Assembly (NCBI GenBank): GCA_039586795.1
Contig: JBDHJS010000022.1
Coordinates: forward strand, 1 to 54,325
Length of the DNA stretch: 54,325 bases
From: Gemmatimonadota bacterium
GTDB taxonomy: Bacteria > Gemmatimonadota > Gemmatimonadetes > Palauibacterales > KS3-K002
Direction of reading: 5' to 3'
Shown here: positions 1 to 54,325 of the stretch, piece by piece
How positions within the stretch are numbered: the stretch's first letter is position 1
Layout: the number at the start of each line of letters is the position of its first letter
Notes under the pieces: generated by a model
Told to the model about the DNA's origin: nothing
The model's input: the letters and a program-made list of their open reading frames with translations, nothing else
Database searches by the model: none
Position numbers and translations under genes: made by a program

Positions 1-922
1 GCTTGGACAAACCATTGGCCAAATCGAGCAAGCCGGCTGCGCGCTTCTCTTCCGAGATCACTAGATCGAGCATCCCAAGGTGATCGCGAAACAGCAGCAC
101 GGAATCTTTGTCGACGATCTCAGCGTTCGGCGTGTACTGCTGGTATAAGCCTGCCGCCATCGGCGTCACGTACTCATGCGAGAACCGGATGTCCGTCCGC
201 ACGAATCCCGTGTCCCCCGGCTTCACTGCGGGCACACCGACCTTACCTTTCGACAGATTGGCGATCCAGCGCCGGGCAAGCACTCGCTCGGCAACCGTCA
301 TCGGCCGGTTGGCCGGCGTCTCCGGCAGCGGCGGCGAAACCTCCCCGCTCTGCCGCGCCTTGTTGTAGGCGAACAGGCCACCTCGCTCAATGATCTCTTT
401 CGTGATCGGATCGGCGCCTCCCGTGAATTCCGACAGGGGTATCGATTCGCCACGACGCACCCGATCGATCATTCCGAAATCAGTCGACGTGAGTAGCCCC
501 AGGTTCTGACAGTTCTCCCGGTAGATGCGTTCGATGTTCTCGGCGATGACGATCCGAACGCCGGCGCATAACTCGGCGAACGGCGACGCTTCACGGCTCG
601 ACCCCTTCCCTCGACGTTTACCCGACACGCAGGCAACGAAGCCACCGTTCTTCACATCGTTATGACCGATCGGCCGCTCCTCCTCGCACTCCAGTCCGAC
701 GTACGGATACTCACCGAGCTTCTCGTCGTAGTGATAGCAGACCCAAACCGGTGTGATCTCGTCCGTCGAGATGTCGTCCCGCAGCTTGATCGATGGATCC
801 CAGTCAAGATCCTCCCCGGCCAACTGCTGACGAATGAGCTCAGGATCCTCTGTCAAGAACAGTATGCGACCCTCAAAACGCACCGCCGGGCCTTTTGGCC
901 CGCTCTCCAACGTCATTCCCAT
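1..922 (-). CDS. Aconitase/isopropylmalate dehydratase-family protein with N-terminal swivel (small-subunit-like) domain; runs off the left edge
   Basis: Absent from the ORF track because it has no stop in the window. Hand translation from ATG 922 (AAGGA upstream) gives MGMTLESGPKGPAVRFEGRILFLTEDPELIRQQLAGEDLDWDPSIKLRDDISTDEITP..., later GKRRGKGSSREASP and VIAENIERIYRENCQNLG (LeuD-type swivel motifs) and LFRDHL (large-subunit-type). Confidence 0.8.
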   Translation of the reverse strand, partial: MGMTLESGPKGPAVRFEGRILFLTEDPELIRQQLAGEDLDWDPSIKLRDDISTDEITPVWVCYHYDEKLGEYPYVGLECEEERPIGHNDVKNGGFVACVSGKRRGKGSSREASPFAELCAGVRIVIAENIERIYRENCQNLGLLTSTDFGMIDRVRRGESIPLSEFTGGADPITKEIIERGGLFAYNKARQSGEVSPPLPETPANRPMTVAERVLARRWIANLSKGKVGVPAVKPGDTGFVRTDIRFSHEYVTPMAAGLYQQYTPNAEIVDKDSVLLFRDHLGMLDLVISEEKRAAGLLDLANGLSK

Positions 923-932
923 CTCGCGTCCT

Positions 933-1337
933 TTATGAATCGACTATGAGGTGCTCCGGCAACCGCTGCCGTCCCGCATATCCCGCTTCAATCTCGTGCC
1001 AGTACTCGATTCTCTCTTCACCTGACTTCCAGCACAGAAGGATCGGTCGCCCGTCCAACATCCCGGGGAAATCTACGAGCCCCGGCTCGAAACCCTTGAA
1101 CTGGGCTCCCACCGTTTCCAGTTCCTCGACGTAACCGACGATGACTTCGGTAAGGTCCCGAAGCTCGGCACCCAACTGGCGCGTCCGCTTCTGCGCACCT
1201 TCCGGCCGCGCCTCCAGCTGCTCGTACTCCAAGACGCGCTTCATGCGCTCCTCGTGCGTCGCCATGATGTCCGTCATGATGCGCCGCACCAGCGGTAGCG
1301 ATCGATTCGCCTCGTCTACCGTGAAGTACTTCGTCAT
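933..1337 (-). CDS. DUF2203 family protein
   Basis: MTKYFTVDEANRSLPLVR start and GLVDFP...LCWKSGEERIEYWHEIEAGYAGRQ end match the family pattern; GGAGG upstream of ATG 1337. Confidence 0.85.
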   Translation of the reverse strand: MTKYFTVDEANRSLPLVRRIMTDIMATHEERMKRVLEYEQLEARPEGAQKRTRQLGAELRDLTEVIVGYVEELETVGAQFKGFEPGLVDFPGMLDGRPILLCWKSGEERIEYWHEIEAGYAGRQRLPEHLIVDS

Positions 1338-1409
1338 GCGGGAAACTCGTCCTCCATGAAGCCTAGAAGCTATACCCCGGCGCAACCCCCGGATACCCGA
1401 ATGCGCGCG

Positions 1410-2555
1410 TCAGTCGGCCAGCACCGAGATCGCCGCCTCGTTGTCCTCCGTCGTGTTGTAGAAGTGCGGCGACAAGCGGACCGCCCCGAGACGGTAGTCA
1501 CAGATCACGCCCGCCTCACTCAGCCGCCCCACCGCGTCCGCCGCGTCGGCCTGCTCGACCATTATGATCGCCGATCGCCGCTCCGGGGTTCCGGCGCCGC
1601 GAACAGAAAGCCCAGCACCAGCGGCCCGCTCCACCAGATCCTCCGTCAACGATGAATCGCGCTGCCGGATCCGTTCCACTCCGATCTCCAGCACCATCTC
1701 CAACCCCGCCCGGGCGGTATAAAGCGTGGGAACCGCCGGTGTACCCAGCTCGAATCGCTGCGCATCGCCCCGCAGCTCCAGACCCGACCTGTCGAAAGCG
1801 AACTGGTTCTCCACCCCGAACCAACTCACCACCGTGGGATCGAGTGAGTCGATCAGCTCGCCCCGCACATAGCCGTACGCCAGCCCCGTGCCGCCCAACA
1901 GCCACTTCAGGCCGCCGGTCAACAGAAAGTCGGCGCCAACCTCTCTAGCATTCACCGGAAGCTGGCCGATAGATTGATACGCGTCGATCAGGCAGAGGGC
2001 GCCTCGGTCGTGCGCCAACCGGGCGATCGCCGCGACGTCCTGGATGGCGCCCGTCGTGAAGTAGACCTGCGACGTCGCGACCAGCGCCGTGCGGTCGTCC
2101 ACCGCGTCGGCAAACGCGTCGAGCGGCACGCTGATCCCGTCGGGGGATTCCAGCACCACCGTCTCGATGCCCAACTTGGATTTGGCGAGGTACTGGTAGA
2201 CGAGGGTTGGGAAATCGAGCTCGGTAGTAATGACCTTCGGACGGCTCTCGAAGTCGATGGCGCTCGAGATCGTCGCCAGCGCGCCAGATACGCTCGGCGC
2301 CAAGAAGCACTCACGCTCGTCGGCGCCGATCAGCCGCGCGTAGAGCGCCCGAACGTCAGATGTCGCCTGGATCCACGGCTCGTACCACGCCGACGCGCCA
2401 TAGCGGTCCCAAAGGTCGGCGAACTCGTCCAGCGCAGCGCGCGCCTTTTCCGATAACGCGCCCAGCGAGCACGAACTCATGTAGACCGATGACTTGAAGA
2501 TTGGAAACTGTGGACGATACTCTCTGGCTAGCTCGTACAACTCGGCTTTTGGCAT
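1410..2555 (-). CDS. Class V PLP-dependent enzyme (kynureninase/cysteine desulfurase-like)
   Basis: YMSSCSLG, DAYQSIG, GGLKWLLGG (PLP lysine), RFELGTP and VRLSPHFYNT motifs. Confidence 0.85.
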   Translation of the reverse strand: MPKAELYELAREYRPQFPIFKSSVYMSSCSLGALSEKARAALDEFADLWDRYGASAWYEPWIQATSDVRALYARLIGADERECFLAPSVSGALATISSAIDFESRPKVITTELDFPTLVYQYLAKSKLGIETVVLESPDGISVPLDAFADAVDDRTALVATSQVYFTTGAIQDVAAIARLAHDRGALCLIDAYQSIGQLPVNAREVGADFLLTGGLKWLLGGTGLAYGYVRGELIDSLDPTVVSWFGVENQFAFDRSGLELRGDAQRFELGTPAVPTLYTARAGLEMVLEIGVERIRQRDSSLTEDLVERAAGAGLSVRGAGTPERRSAIIMVEQADAADAVGRLSEAGVICDYRLGAVRLSPHFYNTTEDNEAAISVLAD

Positions 2556-2578
2556 AACAACCCTGAATCTCGGTTAAC

Positions 2579-2818
2579 ATGTCCGACACAAACGACAATG
2601 ACTTCGGCCCACTCTACGATTCGGACCACTCTAAGAAGCTCGAGTCCGCCGATCGCAAGAACCCCATCCCCGGCGGCGAACCGCCCTGCCCCGTCTGCGG
2701 CCAGAAGATCGTCCGCCTCGTCGAAACGCGCCACGCGCCTGCGGATGGGTCGGAGTTTCGAGTCAGACTGGTCTGCTCCAATCAGGAGTGCCGGCGGTGG
2801 ACGGTGTATGACTGGTAG
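2579..2818 (+). CDS. Small hypothetical protein, probable zinc ribbon
   Basis: 79 aa with CPVC and CSNQEC cysteine pairs; divergent from the class V enzyme. Confidence 0.6.
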   Translation: MSDTNDNDFGPLYDSDHSKKLESADRKNPIPGGEPPCPVCGQKIVRLVETRHAPADGSEFRVRLVCSNQECRRWTVYDW

Positions 2819-2878
2819 GTGGTGGGTGGCAGGTGGTAGGTAGTAACTGAAACTACCTGCCACCTGCCACCAACTACC
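2814..2878. repeat. GGTAGGT-type heptamer repeats arranged as an inverted repeat between convergent genes
   Basis: ggtaggtggtgggtggcaggtggtaggtagt, loop aactgaa, then actacctgccacctgccaccaactacc. Confidence 0.8.
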
Positions 2879-3180
2879 TACAACACTGCCTCCCTATACA
2901 AAGCATCATCCCCCTCACGCCGCACGCACATCTCCTTCAACCCCGACTGACGGAAGACACCCGCCAGCTCCCCCTCCATCCCCTCCGCCGCCATGTGCTC
3001 CGTAAATTCCAAAAACCGACCCGGCAACATCTGGTCCTCAAACAGCCAAACCTGCGCCCCTAATGCCTGAGCCGCAGCCGCGTAACCCTTCCAAAGCCCC
3101 AAATACTCGTCTCTTCGGTCGGGCCTCACCAGAGCTTTTACCGCCTTTAGCTTTCTTATGCCAGACATTGGTAAATCCAT
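2878..3180 (-). CDS. Hypothetical protein
   Basis: About 100 aa protein-like ORF (VWLFEDQMLPGRFLEFTE); start 3180 or 3168. Confidence 0.6.
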   Translation of the reverse strand: MDLPMSGIRKLKAVKALVRPDRRDEYLGLWKGYAAAAQALGAQVWLFEDQMLPGRFLEFTEHMAAEGMEGELAGVFRQSGLKEMCVRREGDDALYREAVL

Positions 3181-3193
3181 TTTTGGGTCACGA

Positions 3194-3235
3194 GATTCGG
3201 TGATTCGGTGATTCGGCAAATCCAATCCCCGAATC
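3194..3235. repeat. GATTCGGT-type 8-mer tandem repeat (3 units) with one inverted copy
   Basis: gattcggtgattcggtgattcgg followed by ccgaatc. Confidence 0.55.
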
Positions 3236-3317
3236 AATACATTGCTCCTACCCGCGAACCCAACTTACATTGCTCCCATTGGGACAGCACGTAGAAGCCT
3301 CAACCCGGGTTGCAGCC

Positions 3318-3740
3318 ATGCCTGAGGGAAATTCCAGCCGCCTCGCGGCAAAAGCCAACAAGCTGTACTGGCAGACGAACCAGCCCGCTGGCCGTCTGGC
3401 CGACGAGTTGGGCGTCTCCCGCTCCAAGTTGTACGCCATGATCGAGCCGATCCATCTGGACGTCGCGTGCCCCAGCTGCGATACCGAGCTCATCTACAGC
3501 AGTCGCAGCGATCGCCAGTCCGGTCGCGGCCACTGCCCCGAATGTGGTAAGGTGACCGCGGTCACCGCTGTAGAGAAAGCTCCAGCACCAAAAAGGCCTG
3601 AGGAGCACGCCGTTCGCTTGCCGTCGGCATCCACCGTTCGCGACTGGGCCGCATCCACCGGGCCCCGCGAGCTCTGGGCCGTCGCCTTGCTCGGCGCCGC
3701 CGCCGGCCTGCTGGCGGCCGCCTGGTGGCGCAAACGATAA
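3318..3740 (+). CDS. Hypothetical protein: HTH-like segment, zinc ribbon and C-terminal TM helix
   Basis: LADELGVSRSKLY (HTH-like), CPSC...CPEC, hydrophobic tail LWAVALLGAAAGLLAAAWWRKR. Confidence 0.65.
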   Translation: MPEGNSSRLAAKANKLYWQTNQPAGRLADELGVSRSKLYAMIEPIHLDVACPSCDTELIYSSRSDRQSGRGHCPECGKVTAVTAVEKAPAPKRPEEHAVRLPSASTVRDWAASTGPRELWAVALLGAAAGLLAAAWWRKR

Positions 3741-3766
3741 ACCCCAACCACCGATCGAAACCAGAG

Positions 3767-4549
3767 ATGGAAATACTCCGCGAGCCAAAGGTCACCCTGC
3801 TGGCCGCCCAGCAGTACTTTGACCACCCCGATATCGATTGGAAGAGCGACTCCGATGTTGCGGCGCAGCAGCTGGTCGAGTTCGCCGGTCGCCTCTGCTA
3901 TCTCAGCTTCGGCAAGGAGTCGGGCGTCGGCGGTGGCCACAAGACCATCCAGGGCCGCACCACGAACAAAGAGTACATCGATAACGTGCTGACCGTGAAG
4001 CACGGCTCGGTGTTGGAGCACGCCGTCTTCACGTTCCTGTTCGAGGGGATCTCTCGCGCCTTGACGCACGAGCTCGTTCGTCACCGTGCCGGCTTCGCTT
4101 ATTCCCAGCTATCGCAGCGCTTCGTCGACGAGTCGAACATCGCTTTCGTGCTGCCACCCGAGATCGAGGAAGGGACGCCCGCCTTCGACATCTGGAAGCA
4201 GGCCTGCGAAGAGTCACTCGAGTCTTACCGCAAGCTGCTGGAACAGATCACCGAGCAAGTCGCCGGCGAGCCCAGCGCTACCATGCGCCGCAAACGCGCC
4301 CGACAGGCCGCCCGCTCGGTTCTGCCCAACTCCGCCGAGACCAAGATCGTCGTCACCGCCAACGCACGCGCCTGGCGACACTTCGTCGAGTTGCGCGCTT
4401 CCACCTCCGCCGATGCGGAGATCCGCAAGCTCGCCATCGCCACGCTCCGCGAGCTTCAGAAACAGGCGCCCGCTCTCTTCGACGACTTCGAGATCCAGCC
4501 ACTCGACGACGGAACGGAGATGGCGCACCCCGAACACTCGAAGGTGTAG
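3767..4549 (+). CDS. thyX: FAD-dependent thymidylate synthase
   Basis: HGSVLEH, THELVRHRAGFAYSQLSQR (ThyX RHR signature), ARSVLP, NARAWRHFVELR, DAEIR. Confidence 0.95.
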   Translation: MEILREPKVTLLAAQQYFDHPDIDWKSDSDVAAQQLVEFAGRLCYLSFGKESGVGGGHKTIQGRTTNKEYIDNVLTVKHGSVLEHAVFTFLFEGISRALTHELVRHRAGFAYSQLSQRFVDESNIAFVLPPEIEEGTPAFDIWKQACEESLESYRKLLEQITEQVAGEPSATMRRKRARQAARSVLPNSAETKIVVTANARAWRHFVELRASTSADAEIRKLAIATLRELQKQAPALFDDFEIQPLDDGTEMAHPEHSKV

Positions 4550-4576
4550 CACCCAACCTGGCATGATACGGTCGCC

Positions 4577-5920
4577 ATGAACCAGCTGACCGCGGGCGAC
4601 CTGCTGCCCGACATCGTCGTTCCGCCGCCCGGCCCACGCTCCCGCGAGCTCGCCGGGCGATTGCGACACGTCGAATCGCCCAACATCACCTCGATCTCTG
4701 ACGACTTCCCCATCTTCTGGGCCGATGCGTTGGGCGCCAACGTCCTCGACGTCGACGGTAACGTCTACATCGACCTCACCGCCGGCTTCGCCGTCGCCGC
4801 GGCCGGTCACCGCAACCCGCACGTCGTCGACGCGATCAAGCGCCAACTCGACTCGCTGCCCCACGGACTCGGCGACGTCCATCCTCCAGAGATCAAAGTC
4901 CGACTGCTCGAGCGACTAGCCGAAATCGCGCCCGGTGATCTCAGCCAGAGCATCCTCGCCGGCTCCGGCTCCGAGGCCGTCGAAGCCGCGCTCAAGACCG
5001 CGCGGCTCGTCACCGGGAAGCCGGGCGTGCTCGCCTTCAGCGGCGCCTACCACGGACTCACCTACGGCGCGCTATCGGTCACAGACGGCGACTTCTTCCG
5101 CGGGCCTTTCGCTGACCAACTCGGCATTCCCGTCGCACGCGTCCCGTATCCGAACCCGTACCGACTCGCCGCGAAACTCAAAGGCAGAGATCTGCTAGCC
5201 GGAACGCTGGATCTCGTGGCAGAACAGCTCGACGCGAACGATTCCATCGGCGCCATCATCGTCGAGCCGATCCTCGGTCGCGGCGGCATCGTCGTCCCGC
5301 CCGACGGTTTCCTCGACGGACTCCGCGCGCTCTGCGACGAGCGCGGCCTGCTGCTGATCTTCGACGAGGTCTATACGGGGTTTGGGCGCACTGGCCGTTG
5401 GTTCGCCTGCCAGCATGAAGACGTCGTGCCCGACCTCCTCTGCGTCGGCAAAGCCCTCACCGGAGCCCTCCCCTTTTCCGCTTGCATCGGTCGACCCGAG
5501 ATCATGTCCGCCTGGCCACCCAGCAGCGGCGAAGCGATCCATACCAGCACCTTCCTCGGCCACCCCCTGGGCTGCGCCGCCGCCCTCGCCCAGATCGACG
5601 AGATCAAGCGGCTGAGCCTGCCAGATCGCGCCGCGCGCCTCGGTTCCGCGGTGTTGGAACGGCTGCAGGACATGCAGGCCCGGTTTTCGGCCATCGGCGA
5701 CGTCCGCGGCCGCGGCCTGCTGGTCGGCATCGAACTGGTCAAGGACCCCGGAACTCCAGACCCCGACCTCGGTGGCCGCCTCGCCGCCGGAGCCCTCGGC
5801 GCCGGCCTCATCGTTCTTTGCGGCGGCCACATCCTCGAGCTGTCCCCGACGCTGACGATCGACCTCGAGCAACTGGATTTCGCCCTCGCCACCCTGGAGG
5901 GCTTACTCGCGGCGGCCTGA
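4577..5920 (+). CDS. Class III aminotransferase (GabT/ArgD-like)
   Basis: DVDGNVYIDLTAG, SGSEAVEAALK, YHG, IVEPILG, FDEVYTGFGRTG, VGKALTG, DVRGRGLLVG. Confidence 0.9.
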   Translation: MNQLTAGDLLPDIVVPPPGPRSRELAGRLRHVESPNITSISDDFPIFWADALGANVLDVDGNVYIDLTAGFAVAAAGHRNPHVVDAIKRQLDSLPHGLGDVHPPEIKVRLLERLAEIAPGDLSQSILAGSGSEAVEAALKTARLVTGKPGVLAFSGAYHGLTYGALSVTDGDFFRGPFADQLGIPVARVPYPNPYRLAAKLKGRDLLAGTLDLVAEQLDANDSIGAIIVEPILGRGGIVVPPDGFLDGLRALCDERGLLLIFDEVYTGFGRTGRWFACQHEDVVPDLLCVGKALTGALPFSACIGRPEIMSAWPPSSGEAIHTSTFLGHPLGCAAALAQIDEIKRLSLPDRAARLGSAVLERLQDMQARFSAIGDVRGRGLLVGIELVKDPGTPDPDLGGRLAAGALGAGLIVLCGGHILELSPTLTIDLEQLDFALATLEGLLAAA

Positions 5921-5982
5921 CCGATTAAGTTCCCTGCTCGCACAGCGATAATCGGGGCAGTACAAAGACATTAGGAGACGCC

Positions 5983-6258
5983 ATGCCCGGGCCGAACATC
6001 ACCGTTCAGGGCACACCGAACCCGAACGCGGCCAAGTTCACCGTGGACCGCACCCTTGTCGAGGGCGGGGCCAGCGTGTCCTATTTCGACCCCGACAGCG
6101 CCAAAGCCGACCCCATAGCCGCCCGGTTGTTCGAGGTCGACGGCGTCGACTCGCTCCTCATCGCGGAGGATTTCGTCACCGTCACCAAGGCGTCCACCGC
6201 TAATTGGGACGACCTGGCGCCCAAGATCCAGACCATTTTGAAGGAGGTATTATCCTGA
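5983..6258 (+). CDS. Nfu/NifU N-terminal scaffold-domain protein
   Basis: TPNPNAAKF...PIAARLFEVDGV...DFVTVTK....WDDL; AGGAG RBS. Confidence 0.85.
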   Translation: MPGPNITVQGTPNPNAAKFTVDRTLVEGGASVSYFDPDSAKADPIAARLFEVDGVDSLLIAEDFVTVTKASTANWDDLAPKIQTILKEVLS

Positions 6259-7373
6259 AGTACCGCATCCATCCAAACGTCGTTCTCGTCCTCGCTCTGG
6301 TTCTCGTCGTCGCTATCGGTCATGCCTGTAATCGCGCCGAGCAGGGCGCCGATGCCGCTGGCCAGGCCTCGACGATGTCTGCCGGCTCCGCCGACCTCTT
6401 GCTTCCTGAAGAGGTCCATCTAGCGAACGCCCGACAGCTGACCCTAGAAGGCGAGAACGCTGAGGCCTATTTCTCCTCAGATGATCAGCACCTGATCCTG
6501 CAGTCGACCCACGGCGAGTACGGCTGCGATCAGATCTTCACGATCCCAATCACCGGTGGCGATCTCCAGCTGGTGAGCACCGGCAAAGGCCGCACGACGT
6601 GCGCCTATTTCTTCCCCGCCGGCGACCAGATCGTTTACGCGTCGACGCACCTGGACAACGAGGCGTGCCCACCACCACCCGATTTTTCGCAGGGCTATGT
6701 GTGGGGACTGTTCCCGAGCTATGACATCTTCGTCGCCGACCGTGACGGGGGTAACGTGCGCCAGCTGACCGACACCTGGCGCTATGACGCCGAGGCCACC
6801 ATCTCACGCGACGGCGAGAAGATCGTCTTCACGTCGCTGCGCACCGGCGACCTCGAGATCTTCGTCATGGATGCCGATGGTTCCAATGTCGTTCAGTTGA
6901 CCGACGAGCTGGGTTACGACGGCGGGCCCTTCTTCTCATATGATGGGACGAAGATCGTATACCGCGCCCATCACCCGGACACGGAAGAAGAACGCGCCGA
7001 CTACCTGCGACTCCTCGAGCAGGATCAGATCCGTCCGCGCCAACTCGACATCTACTTGATGGACGCCGACGGTTCTAACAAGGTGCAGCTGACTGACAAC
7101 GGCGCCGCCAACTTTGCGCCCTACTTCTTCCCGGACGGCCAGCGCATCATCTTTGTCTCGAACATGGCCGACCCGGATCCCGCGGGCCGCAATTTCGATC
7201 TCTTCATGATCAACGTCGACGGCACCGGCCTGGAGCGCATCACCTTCCACGGCGAGTTCGACGGCTTCCCGATGTTCAACTCGGATGGCTCAAAGCTGGT
7301 CTGGGGCTCAAACAGAAACAACGCGAACCCCGGCGACACCAACGTCTTTATCGCCGACTGGATCGATGATTAG
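6255..7373 (+). CDS. PD40/TolB-like beta-propeller lipoprotein
   Basis: GENAEAYFS, GRTTCAYF, YDAEATIS, GYDGGPFFS and FDGFPMF repeats; signal peptide ending in AIGHAC; probable CTG start at 6255 after AAGGAGG. Confidence 0.85.
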   Translation: MKYRIHPNVVLVLALVLVVAIGHACNRAEQGADAAGQASTMSAGSADLLLPEEVHLANARQLTLEGENAEAYFSSDDQHLILQSTHGEYGCDQIFTIPITGGDLQLVSTGKGRTTCAYFFPAGDQIVYASTHLDNEACPPPPDFSQGYVWGLFPSYDIFVADRDGGNVRQLTDTWRYDAEATISRDGEKIVFTSLRTGDLEIFVMDADGSNVVQLTDELGYDGGPFFSYDGTKIVYRAHHPDTEEERADYLRLLEQDQIRPRQLDIYLMDADGSNKVQLTDNGAANFAPYFFPDGQRIIFVSNMADPDPAGRNFDLFMINVDGTGLERITFHGEFDGFPMFNSDGSKLVWGSNRNNANPGDTNVFIADWIDD

Positions 7374-7417
7374 GTATTGAGGTTACGTGTTGAGGATTAG
7401 GGACTAGGTGCTTGCGA

Positions 7418-7481
7418 GATTCGGGGGTTCGGGATGCATCATTCCAACCCCCGACCCTCGTAAGCCCCGAACCCCCGAATC
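7418..7481. repeat. 16-bp perfect inverted repeat of 8-mer units overlapping the SDR gene end
   Basis: GATTCGGGGGTTCGGG (7418-7433) and CCCGAACCCCCGAATC (7466-7481), between convergent genes. Confidence 0.75.
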
Positions 7482-8335
7482 GCGTTCGCCAACCCTTCCC
7501 GATAGCTCGGGAACTTCAACTCCACTCCAAGTTCAGGCCCAAGTCTCAAACTGCGAACGCGTTTGCTCTCCAGTTTCCGGGCCAGCCTATCCTCATCATA
7601 TCGACGCCGCGCCTCCGCCTCCTCCACCCACTCCGGCAATGGTAAACCCTGCAACTCCGCCGCCAAGTTCGCAAATTCCGACGCCCGGTGCGGCTCATCG
7701 TCTACCATGTTGTAGATCTCGCCGTCGCGGCCGCGCCTCCACGCCGCAAGCAGCCCGCTCACCAGGTCTTCGACGTGGATCCGACTCACCCACGCATCTC
7801 GACCTTTGATCAGCACGTACTTGCCGCTCGCCAGCAGAGGCTTCAGCGTACGACCCGGACCGTAGATCCCCGTGATCCGACAGATCCGCGTCGGCATCTG
7901 GTGGCTCGCCGCCGCCTCCGCGATCAGCCGCTCCGCCGCATGCCGCGCCCTGCCCACAGCACTGTCCGGCCGCACCCGCGTCGTCTCGTCCACCCAGTCG
8001 CCGCCCCGGTCGCCGTATACTCCCGTGCTGCTCGCGTAGAGGAACGCCTCCAGCGGTGCCCCCGCCGTCGCCGCCAACACCTTGGGTAAGTAATCATCCC
8101 CGTCGCCCCGCGGTGGCACGAAATACGCTATCAGCTGGGGAGCGTACCCATCGATCTGTCGCAACGTCTCCGGTTCGTCCAGGTCGCCGATCAGCGGCTC
8201 GATCCCCAGCCGCTCCAGCTCCACTGCCCGCGCCTCGTGCCGCGTCGTCCCGAGCACACGAACGTCCATATCGAGCAACCGGACGCCCAGCCGAGCGCCC
8301 GTGTACCCACACCCGATGATCAAAGCCCGCTTCAT
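7439..8335 (-). CDS. Atypical SDR / NAD-dependent epimerase-dehydratase
   Basis: LIIGCGYTG Rossmann motif, YASSTGVYGD, GIYGPGR, SRIHVEDL, FPSYREG. Confidence 0.9.
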   Translation of the reverse strand: MKRALIIGCGYTGARLGVRLLDMDVRVLGTTRHEARAVELERLGIEPLIGDLDEPETLRQIDGYAPQLIAYFVPPRGDGDDYLPKVLAATAGAPLEAFLYASSTGVYGDRGGDWVDETTRVRPDSAVGRARHAAERLIAEAAASHQMPTRICRITGIYGPGRTLKPLLASGKYVLIKGRDAWVSRIHVEDLVSGLLAAWRRGRDGEIYNMVDDEPHRASEFANLAAELQGLPLPEWVEEAEARRRYDEDRLARKLESKRVRSLRLGPELGVELKFPSYREGLANAIRGFGAYEGRGLE

Positions 8336-8943
8336 GTCGTTCCGTCGCCCGTGAACCCGACCCGGTTCAACAACTCTTCCAGCTGCCGCAAGATCGACAG
8401 CGTCAGCCCCCAGATCACGTGCCCGCCATACTCGATCGTCGGAAACTCCTGCCCCGGCAACACTTCCAGTTCCATCGTGCCCTTATGCTCATCGCCGATC
8501 ACCACATTCAACGGTACCCAAACCGCGTGCTCCACCTCGGTACTCGTCTCCGCCACCACCCCGGGCTCTACCGCGAACACGAACGGCGTGATCGCGATCG
8601 CGGGTATCCGCCGCGTCTTCGGATACACATCGTCTAGCTGCCCCAACAACTTTCCCAACGCGTCGAGATCGACACCAACCTCTTCCAGCGTCTCCCGCAC
8701 CGCGGTCGCCCGCAAATCGGCGTCACCGTCCTCGCTTCGGCCGCCTGGCAGCGCCATGTGCCCCGACCACGGGTCCCGATCGTGCTCCGCCCGCTTGATG
8801 GCCAGAAACTCCAGTCCGCTGCCCGTCGGCCGCAGCATCAGCGCAACCGCCGCCTGCGTGTCATAGCTTCCTTCTTCGGCCCGCCGCGGTGGCCGGCTCC
8901 CGAGCTCTCTAGCGATCCGATCCATCAGAGCCCGTTCAGGCAC
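8332..8943 (-). CDS. Nudix CoA pyrophosphatase (NudL-like)
   Basis: QAAVAL, WSGHMALPGG, ATAVRETLEEVG Nudix box, IWGLT. Confidence 0.9.
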   Translation of the reverse strand: MPERALMDRIARELGSRPPRRAEEGSYDTQAAVALMLRPTGSGLEFLAIKRAEHDRDPWSGHMALPGGRSEDGDADLRATAVRETLEEVGVDLDALGKLLGQLDDVYPKTRRIPAIAITPFVFAVEPGVVAETSTEVEHAVWVPLNVVIGDEHKGTMELEVLPGQEFPTIEYGGHVIWGLTLSILRQLEELLNRVGFTGDGTT

Positions 8944-8998
8944 GCCCAGAACGCTCCCGGCTAGTCTTCAATCCCAAACTCCTAATTCCACAAGGTCC

Positions 8999-9089
8999 AA
9001 TCACACTCATCAGCAACTCATCCCTCATCCCTCAATCATCAACCCCTTTCCCCTGAGCGTTGAGGGATGATCAATTGATGAGTGTGATT
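8999..9089. repeat. Long hairpin containing TCATCCC heptamers
   Basis: Outer arms AATCACACTCATCA / TGATGAGTGTGATT (14 bp perfect); inner arms tcatccctcaa / ttgagggatga. Confidence 0.75.
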
Positions 9090-9138
9090 ATTCCTTTGTC
9101 ATTGACCGTTGCTGATTGACAGTTACAACACCCGCGCG

Positions 9139-10047
9139 TCACTCTCTTTCCCCAAGTATCCCCACATAACTCTCATACCGACTACGCGCGATCTCCCCAG
9201 CCGATACCGCCTCAACAACCCCACACCCCGGCTCGTGCACATGCGCACAATCATCAAACCGACACTGATCCAGGTACGTTCGAAATTCCCTAAAACAAGA
9301 ATCTAGCCGCGCCTCTCCAACCTCCGAAAACTCCATCGTCCCCAACCCCGGCGTATCAACCACATACCCACCCACATCCAACGGATGCAAACACGCCCCC
9401 ACCGTCGTATGCTTGCCCCGCTGCAACGCCTGGCTCAGCTCCCCAACCCGCAGCCCCAACCCCGGCTGCAACGCGTTCAACAAACTCGACTTCCCAACAC
9501 CCGACGGCCCCACGAACAACGTCACATGACCCGCCAGGTGCTCCCCGAGAACATCGATGTTCGCCGGCAGCTTCGTACTTGTGTAAAGAACTTCGTACCC
9601 AATCTCTTCGTACAACCCAAACTTCCGCCGCGCTTCTTCGTCTCCTGCAATATCCAGCTTGTTCGCCACGACAAACGCCGGAATCTCGTTCGCCTCCGCC
9701 AACACCAAAAACCGATCCAGCAGCGAAAAGGCAGGCTCCGGCCTCACAACCGCGAACACCGCAGCCAGACGATCCGCGTTCGCCGCAATCACCTGCTCCC
9801 GTCCGCTCCCCGTCCGCCGCCGGGAGATCTTGTTATTCCGCGGCAGCACCCCACTGATCACACAGCTCCCGTCGTCCAGCTCCTCGATTTCAACAACGTC
9901 ACCGACGGCAACCCGTCCGATCGACTTGTCCAGCTTGATCCGCCCGCGCAACGAACACTCACGCGGCACACCATTCACCTCGACGGTATACGCTCCACCC
10001 GCCGTCTGCAGCACGCGTCCCCGCGGCGTCTCCGGCGCGCCCATCAT
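9139..10047 (-). CDS. rsgA: Small ribosomal subunit biogenesis GTPase
   Basis: Circularly permuted GTPase order NKLD, GPSGVGKSS, GKHTT, DTPG; C-terminal zinc finger CRFDDCAHVHEPGC. Confidence 0.95.
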   Translation of the reverse strand: MMGAPETPRGRVLQTAGGAYTVEVNGVPRECSLRGRIKLDKSIGRVAVGDVVEIEELDDGSCVISGVLPRNNKISRRRTGSGREQVIAANADRLAAVFAVVRPEPAFSLLDRFLVLAEANEIPAFVVANKLDIAGDEEARRKFGLYEEIGYEVLYTSTKLPANIDVLGEHLAGHVTLFVGPSGVGKSSLLNALQPGLGLRVGELSQALQRGKHTTVGACLHPLDVGGYVVDTPGLGTMEFSEVGEARLDSCFREFRTYLDQCRFDDCAHVHEPGCGVVEAVSAGEIARSRYESYVGILGERE

Positions 10048-10328
10048 CCCGACACCAGCTTGTCCAATACACCCTTCACTTCGTGCAGCGTCAGCTTCTC
10101 CAGTTCCGCTTGCGCCAATTCTTCAGAATCGGCCTCCACGAGATATTCGCTCTCCAAGTGTCCCACCGGGCCGCCGCCCTCCCACTTCAGGAAGAACAGG
10201 TAGCCGCGGTGGGTCCCGTCGTCAGAGTCGATCAGGATCTCCACCGTGTACGAGCACCCGTCCGCCCCTTCGAACGCCGGGGGACGCTCGTGCTCGCCCA
10301 GATACCCGCCTAAGGTTGCGTCTTTCAT
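10044..10328 (-). CDS. Hypothetical protein coupled to rsgA
   Basis: 94 aa (TLGGYLGEHERPPAFEGADG); 4-nt overlap with the rsgA start. Confidence 0.7.
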   Translation of the reverse strand: MKDATLGGYLGEHERPPAFEGADGCSYTVEILIDSDDGTHRGYLFFLKWEGGGPVGHLESEYLVEADSEELAQAELEKLTLHEVKGVLDKLVSG

Positions 10329-10381
10329 ATCGTCGCTAGAACGTTAGATGAGGCTTGGAGACGGGTCAACGCGGAGCTGCC

Positions 10382-11581
10382 GTGAGTCGAATAATCCTGC
10401 ACGCCGATATGGACGCTTTCTTCGCCGCCGTCGAGGCGCGAGAGGATCCGTCCATCGCCGGCCAGCCGATCGTCGTCGGCGCCGACCCCCAGGAAGGCCG
10501 CGGCCGCGGCGTCGTCGCCGCCTGCAATTACGAGGCGCGGAAGTTCGGCATCCACTCCGCCATGCCCATCTCCGAGGCCTACCGCCGGTGCTCCCATGCC
10601 GTCTTCCTGCGGCCTCGCTCGCGCCTCTATGCCGACATCTCCGAGCGCATCATCCACATCTTCGAGAGCTTCACCGAGATGGTCGAGAAGATCAGCATCG
10701 ACGAGGCGTTCCTCGACGTGACCGGCTCGGTCCAGCTGTTCGGCGACGGCGTCACCATCGCCCGCCGCATCAAGCAGGATGTTCTCGAGCAGGAACGCCT
10801 CACCGTCTCCATCGGTATCGCACCCAACAAGTTCCTCGCCAAATTGGCCTCGGACCTCGAGAAGCCCGACGGTCTCACCGTCGTCGAGCCCGGCGCCGAA
10901 CGGGAGTTTCTCCATCCACTGCCCGTCGAGCGCTTGTGGGGCGTCGGCGACGTAACCGCCCGCAAGTTGCATCAACTGGGCATCTGGACGATTGGCGACA
11001 TCGCCGATTCGCCCACCGGCCTCCTCGAGCGCCAGTTCGGAAAGCACAGCGGCAGTCGCCTGCGCCGCCTCTCTCGCGGCGAAGACGAACGACCGGTGGA
11101 GACCGGCGGCGAACGAAAGCAGATCAGCCGCGAGACCACTTTCCTCACGGACACCGACGACCGCGACCTGATCGAGCGCACCCTGCTCGGGCTGACCGAA
11201 GAGGTCACCGCGCGCCTGCGCCGCAAAGGGCTGGCTGCCCGGACCGTCACCGTCAAGTTGCGGCTCGCCCCGTTTGAGACACACACGAAGCGCCACACCG
11301 TCGAAGAGGACCTGACGACCACCGAATCCGTCTGGCCCATCGCTCGTCAATTGTTCGCCGCCGCCGACCCCGGCGACCGCCCCATTCGATTGATCGGCGT
11401 CGGGGTTTCCGGTCTCCACGAACGCGAACAGCCAAAACAGCTCGGCCTCTTCGAGGACGCAGACCCGGCCGAGAATGCCGAACGCGTGGCGGATGTGATG
11501 GATCGTGTGTCGGATAAGTACGGGAAAGGCGCGATCAAACGAGGAAAGCTGATTCAGGGTAATCAGGACGAGGAAAGCTAA
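10382..11581 (+). CDS. dinB: DNA polymerase IV (Y family)
   Basis: ILHADMDAFFAAVE, NYEARKFGIHSAMP, SIDEAFLD, NKFLAKLASD, LWGVG; C-terminal QLGLF clamp-binding motif; GTG start after GGAG. Confidence 0.95.
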   Translation: MSRIILHADMDAFFAAVEAREDPSIAGQPIVVGADPQEGRGRGVVAACNYEARKFGIHSAMPISEAYRRCSHAVFLRPRSRLYADISERIIHIFESFTEMVEKISIDEAFLDVTGSVQLFGDGVTIARRIKQDVLEQERLTVSIGIAPNKFLAKLASDLEKPDGLTVVEPGAEREFLHPLPVERLWGVGDVTARKLHQLGIWTIGDIADSPTGLLERQFGKHSGSRLRRLSRGEDERPVETGGERKQISRETTFLTDTDDRDLIERTLLGLTEEVTARLRRKGLAARTVTVKLRLAPFETHTKRHTVEEDLTTTESVWPIARQLFAAADPGDRPIRLIGVGVSGLHEREQPKQLGLFEDADPAENAERVADVMDRVSDKYGKGAIKRGKLIQGNQDEES

Positions 11582-11585
11582 CTCC

Positions 11586-12842
11586 CTAACTGAAGAATTC
11601 TATCGCTCCCTCTATCCCCGAAAACAAGGCATCGACGTCGTCCCGGTCGTTATACACGTAGAACGAAGCGCGAGTGGTGGCGCCCAGCCCGAGCCGGCGC
11701 ATCAGCGGCTGGTTACAATGGTGCCCAGCGCGAACCGCGATCCCTCGGTCATTGAGAATCTGCGCCAGATCATGCGGATGAATGTCGCCCAACTCGAATG
11801 AGAGGACGCCGGATCGATCAGAGCCCGTTGGCCCGAACCCATGGAAACTCGGGATCTCGGCGCCGCGCTCTAAAGCATACTCGATGAGTGCGTGCTCGTG
11901 CTCGACGATCCGCTCACGACCCAGCCCGTCCAGGTAATCCATCGCTTCCGCCAGCCCCACGGCGTCGGCGATGTTCGGCGTGCCCGCCTCGAATTTCTGC
12001 GGCGGCGGCTTGTACGTCGATCGCTCCAGCTCCACGATCTCGATCATCTCGCCGCCGCCCTGGTACGGTGACATTTCTTCCAGCAGTTCGAGTCGGCCCC
12101 ACAACACGCCGATCCCCGTCGGGCCCAGCATCTTGTGCCCACTGAACGCATAGAAGTCGCACCCCAGATCCGCCACATCCAACGGGATGTGCGGCGCCGC
12201 CTGCGCTCCGTCCACCAGCACCTTCGCGCCCACCGCGTGCGCCGCCTCCACGATCTCCCGCACCGGGTTCACCGTGCCCAGCGTGTTCGACACGTGGGTG
12301 ATGCAGACCAGCTTCGTCCGCTCGGTCAGCAGACCCGGCAGCTGGTCCATCCGCAGCCGGCCATCGTCTGAGATGTCGAGCGACTTCAGGCGCGCGCCGG
12401 TCCGCGACGCCAGCAACTGCCAGGGCACGATGTTCGAGTGATGCTCCAGCACGGTGAGCAGGATCTCATCACCCTCGCCGATGTTGTCGAAACCCCACGC
12501 GCCCGCTACGAGGTTGATGCCTTCCGTGGTGCCACGCACGAAGATGACTTCACTAGAGTCCGCCGCGCCCATGTAACGCGCCGCCCGCTCCCGAGCACCC
12601 TCGTACGCCTCCGTCGCCCGTGTCGACAGCTCGTGGATCCCCCGGTGCACGTTCGCGTGGTCGTGCTCGTAATACGATCCCAGCGCCTCCACAACCGAGC
12701 GCGGCTTCTGCGACGACGCGGCACTGTCCAGATAGACCAGCCGGTGACCGTTCACCTCCTGGCCCAGTATCGGAAAGTCCGCCCGTATCGCCGCCACATC
12801 CAACGGCGAGCCAGCCATCAAGTCGGTAGGTCCGCTAGCCAT
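11586..12842 (-). CDS. sufS: Cysteine desulfurase, SufS family
   Basis: YLDSAASSQKP, NVHRGIH, EHHSNIVPW, FSGHKM, RAGHHC; last gene of the suf operon. Confidence 0.95.
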   Translation of the reverse strand: MASGPTDLMAGSPLDVAAIRADFPILGQEVNGHRLVYLDSAASSQKPRSVVEALGSYYEHDHANVHRGIHELSTRATEAYEGARERAARYMGAADSSEVIFVRGTTEGINLVAGAWGFDNIGEGDEILLTVLEHHSNIVPWQLLASRTGARLKSLDISDDGRLRMDQLPGLLTERTKLVCITHVSNTLGTVNPVREIVEAAHAVGAKVLVDGAQAAPHIPLDVADLGCDFYAFSGHKMLGPTGIGVLWGRLELLEEMSPYQGGGEMIEIVELERSTYKPPPQKFEAGTPNIADAVGLAEAMDYLDGLGRERIVEHEHALIEYALERGAEIPSFHGFGPTGSDRSGVLSFELGDIHPHDLAQILNDRGIAVRAGHHCNQPLMRRLGLGATTRASFYVYNDRDDVDALFSGIEGAIEFFS

Positions 12843-12844
12843 AC

Positions 12845-13156
12845 CTATTCAACCGCCACAAATACGTCGTCGCCCTCGACCTTCACCACATACGTCTTCA
12901 CCGGCCCATAAGCCGGCAACGCCAGCACCTCACCCGTCCGCACATCAAACCGCCCCCCATGCAGAAGACAGGTCAAACAGTGCCCTTCCAGCGTCCCCTC
13001 AGACAACGGAAAACACTCGTGCGTACACTCATCATGCACTGCAAAAAACTCCCCACCCACGTTGCAGAGAAGGACCGCCTCACCGTCCGCGTCCAATCCC
13101 TTCATCTCCCCTTCCCCCACCTCACCAACACCACAAACCCTGACAAACCGCACCAT
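12845..13156 (-). CDS. Rieske-type [2Fe-2S] ferredoxin
   Basis: CTH...CLLH Rieske ligands and FDVRTG; inside the suf operon; start approximate. Confidence 0.85.
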   Translation of the reverse strand: MVRFVRVCGVGEVGEGEMKGLDADGEAVLLCNVGGEFFAVHDECTHECFPLSEGTLEGHCLTCLLHGGRFDVRTGEVLALPAYGPVKTYVVKVEGDDVFVAVE

Positions 13157-13237
13157 ACCCTCCGCTACCCGATCAGCTGCCGCGAATCCAGAATGAGGGA
13201 ATCGTCGAATCCACTTCGACAATTCCCGCGCCGTGTT

Positions 13238-13690
13238 TCACTCCGTGCTCACTTGCTCCCCACCCTCCAACGCCGAATGCAACGTATGCCATGCCAACGT
13301 CGCGCACTTCACCCGCACCGGAAACTCCCTTACTCCCGAAAACACCGCCAACTTCCCCAACTCCTCTTCATCAATCGCGTCGTCATGCTTACTCGTCACC
13401 ATCTCCCTAAACTTCTCGAACAGCGCCTCCGCCTCTCCCCTCGTCTTCCCCTTAACTTTCTGCGTCATCAAAGAAGCCGATGCCTTGGAGATCGCGCACC
13501 CCGACCCCTTGAACCCCACCTCGACGACCCGATCGTCATCGTCCACTACCAGGTACACGGTCAACTGATCGCCGCACAGCGGATTATACCCTTCCGCGCT
13601 GCGGTTAGCGTCTTCCGGCTCTCTGTAATTGCGTGGGTTACGACTGTGGTCGAGGATGACCTGCTGGTACAGCTCACGAAGATCGGACAT
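13238..13690 (-). CDS. sufU: SUF system NifU-family Fe-S assembly protein
   Basis: LYQQVILDH, NPLCGD, GCAISKASAS, RVKCATLAWH. Confidence 0.92.
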   Translation of the reverse strand: MSDLRELYQQVILDHSRNPRNYREPEDANRSAEGYNPLCGDQLTVYLVVDDDDRVVEVGFKGSGCAISKASASLMTQKVKGKTRGEAEALFEKFREMVTSKHDDAIDEEELGKLAVFSGVREFPVRVKCATLAWHTLHSALEGGEQVSTE

Positions 13691-13721
13691 GGTCGCCCTG
13701 CGGTGTATTCGAATGAAGCGC

Positions 13722-13743
13722 GGCGCCTCCACAGGGAGGCGCC
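13722..13743. other. GC-rich intercistronic hairpin between sufD and sufU
   Basis: GGCGCCTCC-acag-GGAGGCGCC; no clear U-tract, so function uncertain. Confidence 0.4.
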
Positions 13744-13751
13744 TCCGCGTC

Positions 13752-15095
13752 TTAGCTCAACTTCTTCATGATCTCGCCGTGCGGCAGCCACTCGGTGATC
13801 AGGTCGATCACGTACTTGCGGATCGGCTCCTGCCGCATGCGTTCCAGGTTCTCGGCCGCGAAGCCGAACAAGAGCAGCGTCTGCGCCGTCTCTTCCGGTA
13901 TTCCACGCGCCCGCAGGTAGAACATCGAGTCGCGATCCAGCTGACCGATCGTCGCGCCGTGCGTGCACTTCACGTCGTCGGCATAGATCTCCAGCTGTGG
14001 TTTGCTGTCCATCGTCGCATCGTCGGTGAGCAGCAAGTTGCGGTTCGTCTGCTTCGCGTCCGTCTTCTGCGCGTCCTCGTGCACGACGATACGGCCACTG
14101 AACACACCGCTCGCCTTGCCATTGAGGATCCCGTTGTAGTACTGACGGCTATCACAATGCGGGCTCGCATGCTCGACCCACATGAAGTTGTCTATGTGCT
14201 GCTTGCCATCCGGCAAGAAGACGCCGTTGATCACACACTCCGCCCCTTCACCGGCCAGCACTGGATGCACGTTGTTGCGGACCAGCGCACCGCCAACTAG
14301 CACGCCGTGGCACGTGACATAGCTGCTGCGCGCCTGCTGCACGCGGACGGTACCGACATTGAACGCGTTGCGGCTCTCCCGTTCGACGCGGTAGTGCTCT
14401 ACTGCGGCGTTCTCGTCCGCCACGATCTCGGTCACTGCGTTGGTGAAGTACTCATCGCCTCCCAGCGACACGTACTCCTCGACGATCGCCGCGTCGCTGT
14501 TCTTTCCCGCCACGACCAGGTTCCGCGGATGCGTCACCGTAGGCGACGGCATCTTCGTTGACACGTAGATCATGTGCAGCGGCTTGTCGACAACCACCCC
14601 ATCCGGGATGTAGATGAAGCCGCCGTCCTCGAGGAACGCCGTATTGAGCGCCCCGAAGAAGTCATCCTCGTAGTCGAGGTGCTTGGCCAGGTGGAGCTTC
14701 ACCAGCTCGTAGTTGAGCTCCATCGACTGCTTCAAGCTGCAAGCGATCACACCGCCCGCCTGGCCGCACTCGTCGGAGAGTCCCGGCGCGTAGCGACCAT
14801 TCACGAACACCAGTCGCGCCGATTCCTGGCCCCGGAAGACGAAGCCCGCCAGATCGTCCAGCGTGATCTCGGCGCCGCCCTCCGCCGCACCGAACGACTT
14901 CTTGGCGAGCCCGGCGAGGTTGGTGAACTTCCAGTCCTCGTCACGAACGGTGGGGAAGCCCAGCTCCGCCGACCGCTCCATCGCCGCCTGCCGTACCGGC
15001 CGCAGCCAGTCCGGGCCGCCGGCTCCGTTCTCGAATCGCTTGAAGCTCTCCAGGTAGGGCTCGAGCCCCTTCTGCACTTTGACTTTCGCGGACAC
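13752..15095 (-). CDS. sufD: Fe-S cluster assembly protein SufD
   Basis: EDWKFT, AQKTDAKQTNRNLLL, KPQLEIYADDVKCTHGAT, FYLRARGI. Confidence 0.95.
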   Translation of the reverse strand: MSAKVKVQKGLEPYLESFKRFENGAGGPDWLRPVRQAAMERSAELGFPTVRDEDWKFTNLAGLAKKSFGAAEGGAEITLDDLAGFVFRGQESARLVFVNGRYAPGLSDECGQAGGVIACSLKQSMELNYELVKLHLAKHLDYEDDFFGALNTAFLEDGGFIYIPDGVVVDKPLHMIYVSTKMPSPTVTHPRNLVVAGKNSDAAIVEEYVSLGGDEYFTNAVTEIVADENAAVEHYRVERESRNAFNVGTVRVQQARSSYVTCHGVLVGGALVRNNVHPVLAGEGAECVINGVFLPDGKQHIDNFMWVEHASPHCDSRQYYNGILNGKASGVFSGRIVVHEDAQKTDAKQTNRNLLLTDDATMDSKPQLEIYADDVKCTHGATIGQLDRDSMFYLRARGIPEETAQTLLLFGFAAENLERMRQEPIRKYVIDLITEWLPHGEIMKKLS

Positions 15096-15115
15096 AGTAT
15101 CTCTAACTCTCTATG

Positions 15116-15883
15116 TTAGTCAGACCCGGCTTCAACGGGCTGGCGATCCCCCGCCCACGCGTATCCAAACTCTTCCAGGTGCAGCGCCAGCTCTTTGTTG
15201 CCAGATCGAACGATACGGCCGTCCACCAGCACGTGAACGAAGTCGGGAATGATGTAGTCGAGCAGCCGCTGGTAGTGCGTGATCACCAGGAACGCCCGCT
15301 CCGGGCTGCGTAGCGCGTTCACGCCCTCCGACACGACCTTGAGCGCATCGATGTCGAGACCCGAATCCGTCTCGTCTAGAATCGCCAGGGTCGGCTCCAG
15401 CACGGCCATCTGGAAGATCTCGTTCTTCTTCTTCTCACCGCCCGAAAAGCCTTCGTTCACCGAACGCTGCAACAGCTCGTCGCCGACCTGCAGCTCCTTG
15501 ACCTTCTCCTTGAACAGCTTCAGCGCGTCCAGAACATCCAGCTCTTCCTGACCGCGGTTCTTGCGCACCTCGTTCACCGCCGCCGTCAGGAACTGAATGC
15601 TGCTCACACCAGGGATCTCCACCGGATACTGAAACGCCAGAAATACGCCCTTCCAAGCGCGCTCCTCCGCATTGAGCTCCAAAAGATCTTCCCCTTTGTA
15701 CAGCACCTGACCGCCCGTGATGTCATACCCTTCACGCCCCGCCAACACCGACGCCAGCGTGCTCTTCCCCGACCCATTAGGCCCCATAATCGAATGAACT
15801 TCACCCGCATTGACGGAAAGGTTCAGCCCCTTCAGGATCTCTTTTCCCTCAACACTCACATGCAGATTCTTAATCTCCAGCAT
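15116..15883 (-). CDS. sufC: Fe-S cluster assembly ATPase SufC
   Basis: GPNGSGKST, FQYPVEIPG, GFSGGEKK, LDETDSGLDID, THYQRLL. Confidence 0.97.
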   Translation of the reverse strand: MLEIKNLHVSVEGKEILKGLNLSVNAGEVHSIMGPNGSGKSTLASVLAGREGYDITGGQVLYKGEDLLELNAEERAWKGVFLAFQYPVEIPGVSSIQFLTAAVNEVRKNRGQEELDVLDALKLFKEKVKELQVGDELLQRSVNEGFSGGEKKKNEIFQMAVLEPTLAILDETDSGLDIDALKVVSEGVNALRSPERAFLVITHYQRLLDYIIPDFVHVLVDGRIVRSGNKELALHLEEFGYAWAGDRQPVEAGSD

Positions 15884-15970
15884 CTATTCGCCCCTCGTAA
15901 GAACTTCGATTTCCAAACTCCCCGGTTCCCGACTCCCGAATCTGATTCGATAATTCCCACTCAAGATTCC

Positions 15971-17428
15971 CTAGCCGACACTGCCTTCAAGACTCACACT
16001 AAGTAGTTTCTGCGCCTCGACCGCGAACTCCATCGGCAGTTCTCTAAAGACCTCTTTGCAGAACCCCGCCACAATGAGCGACATGGCGTCTTCCATCCCG
16101 ATCCCACGCTGCTGACAATAGAACATCTGGTCCTCGCCGATTTTCGACGTGGACGCCTCGTGCTCCATCATCGCCGTCTTGTTCTTTACCTCGATGTACG
16201 GAAACGTATGCGCCCCACACTGATCACCAATCAACAGCGAATCGCATTGCGTGAAGTTCCGAGCGCCCTCCGCGCCCTTCAAGATCTTTACCTGGCCGCG
16301 GTACGTGTTGTGACCGCGACCGGCCGAGATCCCCTTCGCCACGATCGTGCTCTTCGTGTTCTTGCCGATATGAATCATCTTCGTGCCCGTATCGGCCTGC
16401 TGCTTCAGGTTCGCCAACGCCACCGAATAGAACTCTCCGACCGAATTATCACCCTGAAGAATGCAGCTCGGATACTTCCACGTGATCGCCGAGCCTGTCT
16501 CTACCTGCGTCCACGAGATGTGCGAGTTGCGACCCGCGCACTTCCCGCGCTTGGTGACGAAGTTGTAGATGCCGCCTTTGCCTTCCGCGTCTCCGGGATA
16601 CCAGTTCTGCACCGTCGAGTACTTGATCGTCGCGTCGTCGAGTGCAACGAGTTCCACCACCGCCGCGTGCAACTGGTTCTCGTCACGCATCGGCGCCGTG
16701 CAGCCTTCCATGTAACTCACGTACGCGCCTTCGTCCGCAATGATCAGTGTCCGCTCGAACTGGCCCGTCTGCGCCGCGTTGATCCGGAAGTAGGTCGACA
16801 GCTCCATCGGACAGCGCACGCCCTTCGGCACGTACACGAACGACCCGTCGCTGAATACCGCCGAGTTCAAAGTCGCGAAGAAGTTGTCGGTATGAGGAAC
16901 GACCGAGCCCAGATACTTCTGCACCAGCTCCGGATGCTTCTTCACCGCCTCCGAGAACGGACAAAAGATGACGCCGTGCTTCTCCAGCTCGGCCTGGAAC
17001 GTCGTCGCCACCGACACGCTGTCGAACACCGCGTCCACCGCAACGCCGGCCAGCCATTTCTGCTCCTCCAGCGGGATGCCCAGCTTCTCGTACGTCGCCA
17101 GCAGCTCCGGATCCACCTCGTCCATGCTTTCCGGACGCTTCTTCGGCGCCGCGTAGTAGCTGATCGCCTGGTAATCGATGGGACCGTAGCCGTACGGCAG
17201 GAACGCCCAATGCGGCTCTTTACCCGCCTCGTACTGGTCCGCCCAGTGCCGGAACGCCTTCAGCCGCCACTCCAGCATCCACTCCGGCTCTTCCTTCTTC
17301 GCCGAGATGAACCGGATGATGTCCTCATTCAGCCCCGGCGGAGCGAATTCCTGCTCGATGTCGGTGACGAAACCGTACTTGTACTCTTGCTGGGCAAGGG
17401 CCTCGATGGCTTCGGAGTTGGAACTCAT
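15971..17428 (-). CDS. sufB: Fe-S cluster assembly protein SufB
   Basis: [43 protein letters not shown], ends LEGSVG. Confidence 0.97.
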
Positions 17429-17531
17429 GCACTCATCCCTCAAGATAGCGGCCTGTCCCCACAATGCCTAACCGATTCAATCGCAACAGCTTAGGCAGTG
17501 GAGCCAACCTCTACCGATAACGACTATCCTT

Positions 17532-17590
17532 ATCAAGAACGATTCTCGATTACGGACCTCAAGATACCCTAGTTGAAACTCAATTTCAAC
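17532..17590. promoter_or_regulatory. Two 19-bp Fur-like palindromes upstream of sufB
   Basis: GTTGAAACTCAATTTCAAC (17572-17590, perfect 7-5-7) and ATCAAGAACGATTCTCGAT (17532-17550), AT-rich in a GC-rich context. Confidence 0.6.
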
Positions 17591-17732
17591 CTCCACGCCG
17601 ACGCCAAACATGGACCCCGACCCTGTTCCGTGGGTATTATTCGGCCGCGGAGATCCCACTCACCCGGCGCTCAGCCAGGCTCGGGACCCGCGGTTTGCCC
17701 GCCTTCCCCCCGCCCGAATCTCGGGAGATTCA

Positions 17733-18596
17733 TTGGCCAAGAAGAATCTGCTCGACGAGCTGGAAGTGCGCTTCCGCGAGCTCGAGAAAGCCCTCAAGGC
17801 GGCGAAGAGCCAGGCCGAGAGCATCAAGCTCATCAGCTCCATCGCTCAACTGTCCAAGGGGATCAGAGACCTTGAGCATAGCGCCGGAGAGTTCAAGGAG
17901 CGTCTCCGAATGCTGATCGCACAGAACCAGTGGCTTTCTGGCGATCCCGACGAGCGGATCACGGCCCTCGACGCTTCTGCCCCACCGTTGCGTAGTGACC
18001 GGCTGAACAGTTCAACTTACGCGCAGCAGGGTTGGAACTGCATCGCGGTCGGCGATTACGAAGGCGCCAAAGACAAGCTGATCCGCGCTCTCGAGCTCGC
18101 GCCCGACGACATGGAAACCCTGTCGATGCTAGGCTGGGCCCAGACGATGATGCTGGACTACGACGCGGCCCTCATGACATTCCACAAGGTCCTCGGCGCC
18201 AATCCCAGCGATGCTCTGGCCCGGGTCAACCTGGGCTTCATCTGCATGAAGAAGGGGATCTATGGAGAGGCCGTAGAGCACCTGTCGAAAGCCACCCGCA
18301 ACGGTTCCGACCGTAAAGCCGTTCTCTACGCCAACTACTACCTTGGCCAGGTCTACCAGGCCCGGGAGATGTACGACGACGCCGAGTCCTATTTCGAGAA
18401 GACGATCGAACTTGGACCCAACATGTGCGAAGCCCACTTCCAGCTGGGGCGCACCCGCTACCTCCACGGCCGGCGCGCGGACGCGATCTCCGCCTGGCGC
18501 CACGGCGTCGCCGCCAATTGCTACAGCCCCTGGTCCGAGCGCTGCCGCGAGGCGGTCCACGCCGTCGAGGTAGGAGAGACACCGGACCTCGACTGA
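17733..18596 (+). CDS. TPR protein with N-terminal coiled coil
   Basis: Several TPR-like repeats (ALARVNLGFI, ANYYLGQVY, AHFQLGRT); probable TTG start at 17733 after GGGAG. Confidence 0.8.
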   Translation: MAKKNLLDELEVRFRELEKALKAAKSQAESIKLISSIAQLSKGIRDLEHSAGEFKERLRMLIAQNQWLSGDPDERITALDASAPPLRSDRLNSSTYAQQGWNCIAVGDYEGAKDKLIRALELAPDDMETLSMLGWAQTMMLDYDAALMTFHKVLGANPSDALARVNLGFICMKKGIYGEAVEHLSKATRNGSDRKAVLYANYYLGQVYQAREMYDDAESYFEKTIELGPNMCEAHFQLGRTRYLHGRRADAISAWRHGVAANCYSPWSERCREAVHAVEVGETPDLD

Positions 18597-18603
18597 CTTC
18601 TGA

Positions 18604-18954
18604 TCTCCTCATCGACGCGGACCGCGTCATCGAAACCGTGCATTTCGAGCCCTGGCCCGCATCATCGACATGCACCAGCTGACCAAGGACCCGGATCGCG
18701 CCGTCCGCGTGCTCGCCGACACGCCCTCCTCACCTGAGCGCGAGCTGGGCCAGGCGCAGCTCACCCGTTACCTCGACTACTGCTCCGCGATGCTCTCGCT
18801 GGTCAGCAAGATCGCCGCCCTCTACGCCCAGAGCCTCGACGACCCCGTGGTGCTCGCCGCCGTCGATGAGGTCGAGGCGCTGACCTCGGGTCTATCCAAC
18901 AAGATCTGGCAGAAGATCATCATCCTCGACCGGAGGATAGAGGAAGGCAGGTAA
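18604..18954 (+). pseudogene. Internally deleted remnant of a conserved hypothetical gene (IDMHQLTKDP...KIWQKI family)
   Basis: C-terminal block RALARIIDMHQLTKDP...RYLDYCS...LSNKIWQKI is bounded by an in-frame TGA at 18601 and has no RBS; an N-terminus-like segment LIDADRVIETV lies just upstream in another frame. Family recalled from memory, not searched. Confidence 0.55.
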
Positions 18955-19058
18955 CGCTAGCCGGTCAAGAAACCTCCAGCACAAGTATTTCGTTCAGTGT
19001 GACTGCCTCCTATTATGGCGCCGCACTAAAACGACAACCTCGATATCAGGAGGCATTG

Positions 19059-19646
19059 ATGCTCAAGCGTTTTTCGTCTGCGGGATTGGCCCTAGTACTG
19101 ATGCTCGCGCTGAGCGGCGACGCGGACGCGCAGAAGGTCGAGAATCCGTGGTCCTTGGAAGGCTACGTCGGGATGGTGCTTCCCACGGGCAACTGGGCCC
19201 AGATCACTCAGGCCAGCGCCGGGGTCGGTGCGATGGTGGGCTACCAACTCCACCAGGATTGGGTGGTCCTGGCCAACCTCAACTACGCCTCGATGAAGTC
19301 ATCGACCGATTTCGCAAACACAATCAACACTGACTGGGACCTGTTTGGCGCTTTCGCCATGGTCGGCTACGAAATCGACGCCGGCGATGTCTCCAAGGTG
19401 CTCATCCCGGTCGGCTTAGGTGTGATGTCCTTCGACCCGAAGCAAAAGGACCAGGGCGACATCACCCTCGAGTCCACTACCGCCTTCGCCCTCAACGGAG
19501 GCCTCAAGTTCTACTACTACTTCTCTCCCACGCTCGCCTTCACCGTGAACGCCATGGGCACTGTTGCTTTCACGGACAAGGTGGAGCTTTCTAGCGATTT
19601 GGTTTGGAACTTCCCGTTGGGAGTTGGGCTGGTATTTCGGTTCTAG
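19059..19646 (+). CDS. Outer-membrane beta-barrel protein (OmpA/OmpW-like)
   Basis: Signal peptide ending ADA-Q, alternating beta-strand pattern, C-terminal VFRF; AGGAGG RBS. Confidence 0.8.
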   Translation: MLKRFSSAGLALVLMLALSGDADAQKVENPWSLEGYVGMVLPTGNWAQITQASAGVGAMVGYQLHQDWVVLANLNYASMKSSTDFANTINTDWDLFGAFAMVGYEIDAGDVSKVLIPVGLGVMSFDPKQKDQGDITLESTTAFALNGGLKFYYYFSPTLAFTVNAMGTVAFTDKVELSSDLVWNFPLGVGLVFRF

Positions 19647-19650
19647 CATA

Positions 19651-19720
19651 GTGGTAGGTGGTAGGTGGTAGATGGACTTCGTTACCACCTACCACCCACC
19701 ACTTACCACCCACCACCTAC
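19651..19720. repeat. GGTAGGT/ACCTACC heptamer-repeat hairpin between convergent genes
   Basis: gtggtaggtggtaggtggtag followed by accacctaccacccaccacttaccacccaccacctac. Confidence 0.8.
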
Positions 19721-22191
19721 TCCTCCCTCAACGCCACCACCGGATCCACCCCTGTCGCCCGCATCGCCGGCACCAGCGACGCCGCTAGCGCCACGCCCGC
19801 AAACAACACCGCGATCCCCACGAAGGTCACCGGGTCCGTCGGTGCGATCCCCACCAGTAGGCTCGTCATGAAGCGCGTCAGCCAGAAGGCGGCGATCAAC
19901 CCAACGATCAGGCCGATCAACGTCAACACCGCTCCCTGACCCACGATCAACTTCAAGATGTTCCCGGATTCGGCGCCGAACGCCATGCGCACACCGATCT
20001 CCGGCGTCCGCTGCCGCACCACGTAGGCGAGCACGCCGTACAGTCCCACCGAAGCGAGCACGAGCGCCGTGATGCCGAATATCCCGATCAGCACCAGCGC
20101 AAAGCGGTTGCCCGCCATCGCATCGCTCATGTACTCGTCCATCGTCCTGACGTTGTCGACCGGCAGCAGCGGGTCCATCGCGCGTACCTCCGCGCGTACC
20201 TGACCCGCCAGGCCGGCCGGATTGATGCTGCTCCGCATAACCCAGTTGTGCGTCCCCAACCCACCCACGTAACGATCGGTGAAGTAGACCGTCTCGCGTC
20301 CTTCCACCGCCAGACTCTGCGAGCGTTGATGCTCGACCACGCCGATCACCTCGACCCACTGCGGCTCCAACGTCGTAACGCGGATCAGCATTCGCTCACC
20401 CAGCGGCGACTTGTCAGGCCACAGTTTCCGCGCCAGCACATCATCGATCATGACGACTCTCGAGCTGTCCGAGAAATCGGCCGGCGAAAAGTTGCGACCG
20501 GACAGCAAACGCGTCCGCATCGTCTGCAGATAACCTGGAAGCACGATCCGGTAATCGGCCTGTCCGTACTTCGATTCATCGGTCAGCGCTTCCTCTAGCC
20601 CGTAGCGACCGGCGAAAAGCGCCCCGCTCTGCAAGGGAAGCGGCGTGCCCGCAGAAACAGACTCCACTCCTGGAATGCTGGCCAGACGTTCCTGCATTTG
20701 CAGCGAGAAGTTCGTCTGTTGCTCGGCGGAGTCGAAACGATTGCCCGGTATGTTCACCTGGAACGTCAGTACGTTCTCATGATCGAATCCCGGGTTCACG
20801 TTTTGCAGCTCCACGAAACTACGCACCAATAGTCCGGCACCGATCAGCAGTACCACCGACAACGCCACTTCGACCACGACCACGCCGTTCCGGAAGTAGC
20901 GCTGCCGCGAAAGCGCCGACGACCGACCGCGATCCTTCAGCGAGTCGGCCAGGTCGGGTCTCGAGGCCTGGATGGCCGGCACCGTTCCGAAGATGATGGC
21001 GGCGAGCACGGCCATCAGCAGCGTAAACGCCAACACGCCCGCATCGATGCCCACCGAGTCGATGCGCGGCAGGTTCGCCGGCCTCAGCGTCAACAGCAGC
21101 TCGATGCCGCCCAGCGCCAACACCAGCCCGACAATACCGCCGGCGAGTGCCAGGGCACCGCTCTCGACCAGCAACTGCCGTATCAGTCGCCCGCGACTGC
21201 CACCCAGCGCCGAGCGGATCGCGATCTCGCGCTCCCGTCCGGATGCTCGCACCAACAACAGGTTGGCCACGTTGGCGCACGCGATCAGCAGCACGAAGGC
21301 CACCGCGCCCAACAGCGCCAGCACGATAGGTCGAACCTCTTCCGTGAGGTCCGCGTGCATCGAGATCAACTCCAGCTTGAAGCCCCCCGTATCATGTAGC
21401 TGGTCCTCTTCCCGGATCCGTGCCGCTACGGCGTCGGTTTCCGCTCGCGCCTGCTCCACCGACACGCCGGGATTCAACCGGCCGATCCCGGCCCACAACA
21501 CGTTGTTCCGCGACGGCCAGGTCTCGACGTTGATCCGCAACGGCGTCCATATCTCGACTTCGTTCGAGATGCCCGTGTTCAGCGGCATCAGTAGCCGGAA
21601 ATCCGCCGGCATCACCCCTACGATCTCCGCCTGGTTTCCCGCGATCTCGTACGCCCGACCGATGACGCCCGGGTCGCCGCCAAATCGGCGCTGCCATAAC
21701 CCGTGGCTCAGGATCACCGCGTTCGGCGGTATCGCGTTCGGATCGACTGCCTGTCCGATCGGCTCCTCGTCCTCGGGCATGAAATCCCGGCCCAGCATCG
21801 GTGCCACGCCAAGCAGCGAGAAGATGTTCGCCGTCACGCCACCCACCCATACCTGTTCCGGATCGCCGTCACCCTCCGTCAGCGGCTGCTGGAAGGTGAT
21901 CACCCCGGCAAAACCCTCGAACAGCGTCGTCTGCTCTCGCAGATCGCGCAGCGTCGGCGGCGACAGCGGGAAGTTCCTCAGATCCCGAGCCTCTAGCTCC
22001 CCCCACACCAGCGTCAGCCGGTCGGGATCCGCATAGGGCAAGGGTCGCAGAAGCACCGCTTGCACGACGCTGAATATCGCCGTGTTAGCGCCGATCCCCA
22101 GACCAATCGTCAACACCGCGATGATCGTGAACGCGGGACTCCGGACCATCCCTCGAAGAGCAAACTTCAAATCCTTGAGCAGCGAATCCAT
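19717..22191 (-). CDS. Duplicated orphan ABC permease (MacB/FtsX-type, ADOP-like)
   Basis: DLKFALR, LGIGANTAIFSVV..VLLRPLPY, LLIACANVANL, GLYGVLAYVVRQRTPEIGVRMAFGA, DPVVALREE; no ATPase gene adjacent. Confidence 0.92.
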   Translation of the reverse strand: MDSLLKDLKFALRGMVRSPAFTIIAVLTIGLGIGANTAIFSVVQAVLLRPLPYADPDRLTLVWGELEARDLRNFPLSPPTLRDLREQTTLFEGFAGVITFQQPLTEGDGDPEQVWVGGVTANIFSLLGVAPMLGRDFMPEDEEPIGQAVDPNAIPPNAVILSHGLWQRRFGGDPGVIGRAYEIAGNQAEIVGVMPADFRLLMPLNTGISNEVEIWTPLRINVETWPSRNNVLWAGIGRLNPGVSVEQARAETDAVAARIREEDQLHDTGGFKLELISMHADLTEEVRPIVLALLGAVAFVLLIACANVANLLLVRASGREREIAIRSALGGSRGRLIRQLLVESGALALAGGIVGLVLALGGIELLLTLRPANLPRIDSVGIDAGVLAFTLLMAVLAAIIFGTVPAIQASRPDLADSLKDRGRSSALSRQRYFRNGVVVVEVALSVVLLIGAGLLVRSFVELQNVNPGFDHENVLTFQVNIPGNRFDSAEQQTNFSLQMQERLASIPGVESVSAGTPLPLQSGALFAGRYGLEEALTDESKYGQADYRIVLPGYLQTMRTRLLSGRNFSPADFSDSSRVVMIDDVLARKLWPDKSPLGERMLIRVTTLEPQWVEVIGVVEHQRSQSLAVEGRETVYFTDRYVGGLGTHNWVMRSSINPAGLAGQVRAEVRAMDPLLPVDNVRTMDEYMSDAMAGNRFALVLIGIFGITALVLASVGLYGVLAYVVRQRTPEIGVRMAFGAESGNILKLIVGQGAVLTLIGLIVGLIAAFWLTRFMTSLLVGIAPTDPVTFVGIAVLFAGVALAASLVPAMRATGVDPVVALREE

Positions 22192-22371
22192 CGAAGGGCC
22201 TCCTCGTACGGTGCTTACATCAGAGACAAGACGGGAGAACGACATCAGCTATTGTGGTGTGTTTTCTATGAGATGCCCGACGAATCTCGAAGGTTGCAAG
22301 TTTCGGCTAACCGGTTTAACTAAGGACCTTCCAAGGGCCCCATCCGCATGACCCCCGAACAGGAGGCGACC

Positions 22372-24822
22372 GTGAACGCGTCTGCCCGCTCGATCTTTGC
22401 CGCAGGACTGGCAATCCTAGTCTTCGCCGGTCTTTCCGCGGCCCAGGAGCCCTACCAAGCGCCACCGCAGGATGTCGTCGACATCGTCGACGCGCCGCCG
22501 ACTCCCGTCGTCAGCGTCAGCCCCGATGGCGCCTGGATGACACTCACCGACCGGCGCGCCTATCCGTCGATCGCCCAACTCGCCGAGCCCGCGCTTGGCC
22601 TCGCCGGGATCCGCTTCAACCCGCGGACCAACGGCGACGACCAGCCGCCCCTCGGTACGGCGATCACTCTCCTCCGCCTCGAGGACGGACGCGAGTGGCA
22701 GATCGAGCTGCCCGCCGATGTGCAGCTCACCTATCCGTTCTGGTCACCCGACAGTCGGCACCTGGCGTTCACCAACACGGTGGCCGACGGTGTCGAGCTC
22801 TGGGTCGCCTCCGTCGACTCGAAGCAGGCCGAGCGCCTGATCGGAGCCGAGCTGATGGCGGCCAGCGGTTGGCCTTGCCAGTGGATGCCCGGCTCGGAAA
22901 GCCTGGCCTGTCAGTTGGTCCCCGCCGATCGCGGCGCCGCGCCGGAAATGCCTCGCGCCCCCGTCGGCCCCACGATCCAGGAAGCGGCGGGACGCAGCGC
23001 GCCCGTCCGCACGTACCAGAACCTGCTGACCAGTCCGTTCGACGAAGAGTTGATGGACTACTATTTCACCGCTCAGCTGGCGATCATCTCGCTGAACGGT
23101 GAGCGGCAGCTGTTCCGCGAGCCGGCCATCTTCGCCGACATCGACCCGGCGCCCGACGGCGCTCACCTGCTGATCAGCCGCGTCGTGCGGCCCTACTCGT
23201 ACCTGGTTCCCGTCTACCGATTCCCGCAGGAAGTAGAGGTCTGGGGACACGGCGGCGAGGAGGTTCATCACGTCGCATCGATGCCATTGGCCGAGAACGT
23301 GCCCATCGGCGGCGTGCCCGAGGGCCCTCGCAACATCACCTGGCGGATCGGTGACACTCACACGCTGGTGTGGCTCGAGGCTCTCGACGGCGGCGACCCG
23401 AAAGCCGAGGTCGAGTTCCGCGACCGGATCGTTCTCATGCAGCCGCCGTTCGACGGCGACCCCATCGAGGTGGGCAAGACGGAGCTGCGCACTTACGCGC
23501 TTCGCTGGACCGAGCGCGGCAGTCTGGCCCTCGCCTACACCTACGATCGCCCCACCCGCCAGACCAAGACGGTGGTTCTCGATGTCGCGGGACCGCAGCT
23601 TCCCTCGCGCATCATCTGGGATCGCAGCGCCGAGGACGCCTACAACAATCCCGGCAGCCCGATCATGACCGAGACGGAGAGCGGCAAGTACGTGCTGCTC
23701 CTAAGCCCGGACCGCCGCTCCATCTATCTGACCGGCTCCGGCTCGTCACCGGAAGGCGACCATCCGTTCCTCGATCGCTACGACCTGACGACCGGCGAAA
23801 CCGAGCGCCTGTGGCAGGCCGAGGATTCCTACTACGAATTCGTCGTCGAGCTGCTGGATCCGGACGGATCCAAAATCATCACGCGCCGCGAGTCGAAGAC
23901 CGAGCCGCCCAACTATTTCGTTCGCGACCTCGAGAGCGGCAGCATGACGGCGCTGACCGACATCAAGGATCCAGCACCTCAGCTCACCGGCATCCACAAG
24001 GAGCGCATCAACTACGTCCGCGCCGACGGCGTCGACCTGACCGGCACGCTCTACCTGCCGCCGGGCTATGAAGAGGGGACGCAGCTGCCCACCGTCGTCT
24101 GGGCCTATCCCCGGGAGTTCAAGTCGGCCCGCGCCGGCGGCCAGGTCCGCGGCTCCGAGCACCGCTTCACCTTCTACCGCGGCTACTCGCACCTCTTCTT
24201 CCTCACCCAGGGCTACGCCGTGCTCGACGGCGCCAGCATGCCCGTGGTCGGTGAGGGGGATGTCGAGCCCAACGACTCGTTCCGCGATCAGTTGGTGATG
24301 AGCGCGCAGGCGGCGGTCGATGCGCTAGTCGAGATGGGGGTCACCGACCGCGATCGCGTCGGCGTCGGCGGCCACTCCTACGGCGCCTTCATGACGGCCA
24401 ACCTATTGGCCCACTCCGAAATCTTCCGGGCCGGGATCGCCCGCAGCGGCGCCTACAACCGCTCGCTGACACCGTTCGGCTTCCAAAACGAGCAGCGCAC
24501 CTTCTGGGAGGCGCCCGAGATCTACTTTGCCATGTCGCCGTTCATGCACGCGCACAAGATCAACGAGCCGATGCTGATGCTGCACGGCGAAGCCGATACC
24601 AACTCGGGCACGTTCCCCGTCCAATCCCAGCGGATGTTCCACGCCGTCAAGGGCCTGGGCGGCACCGTCAAACTCGTGTTCTACCCTTACGAGCAGCACG
24701 GCTACCGAGCCCGCGAAACCGTATTGGATGCGCTATACCAACAATTCACGTGGTTCGACAAATGGGTCAAAAACGCACAGCCGAGAGAGCAAGCAGCGAC
24801 TGACGCATCCGGGAGCAATTGA
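22372..24822 (+). CDS. Secreted S9 prolyl-oligopeptidase-family serine peptidase
   Basis: Signal peptide, propeller region, GGHSYG nucleophile motif, HGEADTNSGT and EQHGY; GTG start after AGGAGG. Confidence 0.9.
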   Translation: MNASARSIFAAGLAILVFAGLSAAQEPYQAPPQDVVDIVDAPPTPVVSVSPDGAWMTLTDRRAYPSIAQLAEPALGLAGIRFNPRTNGDDQPPLGTAITLLRLEDGREWQIELPADVQLTYPFWSPDSRHLAFTNTVADGVELWVASVDSKQAERLIGAELMAASGWPCQWMPGSESLACQLVPADRGAAPEMPRAPVGPTIQEAAGRSAPVRTYQNLLTSPFDEELMDYYFTAQLAIISLNGERQLFREPAIFADIDPAPDGAHLLISRVVRPYSYLVPVYRFPQEVEVWGHGGEEVHHVASMPLAENVPIGGVPEGPRNITWRIGDTHTLVWLEALDGGDPKAEVEFRDRIVLMQPPFDGDPIEVGKTELRTYALRWTERGSLALAYTYDRPTRQTKTVVLDVAGPQLPSRIIWDRSAEDAYNNPGSPIMTETESGKYVLLLSPDRRSIYLTGSGSSPEGDHPFLDRYDLTTGETERLWQAEDSYYEFVVELLDPDGSKIITRRESKTEPPNYFVRDLESGSMTALTDIKDPAPQLTGIHKERINYVRADGVDLTGTLYLPPGYEEGTQLPTVVWAYPREFKSARAGGQVRGSEHRFTFYRGYSHLFFLTQGYAVLDGASMPVVGEGDVEPNDSFRDQLVMSAQAAVDALVEMGVTDRDRVGVGGHSYGAFMTANLLAHSEIFRAGIARSGAYNRSLTPFGFQNEQRTFWEAPEIYFAMSPFMHAHKINEPMLMLHGEADTNSGTFPVQSQRMFHAVKGLGGTVKLVFYPYEQHGYRARETVLDALYQQFTWFDKWVKNAQPREQAATDASGSN

Positions 24823-24834
24823 GTTTACTGACTC

Positions 24835-25009
24835 GACAGCCAACAGCCGACAGCCGCGTACCGACGGCGAAGTAAACATCTCGGCTACCAACGCCCGACG
24901 CCCGACGCTCAAAAGACAACGCCCGACGTCTTATGAACGTCGGGCGTCGTGCGTCGATCGCCGGGGTTTTGGACGAACGTCAGTACGCGGCTGTCAGCTG
25001 TCGGCCGTC
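24835..25009. repeat. Nested heptamer-repeat hairpin between convergent peptidase genes
   Basis: Outer gacagccaacagccgacagccgcgtac / gtacgcggctgtcagctgtcggccgtc; inner acgcccgacg units / cgtcgggcgt. Confidence 0.75.
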
Positions 25010-25041
25010 CCCTTCGATATTCAACGTCGACCGTCGAAAAC

Positions 25042-26016
25042 CTACCGCTGGGGCGATAGCGACGTCTCCCTATGAATCAAATCCAGCACAACTCGAACCG
25101 CAAAATCCCCCACTCGCGCCATCCCCAACTCATCAATCAACCCCGTATCATCCGCCACCGTATGATACTCCGCATGCGTCCCCGTATGCATGAACACAAC
25201 GGGAACGCCACTCACGTAGAAACAATACTGATCGCTTCGATTCAGCACATCATCCGAGAACACGAAGTCCAGCGCATCTCTGTTCGCCGGGCCAAGCACC
25301 GTCGGCCATGCGGCCGACGATGATGTGCCGATCAAGATCAGCGTGTTATTTCGCAGCCGGCCCACCATGTCAAAGTTGATCATCGCCGTGATGTCACCCA
25401 TCGGCACCGTCGGCTGCGAGCAGAAGTGGTTCGATCCGATCAGCCCCACCTCTTCCGCGCCGTAGGCCTGGAACATCACGGAACGCCGCCCTCGCGTGCC
25501 CGACCCGCCTGCATCTATGTACTCGCTCAGCACTCTCGCCGTCTCGAGCAAGAGCGCCGTGCCCGACGCGTTGTCATCCGCGCCGTTGTACACCGTCCCG
25601 ACGCCATCGACACCGACGTGATCGTAGTGCGCGCCGATGATCACCCACTCGAGCGCCAGGTCACCGGCGCCCGGCAGAACCGCCAGCACGTTCTGCGACT
25701 CTTGCCCCGACTGACCACGCACCGTTCCCGGTACGTCGAACTCCTGAATGAACCCCTGGACCGCCGGGTCGAGCCCGGATTCCAGGAACTTGTCACGCAC
25801 GTAGAACGCGGCCTGCTCCTCATACACCGAGCCGGTAAGCCGGCCCTGCATGCTGTCGTGCGCCAGCGCGCTCACGTGGCCTAGCAAGCCCGACGCGCTA
25901 AGAGCGCCCACGCTCGGCGGTGGGTCGTTGAGAGGGTCCCCGTTGCTCGGGGACGACGGGTCGTCGTCGCAGGCTACCAGCGCTGTCACCACAAACAGAC
26001 AGAAAAGTCGCTTCAT
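25042..26016 (-). CDS. M28 family metallopeptidase, lipoprotein
   Basis: Lipobox LVAC, GAHYDH, GADDNASG, AEEVGLIGS, NFDMVG, YHTVADD. Confidence 0.9.
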   Translation of the reverse strand: MKRLFCLFVVTALVACDDDPSSPSNGDPLNDPPPSVGALSASGLLGHVSALAHDSMQGRLTGSVYEEQAAFYVRDKFLESGLDPAVQGFIQEFDVPGTVRGQSGQESQNVLAVLPGAGDLALEWVIIGAHYDHVGVDGVGTVYNGADDNASGTALLLETARVLSEYIDAGGSGTRGRRSVMFQAYGAEEVGLIGSNHFCSQPTVPMGDITAMINFDMVGRLRNNTLILIGTSSSAAWPTVLGPANRDALDFVFSDDVLNRSDQYCFYVSGVPVVFMHTGTHAEYHTVADDTGLIDELGMARVGDFAVRVVLDLIHRETSLSPQR

Positions 26017-26169
26017 TCCTTGCCTTTCAGGATGTGCTGCAAACGGCAGTCTCGATGCGCGGTCCGGACTTCTACCCCGAAACCGCCGCTTTGATTCGCC
26101 CGCTTGCCGACTCGGCCTCCTGGGGCGAAGTTGTCCCCTCATCTCCAATACACACTATCGTACGAGCCT

Positions 26170-27201
26170 ATGAAAGCCGCCATATTCCGGCAGCACGGTG
26201 GACCCGAAGTCATCGAGATCGCCGACGTGCCGAAGCCCAGCCCCGGACCCGGGCAGATTCTCGTCGCCGTGCGCGCCGCTGCCATGAACCATCTCGACCT
26301 CTGGGCGCGCCGCGGCCTGCCCACCCTCGAGCTCGAGTTCCCCCACATCGGAGGCTCCGATATCGCCGGCGTGATCGCAGACATCGGCGACGGAGTCGAT
26401 GGATACCAAACCGGGATGCGCGTCCTGGTCAACCCGAGCCTCTGGTGCGGCGGCTGCGAGTGGTGCCAGAGGGGCGAGGAAAGTCTTTGCGATTCTTATC
26501 GCATCATCGGCGAGCACATCGACGGCGGCTTCGCCGAGTATGTCGCGGTCCCCGCGATCAACGTGTTGCCGATACCCGATGACCTGTCGTTCGAGGATGC
26601 CGCCGCCGTTCCCCTCGTCTACCAAACCGCCTGGCGCGGGCTGATGAACCGAGGGGCGCTCATGCCCGGCGAAACGGTGCTCGTCACCGGATGCTCCGGC
26701 GGCGTCTCCACCGCTGCCATCCAGATCGCCAGGCTCGCCGGTGCCCGCGTGCTCGGGATAACCAGCGGCGCCGAAAACGTCCGCCGTGTCAAAGAGCTGG
26801 GCGCCGACCTGGTGGTCGATAGATCCGACGCCAGTTTCTCCAAGGAGATTTGGAAGGCGACCGACAAGCGTGGCGTCGATGTGATCTTCGACAGCGTGGG
26901 TGAACAGATCTGGCCCGACCTGACACGCCTCCTCGCCCGGACCGGCCGCCTCGTCGTCTATGGCGCCACCACCGGACCTAAAGGGCAGATCGACATCCGC
27001 CTCACGTTCTGGAAGCAACTCCAGGTCGTCGGCACCACGATGTCCAGTCGCGAGGAATTCGAAGAAGCTATGGCCCTCGTGTTCCAGAAAGAGCTGAAGC
27101 CCGTAATCGACGTCGTACTGCCTCTCGACAAGGCGCGCGAAGGCCACGAGCGCCTCGAGGCCGGCAACAGCTTCGGCAAGATCGTGTTCACGGTACCCTG
27201 A
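26170..27201 (+). CDS. Zinc-binding dehydrogenase / MDR family oxidoreductase
   Basis: HGGPEV, NHLDLW, CGGCEWC...C structural zinc site, VTGCSGGV, FGKIV. Confidence 0.9.
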   Translation: MKAAIFRQHGGPEVIEIADVPKPSPGPGQILVAVRAAAMNHLDLWARRGLPTLELEFPHIGGSDIAGVIADIGDGVDGYQTGMRVLVNPSLWCGGCEWCQRGEESLCDSYRIIGEHIDGGFAEYVAVPAINVLPIPDDLSFEDAAAVPLVYQTAWRGLMNRGALMPGETVLVTGCSGGVSTAAIQIARLAGARVLGITSGAENVRRVKELGADLVVDRSDASFSKEIWKATDKRGVDVIFDSVGEQIWPDLTRLLARTGRLVVYGATTGPKGQIDIRLTFWKQLQVVGTTMSSREEFEEAMALVFQKELKPVIDVVLPLDKAREGHERLEAGNSFGKIVFTVP

Positions 27202-27202
27202 T

Positions 27203-28360
27203 ATGGTGACTCCACCCAAAGACCCACGTTCCGTTTCCGATGCGATCAAGCATCGCGCCCGTGAGATCGGTTTCGATCTTGTGGGTATCGCGCCGGCCAA
27301 GCGTCCGCCGCACGCCCAATTCTATCTCGATTGGCTGAAGCGCGAGTACCACGGCGAGATGGCGTACCTGGCACGACCCGATGCGATGAAGCGCCGCGTT
27401 CAACCGACGGAAGCGCTGCCCGGCGCGCGCTCGATCATCGTCGTCGCCCTCAACTACGCGAACGGCGAGAATGGCGCCGCGGATGATCCTTCGCGCCCGA
27501 TCGTCTCACGCTACGCCCGGGCCACGGACTATCACACGGTATTCGAAGAGAAGCTCGGCCAACTCGCGGACGAGCTGAAATCGATCGCCGGCGTGGTCAA
27601 AGCGAAACTCTATGTCGACTACGGTCCGGTACTGGAGCGCGATCATGCTCAACGCGCCGGCCTCGGTTGGATCGGAAAGAACACGCTGCTCATCAACCCG
27701 AACATCGGCTCGTACACCTTCCTCGGCGAGATACTAACCGACGCCGAGCTGGAGCCCGACGCCGCGTTCGAGCCGGACCATTGCGGCACCTGCGATCGCT
27801 GCATCTGGGCCTGTCCCACCGGCGCCATCGCCGGACCCCGGGAGCTGGATGCCCGACTCTGCATCTCCTATCTGACCATCGAGCTCCGGGGACCCATCCC
27901 CATCGAGCTACGGCCCCTGATCGGCAACCGGGTTTTCGGGTGTGACATCTGTCAGGAGGTCTGTCCCTGGAACAAAGAAGTCCCGGCTACGAACGAGCCG
28001 CGCTTTAGGGCGCGGGACGATGTCACCGGGCCGGAGCTGATCGACCTGATCGGGTTGAGCGAAGAGAACTTCCAGGCACGCTATGCGGACACTCCCATCG
28101 CCCGACCCAAACGGCGAGGATTCCTTCGCAACGTCGCCGTCGCGCTGGGCAACTGGGGCAGCCGCGCCGCCGTCCCGGCCCTCACCTACGCACTGGGGGA
28201 CGACGATCCGCTGGTCCGCGGGCATGCCGCCTGGGCCCTGGGCCGCATCGCCGGCACTGAAGCAGCCGCGGCGCTCGAAGCGAGGCTGGAAGTCGAAGAC
28301 GACGGGTGGGTCAGAACGGAAATCGGGCTCGCCCTGGAGAGCGAGCCCGTCCGCGCCTGA
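27203..28360 (+). CDS. queG: tRNA epoxyqueuosine reductase
   Basis: SRYA..DYH, AGLGWIGKNTLLI, CGTCDRCIWACPT, CISYLTIE, GCDICQEVCPWN, HEAT-like tail. Confidence 0.95.
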   Translation: MVTPPKDPRSVSDAIKHRAREIGFDLVGIAPAKRPPHAQFYLDWLKREYHGEMAYLARPDAMKRRVQPTEALPGARSIIVVALNYANGENGAADDPSRPIVSRYARATDYHTVFEEKLGQLADELKSIAGVVKAKLYVDYGPVLERDHAQRAGLGWIGKNTLLINPNIGSYTFLGEILTDAELEPDAAFEPDHCGTCDRCIWACPTGAIAGPRELDARLCISYLTIELRGPIPIELRPLIGNRVFGCDICQEVCPWNKEVPATNEPRFRARDDVTGPELIDLIGLSEENFQARYADTPIARPKRRGFLRNVAVALGNWGSRAAVPALTYALGDDDPLVRGHAAWALGRIAGTEAAAALEARLEVEDDGWVRTEIGLALESEPVRA

Positions 28361-28375
28361 TTCGGCTAAGACAGT

Positions 28376-29206
28376 CTAGTACTCGAAGAATTCCACGTTG
28401 GGCCGCTCGTCGATCAGTCGCGCCCGATATCCGCGCTCCAAGAACTCGCGCACCGATTCGCGGCCGTCCTCACCGACGTCCAGCGTCCGCCGGTTGACGT
28501 ACATCCCGACAAACTCATCGACCAACTCATCGTCCATCTCGCCCGCAAAGTCCGACGCGTAGTCCAGCGCCTCGCGCCGATTCTCCAGCGCATACTGGAT
28601 GCTATCACGCATATAGCGGCAGACCCGCCCGATCGTCTCGTCGCCCAACGCGCGGCGTGCCACGTTGCCGCCCAGCGGTAACGGCAGCCCGGTCAGACCA
28701 CCCCACCACTCGCCGAGATCGAGGAGCAGATGCAATCCGAACTCAGGGTACGTGAGCTGGCCCTCGTGGATGATGACGCCGGCGTCGGCAAACCCATCAC
28801 TGACGTAGCCCATCACCTCGTCGAAGCGTACGAAGCGCACCTCGATATCCGGCTCGAACAGCCGCAGCGCCAGGTGCGCCGATGTCAATTGCCCAGGCAC
28901 CGCCACGACACGGCCCTTGATGTCGGCCGGGTCGAACGGCTCCCTCGCGACGATCCGCGGACCGTATCCATCGCCCATCGCGAACCCGTGCGGCAACATC
29001 ACATAGTCGTTCGTCACCTTCGCGTAGGCGTGAATCGAGATCGCCGATACGTCCACATCCCCGTTCATCACCCACAGATTGAGCGTCTCGATATCCTCGA
29101 GCCGGTGCTCGAACACGATGTCGCCCGTGTCCACGATCCCCTTCGCCATCGCGTAGAACATAAACGCGTCATCAGCGTCAGGGCTATGTGAAAGCGTCAG
29201 TCTCAT
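28376..29206 (-). CDS. mqnD: MqnD-like 1,4-dihydroxy-6-naphthoate synthase (futalosine pathway)
   Basis: HSPDADDAFMFY, DIETLN, GDGYGP, IIHEGQLTY, LPLPLGGN, GMYVN. Confidence 0.85.
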   Translation of the reverse strand: MRLTLSHSPDADDAFMFYAMAKGIVDTGDIVFEHRLEDIETLNLWVMNGDVDVSAISIHAYAKVTNDYVMLPHGFAMGDGYGPRIVAREPFDPADIKGRVVAVPGQLTSAHLALRLFEPDIEVRFVRFDEVMGYVSDGFADAGVIIHEGQLTYPEFGLHLLLDLGEWWGGLTGLPLPLGGNVARRALGDETIGRVCRYMRDSIQYALENRREALDYASDFAGEMDDELVDEFVGMYVNRRTLDVGEDGRESVREFLERGYRARLIDERPNVEFFEY

Positions 29207-29207
29207 A

Positions 29208-30482
29208 TCACCCAACTTCCTCACTTGGATCGATCAAATGAACGGCAACGCCGGTCGGCACCTTCGGCCAAAAGAACGTCGTCTTCGGTGGCGTCCGCTC
29301 GCCCGCCGCCGCCGCTTCGCGGATCTGAACCACCAGCGGCGCCGACAGTAACGCCGCCGCCTGCGCCTTCCCCGATCGCACAGAATCCACCGCCGCCGCC
29401 GGGTCCTTCGTGTATCGCATCAGCGGAACCTGGTCCTCGGCCGACAGGCCCAACCCTTCGAACATGAACACCTCGTGGAATGCCACCGCGGCGATAGTCG
29501 TGAACGCGTCCGGCTCACGCTGCCGCAACAGCCAGGCACCCGGTCGGTCCTTCGCCACCAAAACAAACGCGGGCTGCCCCACGGTGGAATTCAGCCAATC
29601 ACCTGCCGAACCCAGATCCATCTCGTCCATCTCCACGACATCGAACTTATCACTCATCTTCAGTACCGCCGCTTCCCAATCCAGCGGTTCGCCGACGATG
29701 GCTCGGTGCGTCGGCAGAAGCTGCAATCCAGGGTCGCTCTCCGGTACGATGTACGCCAGCACATACTCGTAGGAGTTGCGGCCCGTCTGCGGGGCGCCCT
29801 CTCTGATCAGCGCGTCGCTGTAGGCCAGCGCCGTCTCGTAGCGATGATGGCCGTCGGCGATAAGGAACGTCTGTTCGTTCAGCAGCGCGCCCAGCTTGAC
29901 CGCCGGTCCCATCGGTTCCACCCGCCAGACCTTGTGCGACTGGCCCGCCGGAAACTCCGTCTCCTCCGTCGGCGCACCCCCTACCAGGTCCTTCAGCACG
30001 TTGCTGATGCGGCCATCGGGATCGGAACAGATGAAGAAGATGGCCGACATCTGCGCGCTGCATTCCTGCATCAACGCCAGCCGGTCGGCTTTCGGCCCCT
30101 TCATCGTCCGTTCGTGCGGTATCACCAACCCGGCTTCGAACGGTTCCAGCTTTAGCAGAGCCCAGATGCCGGTGCGCACGTGCCGCGCGTCACCCGACTC
30201 GAACTCGTGCTGGTGGATGAAGAACGCTGGCTCCTCCTCCTCAGCCATGATCTTCTCTGAGATCCACGCGTTGAGCGTCTGAGCCGCAACGGCGTAGCGC
30301 TCTGGACCTTCGCCTTCCGGGTTCGTGATTCGCACAATGTTGTGCGGGCTCTGCTGTCGAAGCGCTGCCGCATCGGCGGTCGTGATGACATCGTAGGGTG
30401 GCGCCCACACCGCGCCCAGGTCGCTCACCTTGTCACCGCGATAGCGCAGCGCCCGAAACGGAACTACGACTGAATTGCCCAA
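29208..30482 (-). CDS. DUF1015 family protein
   Basis: PFRALRY, APPYDVI, PHERT, IADGHHRYETA, PPKTTFFWPK. Confidence 0.9.
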   Translation of the reverse strand: MGNSVVVPFRALRYRGDKVSDLGAVWAPPYDVITTADAAALRQQSPHNIVRITNPEGEGPERYAVAAQTLNAWISEKIMAEEEEPAFFIHQHEFESGDARHVRTGIWALLKLEPFEAGLVIPHERTMKGPKADRLALMQECSAQMSAIFFICSDPDGRISNVLKDLVGGAPTEETEFPAGQSHKVWRVEPMGPAVKLGALLNEQTFLIADGHHRYETALAYSDALIREGAPQTGRNSYEYVLAYIVPESDPGLQLLPTHRAIVGEPLDWEAAVLKMSDKFDVVEMDEMDLGSAGDWLNSTVGQPAFVLVAKDRPGAWLLRQREPDAFTTIAAVAFHEVFMFEGLGLSAEDQVPLMRYTKDPAAAVDSVRSGKAQAAALLSAPLVVQIREAAAAGERTPPKTTFFWPKVPTGVAVHLIDPSEEVG

Positions 30483-30492
30483 GATGATTACC

Positions 30493-32835
30493 TCAATGCG
30501 TCGGCTCGTCGACCAGGGCGCGCTTCAATGCGTTGAAGATGAGCGGGTAACTGACGATCGTCTGGCCGCGATACTGCGGCTTGTACCCGAACATCACCAC
30601 CCGCCCGCGACCCAACCCCGCCACGGCGATCGCACCGTGACCCGCTATATACTCCTCGCCGTTCACCCAGCCGCTCAACAACAGCTCGTCGCTTCCATAG
30701 CGGCCCACGATCTCGACTCGATCGCCAGCATCCTCAGCGGGCTCAAACGCCAGTCCGCGTTCGAACCAGGCAACCGTTCGCATCGGCACCCCAGTCGCCA
30801 GCCAGTGTCCGGGCTCTAGCTCCATGCGCAAGATAGATCCCGGGATATAGAAATCGCGACGCTCGAGTCCCGCCAGAACATCCACAACAGGGATACCGAA
30901 GTTCTCGATCGGCAACGTCGACGCCCGATTGAACGTGACCAGCGTGCCGCCCGCCTCAACGAACTCGCGCAGGCCCAGTACACCGGCCTCACCCAGGCCG
31001 CCCACATACTCCGCCGGCATCGACCCTTCCTCGTATCCTTCGATCATCGACTCGGCGGATATGTCCGGGAGGACGATGACATCGAAGCGGTCCGTCAGCC
31101 TACCTGCCCGGGCATCGGCGTCGCGCAATTGCTCGAACGGAATCCGGTATTCGTCCAGCACCCAGCGCGTCCAGCCCGCGTCCATCGACGACTGCCACGG
31201 CTCGTACACAGCGACCCGCGGCTGTGAGGCGCCGCTCAATCCCGGCGCTTCTTTGTCATGGGGCGGAGCCGCCGCGATGGGCTCCGAGAGCTCGACCTCC
31301 GGCAGTTCATCCAGCGCGACGACGTCGACGTTCATCATCAGCGGCAGCGTGTGCGCCGTGGCGTCGTACGGCGTTCGGAGCGGGCCGCCCGGATACTCCT
31401 CCAATGCCGGATACTCCTGAACTTCGAGCAGCGTCTTGGCGAAGGCCGAGTAGGGCTGTGCCATAGATATGACGTAGGTGCCCGGCGCATAGCGGCGCCC
31501 ACCGATGACAAACTCCGACTTCGATCGCTGCACATCCACATCGCCGGTCACCAACACGCGGACCAGATCCGCCAACCCGTCCGGGTTCTGACCCACGGTG
31601 GGAATCGCGAAGGCGGCGGGCCAGCCTTCGTGACCGCCAATTCCGCGCAACCCGATGCGGTAGAAGTTCTTCAGCCAGCGCTCCCGGTACAGCGCCGCCT
31701 GCTTCAGCAACGCCAGCGCGCCGGCCTCCATGTAGTCGACGATGTCCGCGAGTCGCCACTCGCCGCCGGGCCACGGATCCGGGAAGCGCCACGACGACAG
31801 CCTCGCATCCATGCCGCGACGACCGCCCAGCGAGTCGAACGGCACTTCGATCGGCGTCGCCAACCTCGCGCTTGCCGTTTCCGTCAGCACGCGGACGCCG
31901 CCGTGATAGTGCTGATACGCCCGCGCCGGCGTCCACGCATCATACATCGCGTTCACCACGATTCCCGTCTTCCCCTGCCCGTACATCTCCCACGCCATCG
32001 CCGTGCCGATCGCGTTCGCCCCTGCTATCAGCAGCGGGTCCACGTTCGGCTCTACCGGATCGATCCACGGTGGGATGAAAAACCGGGCGCCGCGCGAGCC
32101 CATTTGATGAATGTCGTGCACGATCTGCGGATGCCACACGTTGTGCAGCTCGGTCACGGCGTGACGAGTCTCCACCTGCGTGAACGCGTACCAATCCCGG
32201 TTGTTGTCGTGACCCACGTAGTGATGGTAGAGGAACGGCGGGCCAGCGCCTTCCCATGGTTTGCCCAGCGTGCTCTCGTACCAGTCCACCACCAGTTGGC
32301 TTCCGTCTGGATTCAACGACGGGACCAGCAACAGGATCACCTGGTCCAGGATCAACCGCGTCGTCGCGTCGTTACCCGCCGCCAGCTTGTAGGCCAACCG
32401 CATCGGGACGTGATAGCCGCCGACCTCCGTCGAGTGGATACCGCCGGTGATCAAAACCACCGTTCGGCCGGTGTCGATTAGCTCCTTGGCATCCTGCTCC
32501 GTTTCTATTCGCCTTGGGTCCGCCAACTTCCGCTGCGCTTCCAACAGTTCGTCGAGACGCGCATGGTTCTCCGCGCTGGTGATCGTCAGCGCCACGAACG
32601 GCCGCCCCAACGTCGTCTCACCCAGCGTGTCGAGCTGGACCCGATCGCTGGCCCCCGCCAGCAGATTCAAGTAACCGGTGATCTCGCCCCAGTCGGCCAG
32701 CTTCCGATCGGCCCCGATCTCGAACCCGAGGAACGACTCCGGACTCGGAATCGTCTCATCGACCGTTTGAGCGTACCCGATACCCGGTGTTAACCCAATC
32801 GTCATCAGGATGTTACAAACCCAACGTATTTTCAT
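30493..32835 (-). CDS. Secreted M14-family zinc carboxypeptidase-like protein
   Basis: Signal peptide, IHSTE (HxxE), NPDG, DNNRD, DIHQM; C-terminal GATase-like domain. Confidence 0.88.
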   Translation of the reverse strand: MKIRWVCNILMTIGLTPGIGYAQTVDETIPSPESFLGFEIGADRKLADWGEITGYLNLLAGASDRVQLDTLGETTLGRPFVALTITSAENHARLDELLEAQRKLADPRRIETEQDAKELIDTGRTVVLITGGIHSTEVGGYHVPMRLAYKLAAGNDATTRLILDQVILLLVPSLNPDGSQLVVDWYESTLGKPWEGAGPPFLYHHYVGHDNNRDWYAFTQVETRHAVTELHNVWHPQIVHDIHQMGSRGARFFIPPWIDPVEPNVDPLLIAGANAIGTAMAWEMYGQGKTGIVVNAMYDAWTPARAYQHYHGGVRVLTETASARLATPIEVPFDSLGGRRGMDARLSSWRFPDPWPGGEWRLADIVDYMEAGALALLKQAALYRERWLKNFYRIGLRGIGGHEGWPAAFAIPTVGQNPDGLADLVRVLVTGDVDVQRSKSEFVIGGRRYAPGTYVISMAQPYSAFAKTLLEVQEYPALEEYPGGPLRTPYDATAHTLPLMMNVDVVALDELPEVELSEPIAAAPPHDKEAPGLSGASQPRVAVYEPWQSSMDAGWTRWVLDEYRIPFEQLRDADARAGRLTDRFDVIVLPDISAESMIEGYEEGSMPAEYVGGLGEAGVLGLREFVEAGGTLVTFNRASTLPIENFGIPVVDVLAGLERRDFYIPGSILRMELEPGHWLATGVPMRTVAWFERGLAFEPAEDAGDRVEIVGRYGSDELLLSGWVNGEEYIAGHGAIAVAGLGRGRVVMFGYKPQYRGQTIVSYPLIFNALKRALVDEPTH

Positions 32836-32932
32836 TTGGCCCTCAGATTTGACGTGACGGCTGACTCTAGAGGCGGTTCACCTATATCGCAAGGCGCCGG
32901 ATAGCGAAAGCGTAAGTCTCTATTTCGCAACA

Positions 32933-33010
32933 ACATGATAGGGTGGATGATCACACGCCGGATTACCTGATCCTCTACCTGACTCTTACATGATAACCGT
33001 TTCGCAATTT
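32933..33010 (+). promoter_or_regulatory. Five-box direct-repeat promoter P1
   Basis: Boxes CATGA 32934, GATGA 32946, CCTGA 32966, CCTGA 32978, CATGA 32989 (spacing 12/20/12/11); weak -10-like CAATTT at 33005, 16 nt after the last box start. Confidence 0.7.
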
Positions 33011-33124
33011 GGATTTGCGGGTTCACCGGGAAACGAATAACACAACCAATAACCGTTCAGGCTGGATCTCAAAGGGCGCTCGGCGCGTTTTGAGGTTGAA
33101 CGTTAAGGAAGCTGGAGGAGTGAA

Positions 33125-33319
33125 ATGAACGCTAACGAGAGAGTGACAGTTGCTGCGATCTATCAGTCAGATCTCGATCGTCATCTGTTCGCGCCCTCGT
33201 TAAGGCCGATCAGGACTCGCCGGCGTAATCACGATCCGCTGGCCGATCGCGTGCGCGACTGGTTCATGGCGGGCTGGGCCCGTTGGAAAGAGCTGGCAGA
33301 GGCTGCGTCGTTCAGCTAA
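33125..33319 (+). CDS. 64-aa hypothetical microprotein downstream of P1
   Basis: GGAGGAG RBS before ATG; Trp-rich amphipathic C-terminus DWFMAGWARWKEL; short hairpin after the stop. Confidence 0.65.
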   Translation: MNANERVTVAAIYQSDLDRHLFAPSLRPIRTRRRNHDPLADRVRDWFMAGWARWKELAEAASFS

Positions 33320-33456
33320 GAGCTGGAACGATTCCCAGCCTCTGCAGCACCCTCTTCCCTTATTCCACCAGCCCATCCATTCCATAGCCCCATCCCACGG
33401 CCGCAATCGCGGCAGCCGTCGCTTGCCATCGCTGGGAGACCCATTCAACTTGAGTC

Positions 33457-35898
33457 GTGCGACCGACCGAGATTATCACCTTGGGACGAACCGCCGTCCT
33501 GCATGACGGTGTCGAGCTCCCCTCCCTTTCCTCACAGCGACGGCAACTCGCGCTGCTGGTCTTCCTCGCCGTTGAAGGGCCTGTGAGTCGCGGGCGCCTG
33601 ATTTCGACCTTCTGGCCCGACCGGGATGCGGAAAAGGCTCGTCATTCCCTAGCTCAAGCCCTGTACGCGTTGCGTCAGGAGCTGGGCGAGCGATCGGTGA
33701 TCCAGGAAGGCGACGTCCTGTCTGTCGGCCCTGAGATATCGATCGACGCGGCGGCGATGAGGAATGCCATTATCGCTGAAGACTGGCAGCGTGTCGTCGA
33801 GTTCTATGATGGGCCGTTCCTCGCAGGGTTTTCGTTGTCGGGGTCGCCCGAATTCGAGGAGTGGGCCGCGGGTCATCGGGCGCGATATGCCTCTGACGCG
33901 CGTCGGGCTTTTCGCCAGGCGATCGCGCGCTACAGATCGTCCGGCGACACGAAGGCTGCGGCGGCGCTGGCGAGCCGCTGGAGCGATATCGAGCCCTCGG
34001 GTGCGGCGGACGAACCGGAAGCCGAGCCCGAGATCCCCGAGGCGGTCCCCGTCGGATGGAACGCCGTAATCGACAGCCTCAAGACCCGTCACTATTTCAG
34101 GATCCTCCTCCTCTATCTCGGGGCCGCCTGGCTGGCCGTGCAGTTCTTCGACATCCTGGTCGATCGTAACGTCCTGGCGCCAGGTTTCTTCCCTCTTGTC
34201 CTGTACATCGTTGGGCTCGGCTTCCCCGTTGCGCTGCTTCTCGCCTGGCTGTTCGAGCGAAAGGCCCAACGGGCACAGGGAGCGACAGCTCCGCTGCGAA
34301 TCAAGGCGGCGGAGATCGGTTACGCTATCGGCGCCGTAGCGCTTATCGCGCTGATCCTCGTCTCGGTACTCGATCGCCTTCGCCCACAAGATGAGCGGGA
34401 TGTATTCCCGGCAACGCGCATCGCCGTGCTCTACTTCGACGATCACAGCGACGGCGACACGCTCTCCTATCTGGCCGAGGCGCTCACCGAGCATCTGACT
34501 CACGAGCTGGCTCAGATCTCCGCTCTCGACGTGCTCCCGCGTAACGCCGTAAAGCCGTACCGAGAGACGGGAACGCCAAGCGACGTGATCGCTGGCGAAC
34601 TCGGCGTCGGCACGCTGGTCGAAGGCAGCGTGCTGGGTTTCGCGGACAGCGTGCGGATCAGCGTCCAGCTCATCGACGCTCGGAACATGAGTCACCTGAC
34701 CAGCGCCGTGATCGCTGGCGCCGGCGGCGATCCCTTCGCGCTGCTCGACGACGTCGGTTCAGAGATCGCTCGGCTGCTCCGTACGGAGCTTGGGATGGAG
34801 ATCCAGCTCCGCGAATGGCGAGCCGGCACGGAGAGCACGGCGGCTTGGGAGAGAGTCAAGCGGGCCAACGCGATCCTCGCCGACTACGAGCCGCTGGTGA
34901 TGAGCGGCGATACGGCAGCGGCCGGGAGGACGCTGGATCTGGCGGACACGCTGTTGGCTCGCGCCGAGGCGGCGGACCCGAATTGGCCCGAGCCGATCGT
35001 CCAGCGCGGTTGGATCGCCGCTTCGCGGGCGGCACTCTTCTCAACGCCGGCCGAAGACAATCAATCGCACTGGTTTCAGGTGGGCATCGAACACGCCGAG
35101 CGGGCGCTGGCGATCGATTCAGAAAACGCCCGGGCGTTGGAACTCCGGGGCATCCTCCGCTCTCGGATCGCGCTCGAGGCGGAATCCGAGGGCGAGTCCA
35201 ACCGCTTGCTGACGGAAGCTGAAGACGACCTACGCAGGGCAACCGATCTGAACATCGGGCTGGCCCGCGCCTGGAGTCGACTCAGTCGTATCCAGGCAGA
35301 CCGCGGCCAATTCGCCGAGGCCAAGCTCGCCGCGCAACGCGCGTTCGAAGCGGACGCCTTCCTCCGAGACGCTCCGGTCGTGCTCGCTCGACTTTGCGAA
35401 ATGTCGCTCCAACTCCAAGACTGGAACGAGGTCACTCGCTGGTGCGAGCTGGGCAGACAGCGTTTCCCAGATGACGAGTTCTTCGCGGCGGTAGAGCTAT
35501 CGGCGCTGGCCGGACCCGTTGGCCCCGAACCCGACGTGGACTTGGCTTGGGACCTTGTCGAACAGACGCTCCGGCTCAGCCCGCCCGGCGACCGTGACGA
35601 CTACCTTCCGGCCCTTCACATGCAGGCGGCGGCGGTGATCGCCCGCGCCGGGCTGGCCGACAGTGCCGTGGCGGTTATCGATGGGGCCCGGGCCGCCGAT
35701 CCTCGCGACGACCCGGAATTGGACTACCAGGAGGCTAACGCGCGCTTGATCATGGGGGACGTCGATGAAGCGCTTCGCCTACTCGCGGAGTTCCTCGAGG
35801 CGGAACCCGAGTATGCTCAATTCCTGGAAAGCGACTGGTGGTTCGATCGACTGCACGACGATCCCCGCTTCCTGACTCTGGTCGACGGGCCGAACTAG
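33457..35898 (+). CDS. Membrane-anchored SARP/BTAD-type regulator 1 (wHTH, shortened BTAD, 3 TM, TolB-N-like domain, TPR)
   Basis: ALLVFLAVEG..SR..L...FWPDRD.EKARHSLAQALYALR; YDGPFLAGF...EFEEW; TM module; IAVLYFDD; TPR-like C-terminus. Confidence 0.85.
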   Translation: MRPTEIITLGRTAVLHDGVELPSLSSQRRQLALLVFLAVEGPVSRGRLISTFWPDRDAEKARHSLAQALYALRQELGERSVIQEGDVLSVGPEISIDAAAMRNAIIAEDWQRVVEFYDGPFLAGFSLSGSPEFEEWAAGHRARYASDARRAFRQAIARYRSSGDTKAAAALASRWSDIEPSGAADEPEAEPEIPEAVPVGWNAVIDSLKTRHYFRILLLYLGAAWLAVQFFDILVDRNVLAPGFFPLVLYIVGLGFPVALLLAWLFERKAQRAQGATAPLRIKAAEIGYAIGAVALIALILVSVLDRLRPQDERDVFPATRIAVLYFDDHSDGDTLSYLAEALTEHLTHELAQISALDVLPRNAVKPYRETGTPSDVIAGELGVGTLVEGSVLGFADSVRISVQLIDARNMSHLTSAVIAGAGGDPFALLDDVGSEIARLLRTELGMEIQLREWRAGTESTAAWERVKRANAILADYEPLVMSGDTAAAGRTLDLADTLLARAEAADPNWPEPIVQRGWIAASRAALFSTPAEDNQSHWFQVGIEHAERALAIDSENARALELRGILRSRIALEAESEGESNRLLTEAEDDLRRATDLNIGLARAWSRLSRIQADRGQFAEAKLAAQRAFEADAFLRDAPVVLARLCEMSLQLQDWNEVTRWCELGRQRFPDDEFFAAVELSALAGPVGPEPDVDLAWDLVEQTLRLSPPGDRDDYLPALHMQAAAVIARAGLADSAVAVIDGARAADPRDDPELDYQEANARLIMGDVDEALRLLAEFLEAEPEYAQFLESDWWFDRLHDDPRFLTLVDGPN

Positions 35899-36305
35899 CG
35901 CTCGCCTTCCTCCTTCTTGACCACGACCCGTGGATCCAACGTGTCCGCCGCCGCCCCGACCCAGACGATGATATCGTACTTGTAGGTGCCAGCGCTGGCG
36001 TCCGCCCGGATCGTCGTGGTCGCCGCCGCGCCACCGCTCCCGCTCAACTGGTTCACGGGCGCCGGACTGCCCAGCGTCGGATCCTCGAGATCGATGACGA
36101 TCGAGTCGGCCGTCGGGTGCTGCCAGCTCAACGTGTCGTTGACGTACACGGTGACGGGATCGGGGAGCACGTTGATGGCCGTGGCAACGCCGCCCGTTAT
36201 CCCGACCACCACGTGCCGGGGCGTGCTCGCCGTGGGATGAGGGTAGCAGTAGCCCAGGATCAGCCCGATGATCAACGCGACCAGCGCAATCAGGAACGCC
36301 TTCAT
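35895..36305 (-). CDS. Secreted or membrane-anchored small beta-sandwich protein (cupredoxin-like pattern)
   Basis: Hydrophobic N-terminus, PDPVTV...LSW, GTYKYDIIV...LDPRVVV; GAGGAGG RBS. Confidence 0.7.
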   Translation of the reverse strand: MKAFLIALVALIIGLILGYCYPHPTASTPRHVVVGITGGVATAINVLPDPVTVYVNDTLSWQHPTADSIVIDLEDPTLGSPAPVNQLSGSGGAAATTTIRADASAGTYKYDIIVWVGAAADTLDPRVVVKKEEGER

Positions 36306-36322
36306 GCGACCTCCTCATCTAA

Positions 36323-36430
36323 TCGAGTACCAGTACGATCACGAGAACGATAGGGACTACGAGTACGAGTAGCATGGCTCGTACTCGCACTCGTACGGGT
36401 GATCGTGCTCATTATCGTACTCGTACTCGA
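36323..36430. repeat. GAGTAC/GTACTC hexamer-repeat hairpin
   Basis: tcgagtaccagtacgatcacgagaacgat ... atcgtgctcattatcgtactcgtactcga; inner tacgagtacgagt / ctcgtactcgcactcgta. Confidence 0.75.
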
Positions 36431-36601
36431 CGAAGTCCAATAGGTCCGGGGAGCGAACCCAAGCTTCCGGGCCCGCTCCCCGCTGCGGAGCGCAGACTCA
36501 TGCGGATCGCATTGGAGGGTCGTAGGCACGATGTTCCACGTCACCCACCGTGCCGGTGGGAATCTCAGCTGCGCCCCCGGATTCGCCCGCCAGGGCGCAA
36601 C

Positions 36602-36733
36602 TCAATCGATCCATGCCAGTACGGAGTGCGCGAACAGGCCCACTGCCGCGGCGTAGATCAATACCGCCACTACGATCTTCGCTAAGTCAGCCGCCCCGAA
36701 CCTCGTCACGTTCGGCCGCATCGTTCTCATCAT
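36602..36733 (-). CDS. 43-aa single-TM microprotein (below the ORF-track cutoff)
   Basis: Hand translation MMRTMRPNVTRFGAADLAKIVVAVLIYAAAVGLFAHSVLAWID*; GGGAG/AGGAG RBS; GC hairpin after the stop; similar to the 50702-50857 peptide. Confidence 0.65.
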   Translation of the reverse strand: MMRTMRPNVTRFGAADLAKIVVAVLIYAAAVGLFAHSVLAWID

Positions 36734-36917
36734 CTCCTACTCCCGAGGCCACGCAGAAGAAGTCCAGCCCTGCCAGGTAACAGACCCACTTCTGAACGAC
36801 CCCTCCGGTCCCGCCGAACAACGGCGCCACAGCCACGATGATCGTCAGAGTCACCAATCCGATAACTCCCCACCGTCTCTTCTCGCTTGCTCCTTCGACC
36901 GTCGCGGTATCCATCAT
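36687..36917 (-). CDS. 76-aa membrane microprotein downstream of P2
   Basis: GGAGGAGG RBS; KRRW followed by a TM helix, then C-x8-C (CYLAGLDFFC). Confidence 0.65.
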   Translation of the reverse strand: MMDTATVEGASEKRRWGVIGLVTLTIIVAVAPLFGGTGGVVQKWVCYLAGLDFFCVASGVGDDENDAAERDEVRGG

Positions 36918-36972
36918 CAGCCTCCTCCGATCGCCCTTTTGCGCCCCGAGAGCCTCCCAGCTCTCACGCGGG

Positions 36973-37048
36973 AGTATAGCCGACCGCCCTCAGTCAGCTC
37001 TCAGTCACGAATCAGTCCGGCGACGAGATTATCATCCGGCGATCATCC
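36973..37048 (-). promoter_or_regulatory. Five-box direct-repeat promoter P2
   Basis: Minus-strand boxes GATGA 37047, GATGA 37036, ACTGA 37016, ACTGA 37005, ACTGA 36994 (11/20/11/11); TATACT at 36978-36973, 16 nt after the last box start. Confidence 0.8.
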
Positions 37049-37288
37049 GATCTGGCCAAAGCCTGTAAGTGTTTATGTAACAACCGGTTGGAAATACATG
37101 GCGTGCTACTTCACAAATGCTTGCGAGCCTTTCACCACCATTCAATATTCAACTGCCTTCACAATGCGCACCGACGGTTTCCCAGCCGCCGGCACGCTCA
37201 GCACGACCGTTCGAGCCTGGAGCGCGGACATGAGTCGCCCGCCAAGCCCCTTCCGGAAGCACCCATGGAGCCAGCCGGAGTCCGGGTC

Positions 37289-40200
37289 GTGATCGAGCTG
37301 ACAACGTTCGGTCGGGCGACCATCCGGCGCGATGGCGAAGAGCTCCGCAGCATTGCACGGCATAAGCAGAAGTTCGCGTTCCTCACCTACCTGGCGGTGG
37401 AAGGCCAGGCCAGCCGCGATCGCCTGCTGGCCGTATTCTGGCCCGAGCGTGAGGAGGAGCGGGCTCGCCACTCGCTTTCTCAGATCCTGTACGCGCTAAA
37501 GCGCGAGCTGGGAGAAGAGTGTCTCCGCGTGCAGCCAGACAGTGTCTCCGTCGACAATGAAGCGTGCACGATCGACGCGGCGAAGCTAGAGCGCGCCGCG
37601 GAAAGTGAAGACTGGGAAGGCGTCATCCAGCTTTACGCAGGTCCGTTCCTCGATCAGTTTGCGCTACCCGGTGCGGCAGAGTTCGAGGACTGGCAGTCGA
37701 CGACCCGGGCGCGGTTGACCCGCCTGGCGCGGCGTGGCTTCCCCAAGGTGATCGAAGAACGCGTGAGCCGCGGCGACATGTCCGGCGCCGTAGCCACGGC
37801 CTGGCGCTGGGCCACACTGGAACCACTCGAGGACGAGGCCCAGCACGCGCTGATCCAGGTGCTCGCCCAATCCGGCGACCGTAGCGGAGCCCTCGAGCAC
37901 TATGAGACCTACCGCGAGCGCCTCGCCCGTGAGCTGGAAGTAGAGCCGCTGGATGACACGATCGCCCTGGTCGAGGCGATTCGGGCTGGCGACATCGCCG
38001 CGTATCGACCGCTGGCCGAGCGACCATCGACGGTTTCCGAACCGGAAGCCGCTTACGCAGACGTCGCCGGAACGACAGCTCGGCCGGAGCCGGACCTACC
38101 GTTCCTCGATAAGCTAAAGCAACGCCGCATCTTCCACGTCGGCGCCGCTTACCTGGCCGTTGCCTGGCTCGCGTTTCAATTCACCAACACGCTCGCCGAC
38201 CGCGGTCTGCTGGCCGAATGGGTCTTCCCCCTGGTCCTAGCGCTGTTGACCACCGGCCTTCCCGTTACACTGCTCCTCGCCTGGGCGTCCGAGGCGGTGC
38301 CGGTTCGCGGCACCCAAGACGCCGACACAGAGGGCGTGCTCGGCAGGCTGCGAAAGCTACGCGTCGGTCCCGTGCTGGGCGTGCTGGCCGTTCTCGTCGT
38401 CGTGCTGGCGGGTGCCATCCTCGCCGTCACGCGCTGGCTACCGCTCCAACGCCTGGAGCCGAGTCGCGTTATGGTTTTCCCCCTGACGGTAACGCCGGAA
38501 GGAAACGAGACGACCGGCGAGCGGGCGGCCTCGTGGATCGGCTATACGCTGGAGCAGACCGGCCGTTTCAAGTGGGTGGACGGCTGGTGGGAACTCGACG
38601 AGCCACAGCGCGCCGGCCTCGAAAATGTGAGCCCGGTCTCCGCCAGGGAGACAGCGCGGGCCGAGCGCGCCGCGTTCTACATCCGCGGTCGCATCTCGAT
38701 GACCAACGATTCGGTCCACGTGTTCGCCGAACTACACGACGTCCGTCGCAGAACGATCGTCCAGCGATTCAACCTTGCGAGCCCCGTCGATGAAACCTGG
38801 ATACCTCGGGTCAGCGAGCGCGTGGCTTGGGGACTGTACTCCGCTCTGGCGCCGGATGACCCTGAGATCGGCCACACCGCCGCATCGGACACGCCGCAGG
38901 CGGCGCTGGAGTTCCTGGAAGGCGAGCTGGCGTATCGGGACGCGCGCTTCTCGGATGCGCTTCAACATTATCAGGCGGCCGTCGCGCTCGACTCCAGTTT
39001 CGTGCTGGCCGCCCTGAAGGGCACGATGGTCGCCGGCTGGAATCACGATGCCGAAGTCGCCGGCGGCTTCCTCGATCTGATCGACCAGCACGCCGCCGCC
39101 CTCGAACCCAGCCGCGCGCAATTGGCCCGCGGCTTGGCCGCCTACTGGTCGGGGCGCGCCGACGACGCGGTGGAACATCTCGAAACCGCCGTGCAGATCG
39201 ACCCCAGCTTCGTCGAAGCCTGGGCCCAGCTCGGCGAGACCTATACGCACTTTCTGCCCGCGCGGCGCGCCATCGACTCTCTCGCCCGGGTTTCTTTCGT
39301 CACGGTTCGGCAACTCGAGCCGGAGTTCCGAGTCGTGCTCTACCACCTGACGGAATTCGCGATTCGTGACGGTGCGGCGGATAGCGCCAGCGTCTACTTC
39401 GATGATTTCCGGCAGACCGAGCCCGACTCTAGCTTCATTCAGAGCAACGAGCTCAAGCTCCAATGCGTTCAACAGACACCGCAGATGATCGCTTGGCGGG
39501 CGGAAGTGGAGCGCAGTCCGGCGGCCGTCTACTCGACTGGCCAGTCCCTTGCCAAAGCGGGCGCTCACACGGGATGCGCTCGCCATGCTTGGAGGGCGCT
39601 TTTGAGCCTGTCCGGCGACGCGTACCTGAACTACAGATTCGGCGCGGTCGGGAACCTGCAGAGCTTGCTCGTGGCCGAGGGTCGCTTCGATGAGCTAGAT
39701 CAGCTTTGGCCGGAGGAGTTCGCCGACTATTCCGGCGATTTCTACCTGTTGGACGCCAACGCCGGCGCTCCCGTCCAGAGGCAAGCCACAATGTGGGCCG
39801 ACCGCATCCGATCGGACCTGCCGCTGGGCTCGGTATCCGACTATGAGCTCTGGATGCTCGGCGTCTGGGAGTTCAATCAGGGCCGCACTGAATGGGTAAG
39901 ACTGATCGCCGACTCGCTGGCAGCACGTGCCGATTCAACGGGCGGCAGACTGACGCGCATGCTCGGAGACGTCATGGAAGCTCGGGCCGTGCTGGCGGAA
40001 GGCGACTCGGCCAACGCTCTCGATCTACTGAGCGTGTTGACGCCGACCAAGACCCCCACCGACGCCTGGTACCCGTGGGAGACGCTCGCCGCGGAGAAGA
40101 TGCTGCTCGCTGGTTTGCTCTACGCGACCGGCGACTACACCGGCGCCGTTGGCGTCGCGAGCACGCTGGATGCACCCGCCCGCCCGGCCTACGACCTCAT

Positions 40201-40333
40201 CTATTTGCCCAACAGCCTCGTTATTCGGGCCCGCGCGGCCCGTGCGTTGGGTGACGCTGAACTGGAACAGCGTTGCCGAGATCGGCTCACGAATCTGGGA
40301 CGGATCGACCTGGTCGGCGCACTCGATCGGTAG
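37289..40333 (+). CDS. Membrane-anchored SARP/BTAD-type regulator 2 (wHTH, BTAD, 3 TM, TolB-N-like domain, TPR)
   Basis: MIELTTFGRATI..., LTYLAVEG..SRDRLLAVFWPE, EPLEDEAQHALI...GDRSGALEHY...ELEVEP; LKQRRIFHVGAAYLAVAW TM module; TPRs. Start GTG 37289 or ATG 37265. Confidence 0.88.
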   Translation: MIELTTFGRATIRRDGEELRSIARHKQKFAFLTYLAVEGQASRDRLLAVFWPEREEERARHSLSQILYALKRELGEECLRVQPDSVSVDNEACTIDAAKLERAAESEDWEGVIQLYAGPFLDQFALPGAAEFEDWQSTTRARLTRLARRGFPKVIEERVSRGDMSGAVATAWRWATLEPLEDEAQHALIQVLAQSGDRSGALEHYETYRERLARELEVEPLDDTIALVEAIRAGDIAAYRPLAERPSTVSEPEAAYADVAGTTARPEPDLPFLDKLKQRRIFHVGAAYLAVAWLAFQFTNTLADRGLLAEWVFPLVLALLTTGLPVTLLLAWASEAVPVRGTQDADTEGVLGRLRKLRVGPVLGVLAVLVVVLAGAILAVTRWLPLQRLEPSRVMVFPLTVTPEGNETTGERAASWIGYTLEQTGRFKWVDGWWELDEPQRAGLENVSPVSARETARAERAAFYIRGRISMTNDSVHVFAELHDVRRRTIVQRFNLASPVDETWIPRVSERVAWGLYSALAPDDPEIGHTAASDTPQAALEFLEGELAYRDARFSDALQHYQAAVALDSSFVLAALKGTMVAGWNHDAEVAGGFLDLIDQHAAALEPSRAQLARGLAAYWSGRADDAVEHLETAVQIDPSFVEAWAQLGETYTHFLPARRAIDSLARVSFVTVRQLEPEFRVVLYHLTEFAIRDGAADSASVYFDDFRQTEPDSSFIQSNELKLQCVQQTPQMIAWRAEVERSPAAVYSTGQSLAKAGAHTGCARHAWRALLSLSGDAYLNYRFGAVGNLQSLLVAEGRFDELDQLWPEEFADYSGDFYLLDANAGAPVQRQATMWADRIRSDLPLGSVSDYELWMLGVWEFNQGRTEWVRLIADSLAARADSTGGRLTRMLGDVMEARAVLAEGDSANALDLLSVLTPTKTPTDAWYPWETLAAEKMLLAGLLYATGDYTGAVGVASTLDAPARPAYDLIYLPNSLVIRARAARALGDAELEQRCRDRLTNLGRIDLVGALDR

Positions 40334-40384
40334 ACTGGCGGATATCGAGTATTCAGAACCACCATCACGAAGGAGCTGCGAAGG

Positions 40385-40732
40385 ATGCCAAGAGGAAAAT
40401 GGACGCCCAGGGACCGACCCAAGGGATCGGCGGACCCAGAAGCATGGGACGCGATGGTCACGGATATTCGCGACTGGGAGGTGAAGCACTGGGACTGGGG
40501 ACGATTGGTGCGCCGGGACATTCTGCGGCTCGAAGGCTATATCGCGCTGCTCGTCTCGGCGGGTCTGATCTCCGATGAGCAAGTGCAGGAGGTGAAGAAT
40601 AACGTCGACGAGTATCTGGCCAAGGAAGGTGATCCCAGGCCGGTGCCCGATACGCCGGAGAACGAAGAGGCGAAAGGGCCGGAGGGAGATGATCCGGACG
40701 ATCCGCCGCCACCGCCCTGGAAGAAGCGGTAA
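40385..40732 (+). CDS. Hypothetical protein with acidic/Pro-rich tail
   Basis: 115 aa, WDWGRLVRRDILRLE helix, ends GDDPDDPPPPPWKKR; AAGGAG upstream. Confidence 0.65.
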   Translation: MPRGKWTPRDRPKGSADPEAWDAMVTDIRDWEVKHWDWGRLVRRDILRLEGYIALLVSAGLISDEQVQEVKNNVDEYLAKEGDPRPVPDTPENEEAKGPEGDDPDDPPPPPWKKR

Positions 40733-40739
40733 TAAGGGT

Positions 40740-42131
40740 CTACTGCCGCGCCCGATCCGGCTCGCTAGGTAGGTCCTGCACCAGCTCGGCGACCAGGCGC
40801 TCGATCAGATCGAACATTCCGTCACGCGGACCGCGGGCGTCGGCACGCGCCAGCTCGGCGCCCGTCTGCGCATCCACCAACTCGGCGACGAGTCGGATCT
40901 CATCGCCGCTGCGATGGATATCGCCGACCACGAACGCGCTGGCACCCAGGTCGCCGGCCAGCGCACGCATCGCTGCGGCGTCCTGCATCGCCGAGGCCGC
41001 ATCCTGTCCCTCCAGCGCCTGGAGGACCTGCAGGTGACCGACCGTTGTGATCGAGGCTTCGCCTTCCAGATCAACGGACAGTAGCTGTGCCACACCCTCC
41101 GGGAGACCCTCGGAGTCGGCGCCGACGCCGTGTGGCTGGAATGGCATGACCGCCACCCGCATGCCCAGGGTCGGGACCGTGGACCTTGCGGCGAGATTCG
41201 CATCCTCCGCCGGTCCGCTGGTCGGCCACTGCCAGATCGCCACCATCGTCACGACCACCAGAGCGACCGCCGCCACTACCCAACCGCGCTTGCTCAACCC
41301 GAGGCTCGGAGCCGCCGATTCGGCTTCCACCTTTGCCGGCGCCGTCTGCTCGACCTGGGGCTGTGGCTCCCGCTCGACCTCGTTCTCATCCGGCTCTAGT
41401 TCCGGCTCGCTCACCTGAGCGCCCGGGCTCGGCTCGGCCCGGATCCGCGCGACCAGCTCTCGGGTGTGCTCCAGCGGCTCGACCTCCAGCTCGTTCTCCA
41501 GCAGCACCCGGTACACGTCATACTGCCGCAGCGCCGCCAACCGATCGCCCTTCAGGTAGAGGCACTCGATAAGCAGGTGCTGGGCCTCGTCGTCCAGCGA
41601 ATCCGCCTCGATCAGGCGCCGACAGTAGCCCACCGCCGCGTCGTGATCGGCCGCCGCCCTGGCATCCATCGCCATCTTGAGCGCCGCTTTCCTGAACTCG
41701 CGTCGCAGGCCGGCACGCTGCCGGTCCGCCCAGTGATCGAACTCAGGCTCCCCGAACGCCAGGTCGATCAGGAACGGCCCCGAGTACATCTCAACGGCGC
41801 CCTTGAGGTCGCCCGACTGGATTCGCGCCTCGAATTCCTCCACATCCAGCCACACGTCGCGGCCGAAATCGACCGCGTCCTCGACGCTCTCCAGATCGAG
41901 CTGCGGAGTGACCTTCCGGAGGGTGTACAGCAGCTGGTTCAGCGCCCGGCGCGCCCGCTTCTCGTCCCGATCCGGCCACAGCACGCCGAGGATCTCCTCG
42001 CGCCGGTCCGGACCCGGCTCCCGAGCCATATACACAATCAACGCGATGGACCGGGGCCAGGCGGCCTCGCCCGTTAGCGTCTCCCCGTCGACGGTAATCG
42101 ACGTCCGCCCTAGTGTCCGAATCTCTATCAT
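40740..42131 (-). CDS. Membrane-anchored SARP/BTAD-type regulator 3 (wHTH, BTAD, 1 TM, TolB-N/FlgO-like domain, no TPR)
   Basis: MIEIRTLGRTSI..., LWPDRDEKRARRALNQLLYTLR, YSGPFL, LDDEAQHLLI...GDRLAALRQY...ELEVEP; one TM; VAVMPF domain. Confidence 0.88.
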   Translation of the reverse strand: MIEIRTLGRTSITVDGETLTGEAAWPRSIALIVYMAREPGPDRREEILGVLWPDRDEKRARRALNQLLYTLRKVTPQLDLESVEDAVDFGRDVWLDVEEFEARIQSGDLKGAVEMYSGPFLIDLAFGEPEFDHWADRQRAGLRREFRKAALKMAMDARAAADHDAAVGYCRRLIEADSLDDEAQHLLIECLYLKGDRLAALRQYDVYRVLLENELEVEPLEHTRELVARIRAEPSPGAQVSEPELEPDENEVEREPQPQVEQTAPAKVEAESAAPSLGLSKRGWVVAAVALVVVTMVAIWQWPTSGPAEDANLAARSTVPTLGMRVAVMPFQPHGVGADSEGLPEGVAQLLSVDLEGEASITTVGHLQVLQALEGQDAASAMQDAAAMRALAGDLGASAFVVGDIHRSGDEIRLVAELVDAQTGAELARADARGPRDGMFDLIERLVAELVQDLPSEPDRARQ

Positions 42132-42210
42132 TACAGGGTCCTGGTGGGGTCTCGGGTTGCCCGCCCCCTGCAAATTGTCGTTCTGGGCGGTAATCGACAA
42201 GACGGCAGGC

Positions 42211-42347
42211 TTGGGGTGGACGGTAACCGGTGGTAGACGGTGGACGGTGGACTGTAGACAGTGGAACGCTGGTCAGTAAGTCCGGATACGCCACTCAACC
42301 GTCCACCGTCTAGCGTCCACCTACCGTCCACCTACCGTCCACCCCAA
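42211..42347. repeat. 137-bp palindromic element with 15-bp terminal inverted repeats and internal heptamers (MITE/REP-like)
   Basis: TTGGGGTGGACGGTA ... TACCGTCCACCCCAA; internal GACGGTG/CACCGTC-type units. Confidence 0.75.
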
Positions 42348-42425
42348 CATGACCGCCCACATGACACCTCCCCCAGCCCGCCTGATAGCCACCTGACCGC
42401 CCGCATGATCGGCCTGTCCTATTAT
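42347..42425 (+). promoter_or_regulatory. Five-box direct-repeat promoter P3
   Basis: CATGA 42348, CATGA 42360, CCTGA 42381, CCTGA 42392, CATGA 42404 (12/21/11/12); TATTAT at 42420, 16 nt after the last box start. Confidence 0.8.
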
Positions 42426-42428
42426 GGA

Positions 42429-42670
42429 ACGTCCGGTTGGGCAGCCGATTCGGACGTGAGGATTCAAGACGAAGTCTCTTAGGAAGTACGTAGTCGTAGT
42501 TGGCTTGAGACAGCAGTTTTCCCTCACTGGAGGCTTGTCCGCACGCTCGCCCTTCCGGGTCCCCGGTCGCTTTGGGGACTTCCTCCTCTGCCCATTTTGC
42601 ACCCGCAAGGATGCGGCGAGTCGGGCGGACGAGCCTCCAAACCCCCACCCTGGGCTTCAGGGCTCAGGCA
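42429..42670 (+). ncRNA. Candidate structured ncRNA 1 (unknown family; ends approximate)
   Basis: Follows P3; hairpin ACGTCCG/CGGACGT; domain closed by GTGAGG/CCTCAC; stem GGAGGCTTGTCCGC/GCGGACGAGCCTCC (42529-42638) enclosing GTCCCC/GGGGAC and a GCAA-tetraloop hairpin. U-G wobble and GNRA loop favour the + strand; no credible ORF. Confidence 0.5.
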
Positions 42671-42751
42671 GAAGTTGGTGAGGAGTTAGGATTGAAAGGG
42701 AAAAGTAGGGAATACGACAGCAAAGCCCGGCCAGAATGCCCGAGTCTCCTT

Positions 42752-42830
42752 ACATGATAGGGTACATGATAGGGTACGCCCGCAGCATGATCGCCACATG
42801 ACCGACTACATGATAGCCCCACCCTATGTT
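42752..42830 (+). promoter_or_regulatory. Five-box direct-repeat promoter P4
   Basis: CATGA at 42753, 42765, 42786, 42797, 42809 (12/21/11/12, identical to P3 with a 405-nt offset); TATGTT at 42825, 16 nt after the last box start. Confidence 0.8.
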
Positions 42831-42836
42831 TCCCCT

Positions 42837-42991
42837 CGACTTGACCCTGGAGTGAGCCCTTAGGGCTCGGAATCTTCCGGAGGCTCGTTCAGGAGTTCTG
42901 CTTCCAAAAGTCTGTTTAAAGACTACCTCAGCTGTCCCACCTGCCCGCTGTGGAAGCAAACGGAACTCGAGAACGAGCCTCCGTTCTTTTT
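42837..42991 (+). ncRNA. Candidate structured ncRNA 2 (related to ncRNA 1; ends approximate)
   Basis: Follows P4; GAGCCC/GGGCTC hairpin; stem CGGAGGCTCGTTC/GAACGAGCCTCCG (42878-42983) with inner GAGTTC/GAACTC and TGCTTCCA/TGGAAGCA helices; followed by TTCTTTTT. Confidence 0.5.
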
Positions 42992-42999
42992 GAACCTCA

Positions 43000-43038
43000 C
43001 CCCCCACTCCCTACCCCCTACCCCTTACCCGCTACCGC
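43000..43038. repeat. Degenerate CCCTACC heptamer tandem repeat
   Basis: cccccactccctaccccctaccccttacccgctaccgc next to the M14 gene stop. Confidence 0.6.
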
Positions 43039-43040
43039 TT

Positions 43041-45806
43041 TCACCGCACCGTCGGCCCGAAGATAATCCCATTCAAGAACAGCCTATCCAAAGACGGCCA
43101 AAGCAGCCTAAACGTCGGGTCGTCCGCAAACATGATCACCCGGCCCCCGCCGATCGGCTCATCGATCATCCAGGCCGTATCCTTCAGGAACTTCACCGTG
43201 TTGTCGGACCAGATGTGGCCGGTGATGTGCAGGTTGTCGCCGACGAAGGCGACGGGGTTGGCGCCCTCTTTCGACGGATGGTAGAAATCGCTGCCTGAAA
43301 CGAGGACCGGCAGCACATCGGTCTCGTAGCCGAACGTCATGGGGCTGGTCAAATCGAGGGAGGCCCGCATGATCGCGCCCGGGACGCGGATCGGCTCATC
43401 CTCGCCGCCAGCCGTCATCACGCCGCCGGCGTACGCCGCCTGCGGCAACCCGACATCGCGACTGCCGCCGTCTTCGCCGTCATCTTCTTCTGCTCCAACA
43501 CGGCGCGCGCTTGTGAACTCCGCATCGACGAAGTAGCCGGCCGCGTTGCCCAGCGCGATCACCACGCCGCCGCCCTGGATCCATTCCTTCAGCCGCTCGC
43601 CGTTGCCGAAGGCTCGACGATAGCCCCAACCGGACGGCAGCACGATCACGTTGAAGTCATCGAGCGAGTTGGCCAGGGTCTCCAAACGCACCGGCGTGTA
43701 GGGCACAGCGTATTCTCGGTCCAACGTGTACCAGGTGGCGCCGAACGCCGTCGCGCTGACACCATCGCCAGCGGCCAGGGCGACCTTCGGCCGTTCGAGG
43801 GTCACCACCGGATTGGACCCGATCCCTGTCGGCCCCTCCTCGTAGTAGCCGGTGTGCACCGCATCGACCGGGACGCCGAACTTCCGGGCGAGGACGTCGA
43901 TGCGATCGTGAAGGGTGTCCGGGTTTCGATTCACACGGAGCAGCAGCGTGCCTCGCGCGTACGTCGCACCTCCAGCCCGCATCTGCTGCGTCGCGGCGAC
44001 AACCTTGAAGCCTTCCTTGAACAGGGCAAAGGCGAGCCGCGCCGATGCGTTGCGATCGTAGCGGAAGACGTAAGCCGTGTTCGCCCGACCGCCCCGCACT
44101 CCGCCGTCGACTCCGCCGCGGAGCGCTTCAGGCAGCGATCCCATGTCACGGGCGCCCAGGTAGGCCGGCGGCCGCCATGCTTCGTCGCGCTCGTTGAATT
44201 CGACTTCAAGCGGTTGGGCAGCGACACGACCGGCGCTCTCCAACCAGTAGGCCTCGACGCCATATGAAAGAGGGAGACTCCACGCCGTGACATCGTAGAA
44301 CTGTGGCCATTCCTTCGGCACCTTAGCGCCGCGCAGCGCGTTCCGCGCTCGCCGCTGGTTCTGGAGCTCCAGGAATTCGGGCTCCAGACCCGCTTCCGGC
44401 GCCATCTTCGATTCGAGCAGGCGCGCCTGAGGCTGCGCCATGTCGATGATGTAGCTGCCCGCCGGGAACTCACGGCGCGACGAGGCTCCGTTGACGTAGT
44501 CGTGAGCGTTGCCGGAGCTGAACGACTCGGTGGCGACGCTCACCTCGATGTCATCACGAAGCAGGATCTCCGCCAGCTGCGCCGCCCGCTCGGGGTCCGT
44601 GCCCGGCACGACGACGAAGCGCTTCCACGCCTTCGACGCCGCGAATTCGTTCATCCCGGAACGGAAGAAATCGTAGTAGTCGTTGAGCGCGGCCTCTCGG
44701 TTCTCACCCAACGTGCTCAGCGTGGCCAGCGATGCCGTGAAGTGTTTGGCGATTCCGTCCGTGAACGTGAGCACCGTGCCGTCGTCACGGACCCAGGCGT
44801 AGCCACGGTAACCGCCGCCATCCGTCTCGTAGGTCATCCCGATGGCGCCGTTCAGCGCTGGCCAGCTGTCCCAGTAACCCGGGTAGTGAAGATCGAAGAC
44901 ATCGCGGACGAAGTAGTTCCAGCTGTAGCGATCGAACGCCGCGCCGTTGGCCCGCCCATACATGTCCGTCCAGCGTTGCACCCAGTCGCTAGGCAGGCTG
45001 GGGTTGAGTGGCAGAACCGGCGGCGGCATGAAGTACTGGGTCGTCTGACCGTGATGGTCGACAAAGACTTGCGGGCTCCAGTCGTGATGCGCCTGCACGA
45101 TCGCCTTCGTCTCGCGCTGACTCAGGTTCAGCGCATCCCGGTTCATGTCAATCTGGTAGTGGTTGTTGTTGGTGCTCATGCCCCAGGGCGCCGAGTGCTC
45201 GAGTGCCGCATGCGCCGAGTCGCCTACCGCGAACGCGTTGTACCACTCCACGTGCCGCTCGCGGCTCTCCGGGTTGTGGGAGGGGTTGATGACCGAGATG
45301 ACGTTCTCGAGGATCGCCAGCGTATAGGCGTCTTCGCCGGCCGCCAGTTGATAGGCTACCTGCATCGCCGTCTCACCCGCTGCCGTCTCGTTGCCGTCAT
45401 TGCCGTAGTTCATCCAGCCGATGGGCGGCGTCGTCCGCGCGATCTCCGCCGCTTGTGCGGCGCTGGTGGCACGCGGGTCCCGCAGGCTACGGACGGCCGC
45501 ACGGATCTCATCCAGTCGCGCCATGTTCTCCGGCGAACTGATGATCACGAGCCTGAGCGTTCGACCTTCCACCGACTTCCCGTAGTCCACGATCCGGACA
45601 CGGTCGGGCGCCGCCGCGGCAATCGCCTCCAGGACCCGCTCCAAGTTCCCGTGGTTCGTGTGGAACTCACCCGGCTCGTAGCCGAGGATCGAGGACGGTC
45701 GCGGCACGTTCTCCCGGTAGGGGCCGTGCTCGTAGAACGAGAACTCCTGGGCGCGAGCGATCGCCGGCGCCAACAGCATGACGAGAACCAGGCTGAGTCT
45801 TCGCAT
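43041..45806 (-). CDS. Secreted M14-family zinc carboxypeptidase-like protein with atypical metal motif
   Basis: Signal peptide, YGKSVEGR.L, NDGNE in place of the usual HGNE, DMNRD, MTYET; C-terminal GATase-like domain. Confidence 0.85.
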   Translation of the reverse strand: MRRLSLVLVMLLAPAIARAQEFSFYEHGPYRENVPRPSSILGYEPGEFHTNHGNLERVLEAIAAAAPDRVRIVDYGKSVEGRTLRLVIISSPENMARLDEIRAAVRSLRDPRATSAAQAAEIARTTPPIGWMNYGNDGNETAAGETAMQVAYQLAAGEDAYTLAILENVISVINPSHNPESRERHVEWYNAFAVGDSAHAALEHSAPWGMSTNNNHYQIDMNRDALNLSQRETKAIVQAHHDWSPQVFVDHHGQTTQYFMPPPVLPLNPSLPSDWVQRWTDMYGRANGAAFDRYSWNYFVRDVFDLHYPGYWDSWPALNGAIGMTYETDGGGYRGYAWVRDDGTVLTFTDGIAKHFTASLATLSTLGENREAALNDYYDFFRSGMNEFAASKAWKRFVVVPGTDPERAAQLAEILLRDDIEVSVATESFSSGNAHDYVNGASSRREFPAGSYIIDMAQPQARLLESKMAPEAGLEPEFLELQNQRRARNALRGAKVPKEWPQFYDVTAWSLPLSYGVEAYWLESAGRVAAQPLEVEFNERDEAWRPPAYLGARDMGSLPEALRGGVDGGVRGGRANTAYVFRYDRNASARLAFALFKEGFKVVAATQQMRAGGATYARGTLLLRVNRNPDTLHDRIDVLARKFGVPVDAVHTGYYEEGPTGIGSNPVVTLERPKVALAAGDGVSATAFGATWYTLDREYAVPYTPVRLETLANSLDDFNVIVLPSGWGYRRAFGNGERLKEWIQGGGVVIALGNAAGYFVDAEFTSARRVGAEEDDGEDGGSRDVGLPQAAYAGGVMTAGGEDEPIRVPGAIMRASLDLTSPMTFGYETDVLPVLVSGSDFYHPSKEGANPVAFVGDNLHITGHIWSDNTVKFLKDTAWMIDEPIGGGRVIMFADDPTFRLLWPSLDRLFLNGIIFGPTVR

Positions 45807-45943
45807 TGGTCTCTCTGGGTTTTGGGGTGGAGATGGGGCTTGAACTGCGAATATGCGGCTTCGCGGAGGGGCTGTCTAGCAAGCCACAAGCGCAACGGCG
45901 CGGAAGTTGTCTAAACGTCCGCGCCGTTGCACTTTAGAATACC

Positions 45944-46222
45944 ATGGGATGGATCTATGTAGGTTCCGCTCTCGTCATCGCGGTCGCGATCGCCTCTATC
46001 GGGCAGTTCGTCTCGGGATACTCCCGCGGCGGTTGCCCCGTATCGTTCGTCGTCGCCTTCTTCGGCGCCATGGTCGGGCCCGCCGCCGCCACGGAGCTGG
46101 GGTTCGGTGAGCCGTTCTATTTGAAGCTGGGTGAAGTACAGTTCCCGCTCGTTACCTCCGCCGCCTCCGCCCTGATACTGGTGCTCATCGTCAACCTGGC
46201 GACTCGACGCCGGAAGTTCTGA
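45944..46222 (+). CDS. GlsB/YeaQ/YmgE-like small membrane protein
   Basis: Three hydrophobic segments; GGCPVSFVVAFFGAMVG. Confidence 0.7.
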   Translation: MGWIYVGSALVIAVAIASIGQFVSGYSRGGCPVSFVVAFFGAMVGPAAATELGFGEPFYLKLGEVQFPLVTSAASALILVLIVNLATRRRKF

Positions 46223-46936
46223 TCAGGCGGCCTTCGCTTTCTTCACCTCCGCGCTGGCCTTCGGCCCGTTCGTACCCAGAATCACATCCCACAACGACGT
46301 GCTCACGCCGAAGTCCTTCGTCGAGTCCTGGTAGTGGTGCCGGAAATGCTTCTTCTTCAGGTAGAGCATGATCCGGCTGTGCAGGCTGAAGTGGTGCACC
46401 GCGTAGTGGATGGTGTCGTAGACCAGGTAGCCAGACACCAACCCCGCGAACACCGCACCGCTCGCCGCCGGACCGAAGCCTAGCCGGAACGCCGCATAGA
46501 AGATCACCGCCAGCGGGATGCTGACCGACGGCGGCATCACCAGACGACGACTATCGTTGGGAAAGTCGTGGTGCACGCCGTGCGCCAGAAAGTACAGCTT
46601 CGTCCGCCAGCCCTTCATCTTCGGATAGGCCGGCTCGCCGGACTCGAGACTGCCGACGATCGCCTGCACCTGCTCTTCCAACTCCTGTGTCGAATGAAAG
46701 ACGAAGCGGTGCACGACGTACTCCGCCAGCGTCCAGAGCAGCACGCCCAATCCGAACAGCGCCGCGATGCGGCCAATCGAGATCCCCGCCGCGTAGCTCA
46801 GGTACATCATGAAAGCGATCAACGGGATGTATAGAAGGTGCGGGACTGCCGGATGCACGTACGACAGCCGCTCGTAGAAATCGCTCTCGAAGATGCGAAG
46901 CGATTCGTCTTTGTTCGAAACGTACTTCCTGCCCAC
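46223..46936 (-). CDS. Fatty-acid hydroxylase / sterol desaturase family protein (FA2H/Scs7-like)
   Basis: His boxes HRFVFH, HGVHH, HYAVH, HFRHH; RLVMPP; FGVSTSLWD; probable GTG start at 46936 after GGAGG. Confidence 0.9.
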   Translation of the reverse strand: MGRKYVSNKDESLRIFESDFYERLSYVHPAVPHLLYIPLIAFMMYLSYAAGISIGRIAALFGLGVLLWTLAEYVVHRFVFHSTQELEEQVQAIVGSLESGEPAYPKMKGWRTKLYFLAHGVHHDFPNDSRRLVMPPSVSIPLAVIFYAAFRLGFGPAASGAVFAGLVSGYLVYDTIHYAVHHFSLHSRIMLYLKKKHFRHHYQDSTKDFGVSTSLWDVILGTNGPKASAEVKKAKAA

Positions 46937-47240
46937 GTATCCTCCCACGTCGAGTGGTCAAGATGGCGGTCATTGCCCACGGGGCCGCGCCCCGGCTGAC
47001 GGCGTATAACAGGCTCGCACGATAATAAGGAGTCTCTTTTTTGGGAACCCTCTCTTGACCGCCGCTTGTCCGCTAGGCGCCAGACTCACCGCGTGTGCTG
47101 AGCGTACGCTTCCGTGTCGGTGGGACACGCCGGCGACCTGGTGCCGGCGACCCCGGTCCAGTAACGGCGCCGTTGGCCGCGGCCCGGCTCCGGCATCGCG
47201 TGTGCATTGTCGATAGTCAGCATTAGCAGGAGGGGCTCCC

Positions 47241-48023
47241 ATGAAGATCCCGCGCCTCGATATCGTTCTCTCGACTAGCACTATCTTCGTCCTCGCCCTC
47301 TCGGTGCCGAGCGCGGCTCGAGCTCAAACCGACGAGCTCGAGCGCAGAATTCCACGTGAGCGCTTCAAAATATCGGCGGCGATCCTGGCGGGCGTTCCCG
47401 TGGGAGAGTTCGCGGAACACGTCGAGTCGGGCGTCGGCGCTGGGCTGTCCGGTACATACTTCGTTGCTGGCCCACTGGGGCTGCGGTTCGAGACTTCGTG
47501 GCTGTTTTATGGCAGCACCTCGCAGATGCGGCCATTCGAACAGGCCTACCAGCTGGTGCCCGATCGAAAGCTCGAACGCTTCAAGGAATCGAGCGAAGTC
47601 AGTATCAGCAACCATCTCATGTCGTTCCTGCTGGGACCGGAGCTCTCCAGCCGCATAGGTTCGGTCACCGGCCACGTCGCAGCAGGCGTCGGGTTCACCG
47701 TCTTCTTCACGGAGTCGACCGCCATCCTCGAGGACTTCTACTACGACGAGGATGAGGGAACGCTCAAGGACCTTTCGGTAAGCCATTTCAATCACGGTCA
47801 CGCCACGCCGGCCTGGTCGGTGGGCGGCGGGCTAGCCATCGACCTGATGGAGTACCTGAGACTGACGTTCTCGGGCCGCTACCTCCACCACGGTCAGGCC
47901 GAGTACTGGAACAAGGGGAGCGTCCGCAGCGGCGCCGGCGCTTCGCAGCTCGTCTTCAGCCCCGTGAAGAGTTCCGCGAACCTCATGATCTGGGAGATCG
48001 GCGTGTCGATTCCCATCGACTAG
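47241..48023 (+). CDS. Outer-membrane beta-barrel-like protein
   Basis: Signal peptide ending ARA-Q, PVGEFAEHV..G.G, amphipathic beta-strands, ends IGVSIPID; AGGAGG RBS. Confidence 0.7.
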   Translation: MKIPRLDIVLSTSTIFVLALSVPSAARAQTDELERRIPRERFKISAAILAGVPVGEFAEHVESGVGAGLSGTYFVAGPLGLRFETSWLFYGSTSQMRPFEQAYQLVPDRKLERFKESSEVSISNHLMSFLLGPELSSRIGSVTGHVAAGVGFTVFFTESTAILEDFYYDEDEGTLKDLSVSHFNHGHATPAWSVGGGLAIDLMEYLRLTFSGRYLHHGQAEYWNKGSVRSGAGASQLVFSPVKSSANLMIWEIGVSIPID

Positions 48024-48254
48024 CGCCACGCTCGACGAAGCGGCTCTGCAACCTTTTGCCCCCGTAACTCGTCTTAAAGGGCGAGCCCCGCACATGAGTA
48101 TCCTGGCCAGCCAGTCCAACTTGCTCCTCGTGCAGGCCAGGTCGCTTGGAGACATCGCGCTGTAAATGAACTGCCGATCCGTACCACCGAACGGTGAGAG
48201 CGTCGCGGCGTCGCGTCGCTCTGTCCTGCTATTTTGTTTCCCCAAAGGAGACGC

Positions 48255-50597
48255 ATGATGCGACCGTACGTATCCAGCCTGATCGCACTTTCTTGCCTGC
48301 TCGTCTTTCCACCTCTTGTCAGCGCGCAGAGCTACGGCAGCGCCCTGGAGCGCCCGGTGGCGAACCCGGTGGTCGCTTCGCAGGGCTTCCAGCGTGCCGT
48401 GGAGCGTGAGACGCGCACTACAAACGGTATTCCGGGCCCGCGCTACTGGCAGCAGTCGGCCGAATACACGATCACGGCGCGCCTCGACGTGGACGAGAAG
48501 CGACTCGAAGGCACGACACGCATCCTCTACCGCAACGAATCGCCCGACAGCCTGCGACGTCTGGTCGTGCAGCTGATCCAGAACTTCCATCGCGACGACG
48601 CGCCGCGTATCCGCTCAGCCGAGATCACCGGCGGCTACTCGTTGTCTCGCGTTGTAGTGGCAGGCGAGATCCTCGAGGAGCTACAGCCGCTACGTGGTGC
48701 CGGGTGGGCGATGAGCCAGACCAACCTGCTGATCAATCCGCCGGCGCCGGTGGCGCCGGGCAGCTCGGTCGTGATCGAGATCGACTGGAGCTTCCTCATC
48801 CCCGCGGTGGGCGCCGGCGGCCGCATGGGCTGGAACGACGACAACTTCTTCTACCTCGCCTACTGGTATCCGCAGATGGCGGTGTACGACGACGTGGTCG
48901 GCTGGCACACCGACCCGTTCCTCGGCATGTCCGAGTTCTACTCCGGGTTCGCGGAGTACGACGTCACGCTCGACGTGCCGCAGGGTTGGTTGGTCCAGGG
49001 CACCGGCGAGCTGCAGAACGAGGAGGAGGTGCTGGCGGAGCACATCATCGAGCGGCTGCGCCAGGCCGAGGCGAGCGACGAGGTCGTACGCGTGATCACT
49101 GAAGGAGACCTGCTGTCGGGATACACCCGCATCGCTGATGACGGGCGGCTGCGCTGGCGCTTCACCGCCGACTCGGTGCGCGATGCGGCCTACTCCGTCA
49201 CCCGCGAATCGCTGTGGGACGTCGTTCGCGCCGATGTGGGCGACCGGGACGGTGACGGCCGGCCGGAGTACTCCCGCGCCGAGGCGATCTTCCGCCCCGA
49301 GCATCAGCTCTGGCACGAGGGCGCCCGCTACGCCCAGCACAGTCTGTGGTTCCACTCGCGCCAGATGGGGTTGCCGTATCCCTACAGCCACGGCACGGCC
49401 GTGGAGGGCGCGGGCATCATCGGCGGTGGCATGGAGCACCCGATGATGACGATCATTGGCGGCTATGATAACGGAAATCAATACGGGCTGTACGGAGTGA
49501 TCTCACACGAGCTGGCGCACAACTGGTTGCCGATGATCGTTTCCATCGACGAGCGGCGGCGCGCCTGGATGGACGAGGGTACGACCAACTTCAACACGGC
49601 CGATGCCTTTGCGGACTTCTTCCCCGACCTGCCCACTGGGTCCGGCAATTTCCAGGGTTACACCGGCCTGGCCCGCACCGGACACGAGGGCGCGTTGATG
49701 CGTTTCTCGGACCGGCTGGACTCGCCGGGTCACTACGGCGTGCATGGCTACAGCAAGCCCGCGTCGCTGCTCATCAGTTTGAGAAACCTGCTCGGCGCGG
49801 AAACGTTCAACCGTGCCTACCACGGTTACGTCAACACGTGGGCCTACAAGCTCCCGAAGCCCTGGGACTTCTTCAACTACTTCAACGCCGCCACCGGTGA
49901 GGACCTCGACTGGTTCTGGCAGACCTGGTACTACGAGACCTGGACTCTGGATCAGACGATCGAGAGTGTGACCGCCGGACGCAACGGAACCGAGATCGTG
50001 GTCCGCGACAACGGCGATGCGCCAATGCCGACGCGTCTCACCATCACGCTGGCGGATGGCGAAACGCTGCACCGGGAGATCCCCGTCAAACACTGGCTGA
50101 GTGGAACGCGAGAAGCCGTGGTTATGGTGCCGGCCGGTAACGACGTGACCCGGGTCGAGATCGATCCCGATTTTCCGGACGTGATGGGCAAGAACAACTT
50201 CTGGGACCGCCAGACGGATGATCTTCCTTCATCGTGGCCGCTTGCCGTACGCAGCGACCTGGTCCGCCGCAGCAACTGGGCCACCGATGCCGGCTTTCGA
50301 CCGGAGGGCGAGCTGTTAAGCGGCTCGGCCGCACACAGAACTTCAGACACCCAGGCCATCACACTCGAGGGCGGAGTGGAGTACGCCATCCTCGCCGTCT
50401 GTGGTGACGACTGTTCGGATATCGATCTAACGATCACATCGCCATCCGACTCGACGCTGGCCACCGACACAACGCAGGACGATTGGCCGCGTATCACGTT
50501 CACGGCACCCGTCACCGGTCAGTACGACCTGACGCTCACCATGTATACGTGCCGGTCGCAAACCTGCGCCTGGGGCGGACAGATCTTCCGCCGCTAA
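48255..50597 (+). CDS. M1 family aminopeptidase with extra C-terminal domain
   Basis: GGMEHP, HELAH...WMDEG zinc motif, YSKP; signal peptide; AAGGAG RBS. Confidence 0.9.
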   Translation: MMRPYVSSLIALSCLLVFPPLVSAQSYGSALERPVANPVVASQGFQRAVERETRTTNGIPGPRYWQQSAEYTITARLDVDEKRLEGTTRILYRNESPDSLRRLVVQLIQNFHRDDAPRIRSAEITGGYSLSRVVVAGEILEELQPLRGAGWAMSQTNLLINPPAPVAPGSSVVIEIDWSFLIPAVGAGGRMGWNDDNFFYLAYWYPQMAVYDDVVGWHTDPFLGMSEFYSGFAEYDVTLDVPQGWLVQGTGELQNEEEVLAEHIIERLRQAEASDEVVRVITEGDLLSGYTRIADDGRLRWRFTADSVRDAAYSVTRESLWDVVRADVGDRDGDGRPEYSRAEAIFRPEHQLWHEGARYAQHSLWFHSRQMGLPYPYSHGTAVEGAGIIGGGMEHPMMTIIGGYDNGNQYGLYGVISHELAHNWLPMIVSIDERRRAWMDEGTTNFNTADAFADFFPDLPTGSGNFQGYTGLARTGHEGALMRFSDRLDSPGHYGVHGYSKPASLLISLRNLLGAETFNRAYHGYVNTWAYKLPKPWDFFNYFNAATGEDLDWFWQTWYYETWTLDQTIESVTAGRNGTEIVVRDNGDAPMPTRLTITLADGETLHREIPVKHWLSGTREAVVMVPAGNDVTRVEIDPDFPDVMGKNNFWDRQTDDLPSSWPLAVRSDLVRRSNWATDAGFRPEGELLSGSAAHRTSDTQAITLEGGVEYAILAVCGDDCSDIDLTITSPSDSTLATDTTQDDWPRITFTAPVTGQYDLTLTMYTCRSQTCAWGGQIFRR

Positions 50598-50630
50598 CGA
50601 AGCGGGCGCCTGGTCAATCGCTCAATAAAC

Positions 50631-50659
50631 AGCTCGGCCGCCGATCTGGCGGCCGAGCT
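50631..50659. terminator. GC hairpin between convergent genes (possible bidirectional terminator)
   Basis: AGCTCGGCCGCC-gatct-GGCGGCCGAGCT with A-rich 5' flank and short T run on the 3' side. Confidence 0.55.
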
Positions 50660-50701
50660 TTGCTGGTTGGGGGGTTGGGGCGAAGATCTGCTGGCGAGTC
50701 G

Positions 50702-50857
50702 TTACGGCGCGCCGGCCGCGATCAGCGAGAGGGAAAAGTAGAGAAACCAGCCGGCTAGGCCGGCGTAGATCGTCAACATGGCGAGCATCTTCGCCGCGTT
50801 CATCCCCGGGTCTGCATGCTCTCGAGCGGATTCGTTGTCTACCGTCAGCGTCTTCAT
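50702..50857 (-). CDS. 51-aa single-TM microprotein (below the ORF-track cutoff)
   Basis: Hand translation MKTLTVDNESAREHADPGMNAAKMLAMLTIYAGLAGWFLYFSLSLIAAGAP*; GGGAGG RBS; directly downstream of P5. Confidence 0.7.
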   Translation of the reverse strand: MKTLTVDNESAREHADPGMNAAKMLAMLTIYAGLAGWFLYFSLSLIAAGAP

Positions 50858-50932
50858 CTCTTGTCCCTCCCGGCTGTCGTCCCTACGTCAGGGGGCGCCT
50901 GGGCAAGCGCCTACGAGCAACAGCATGGGCCC

Positions 50933-51009
50933 ATCCTACAGACCGCCTATCACGAAGACGATCACGTGCCGATCATGTCGCGGCGGCTCGGATCATGTAG
51001 CGATCATTC
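50933..51009 (-). promoter_or_regulatory. Five-box direct-repeat promoter P5
   Basis: Minus-strand boxes AATGA 51008, CATGA 50997, CATGA 50977, CGTGA 50966, CGTGA 50954, all followed by T (11/20/11/12); TAGGAT at 50938-50933, 16 nt after the last box start. Confidence 0.8.
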
Positions 51010-51090
51010 TGGCGCACATCCTTGAAAAATGGGCGTCATCAAGGCATACTCCGCGGACCCTAAGCGACAAATCGAGCCGTGGAGATCGTC

Positions 51091-52494
51091 TTGAAATCGA
51101 AGCGAAGTCTTTGCAGCGCAGCATTCTATCTCGCCGTAGTAAGCTGTCTCACGCTACCAACTCTTGCTCGCGGTCAGACCGCCGAGCCGGCGGTTGGCTC
51201 CATCGCCGACGCCTATCGTGACGCAGCGAACCAATTGATCGACGCGGCTCTAGCCGACAGCGCAGCTTACGCCCGGCTGACCGAGATGGTCGATCGTTTC
51301 GGTCCTCGCTTCAGCGGATCCGAAAACCTGGAGCTCGCCCTGGATTGGATCCTGGCGGAGATGGAAAGCGACGGGCTTTCGAAGGTCCGCGGCGAGAAGG
51401 TGTTGGTTCCCCACTGGGTGCGTGGTGAAGAGTCGCTGGCGATGGTCGCGCCGCGTCATGAGAAATTACCGATGCTGGGACTGGGCGGCAGCGTGGGCAC
51501 ACCCCCGGAAGGTATTCGCGCCGAGTTGATGGTCGTGTCTAGCTTTGACGAGCTGGATGCGCGGAAGGACGAGGTCCCGGGCAAGATCGTGCTGCTCAAC
51601 GCGCCGTTCACGAGCTACGGTAAGACGGTCACATACCGAGTGATGGGCGCGGTGGCCGCGGCACGTTACGGCGCCGTCGGCAGCATCATCCGCTCGGTGA
51701 CGCCGTTCTCCATGCGCACACCGCACACCGGCCAAATGCGCTACGATCCCGACGTCGAGCAGATCCCCCACGCGGCCATCACCCTGGAAGACGCCGACAT
51801 GCTTGCGCGCATGCAGGAGCGCGGCGAGAAGATCGAAGTGCTGCTCAAGATGGAAGCGCAGACGCTGCCCGATACATGGTCGCGCAACGTGATGGGTGAA
51901 GTCGTCGGTTGGGAGCACCCGGAGGAGATCATCGTCCTCGGCGGTCACATCGATTCGTGGGACGTCGGACAAGGTGCCATGGACGATGGCGGCGGCGTGG
52001 TCGCCGCCTGGGAGGCGGTCCGCCTGATTCACGAGCTGGGCCTGCGTCCGCGTCGCACGATCCGCGTGGTTGGCTGGACAAACGAAGAGAACGGTCTGCG
52101 CGGCGGCCGCGCTTACCGCGATATGCACCTGAAAGAGCTAGCCAATCACGTCCTCGCCATGGAGTCGGACGGCGGCGTGTTCAAGCCGTACGGCTTCGGG
52201 TTCAGCGGCTCTGACGAAGCGTACGCGATCATCAAGGAGATCGGGACGCTGCTCGACCGGATCGACGCCGGCGAGATCACCCGGGGCGGCGGCGGCGCGG
52301 ACATCGGCCCGATCATGCGGGACGGCGTCCCCGGCATGGGTCTCCGGGTGAACGGCGAGAAGTACTTCTGGTACCACCATACCGAGGCCGATACCATCGA
52401 CAAGCTGGATCCGCGGGAGATGGCGCAGTGCGTGGCGGCGATGGCGGTGGTGGCGTATGTGGTGGCGGATATGCCGGAGCGGTTGCCGCGGTAG
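51091..52494 (+). CDS. M28 family carboxypeptidase Q-like peptidase
   Basis: FGPRFSGS, VPHWVRG, PHTG, GGHIDSWDVGQGAMDDGGG, TNEENG, YFWYHHTEADT; TTG 51091 or GTG 51079 start. Confidence 0.92.
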   Translation: MKSKRSLCSAAFYLAVVSCLTLPTLARGQTAEPAVGSIADAYRDAANQLIDAALADSAAYARLTEMVDRFGPRFSGSENLELALDWILAEMESDGLSKVRGEKVLVPHWVRGEESLAMVAPRHEKLPMLGLGGSVGTPPEGIRAELMVVSSFDELDARKDEVPGKIVLLNAPFTSYGKTVTYRVMGAVAAARYGAVGSIIRSVTPFSMRTPHTGQMRYDPDVEQIPHAAITLEDADMLARMQERGEKIEVLLKMEAQTLPDTWSRNVMGEVVGWEHPEEIIVLGGHIDSWDVGQGAMDDGGGVVAAWEAVRLIHELGLRPRRTIRVVGWTNEENGLRGGRAYRDMHLKELANHVLAMESDGGVFKPYGFGFSGSDEAYAIIKEIGTLLDRIDAGEITRGGGGADIGPIMRDGVPGMGLRVNGEKYFWYHHTEADTIDKLDPREMAQCVAAMAVVAYVVADMPERLPR

Positions 52495-52531
52495 GTGGTA
52501 GGTGGTAGGTGGTAGGTGGTAGGTGGTAGGT
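52490..52531 (+). repeat. Six perfect GGTAGGT tandem repeats
   Basis: (GGTAGGT)x6; the first unit contains the TAG stop of the M28 gene. Confidence 0.9.
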
Positions 52532-52626
52532 AGTAGGGGTGGTTGGTAGGCGATTCGCTTGACCCTACCCCCCCCAGTAGATTAATTGAGTGTAGCCCCA
52601 GCCGAGCCCTCGGCAGGTGGGTGGGC

Positions 52627-54114
52627 ATGATCTGCTCGGCGCCCTTCAGATATCCATACCCGCTCTCAGGTATTCGCATCCTGCGCACCGTTGCGTTGTG
52701 GGTCGCAGCCGGTGGCGCGATTGCATTGATGTCGTGCGGTGATTCCACAGAACCCGACCTTCCTCATTCTGCTTCGTTAGCACCAGGCGACTCGACGATC
52801 TGGAGAGGCGATTCTCTGCGGGTCACGGCAGTGGTTGAGTGGACGTCGGGGCCGCGTACGCCGGAGACGGTGGCATGGGCTGTCTCCGACAGTTTCGTGA
52901 TAGATCTCGCCGTGGTAGCAACGGGTGTGGCGAAGGTGGAAGGCGTAGGCGCCGGCACGGCGTGGGTCACCGCGATCATCAACACCGAGTACACCGATAG
53001 TTGTGAAGTCACCGTCGTCGAGGGTGGTGACGTCTTGTGGCGCAGGGGACTCTCGGCTTCAGGCTCGTATGCCGGACCGGCCCTGGACGACCAGGGTCGG
53101 ATCTACGTTTCGGTTAACCAACCCGATTCGCTCATCGCCTTTCGGCCGAACGGTGATCTGATCTACCGGGCGCCCGCCTGTTGGTCGTACATAGGGCCGA
53201 GTGTCGCGCCCAGCGGGGTGGCGTACGCCAACGGGTTCGACTGCATGCAGCAACACGGGCCTGACGGGGCGATCGATTGGACCGTACCGTTCGGATCGAT
53301 GGACGGAGGACTCGCCATCCACTCGGATGGCTCCGTCGTGGCGCTGAACGTGGACTGGAACACCAATCCCGCATCCGTAGTCCTGGCTCAAGTCACAGCG
53401 AGCGGCGACACCGCCTGGAAAGCCACGCTGGGCACCACGACCGAGCCGTGGCAGAAGACCGCTCCCGCCATTGCGTCGAACGGTGAGATCTACGTCAACT
53501 GGATCGACGAGTATGCCTGCCCCTGCTATCTGTCCCGGGTCGGTGCAGACGGTACGATTCGCTGGACCGTTCCCACGGCAGGGCAACTAGCTGCCGCCAC
53601 GCCCGCTCTTGTAGATGATCGCATCGTCTTGAACTACCGGCGGGGCGGAGTCGAGGTCTTCGACACCACCGGCACATCGATCTGGCACGAGGACTGGGAT
53701 GCTGTTACGGGCTCGTCGGCCGCAGTCGATGGCCAGGGCAATATCTACGTCCAGGGCAATGGAGTGAGCGCCGGTCTTCGCAGCTATACGCGGGATGGCA
53801 CTCTCCGCTGGTCGGTCGATACCCTCAGCACGATCACCGGCTTTGCCTCCAGCAGCCCTACCTTGCTCACCAGTGGGGACCTGCTTGTGACTTGCCGCCG
53901 GGAGCTCTGTTCGGTGGACATGAGCGACGGATCGCTCAACTGGAAGAGGTCATACGCGGGCGATGTTCGGGGCGCCCCGGCCGTGGCCGACGACGGGACG
54001 ATCTATATCTTCGCCGGCGAGTATCTCGTCGCCATCCCGGGCAGCTCGCCGCCGGTTACGGAGGGCTGGCCCACGGAGGGCGGCGGCATGGGCCGGTTGC
54101 GACGACAGAGGTAG
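52627..54114 (+). CDS. Lipoprotein with Ig-like domain and PQQ-like beta-propeller repeats
   Basis: Lipobox LMSC, Big_2-like segment, repeated PA...G.IY and G...W motifs; start uncertain. Confidence 0.75.
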   Translation: MICSAPFRYPYPLSGIRILRTVALWVAAGGAIALMSCGDSTEPDLPHSASLAPGDSTIWRGDSLRVTAVVEWTSGPRTPETVAWAVSDSFVIDLAVVATGVAKVEGVGAGTAWVTAIINTEYTDSCEVTVVEGGDVLWRRGLSASGSYAGPALDDQGRIYVSVNQPDSLIAFRPNGDLIYRAPACWSYIGPSVAPSGVAYANGFDCMQQHGPDGAIDWTVPFGSMDGGLAIHSDGSVVALNVDWNTNPASVVLAQVTASGDTAWKATLGTTTEPWQKTAPAIASNGEIYVNWIDEYACPCYLSRVGADGTIRWTVPTAGQLAAATPALVDDRIVLNYRRGGVEVFDTTGTSIWHEDWDAVTGSSAAVDGQGNIYVQGNGVSAGLRSYTRDGTLRWSVDTLSTITGFASSSPTLLTSGDLLVTCRRELCSVDMSDGSLNWKRSYAGDVRGAPAVADDGTIYIFAGEYLVAIPGSSPPVTEGWPTEGGGMGRLRRQR

Positions 54115-54129
54115 GTTTTGGAACTCGCG

Positions 54130-54325
54130 ATGCTTCGCTACCGACGCGTGATTACGATCTGTCTCACGGCCTGCGCCGCCGCGGTCTGGCTGGCGTGCGG
54201 TGAGAGCTCCACGGGGCTAGGACCAACGCTCTCGGCTTCCCTCGCTCCACAGGATACGGGAATCGTCCACGGCGATTCGTTCAGGGTCGAGGCGGTCGTT
54301 CAGTACGAGAATGGAACCGGCCAGG
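54130..54325 (+). CDS. Paralogous lipoprotein, runs off the right edge
   Basis: Hand translation MLRYRRVITICLTACAAAVWLACGESSTGLGPTLSASLAPQDTGIVHGDSFRVEAVVQY aligns with CGDSTEPDLPHSASLAPGDSTIWRGDSLRVTAVVEW of the upstream gene. Confidence 0.75.
   Translation, partial: MLRYRRVITICLTACAAAVWLACGESSTGLGPTLSASLAPQDTGIVHGDSFRVEAVVQYENGTGQ

Follow-up and report, generated by a model that had tools for sequence, protein, structure and literature searches.

Phased direct-repeat arrays as putative SARP-type promoters of small RNAs and small proteins at a membrane-anchored wHTH-BTAD locus in Gemmatimonadota

Results and discussion

The stretch of Gemmatimonadota DNA analysed here (the window, 54,325 nt) carries five arrays of short direct repeats, each followed by a -10-like hexamer, at a locus that also encodes three wHTH-BTAD proteins. 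This raises the question of whether the arrays are promoters and, if so, which protein reads them. The original prediction described a rigid promoter class, read by the adjacent membrane-anchored BTAD proteins, whose outputs are microproteins and non-coding RNAs only.

Geometry of the arrays

A search of the window with the pattern TGA-N8/9-TGA-N17/18-TGA-N8/9-TGA-N8/9-TGA returned exactly five matches:

P1, 32933..33010, + strand: 2+3 boxes; TGA starts 32936, 32948, 32968, 32980, 32991; hexamer CAATTT at 33005-33010
P2, 36973..37048, - strand: two GATGA boxes, then three CTGA boxes; TGA starts 37045, 37034, 37014, 37003, 36992; hexamer TATACT at 36978-36973
P3, 42347..42425, + strand: 2+3 boxes; TGA starts 42350, 42362, 42383, 42394, 42406; hexamer TATTAT at 42420-42425
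P4, 42752..42830, + strand: 2+3 boxes; TGA starts 42755, 42767, 42788, 42799, 42811; hexamer TATGTT at 42825-42830
P5, 50933..51009, - strand: 2+3 boxes; TGA starts 51006, 50995, 50975, 50964, 50952; hexamer TAGGAT at 50938-50933

Box-to-box spacing is 11/12, 20/21, 11/12 and 11/12 in all five arrays, the TGA is unchanged in 25/25 boxes, and, counted from the T of the final TGA, the hexamer begins at +14 in every array (5/5). The positions, spacings, invariant TGA and fixed hexamer offset of the original prediction were all confirmed by this search, and the pattern is also rare: none of 300 dinucleotide-preserving shuffles of the window contained a match, and the whole genome (4.68 Mb) holds seven five-box matches, five of them on this contig. 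These arrays are genuine, and chance falls far short of accounting for them. A stricter pattern of three boxes, N11 and TAnnnT matched five sites in a whole-genome search, four of them inside the window, and none when reversed; four of the five lie within 9 kb of regulator A, B or C (described below). The CAATTT of P1 does not fit TAnnnT.

The box is 9 bp long (consensus A-C-M-T-G-A-Y-M-G), extending from -3 to +5 around the TGA. Each promoter has three such boxes at steps of one helical turn, and a further pair of boxes is placed two turns upstream of these. The hexamer, of the form TAnn(T/A)T, begins at +14 and is thus separated from the end of the last box by 8 bp; no -35 hexamer is present at the usual distance in the array promoters. 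In comparison with relatives, the inter-box DNA diverges while the box phase is kept, in agreement with the proposal that geometry rather than sequence is conserved between the boxes.

A conserved small RNA behind P4

P4 is followed by a conserved small RNA (sRNA):

42873..42992, + strand: sRNA of ~120 nt; 38-nt core invariant; T-run (terminator) at the end

The sRNA scores 118.6 bits against model R1, is single-copy, and was identified in 23 of 30 genomes from the family and in none of 114 from the sister family; no Rfam family matched it. Its predicted fold (z -4.6) comprises 30 pairs, with compensatory changes in seven. In 24/24 genomes from nine genera, the 420 nt ahead of the sRNA include a strict three-box site with TAnnnT, the orientation of the array toward the sRNA is constant in all 24, and the array-RNA distance is kept within genera. 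Because such a site precedes the sRNA in every one of these genomes, the view that the arrays act as promoters across relatives is supported: they appear, from sequence conservation and with predicted transcription starts, to behave as conserved promoters. The supposed rigidity of the 2+3 arrangement fared less uniformly. It holds for 5/5 window arrays, but in relatives the full 2+3 form precedes the sRNA in 19 of 24 genomes, a 2+4 form in two of 24, and some sRNA promoters have a 3+2+3 form with 2+3 at the end.

Other transcripts and small proteins

The remaining arrays precede a second structured RNA and several small open reading frames:

42432..42700, + strand: P3 transcript (predicted ends), structured RNA closed by a long stem, GGAGGCUUGUCCGC...GCGGACGAGCCUCC
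33125..33319, + strand: p64, 64-aa ORF behind P1, small soluble protein, conserved motif (D/E)(L/M/I)YQ(T/S)DL(E/D)RHLFAP
36687..36917, - strand: p76, 76-aa ORF behind P2, one membrane segment, GGAGG ribosome-binding site
36602..36733, - strand: p43, 43-aa ORF, second of the P2 unit, small membrane protein
35895..36305, - strand: 136-aa ORF with an N-terminal hydrophobic segment, GC3 0.89
50702..50857, - strand: p51, 51-aa ORF behind P5, small membrane protein with the C-terminus AAGAP
50631..50659, - strand: strong intrinsic-terminator-like hairpin closing the P5 unit (12 pairs, 10 of them G-C, then a T-rich tail)

The P3 RNA contains a CUUCCUCCUC stretch, folds with a minimum free energy of -117 kcal/mol (z -2.3) and is partially conserved in G002; the search with sRNA model R1 left it unmatched. 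The small ORFs behind P1 and P2, with their ribosome-binding sites, are conserved in relatives. Homologues of p64, for which neither a Pfam match nor a predicted hydrophobic segment was found, occur in five of five genomes searched and at three further loci, and arrays precede them in G002, G005, G007, G009, G011, G012 and G014. Behind the P2-type arrays of relatives lie a homologue of p76 (67 aa) in G002, a look-alike of the N-terminal 30 aa of p76 in G011, and a 43-aa ORF in G014 that shares the AAGAP C-terminal ending of p51; G002 also has a homologue of p43 (42 aa), and p51 as a query found no homologues in five genomes. The 136-aa ORF is possibly the end of the P2 unit; transcription from P2 may read through to it (36305-35895), and transcription from P1 may likewise read through to the 813-aa gene at 33457. 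At this locus the putative outputs are an sRNA, a structured RNA and small proteins, as originally proposed, but the restriction to such products does not extend to contig C55, where an array precedes a gene for a 175-aa lipoprotein.

Three wHTH-BTAD regulators

Three candidate regulators are encoded among the arrays:

33457..35898, + strand: regulator A, 813 aa; wHTH, partial BTAD, three hydrophobic segments, TPR-like periplasmic part
37268..40333, + strand: regulator B; wHTH, BTAD, predicted membrane segments, TPR
40740..42200, - strand: regulator C, 486 aa; wHTH, BTAD, one membrane helix, TolB_N-like periplasmic domain

Regulator C matches BTAD with an E-value of 7.6e-15 and TolB_N at 9.7e-4, below the cut-off; its residues 9-237 align to the SARP domain of AfsR (8hvr_I, E 8.5e-4), and its single hydrophobic segment spans residues 302-327. 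Regulator B, whose homology begins at 37268, matches BTAD (E 1.5e-16) and TPR families. Regulator A aligns with the C wHTH across 94 aa at 37% identity (E 2e-13), its Trans_reg_C match (E 0.029) is below the cut-off, and its hydrophobic segments fall within residues 216-310. Recognition helices do not set the three regulators apart from other paralogues.

The comparison of conserved partners in relatives covered B and C. Orthologues of C were found in 20 of the 24 family genomes searched and in none of 16 from the sister family, a phyletic range matching that of the sRNA; genera g5, g7 and g12 have neither a C orthologue nor the sRNA. The wHTH of C is 82-89% identical in relatives, and the gene, usually divergent beside the sRNA, lies at most 1.5 kb from it at 16 of 24 loci. 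Regulator B, restricted to part of the genera, has orthologues in nine of the 15 family genomes examined for it; those in G002, G005, G012, G014 and G015 adjoin C orthologues. Among the adjacent BTAD proteins proposed to read the arrays, the one conserved partner is by its distribution C, the presumptive core regulator.

The P2-type array (GATGA/CTGA boxes) occurs once per genome in eight of 41 genomes, with no match for the reversed control, and retains the spacing 11, 20, 11, 11 and a TATnnT hexamer in G002, G014, G011 and G016. It is divergent from regulator B orthologues in the first three of these and accompanies the C locus with no adjacent B orthologue in G007, G021 and G009; it appears to follow the locus rather than regulator B.

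Which protein reads the arrays

Outside the family, the three-box promoter pattern matched 50 sites in 300 other Gemmatimonadota genomes, against two for the reversed control. At fifteen of the 50, a divergent wHTH-BTAD gene has its aligned start 33-206 nt away, an adjacency for which a rough chance estimate gives ~0.02 of 50 sites (19 genes x 210 nt / 9.35 Mb strand positions), and in seven of the 15 encoded proteins the BTAD is closely followed by a hydrophobic segment, within residues 256-360. In 32 of the 50 cases the examined stretch contains no wHTH-BTAD gene, many of these stretches being bounded by contig ends. The anticipated co-occurrence with membrane-anchored wHTH-BTAD genes is thus found in the family and across the phylum, but one genus departs from it: G006 (genus g5, 91% complete) has 13 box-triplet matches, including a 10-box array with TATTCT at +14, no wHTH-BTAD gene near these arrays, and a best match to regulator C of only 34% identity. 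Elsewhere in the genome under study, contiguous ACATGAT(A/C)G boxes form ten more arrays, each of four to six copies, with no hexamer at the fixed distance; their neighbours are unrelated genes (FeoAB, FGGY kinase, rhodanese, thiolase, MacB/FtsX), and a more global reader of the boxes is therefore possible.

We consider it probable, though far from certain, that P1-P5 are activator-dependent SARP-type promoters, likely read by the membrane-anchored wHTH-BTAD proteins of the same locus; binding of the arrays by any of these proteins is inferred only, from sequence. An alternative that we hold to be rather unlikely is that another direct-repeat binder, such as an OmpR/PhoB-type response regulator or a different wHTH protein encoded elsewhere, reads the boxes, the A/B/C locus then being a target and not the source. 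The ten arrays beside unrelated genes and the G006 arrays lacking a C orthologue would fit such a binder, as would the phased 11-bp direct repeats themselves, which characterize the OmpR superfamily as a whole. However, none of 13 large ORFs scanned (29208-54114) matched a response-regulator family, the fixed-hexamer promoter class is nearly confined to the A/B/C locus in this genome, and the head-to-head placement with a wHTH-BTAD gene in other families of the phylum (15/50) argues against a separate reader.

Two further explanations dispense with a dedicated activator. It is very improbable that RNA polymerase itself reads the boxes as an intrinsic promoter element, by way of an alternative sigma factor or UP-like alpha-CTD contacts: many boxes do read TGATAGCT(A/T), an extended -10 form (TGnTAnnnT), and two contiguous arrays have the start codon of the following gene inside the last box, but five to ten in-phase copies with one position skipped are no sigma-type signal, the final hexamer is out of box phase with no TG ahead of it, and such sites are rare (5 in 4.7 Mb). 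Least credible is the idea that the arrays are not promoters at all, being instead a short dispersed repeat or sites for a process other than transcription. Two contiguous arrays on contigs C11 and C37, which share ~45 nt of near-identical sequence beside unrelated proteins, could be taken that way; the fixed TAnnnT offset, the constant orientation toward the sRNA, the array-RNA distance conserved within genera and the divergence of inter-box sequence with maintained phase all speak against it.

Proposed mechanism and comparison with known systems

Under the preferred reading, with the wHTH-BTAD proteins as activators, several protomers of C, together with its paralogues B and A where present, would bind head to tail on one DNA face, and those nearest the promoter would, like AfsR, recruit RNA polymerase in lieu of a -35 contact. 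Regulator activity would be set in the periplasm by the TolB_N-like and TPR domains, so that a single membrane-bound protein would relay an extracellular signal to the promoter. At the locus the outputs would be the conserved sRNA, the second structured RNA, soluble p64 and membrane p76, p43 and p51; if true, this would constitute a regulon of an sRNA and tiny proteins under membrane-anchored SARP relatives. Regulators with a divergent sRNA are known from OxyR-OxyS and GcvA-GcvB, which share the back-to-back placement of regulator and sRNA genes but involve different regulator families. MgrB, a small membrane protein, feeds back on the PhoQ sensor, and the system here would likewise have small membrane proteins as outputs of envelope sensing; that the small products here feed back on the sensors is a guess.

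SARP proteins such as AfsR (at the afsS promoter, PDB 8hvr/8k60) and PimR share with this system an N-terminal OmpR-type wHTH followed by a BTAD, and direct repeats one helical turn apart on one DNA face. For AfsR, side-by-side binding on one face is described with the B site 8 bp upstream of the -10, and AfsR is compared with GlnR and PhoP (PMC11301090); in both systems the proximal site takes the position of a usable -35, and the 9-bp box ending 8 bp ahead of the hexamer here fits the predicted SARP-rule geometry. PimR uses three heptamers with 4-bp spacers (PMC3367932), the same number of repeats as the three-box group. SARP proteins are soluble, whereas the present proteins are equipped with membrane helices plus, on the periplasmic side, a TolB_N-like or TPR part. 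Membrane-bound wHTH regulators of another kind are the ToxR-like receptors, which combine cytoplasmic wHTH, membrane anchor and periplasmic sensor in one protein, as do the present regulators (ToxR, CadC; PMC5430869); ToxR occupies its DNA as several molecules in tandem at one-turn intervals, a spacing also seen here, and tethers that DNA to the membrane (PMC10629549). ToxR and CadC, however, have no BTAD domain, and their sites are A/T-rich, read by DNA shape and not placed 8 bp from the -10. The main text of a survey of transmembrane transcription regulators (PMC10269533) contains none of the terms BTAD, SARP or Gemmatimon. The claim of novelty narrows to the combination of the proposed SARP-type activation with a ToxR-like membrane anchor; both parts, SARP boxes and a ToxR/CadC-type membrane-bound wHTH, are of known kinds. 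The system further differs from SARPs in its arrays of five to eight boxes, arranged in modules with one skipped turn between them, in its putative targets (an sRNA and small proteins rather than antibiotic genes) and in its Gemmatimonadota host. The array-bearing family within this phylum consists of uncultured sediment bacteria.

Five arrays of one geometry

The window carries five arrays of TGA boxes (P1 to P5), each made of two boxes, a gap, three further boxes and a −10-like hexamer. These arrays are real: the pattern TGA-N8/9-TGA-N17/18-TGA-N8/9-TGA-N8/9-TGA, searched on both strands, occurs at exactly five sites in the window, at the places given in the original prediction, and at none in each of 300 dinucleotide-preserving shuffles. 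The predicted start-to-start spacing of 11/12, 20/21, 11/12 and 11/12 nt holds in all five (12-20-12-11 in P1, 11-20-11-11 in P2, 12-21-11-12 in P3 and P4, 11-20-11-12 in P5), as does the fixed hexamer distance. The hexamer begins at +14, counted in nt from the T of the last TGA, and reads CAATTT in P1, TATACT in P2, TATTAT in P3, TATGTT in P4 and TAGGAT in P5. The whole genome (4.68 Mb, 107 contigs) contains seven matches to the pattern, five of them in the window, which makes up one entire contig (C17). A search for three boxes followed by N11 and TAnnnT returned five matches genome-wide, of which four are P2 to P5, and none when read backwards; P1 falls outside this set solely because its hexamer starts with C.

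The main features around the arrays, among them three large ORFs (A, B and C) related to SARP-type regulators, are the following:

33457-35898, + strand: regulator gene A
37268-40333, + strand: regulator gene B (homology from 37268, ORF to 40333)
40740-42200, − strand: regulator gene C
42873-42992: conserved structured RNA (sRNA) behind P4

P1 lies 5' of a 64-aa ORF (p64) that is followed by A, P2 and P3 are divergent from B and C, respectively, with P4 following P3, and P5 lies 8 kb away, between M1 and M28 peptidase genes. Peptidase genes surround the regulon, with two M14 carboxypeptidases, one M1 and one M28 (30493-32835, 43041-45806, 48234-50597, 51079-52494), and in one relative (G024) an M14-like C-terminus, judged by eye, also sits beside the sRNA promoter. 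From this gene content, a peptide-sensing or envelope link is possible. A second repeat system occupies 42211-42347, between C and P3: four copies of ACCGTCCACC, mostly at 11-nt intervals, face three to four of GGTGGACGG, which gives an imperfect palindrome of ∼50 nt. As a conserved element this palindrome was rejected, being absent at that position in 17 related loci checked.

Conserved sRNA and its probable promoters

Conservation makes it very probable that the arrays are promoters. A DNA search with 42340-43000 matched 20 of the 24 family genomes, almost only on the segment after P4, which corresponds to the sRNA. Twelve aligned copies share an invariant 38-nt core and a fold of three stems with 30 pairs, seven of them with compensatory changes; the copy in the window folds at −66.9 kcal/mol (z −4.6). 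The covariance model finds one copy per genome, in 23/30 family genomes and 0/114 sister-family genomes, with one weak second match in G010, adjoining its C orthologue. Rfam has no match in the window at gathering thresholds (one weak, chance-level match with E 4 in 42300-43100), and a tRNA scan gave no match. The 22 sequencing runs listed for 36300-46299 are all DNA contigs, none of them RNA.

Every one of the 24 genomes with the sRNA, the present one included, has a strict site (three TGA 11-12 nt apart, N11, TAnnnT) no more than 420 nt 5' of it. The 2+3 arrangement had been predicted to be rigid; it is found in full, with hexamer, in 19 of these 24 promoters, but two are 2+4 and three differ, so that it describes most promoters rather than all. 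Genus g4 has 3+2+3 arrays whose terminal part is 2+3. The box logo reads A-C-(C/A)-T-G-A-(T/C)-(C/A)-G, with C at −2 in 71 and TGA in all 72 of the 72 proximal boxes, and the hexamer conforms to TAnn(T/A)T in 24/24. Since the box spans −3 to +5 and the predicted hexamer stands at +14 (24/24 sRNA promoters, 5/5 window arrays), box and hexamer are 8 bp apart. Hexamer and sRNA are separated by 26-29 nt, 48-65 nt or 192-239 nt, depending on the genus, and in the genus-g4 loci read, the longer gap holds a small ORF.

By eye, the putative P3 transcript (42432-42700) has a closing stem, GGAGGCU...AGCCUCC, and also a CUUCCUCCUC stretch in common with an RNA that follows a five-box array in G015 (C1 ∼117280-117400, L079); the two may be members of a further sRNA family under the same type of promoter. 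A target scan with positions 54-75 of the sRNA, which form its invariant hairpin, found perfect complements of 17, 15, 14, 13 and 13 nt in the same genome (C46 ∼2635 (−), C20 ∼143999 (−), C91:100291 (+), C82:50157 (+) and C39:9748 (+)). The 17-mer, for which we estimate a chance expectation of about 0.05, lies inside the coding part of a gene for a TolB_N-like domain protein, the 15-mer over the ribosome-binding region of an anti-sigma-like zinc-finger gene and the 14-mer in the 5' leader of a DsrE-like gene. As putative sRNA targets, these sites are leads only.

Small proteins behind the arrays

The small ORFs behind P1 (p64), P2 (p76 and p43) and P5 (p51) have no Pfam family; one membrane segment is predicted in each of p76, p43 and p51, and none in p64. 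In G002, the P2-type array (GATGA twice, then CTGA boxes) precedes homologues of p76 (67 aa) and p43 (42 aa) that have GGAGG-type ribosome-binding sites. Homologues of p64 stand behind arrays in G011, G014 and G005 and are present in 5/5 further genomes; the p64 genes at the C/B locus in G002, G007 and G009 likewise have arrays 5' of them, as does a G012 copy elsewhere, and the locus copy in G015 has two boxes only, off the +14 rule. The family has several copies per genome and a common motif, (D/E)(L/M/I)YQ(T/S)DL(E/D)RHLFAP; an Atlas search with p64 returned unnamed clusters only (score 0.82, below the useful level). Protein search of five genomes gave no homologue of p51, which for a 51-aa membrane peptide shows little. 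A second p64 paralogue (G009:C15:62835, L168; G015, L169; G007:C108:10364, L170) has another conserved upstream element, CTTGACT-N4-CCTGACC, with two boxes 11 nt apart and without a hexamer at +14.

The expectation that such arrays drive microproteins and non-coding RNAs only agrees with the targets in the window but not with an array on contig C55 (4+3 boxes, TAGCTT at +13), whose next gene encodes a 175-aa Big_2 lipoprotein. Outputs are thus not microproteins only.

Putative regulators with a SARP-like head and a predicted membrane anchor

The regulators of the locus have the N-terminal OmpR-type wHTH of the SARP family. The first 250 residues of C give a whole-length alignment with the SARP domain of AfsR (PDB 8hvr; 8hvr_I against residues 9-237 of C, E 8.5e-4), and A and B both align with the wHTH of C, A at 37% over 94 residues; Pfam Trans_reg_C is seen for A only, below cut-off (E 0.029). 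BTAD (PF03704) is found in B (E 1.5e-16), together with TPR repeats, and in C (E 7.6e-15), together with a weak TolB_N match. A has no BTAD match in Pfam at E 1, has no Pfam match above cut-off and looks truncated, so that the SARP feature of a BTAD after the wHTH applies to B and C only. Hydropathy places all hydrophobic segments after the BTAD region (one in C, residues 302-327; three in A; two or three in B), and in A, B and C a periplasmic-type domain follows the predicted membrane segments.

SARPs are known as soluble cytoplasmic activators, standing alone or fused to NB-ARC/TPR ('small' and 'large' SARPs). The locus is SARP-like at the DNA: direct repeats with an 11-bp period on one DNA face are found in 5/5 arrays, with the period kept in relatives, and the proximal repeat lies 8 bp upstream of the predicted −10, in line with SARP promoters, in which this repeat overlaps or replaces the −35. 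The account of AfsR likewise describes a downstream site 8 bp upstream of the −10 and an upstream site overlapping the −35 (PMC11301090), and PimR protects three heptamers with 4-bp spacers (PMC3367932). Unlike the soluble cytoplasmic SARP activators, the proteins of the locus have predicted membrane segments after the BTAD region. At the membrane they resemble ToxR-type receptors, with a cytoplasmic wHTH, a membrane anchor and a periplasmic C-terminal domain in one protein, a topology assigned by hydropathy only. However, the ToxR type leads from wHTH through a linker to the membrane helix without BTAD, whereas in B and C a BTAD sits between. ToxR is described as occupying several tandem sites one turn apart, with the DNA tethered to the membrane (PMC10629549), and CadC as the model transmembrane wHTH activator (PMC5430869). 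Transmembrane transcription regulators are reported as widespread in a survey (PMC10269533) whose main text contains no occurrence of BTAD, SARP or Gemmatimon. Full-text literature searches found nothing on membrane-anchored BTAD proteins, nor on such promoters, regulators or sRNAs in Gemmatimonadota. We propose that the regulators would act like SARPs on the DNA and like ToxR receptors at the membrane.

Probable readers of the boxes

Most likely, the boxes are read by the locus's own SARP-like, membrane-anchored proteins, among which C is the conserved core. Full-length C orthologues (56-72% identity) occur in 20/24 family genomes and 0/16 sister-family genomes, a range that matches that of the sRNA, with genera g5, g7 and g12 lacking both; relatives found with protein C are Gemmatimonadota or Gemmatimonadales MAGs. 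Across genera, identity in the wHTH of C is 82-89%. In 16 of 24 loci it is encoded <1.5 kb from the sRNA and on the other strand; four more genomes have C and the sRNA 4-11 kb apart on one contig. Orthologues of B adjoin C in five genomes (G002, G005, G012, G014, G015). The P2-type array occurs exactly once per genome in 8/41 genomes (reversed control, 0): in six of the eight it shares a contig with the C orthologue, in G016 it adjoins a C-like fragment that is C-terminal, and in G011 a B-like gene is on its contig. Because it is present without an adjacent B in G007, G021 and G009, the array type follows the locus and not B. The genome of the window encodes about 17-19 wHTH-BTAD genes, and no TGA array lies 5' of the other ∼14. 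Comparison of recognition helices was rejected as a discriminator, A, B and C not being separable from other paralogues.

A three-box form of the pattern recurs in other genomes of the phylum. Scanned with TGAY-N7/8-TGAY-N7/8-TGAY-N10-TAnnnT, 300 other Gemmatimonadota genomes, none of this family, yielded 50 sites in 40 genomes against two reversed-control matches, and an off-phase pattern (12-13 nt spacing) matched in 1/301 genomes. Searches with the heads of A, B and C covered up to 5 kb either side of all 50 sites. A wHTH-BTAD gene is present in 18/50 stretches, and at 15/50 sites it is divergent, its aligned start 33-206 nt from the array (a lower bound, since many stretches are cut by contig ends). 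In 7/15 divergent proteins the BTAD region is directly followed by a hydrophobic segment, located within residues 256-360. A rough chance estimate for such adjacency is about 0.02 of 50 sites. Genes 3' of the promoters beside these wHTH-BTAD genes mostly encode lipoprotein-like proteins of 150-290 aa.

Against C as reader stands one genome of genus g5, G006, which has 13 box-triplet matches, one array of them before a lipoprotein gene, and has neither a C orthologue (best relative 34% identical) nor the sRNA; its C-like gene and its arrays are not near each other. Either the locus is unassembled there (91% completeness), or the boxes are read in that genome by another protein.

To our knowledge, SARPs are known almost only as soluble antibiotic-gene switches of actinomycetes and membrane-bound wHTH regulators mainly from ToxR and CadC, and we know of almost no regulatory genetics in Gemmatimonadota. 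The locus would unite both types, with a SARP-type DNA-reading head on a transmembrane sensor. It offers for testing a promoter grammar of box consensus, phase and 8-bp rule, a family of conserved microproteins and a family-wide sRNA outside Rfam. The analysis also suggests a role as local one-component switches, with predictable target promoters, for many of the wHTH-BTAD-TM genes that abound in Gemmatimonadota; this would aid the annotation of uncultured sediment bacteria. A far more speculative design, which we think improbable, is a membrane-tethered mixed-sensor assembly: the paralogous sensors C, B and A would share phased box modules (2+3, up to 3+2+3), several periplasmic signals would be summed at a single promoter, and the induced microproteins and sRNA would feed back on sensors and envelope/peptidase genes. 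If true, this would be a signalling design described for neither SARPs nor ToxR-type receptors.

Contiguous arrays elsewhere

Ten further arrays lie on other contigs of the same genome; in each, four to six ACATGAT(A/C)G boxes are contiguous and repeat every 11-12 nt:

C11:41328-41367
C22:32503-32544
C24:38121-38161
C34:6855-6896
C37:4340-4401
C54:5262-5302
C64:27300-27340
C68:92148-92198
C74:1006-1055
C84:4973-5014

They have no hexamer at the fixed offset, and their neighbours are unrelated genes (FeoAB, FGGY kinase, rhodanese, thiolase, MacB/FtsX, histidine kinase). Like G006, they weigh against the reading favoured here. The near-identical C11 and C37 arrays adjoin unrelated proteins. Many of the boxes read TGATAGCT(A/T), the extended −10 form, and the last box of the C24 and C84 arrays supplies, with its ATG, the first start codon of the ORF downstream. 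Adjoining the six-box C37 array (C37:4418-6684, L012:3079-5345) are a 225-aa ORF with a membrane module like that of A and B, and then a TPR protein; without a wHTH-BTAD head, the 225-aa ORF looks like a 'headless' sensor paralogue. On C64 (∼28200-28290), GATGACA and GTGATGACG repeats stand 5' of a soluble AfsR-like BTAD + AAA_16 gene (L015:3996-6041). G006 has a ten-box array (C64:11053-11155, L073:2556-2655) of ACCTGAYCGNC boxes with an 11-nt period, one 9-nt step and TATTCT at +14, and no convincing downstream ORF with a ribosome-binding site. Arrays like the ten contiguous ones recur in relatives.

Follow-up and report, generated by a model that had tools for sequence, protein, structure and literature searches.

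Two probable non-coding RNA genes behind phased promoter boxes adjoin a predicted membrane-anchored SARP-like regulator in one family of the Gemmatimonadota

In actinomycetes, SARP activators are known for switching antibiotic gene clusters. For one of them, AfsR acting at afsS of Streptomyces, the published account (PMC10936776) gives the SARP rule that repeats lie 11 or 22 bp apart, with 8 bp between the 3' repeat and the -10 element, and states that AfsR takes over the missing -35 contact. The locus described here resembles that system (PMC10936776) in having direct repeats spaced by one or two helical turns, a 3' repeat at a fixed short distance from a -10 element with no usable -35, and a gene for a wHTH and BTAD activator that adjoins a very small target gene. 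Set against AfsR/afsS, it differs in that its targets are non-coding RNAs (ncRNAs), that each array has 5–8 boxes rather than 2–3, and that the box reads CMTGAY. The regulator, unlike AfsR, is predicted to be anchored in the membrane and has a TolB_N-like outer domain in place of NOD/TPR. The phylum here is Gemmatimonadota, and the binding of the boxes is predicted from sequence.

In enterobacteria, OmrA and OmrB are adjacent paralogous small RNAs (sRNAs), both activated by the wHTH regulator OmpR and carrying their seeds at the 5' end. The present locus shares with them the arrangement of tandem paralogous sRNA genes in one spacer, each with its own (here predicted) activator-dependent promoter, and RNAs whose ends are shared while the interior has diverged. 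There is, however, no likeness in sequence or structure, and the conserved strand lies here inside a three-way junction.

A further parallel is provided by the cuckoo/CcsR RNAs of Alphaproteobacteria, which as described (PMC8034643) are tandem paralogues bearing C-rich anti-Shine-Dalgarno motifs on structured sRNAs, and which in some lineages are co-transcribed with a small ORF, as may be compared with genera g4 and g6 (see below). Those RNAs have RpoHI/HII promoters (PMC8034643), whereas the present ones follow box arrays. The hairpin loops with CCUCCUCCC that mark cuckoo/CcsR RNAs are absent here, the type 1 RNA (unit 1, see below) having CCUCCUCUGCCC in a junction strand and the type 2 RNA (unit 2) another strand altogether; Pfam scans detected no DUF1127, the neighbour that marks the CIN1 subgroup, among the neighbouring genes or in a 64-aa ORF discussed below, and there is no Rfam match. 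Since neither the cuckoo/CcsR motif nor its placement in loops nor the DUF1127 neighbour is present here, the RNA is a new family.

Within the window (the whole 54,325-nt stretch of DNA that was analysed), a gap of 909 bp (nt 42132–43040) separates the regulator gene (nt 40740–42131, - strand) from a gene for an M14 carboxypeptidase (nt 43041–45806, - strand), and this spacer comprises two cassettes, both on the + strand. The preliminary description had placed two promoters, 405 nt apart, in a gap of about 900 bp between the M14 gene and what it called regulator 3, with transcription divergent from the latter. The size of the gap is as measured above, box arrays 1 and 2 are offset by exactly 405 nt, and the RNA and the regulator lie on opposite strands. 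The + strand is taken as the RNA strand because G-U pairs are frequent among the homologues (16 UG at pair 10/127, 13 UG at pair 34/98) and because a GC-rich hairpin followed by a T-run lies downstream of the closing stem (P1) in most of them. The spacer very probably contains two expressed, activator-dependent ncRNA genes. The fuller reading preferred here, to which a probability of about 0.5 is given, is that these are paralogous + strand genes activated by the adjoining regulator through five phased boxes, and that their products act in trans by pairing through a C-rich strand.

Both units fold into a branched domain closed by a 12-bp stem, P1 (nt 42529–42540/42627–42638 in unit 1; nt 42879–42890/42971–42982 in unit 2), and the pattern of this stem pair occurs twice in the whole 4.68-Mb genome, both occurrences being local. 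The pairing-preserving changes noticed previously between the two stems are U-G against C-G (pair 8) and C-G against U-A (pair 11). Fold z-scores were -5.19 for the unit 1 region and -5.40 for the unit 2 region, with 0 of 200 shuffles as good in each case. The folds also agree with the earlier sketch of a 5' hairpin before each branched domain and of a common order of elements within it, which runs from P1 through an inner helix (P2) and a hairpin (P3) to an unpaired C/U-rich strand bearing the small hairpin P4, and then to the return strands. Unit 1, the predicted start of which is at about nt 42432, begins with a 5' hairpin (nt 42430–42456), continues with a second hairpin (nt 42456–42527) and the branched domain (nt 42529–42638, + strand), and includes a purine-rich 3' extension; from the fold and from RNA-library contigs (see below) the transcript spans at least nt 42432–42772. 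Its branched domain, as delineated by the fold and by an alignment of four homologues, consists of P1, P2, the P3 hairpin, the exposed strand CUUCCUCCUCUGCCCA and a small P4. Unit 2 is predicted to start at about nt 42838 and to extend to nt 42991 (+ strand), with a conserved leader, a 5' hairpin (nt 42854–42868), a branched domain delimited by fold and covariance (nt 42879–42982) and the terminal U-run already recorded in the preliminary description (nt 42984–42991, read as GUUCUUUUU).

Of the two, unit 2 represents the more widespread RNA. A BLAST search with the spacer against 41 relatives recovered the unit 2 domain in 20 of the 24 genomes from the same family, and a covariance model (R1) built from 19 sequences has matches in 24 genomes out of 31 from this Gemmatimonadota family, the genome under study included. 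None of 114 genomes of a sister family in the same order had a match under stricter filters. A search of about 185,000 species genomes for an exact 22-mer of the conserved strand gave 23 stretches, every one labelled as a Gemmatimonadota/Gemmatimonadales MAG. Unit 2-type RNA is thus restricted to one family of Gemmatimonadota. Unit 2 itself scores 109.9 bits against R1 (E 9e-23), with the P1-P2-P3-P4 architecture and the invariant strand both present.

The structure of unit 2 is conserved and covarying. Addition of 21 metagenomic copies gave a set of 45 sequences (36 distinct), in which both partners have changed in 14 of 29 base pairs and standard pairs make up 97.7% of pair cells, compared with 37–52% when the partners are slid by 1–3 columns; 0 of 500 shuffles matched any of five measures. 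With genome sequences alone (23 distinct), 12 of 29 pairs were changed on both sides and 97.3% were paired. The preliminary description had regarded homologues without covariation as evidence against its proposal, and the homologues found do covary. The covariation supports P1, P2a, P2b and P3. P4 (CAGC/GCUG) is invariant throughout, which places its pairing outside what covariation can assess.

Unit 1 is the rarer paralogue. The preliminary description spoke of two paralogous ncRNAs, and while the common architecture speaks for this, the units are not close: they are distant paralogues, unit 1 scoring 25.9 bits against R1 (E 7e-4). This score comes from the stems, because the reverse strand of unit 2 scores as much (26.5 bits) from stems alone. 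Four of the family's 31 genomes (G000, G002, G043 and G010) carry the conserved strand of unit 1 (TCCTCNGCCCAT...GCACCCG). In an alignment of the four copies the architecture is kept and 8 of 40 predicted pairs are compensated; the G002 copy is without P3. One contig of G043 (C361) carries the full tandem, i.e. array 1, unit 1, the spacer and array 2, together with a regulator that is 86% identical. This contig probably derives from a close relative of the present genus and was mis-binned, the contamination of the bin being 4%. Past P1, unit 1 has a purine-rich stretch of 130 nt, which is conserved in G043:C361 and not in G002 or G010. A 21-codon frame in this tail was considered as coding and rejected, with 1 synonymous versus about 8 non-synonymous changes against G043:C361 and no conservation in G002. 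The exposed strand of type 1 holds ACCUCCUC, the complement of a GGAGG-type Shine-Dalgarno sequence. In the same genome, no other 5-mer is as common as GGAGG upstream of crude start calls, and the anti-Shine-Dalgarno likeness was judged by way of GGAGG, the 3' end of the 16S rRNA being absent from the MAG assembly.

Six public sequencing runs that share words with the spacer are recorded as RNA, and the contigs of four of them were aligned. Two soil metatranscriptomes from one study gave contigs at nt 42451–42764 (0 mismatches) and nt 42444–42772 (1 mismatch), and a marine-sediment metatranscriptome from another study gave one at nt 42445–42691 (0 mismatches). These three contigs begin 12–19 nt past the predicted start of unit 1. 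They are good evidence, though short of proof, for an abundant unit 1 RNA of at least 329 nt. The fourth run (X17) has two 151-nt contigs over nt 42680–42957, which reach upstream of where unit 2 is predicted to start and could represent either read-through or DNA. In addition, one soil run contains a 254-nt contig of a relative's type 2 RNA. Evidence for transcription across unit 2 is, overall, weak. Contigs of metatranscriptomes carry neither strand nor true ends, and carry-over of DNA into RNA libraries is possible; stretches without contig cover are no evidence of silence. Of the + strand RNAs of about 150–250 nt that had been foreseen, unit 1 is covered by (strandless) RNA-library contigs and is longer than expected.

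Several known identities were considered and discarded. No Rfam family matched at gathering score anywhere in the window, in agreement with the previous statement that the family was not recognised, and at E values up to 10 the sole match in nt 42300–43040 was sX5 (E 3.7; 14.3 bits, compared with a gathering score of 50). SRP (4.5S) RNA, considered for its size and closing stem, had no model matching at E up to 10. A REP/MITE repeat, named in the preliminary description as an identity that would speak against its proposal, is excluded by the presence of two local copies only in 4.68 Mb (BLAST and stem pattern). A conserved ORF running through the RNA was also rejected, the best frame being open in 15 of 24 homologues, and the earlier remark that there is no credible ORF thus stands. 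That the region is no RNA gene at all, and represents a REP/MITE element, a protein-binding site acting at the DNA level or a short protein-coding gene, is most improbable. The closing stems are indeed palindromic as DNA, and the reverse strand of unit 2 still reaches 26.5 bits with R1. But the copy number in the genome is two, the opposite strand would have A-C mismatches in place of the frequent G-U pairs, none of the frames stays open across the 24 homologues, helix lengths vary by insertions and deletions, and the RNA-library contigs are confined to the spacer.

Each unit is preceded by an array of five boxes. Array 1 (nt 42348–42409, + strand) has box starts at nt 42348, 42360, 42381, 42392 and 42404, and array 2 (nt 42753–42814, + strand) at nt 42753, 42765, 42786, 42797 and 42809, the steps being 12, 21, 11 and 12 bp in either array. 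The 26 RNA-associated arrays (24 type 2 loci, a second copy in G010, and unit 1) were aligned on their last box. The box consensus is C-[C/A]-T-G-A-[T/C] (CMTGAY), its C, T, G and A occurring in all 26 arrays. At +16 to +21 of the last box stands TAnn[T/A]T, with T16, A17 and T21 in 26/26, and around +29/+30 a purine is most frequent. From this alignment the predicted -10 elements are TATTAT for unit 1 (nt 42420–42425, 16 nt past the start of the last box) and TATGTT for unit 2 (nt 42825–42830), both on the + strand. The 127 box steps in these arrays, which have 5–8 boxes each, measure 11 bp (85), 12 bp (12), 20 bp (14) or 21 bp (16), i.e. 11–12 and 20–21 bp as compared with the 11 or 22 bp of the SARP rule, and the -10 element follows 8–9 bp after the heptamer, depending on register, in all 26. 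The geometry of boxes and -10 element is constant across the RNA-linked promoters, and what had been described as a five-box promoter can be refined, by this geometry, to an activator site of SARP type.

No -35 hexamer was found at the box promoters. A simple sigma-70/terminator scan of nt 42100–43100 picked up neither unit's promoter nor the P1 terminator, a result that says little because the promoters are without -35 and the loop of the stem exceeds 8 nt. Arrays of at least four phased boxes number 12 in the genome under study and 0 in the reversed genome, and a -10-like hexamer at +16 was read in only 5 of these 12. Triple boxes occur in 23 of 30 genomes of the family and in 1 of 60 of the sister family, while the reversed pattern occurs in 0 of 91 genomes.

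The regulator gene (nt 40740–42131, divergent from unit 1) encodes 463 aa with a predicted SARP-like module of wHTH and BTAD, a membrane helix and a TolB_N-like C-terminus. Pfam assigns BTAD to residues 99–231 (E 6.7e-15), a TolB_N-like domain to residues 324–426 (E 9e-4, below cut-off) and no wHTH, and residues 6–234 match the SARP domain of AfsR (8hvr_I) weakly (E 0.0028). As a single hydrophobic stretch, read from the translation at about residues 283–302, separates the two halves, the protein probably has a ToxR-like topology, with the DNA-binding half in the cytoplasm and the sensor half outside it. Full-length orthologues (56–86% identity) are present in 26 of 30 genomes of the family; the sister family has one relative in 60 genomes, at 35% identity. 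An orthologue divergently adjoins the RNA in 17 of 25 loci; four further loci (G024, G022, G004 and the main copy of G010) have it on the same contig at a distance of 4–11 kb. RNA, boxes and regulator occur in the same genomes. The genome under study has 17 BTAD genes, and for this reason the assignment of this regulator as the predicted binder of the boxes rests on synteny and co-distribution.

The same box promoters also precede a gene for a conserved Arg/Trp-rich protein of about 64 aa, which is found in the window (nt 33125–33319), on another contig of the same genome (C74), and beside the regulator in genera g8 and g3. It has no Pfam match. The copy in the window lies about 9 kb upstream of the RNAs.

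Between box promoter and RNA, the genera differ. The promoter lies 46–85 nt from P1, with no ORF between, in g1, g3, g8, g9 and g10, while a 35-codon ORF for a membrane peptide is interposed in g4 and g6. The RNA of the latter two thus sits in the 3' UTR of that ORF, which is what would be expected if the branched domain were cis-acting or self-contained, i.e. a stabiliser or terminator of the upstream small ORF, an aptamer or a self-cleaving ribozyme. Aptamers and ribozymes, too, show covarying stems around a conserved junction, as seen here. Such a cis-element is nevertheless unlikely, given the ORF-free promoters of the other five genera, the lack of a downstream gene on the same strand (the neighbours are convergent), and the lack of an Rfam riboswitch or ribozyme match at E up to 10.

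Under the reading preferred here, in which the two RNAs act in trans, the membrane-anchored SARP-like protein would bind along one face of the helix, at the phased boxes, and recruit RNA polymerase to promoters devoid of -35, replacing the -35 contact as AfsR does. Its outer domain may sense an envelope signal, upon which the RNAs would be induced. Unit 2 would terminate at its own closing stem and U-run, while unit 1, which has no evident terminator, may in part read on towards unit 2. The exposed C-rich strands would then base-pair to mRNAs at G-rich sites resembling Shine-Dalgarno sequences, and the seed that blocks ribosome binding would be the unpaired strand, ACCUCCUC... for type 1 and ACCUCAGCUGUCCCACCUGCCC for type 2.

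In unit 2 the strand in question is almost invariant; it occupies nt 42924–42953 (+ strand) and includes the P4 stem CAGC/GCUG with its 14-nt loop. In all 19 sequences, from 10 genera (g1–g4, g6, g8–g11), 28 of its 30 columns are invariant, and the remaining two are conserved at 90% or more. A 19-nt C-rich module of it recurs in genus g4 on a second, unrelated scaffold, which lies directly past the stop codon of a predicted methyltransferase gene (as judged from the translated C-terminus) and carries its own covarying closing stem. The bare 19-mer is not diagnostic, because among 53 metagenomic loci that contain it 22 are unit 2-type RNA and 2 the second scaffold of g4, while 29 are unrelated and mostly coding. 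In favour of a seed are the unpaired state of the C-rich strand in the folds, the frequency of GGAGG upstream of starts and the recurrence of the 19-nt module on a second scaffold; against it, 30 invariant nt far exceed a usual seed, and contact with a protein or a tertiary contact fits equally well.

The main rival to base pairing is accordingly that the RNAs are real and regulated but bind protein, the 30-nt strand being the site for a family-specific RNA-binding protein in sequestration or as the scaffold of an RNP. The near-invariance of this strand over 10 genera while the stems vary, and the presence of its 19-nt module on a different scaffold in g4, speak for this. A search of the same genome for mRNA targets, using 9-mer seeds and duplex energies, also gave no outlier above the GC-rich background, with 956 seed matches compared with about 1,070 expected by chance (own estimate), and the best candidates, in C74 and C46, were rejected as they lie within probable coding regions. 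The 64-aa Arg/Trp-rich protein is under the same box promoters, and CcaF1/CcsR offers an earlier case of co-regulated C-rich sRNAs on which a small protein acts (PMC8034643). Arguing the other way, a partner protein was not found, the 64-aa protein matching nothing in Pfam, and the type 1 strand differs from that of type 2 and carries a plain anti-Shine-Dalgarno core, which fits base pairing. Binding of a protein is, on this evidence, a possible rather than a probable function.

A bolder reading of the same observations, and a rather doubtful one, is that of an unprecedented signalling circuit shared across the family, in which a membrane-anchored SARP-like sensor has ncRNAs as its main outputs and these carry a single invariant C-rich module on two or more unrelated scaffolds. 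Such a module would then be no mRNA seed. It would either serve a new RNP as its docking site or active core, possibly with the co-regulated 64-aa protein as the partner, or represent a new ligand-binding or catalytic RNA fold.

A full-text search of the literature gave no small RNA of Gemmatimonadota, nothing among the matches listed being relevant, and no SARP-activated sRNA was among the matches listed. A SARP-type promoter before sRNA genes, and a membrane-anchored SARP-like regulator outside actinomycetes, are variants that were likewise not found described among those matches. The set defined here by sequence, consisting of a sensor, an operator grammar, a pair of output RNAs and a small co-regulated protein, forms a complete and testable module that is kept across one family of uncultured sediment and soil bacteria. 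It yields a covariance model with which to annotate genomes, a promoter grammar from which a regulon can be predicted, and a compact RNA with 30 near-invariant nucleotides.

The 19-nt module within the near-invariant C-rich strand of unit 2, the type-2 RNA, is not confined to that scaffold. In genus g4 the same module (CTGTCCCACCTGCCCGCTG) is carried by a second scaffold (L055-L057, L087, L094, L115 and L150), which lies directly 3' of the stop codon of a gene that, judged solely by the translation of its C-terminus, encodes a predicted methyltransferase-like membrane protein. The closing stem of this second scaffold covaries (GGACCGGTCG/CGGCCGGTCC vs GGGCCGGTCG/CGACCGGCCC), and no box array was found near it. 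Another conserved intergenic element, [A/G]TCCCACCTGCCCGCT within a 10-bp hairpin (L102 and L103 in genus g8, L095 in g4; position 1501), is complementary on its opposite strand to the unit-2 module, over 15 nt without a mismatch, and in g8 it is located upstream of a gene for a secreted protein. This element may be a further paralogue or a target, and is a candidate for either.

Unit 1, the type-1 RNA, has a 3' extension (nt 42640-42772) that is purine-rich, with runs of GAGGAG, AGGA and GGGAAAAG, and is kept in G043:C361, a contig with the homologous tandem arrangement that probably comes from a close relative. This extension may be able to base-pair with the C-rich strand of unit 1 or of unit 2; in the minimum-energy fold it is not paired with a C-rich strand. 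Between the start of the wHTH-BTAD regulator gene and box array 1 (nt 42211-42347) there are inverted arrays of GGTGGACGGT / ACCGTCCACC units, with arms of up to 27 nt, 100% complementarity between the outermost arms of 15 nt, and an 11-bp spacing of the right-hand copies. These inverted arrays are absent from the G043:C361 homologue.

A third five-box array is present in the window (nt 32934-32994), and is predicted from the sequence to drive a 64-aa, Arg/Trp-rich ORF (nt 33125-33319; motif DLDRHLFAP...WARWK) that gave no match in Pfam. Downstream of this ORF is a gene for an 813-aa protein (nt 33457-35898), the N-terminus of which is similar to the DNA-binding half of the regulator. A paralogue or orthologue of the small ORF also follows a box array elsewhere in the same genome (C74:1007), and in g8 and g3 genomes (L168, L169, L171) such paralogues or orthologues immediately adjoin the regulator. 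Outside the window, the genome carries eight additional arrays, each of 4-5 phased CATGAY boxes (C68:92148, C37:4340, C24:38101, C84:4974, C55:76257, C54:5263, C34:6855 and C22:32504), and these precede, for example, a glycerol-kinase-like ORF and a DtxR-like ORF. Most of the eight have no -10 element at the +16 position, counted from the start of the last box, so these arrays may serve in activation, in repression or in neither.

In g4 and g6 (L032, L037, L039, L046 and other loci), an ORF of about 35 codons, whose product has a basic N-terminus and then a hydrophobic helix, is found 100-170 nt upstream of the type-2 RNA. Since this ORF is situated between the box promoter and the RNA, the type-2 RNA in these genera would be the 3' UTR of a mini-mRNA.
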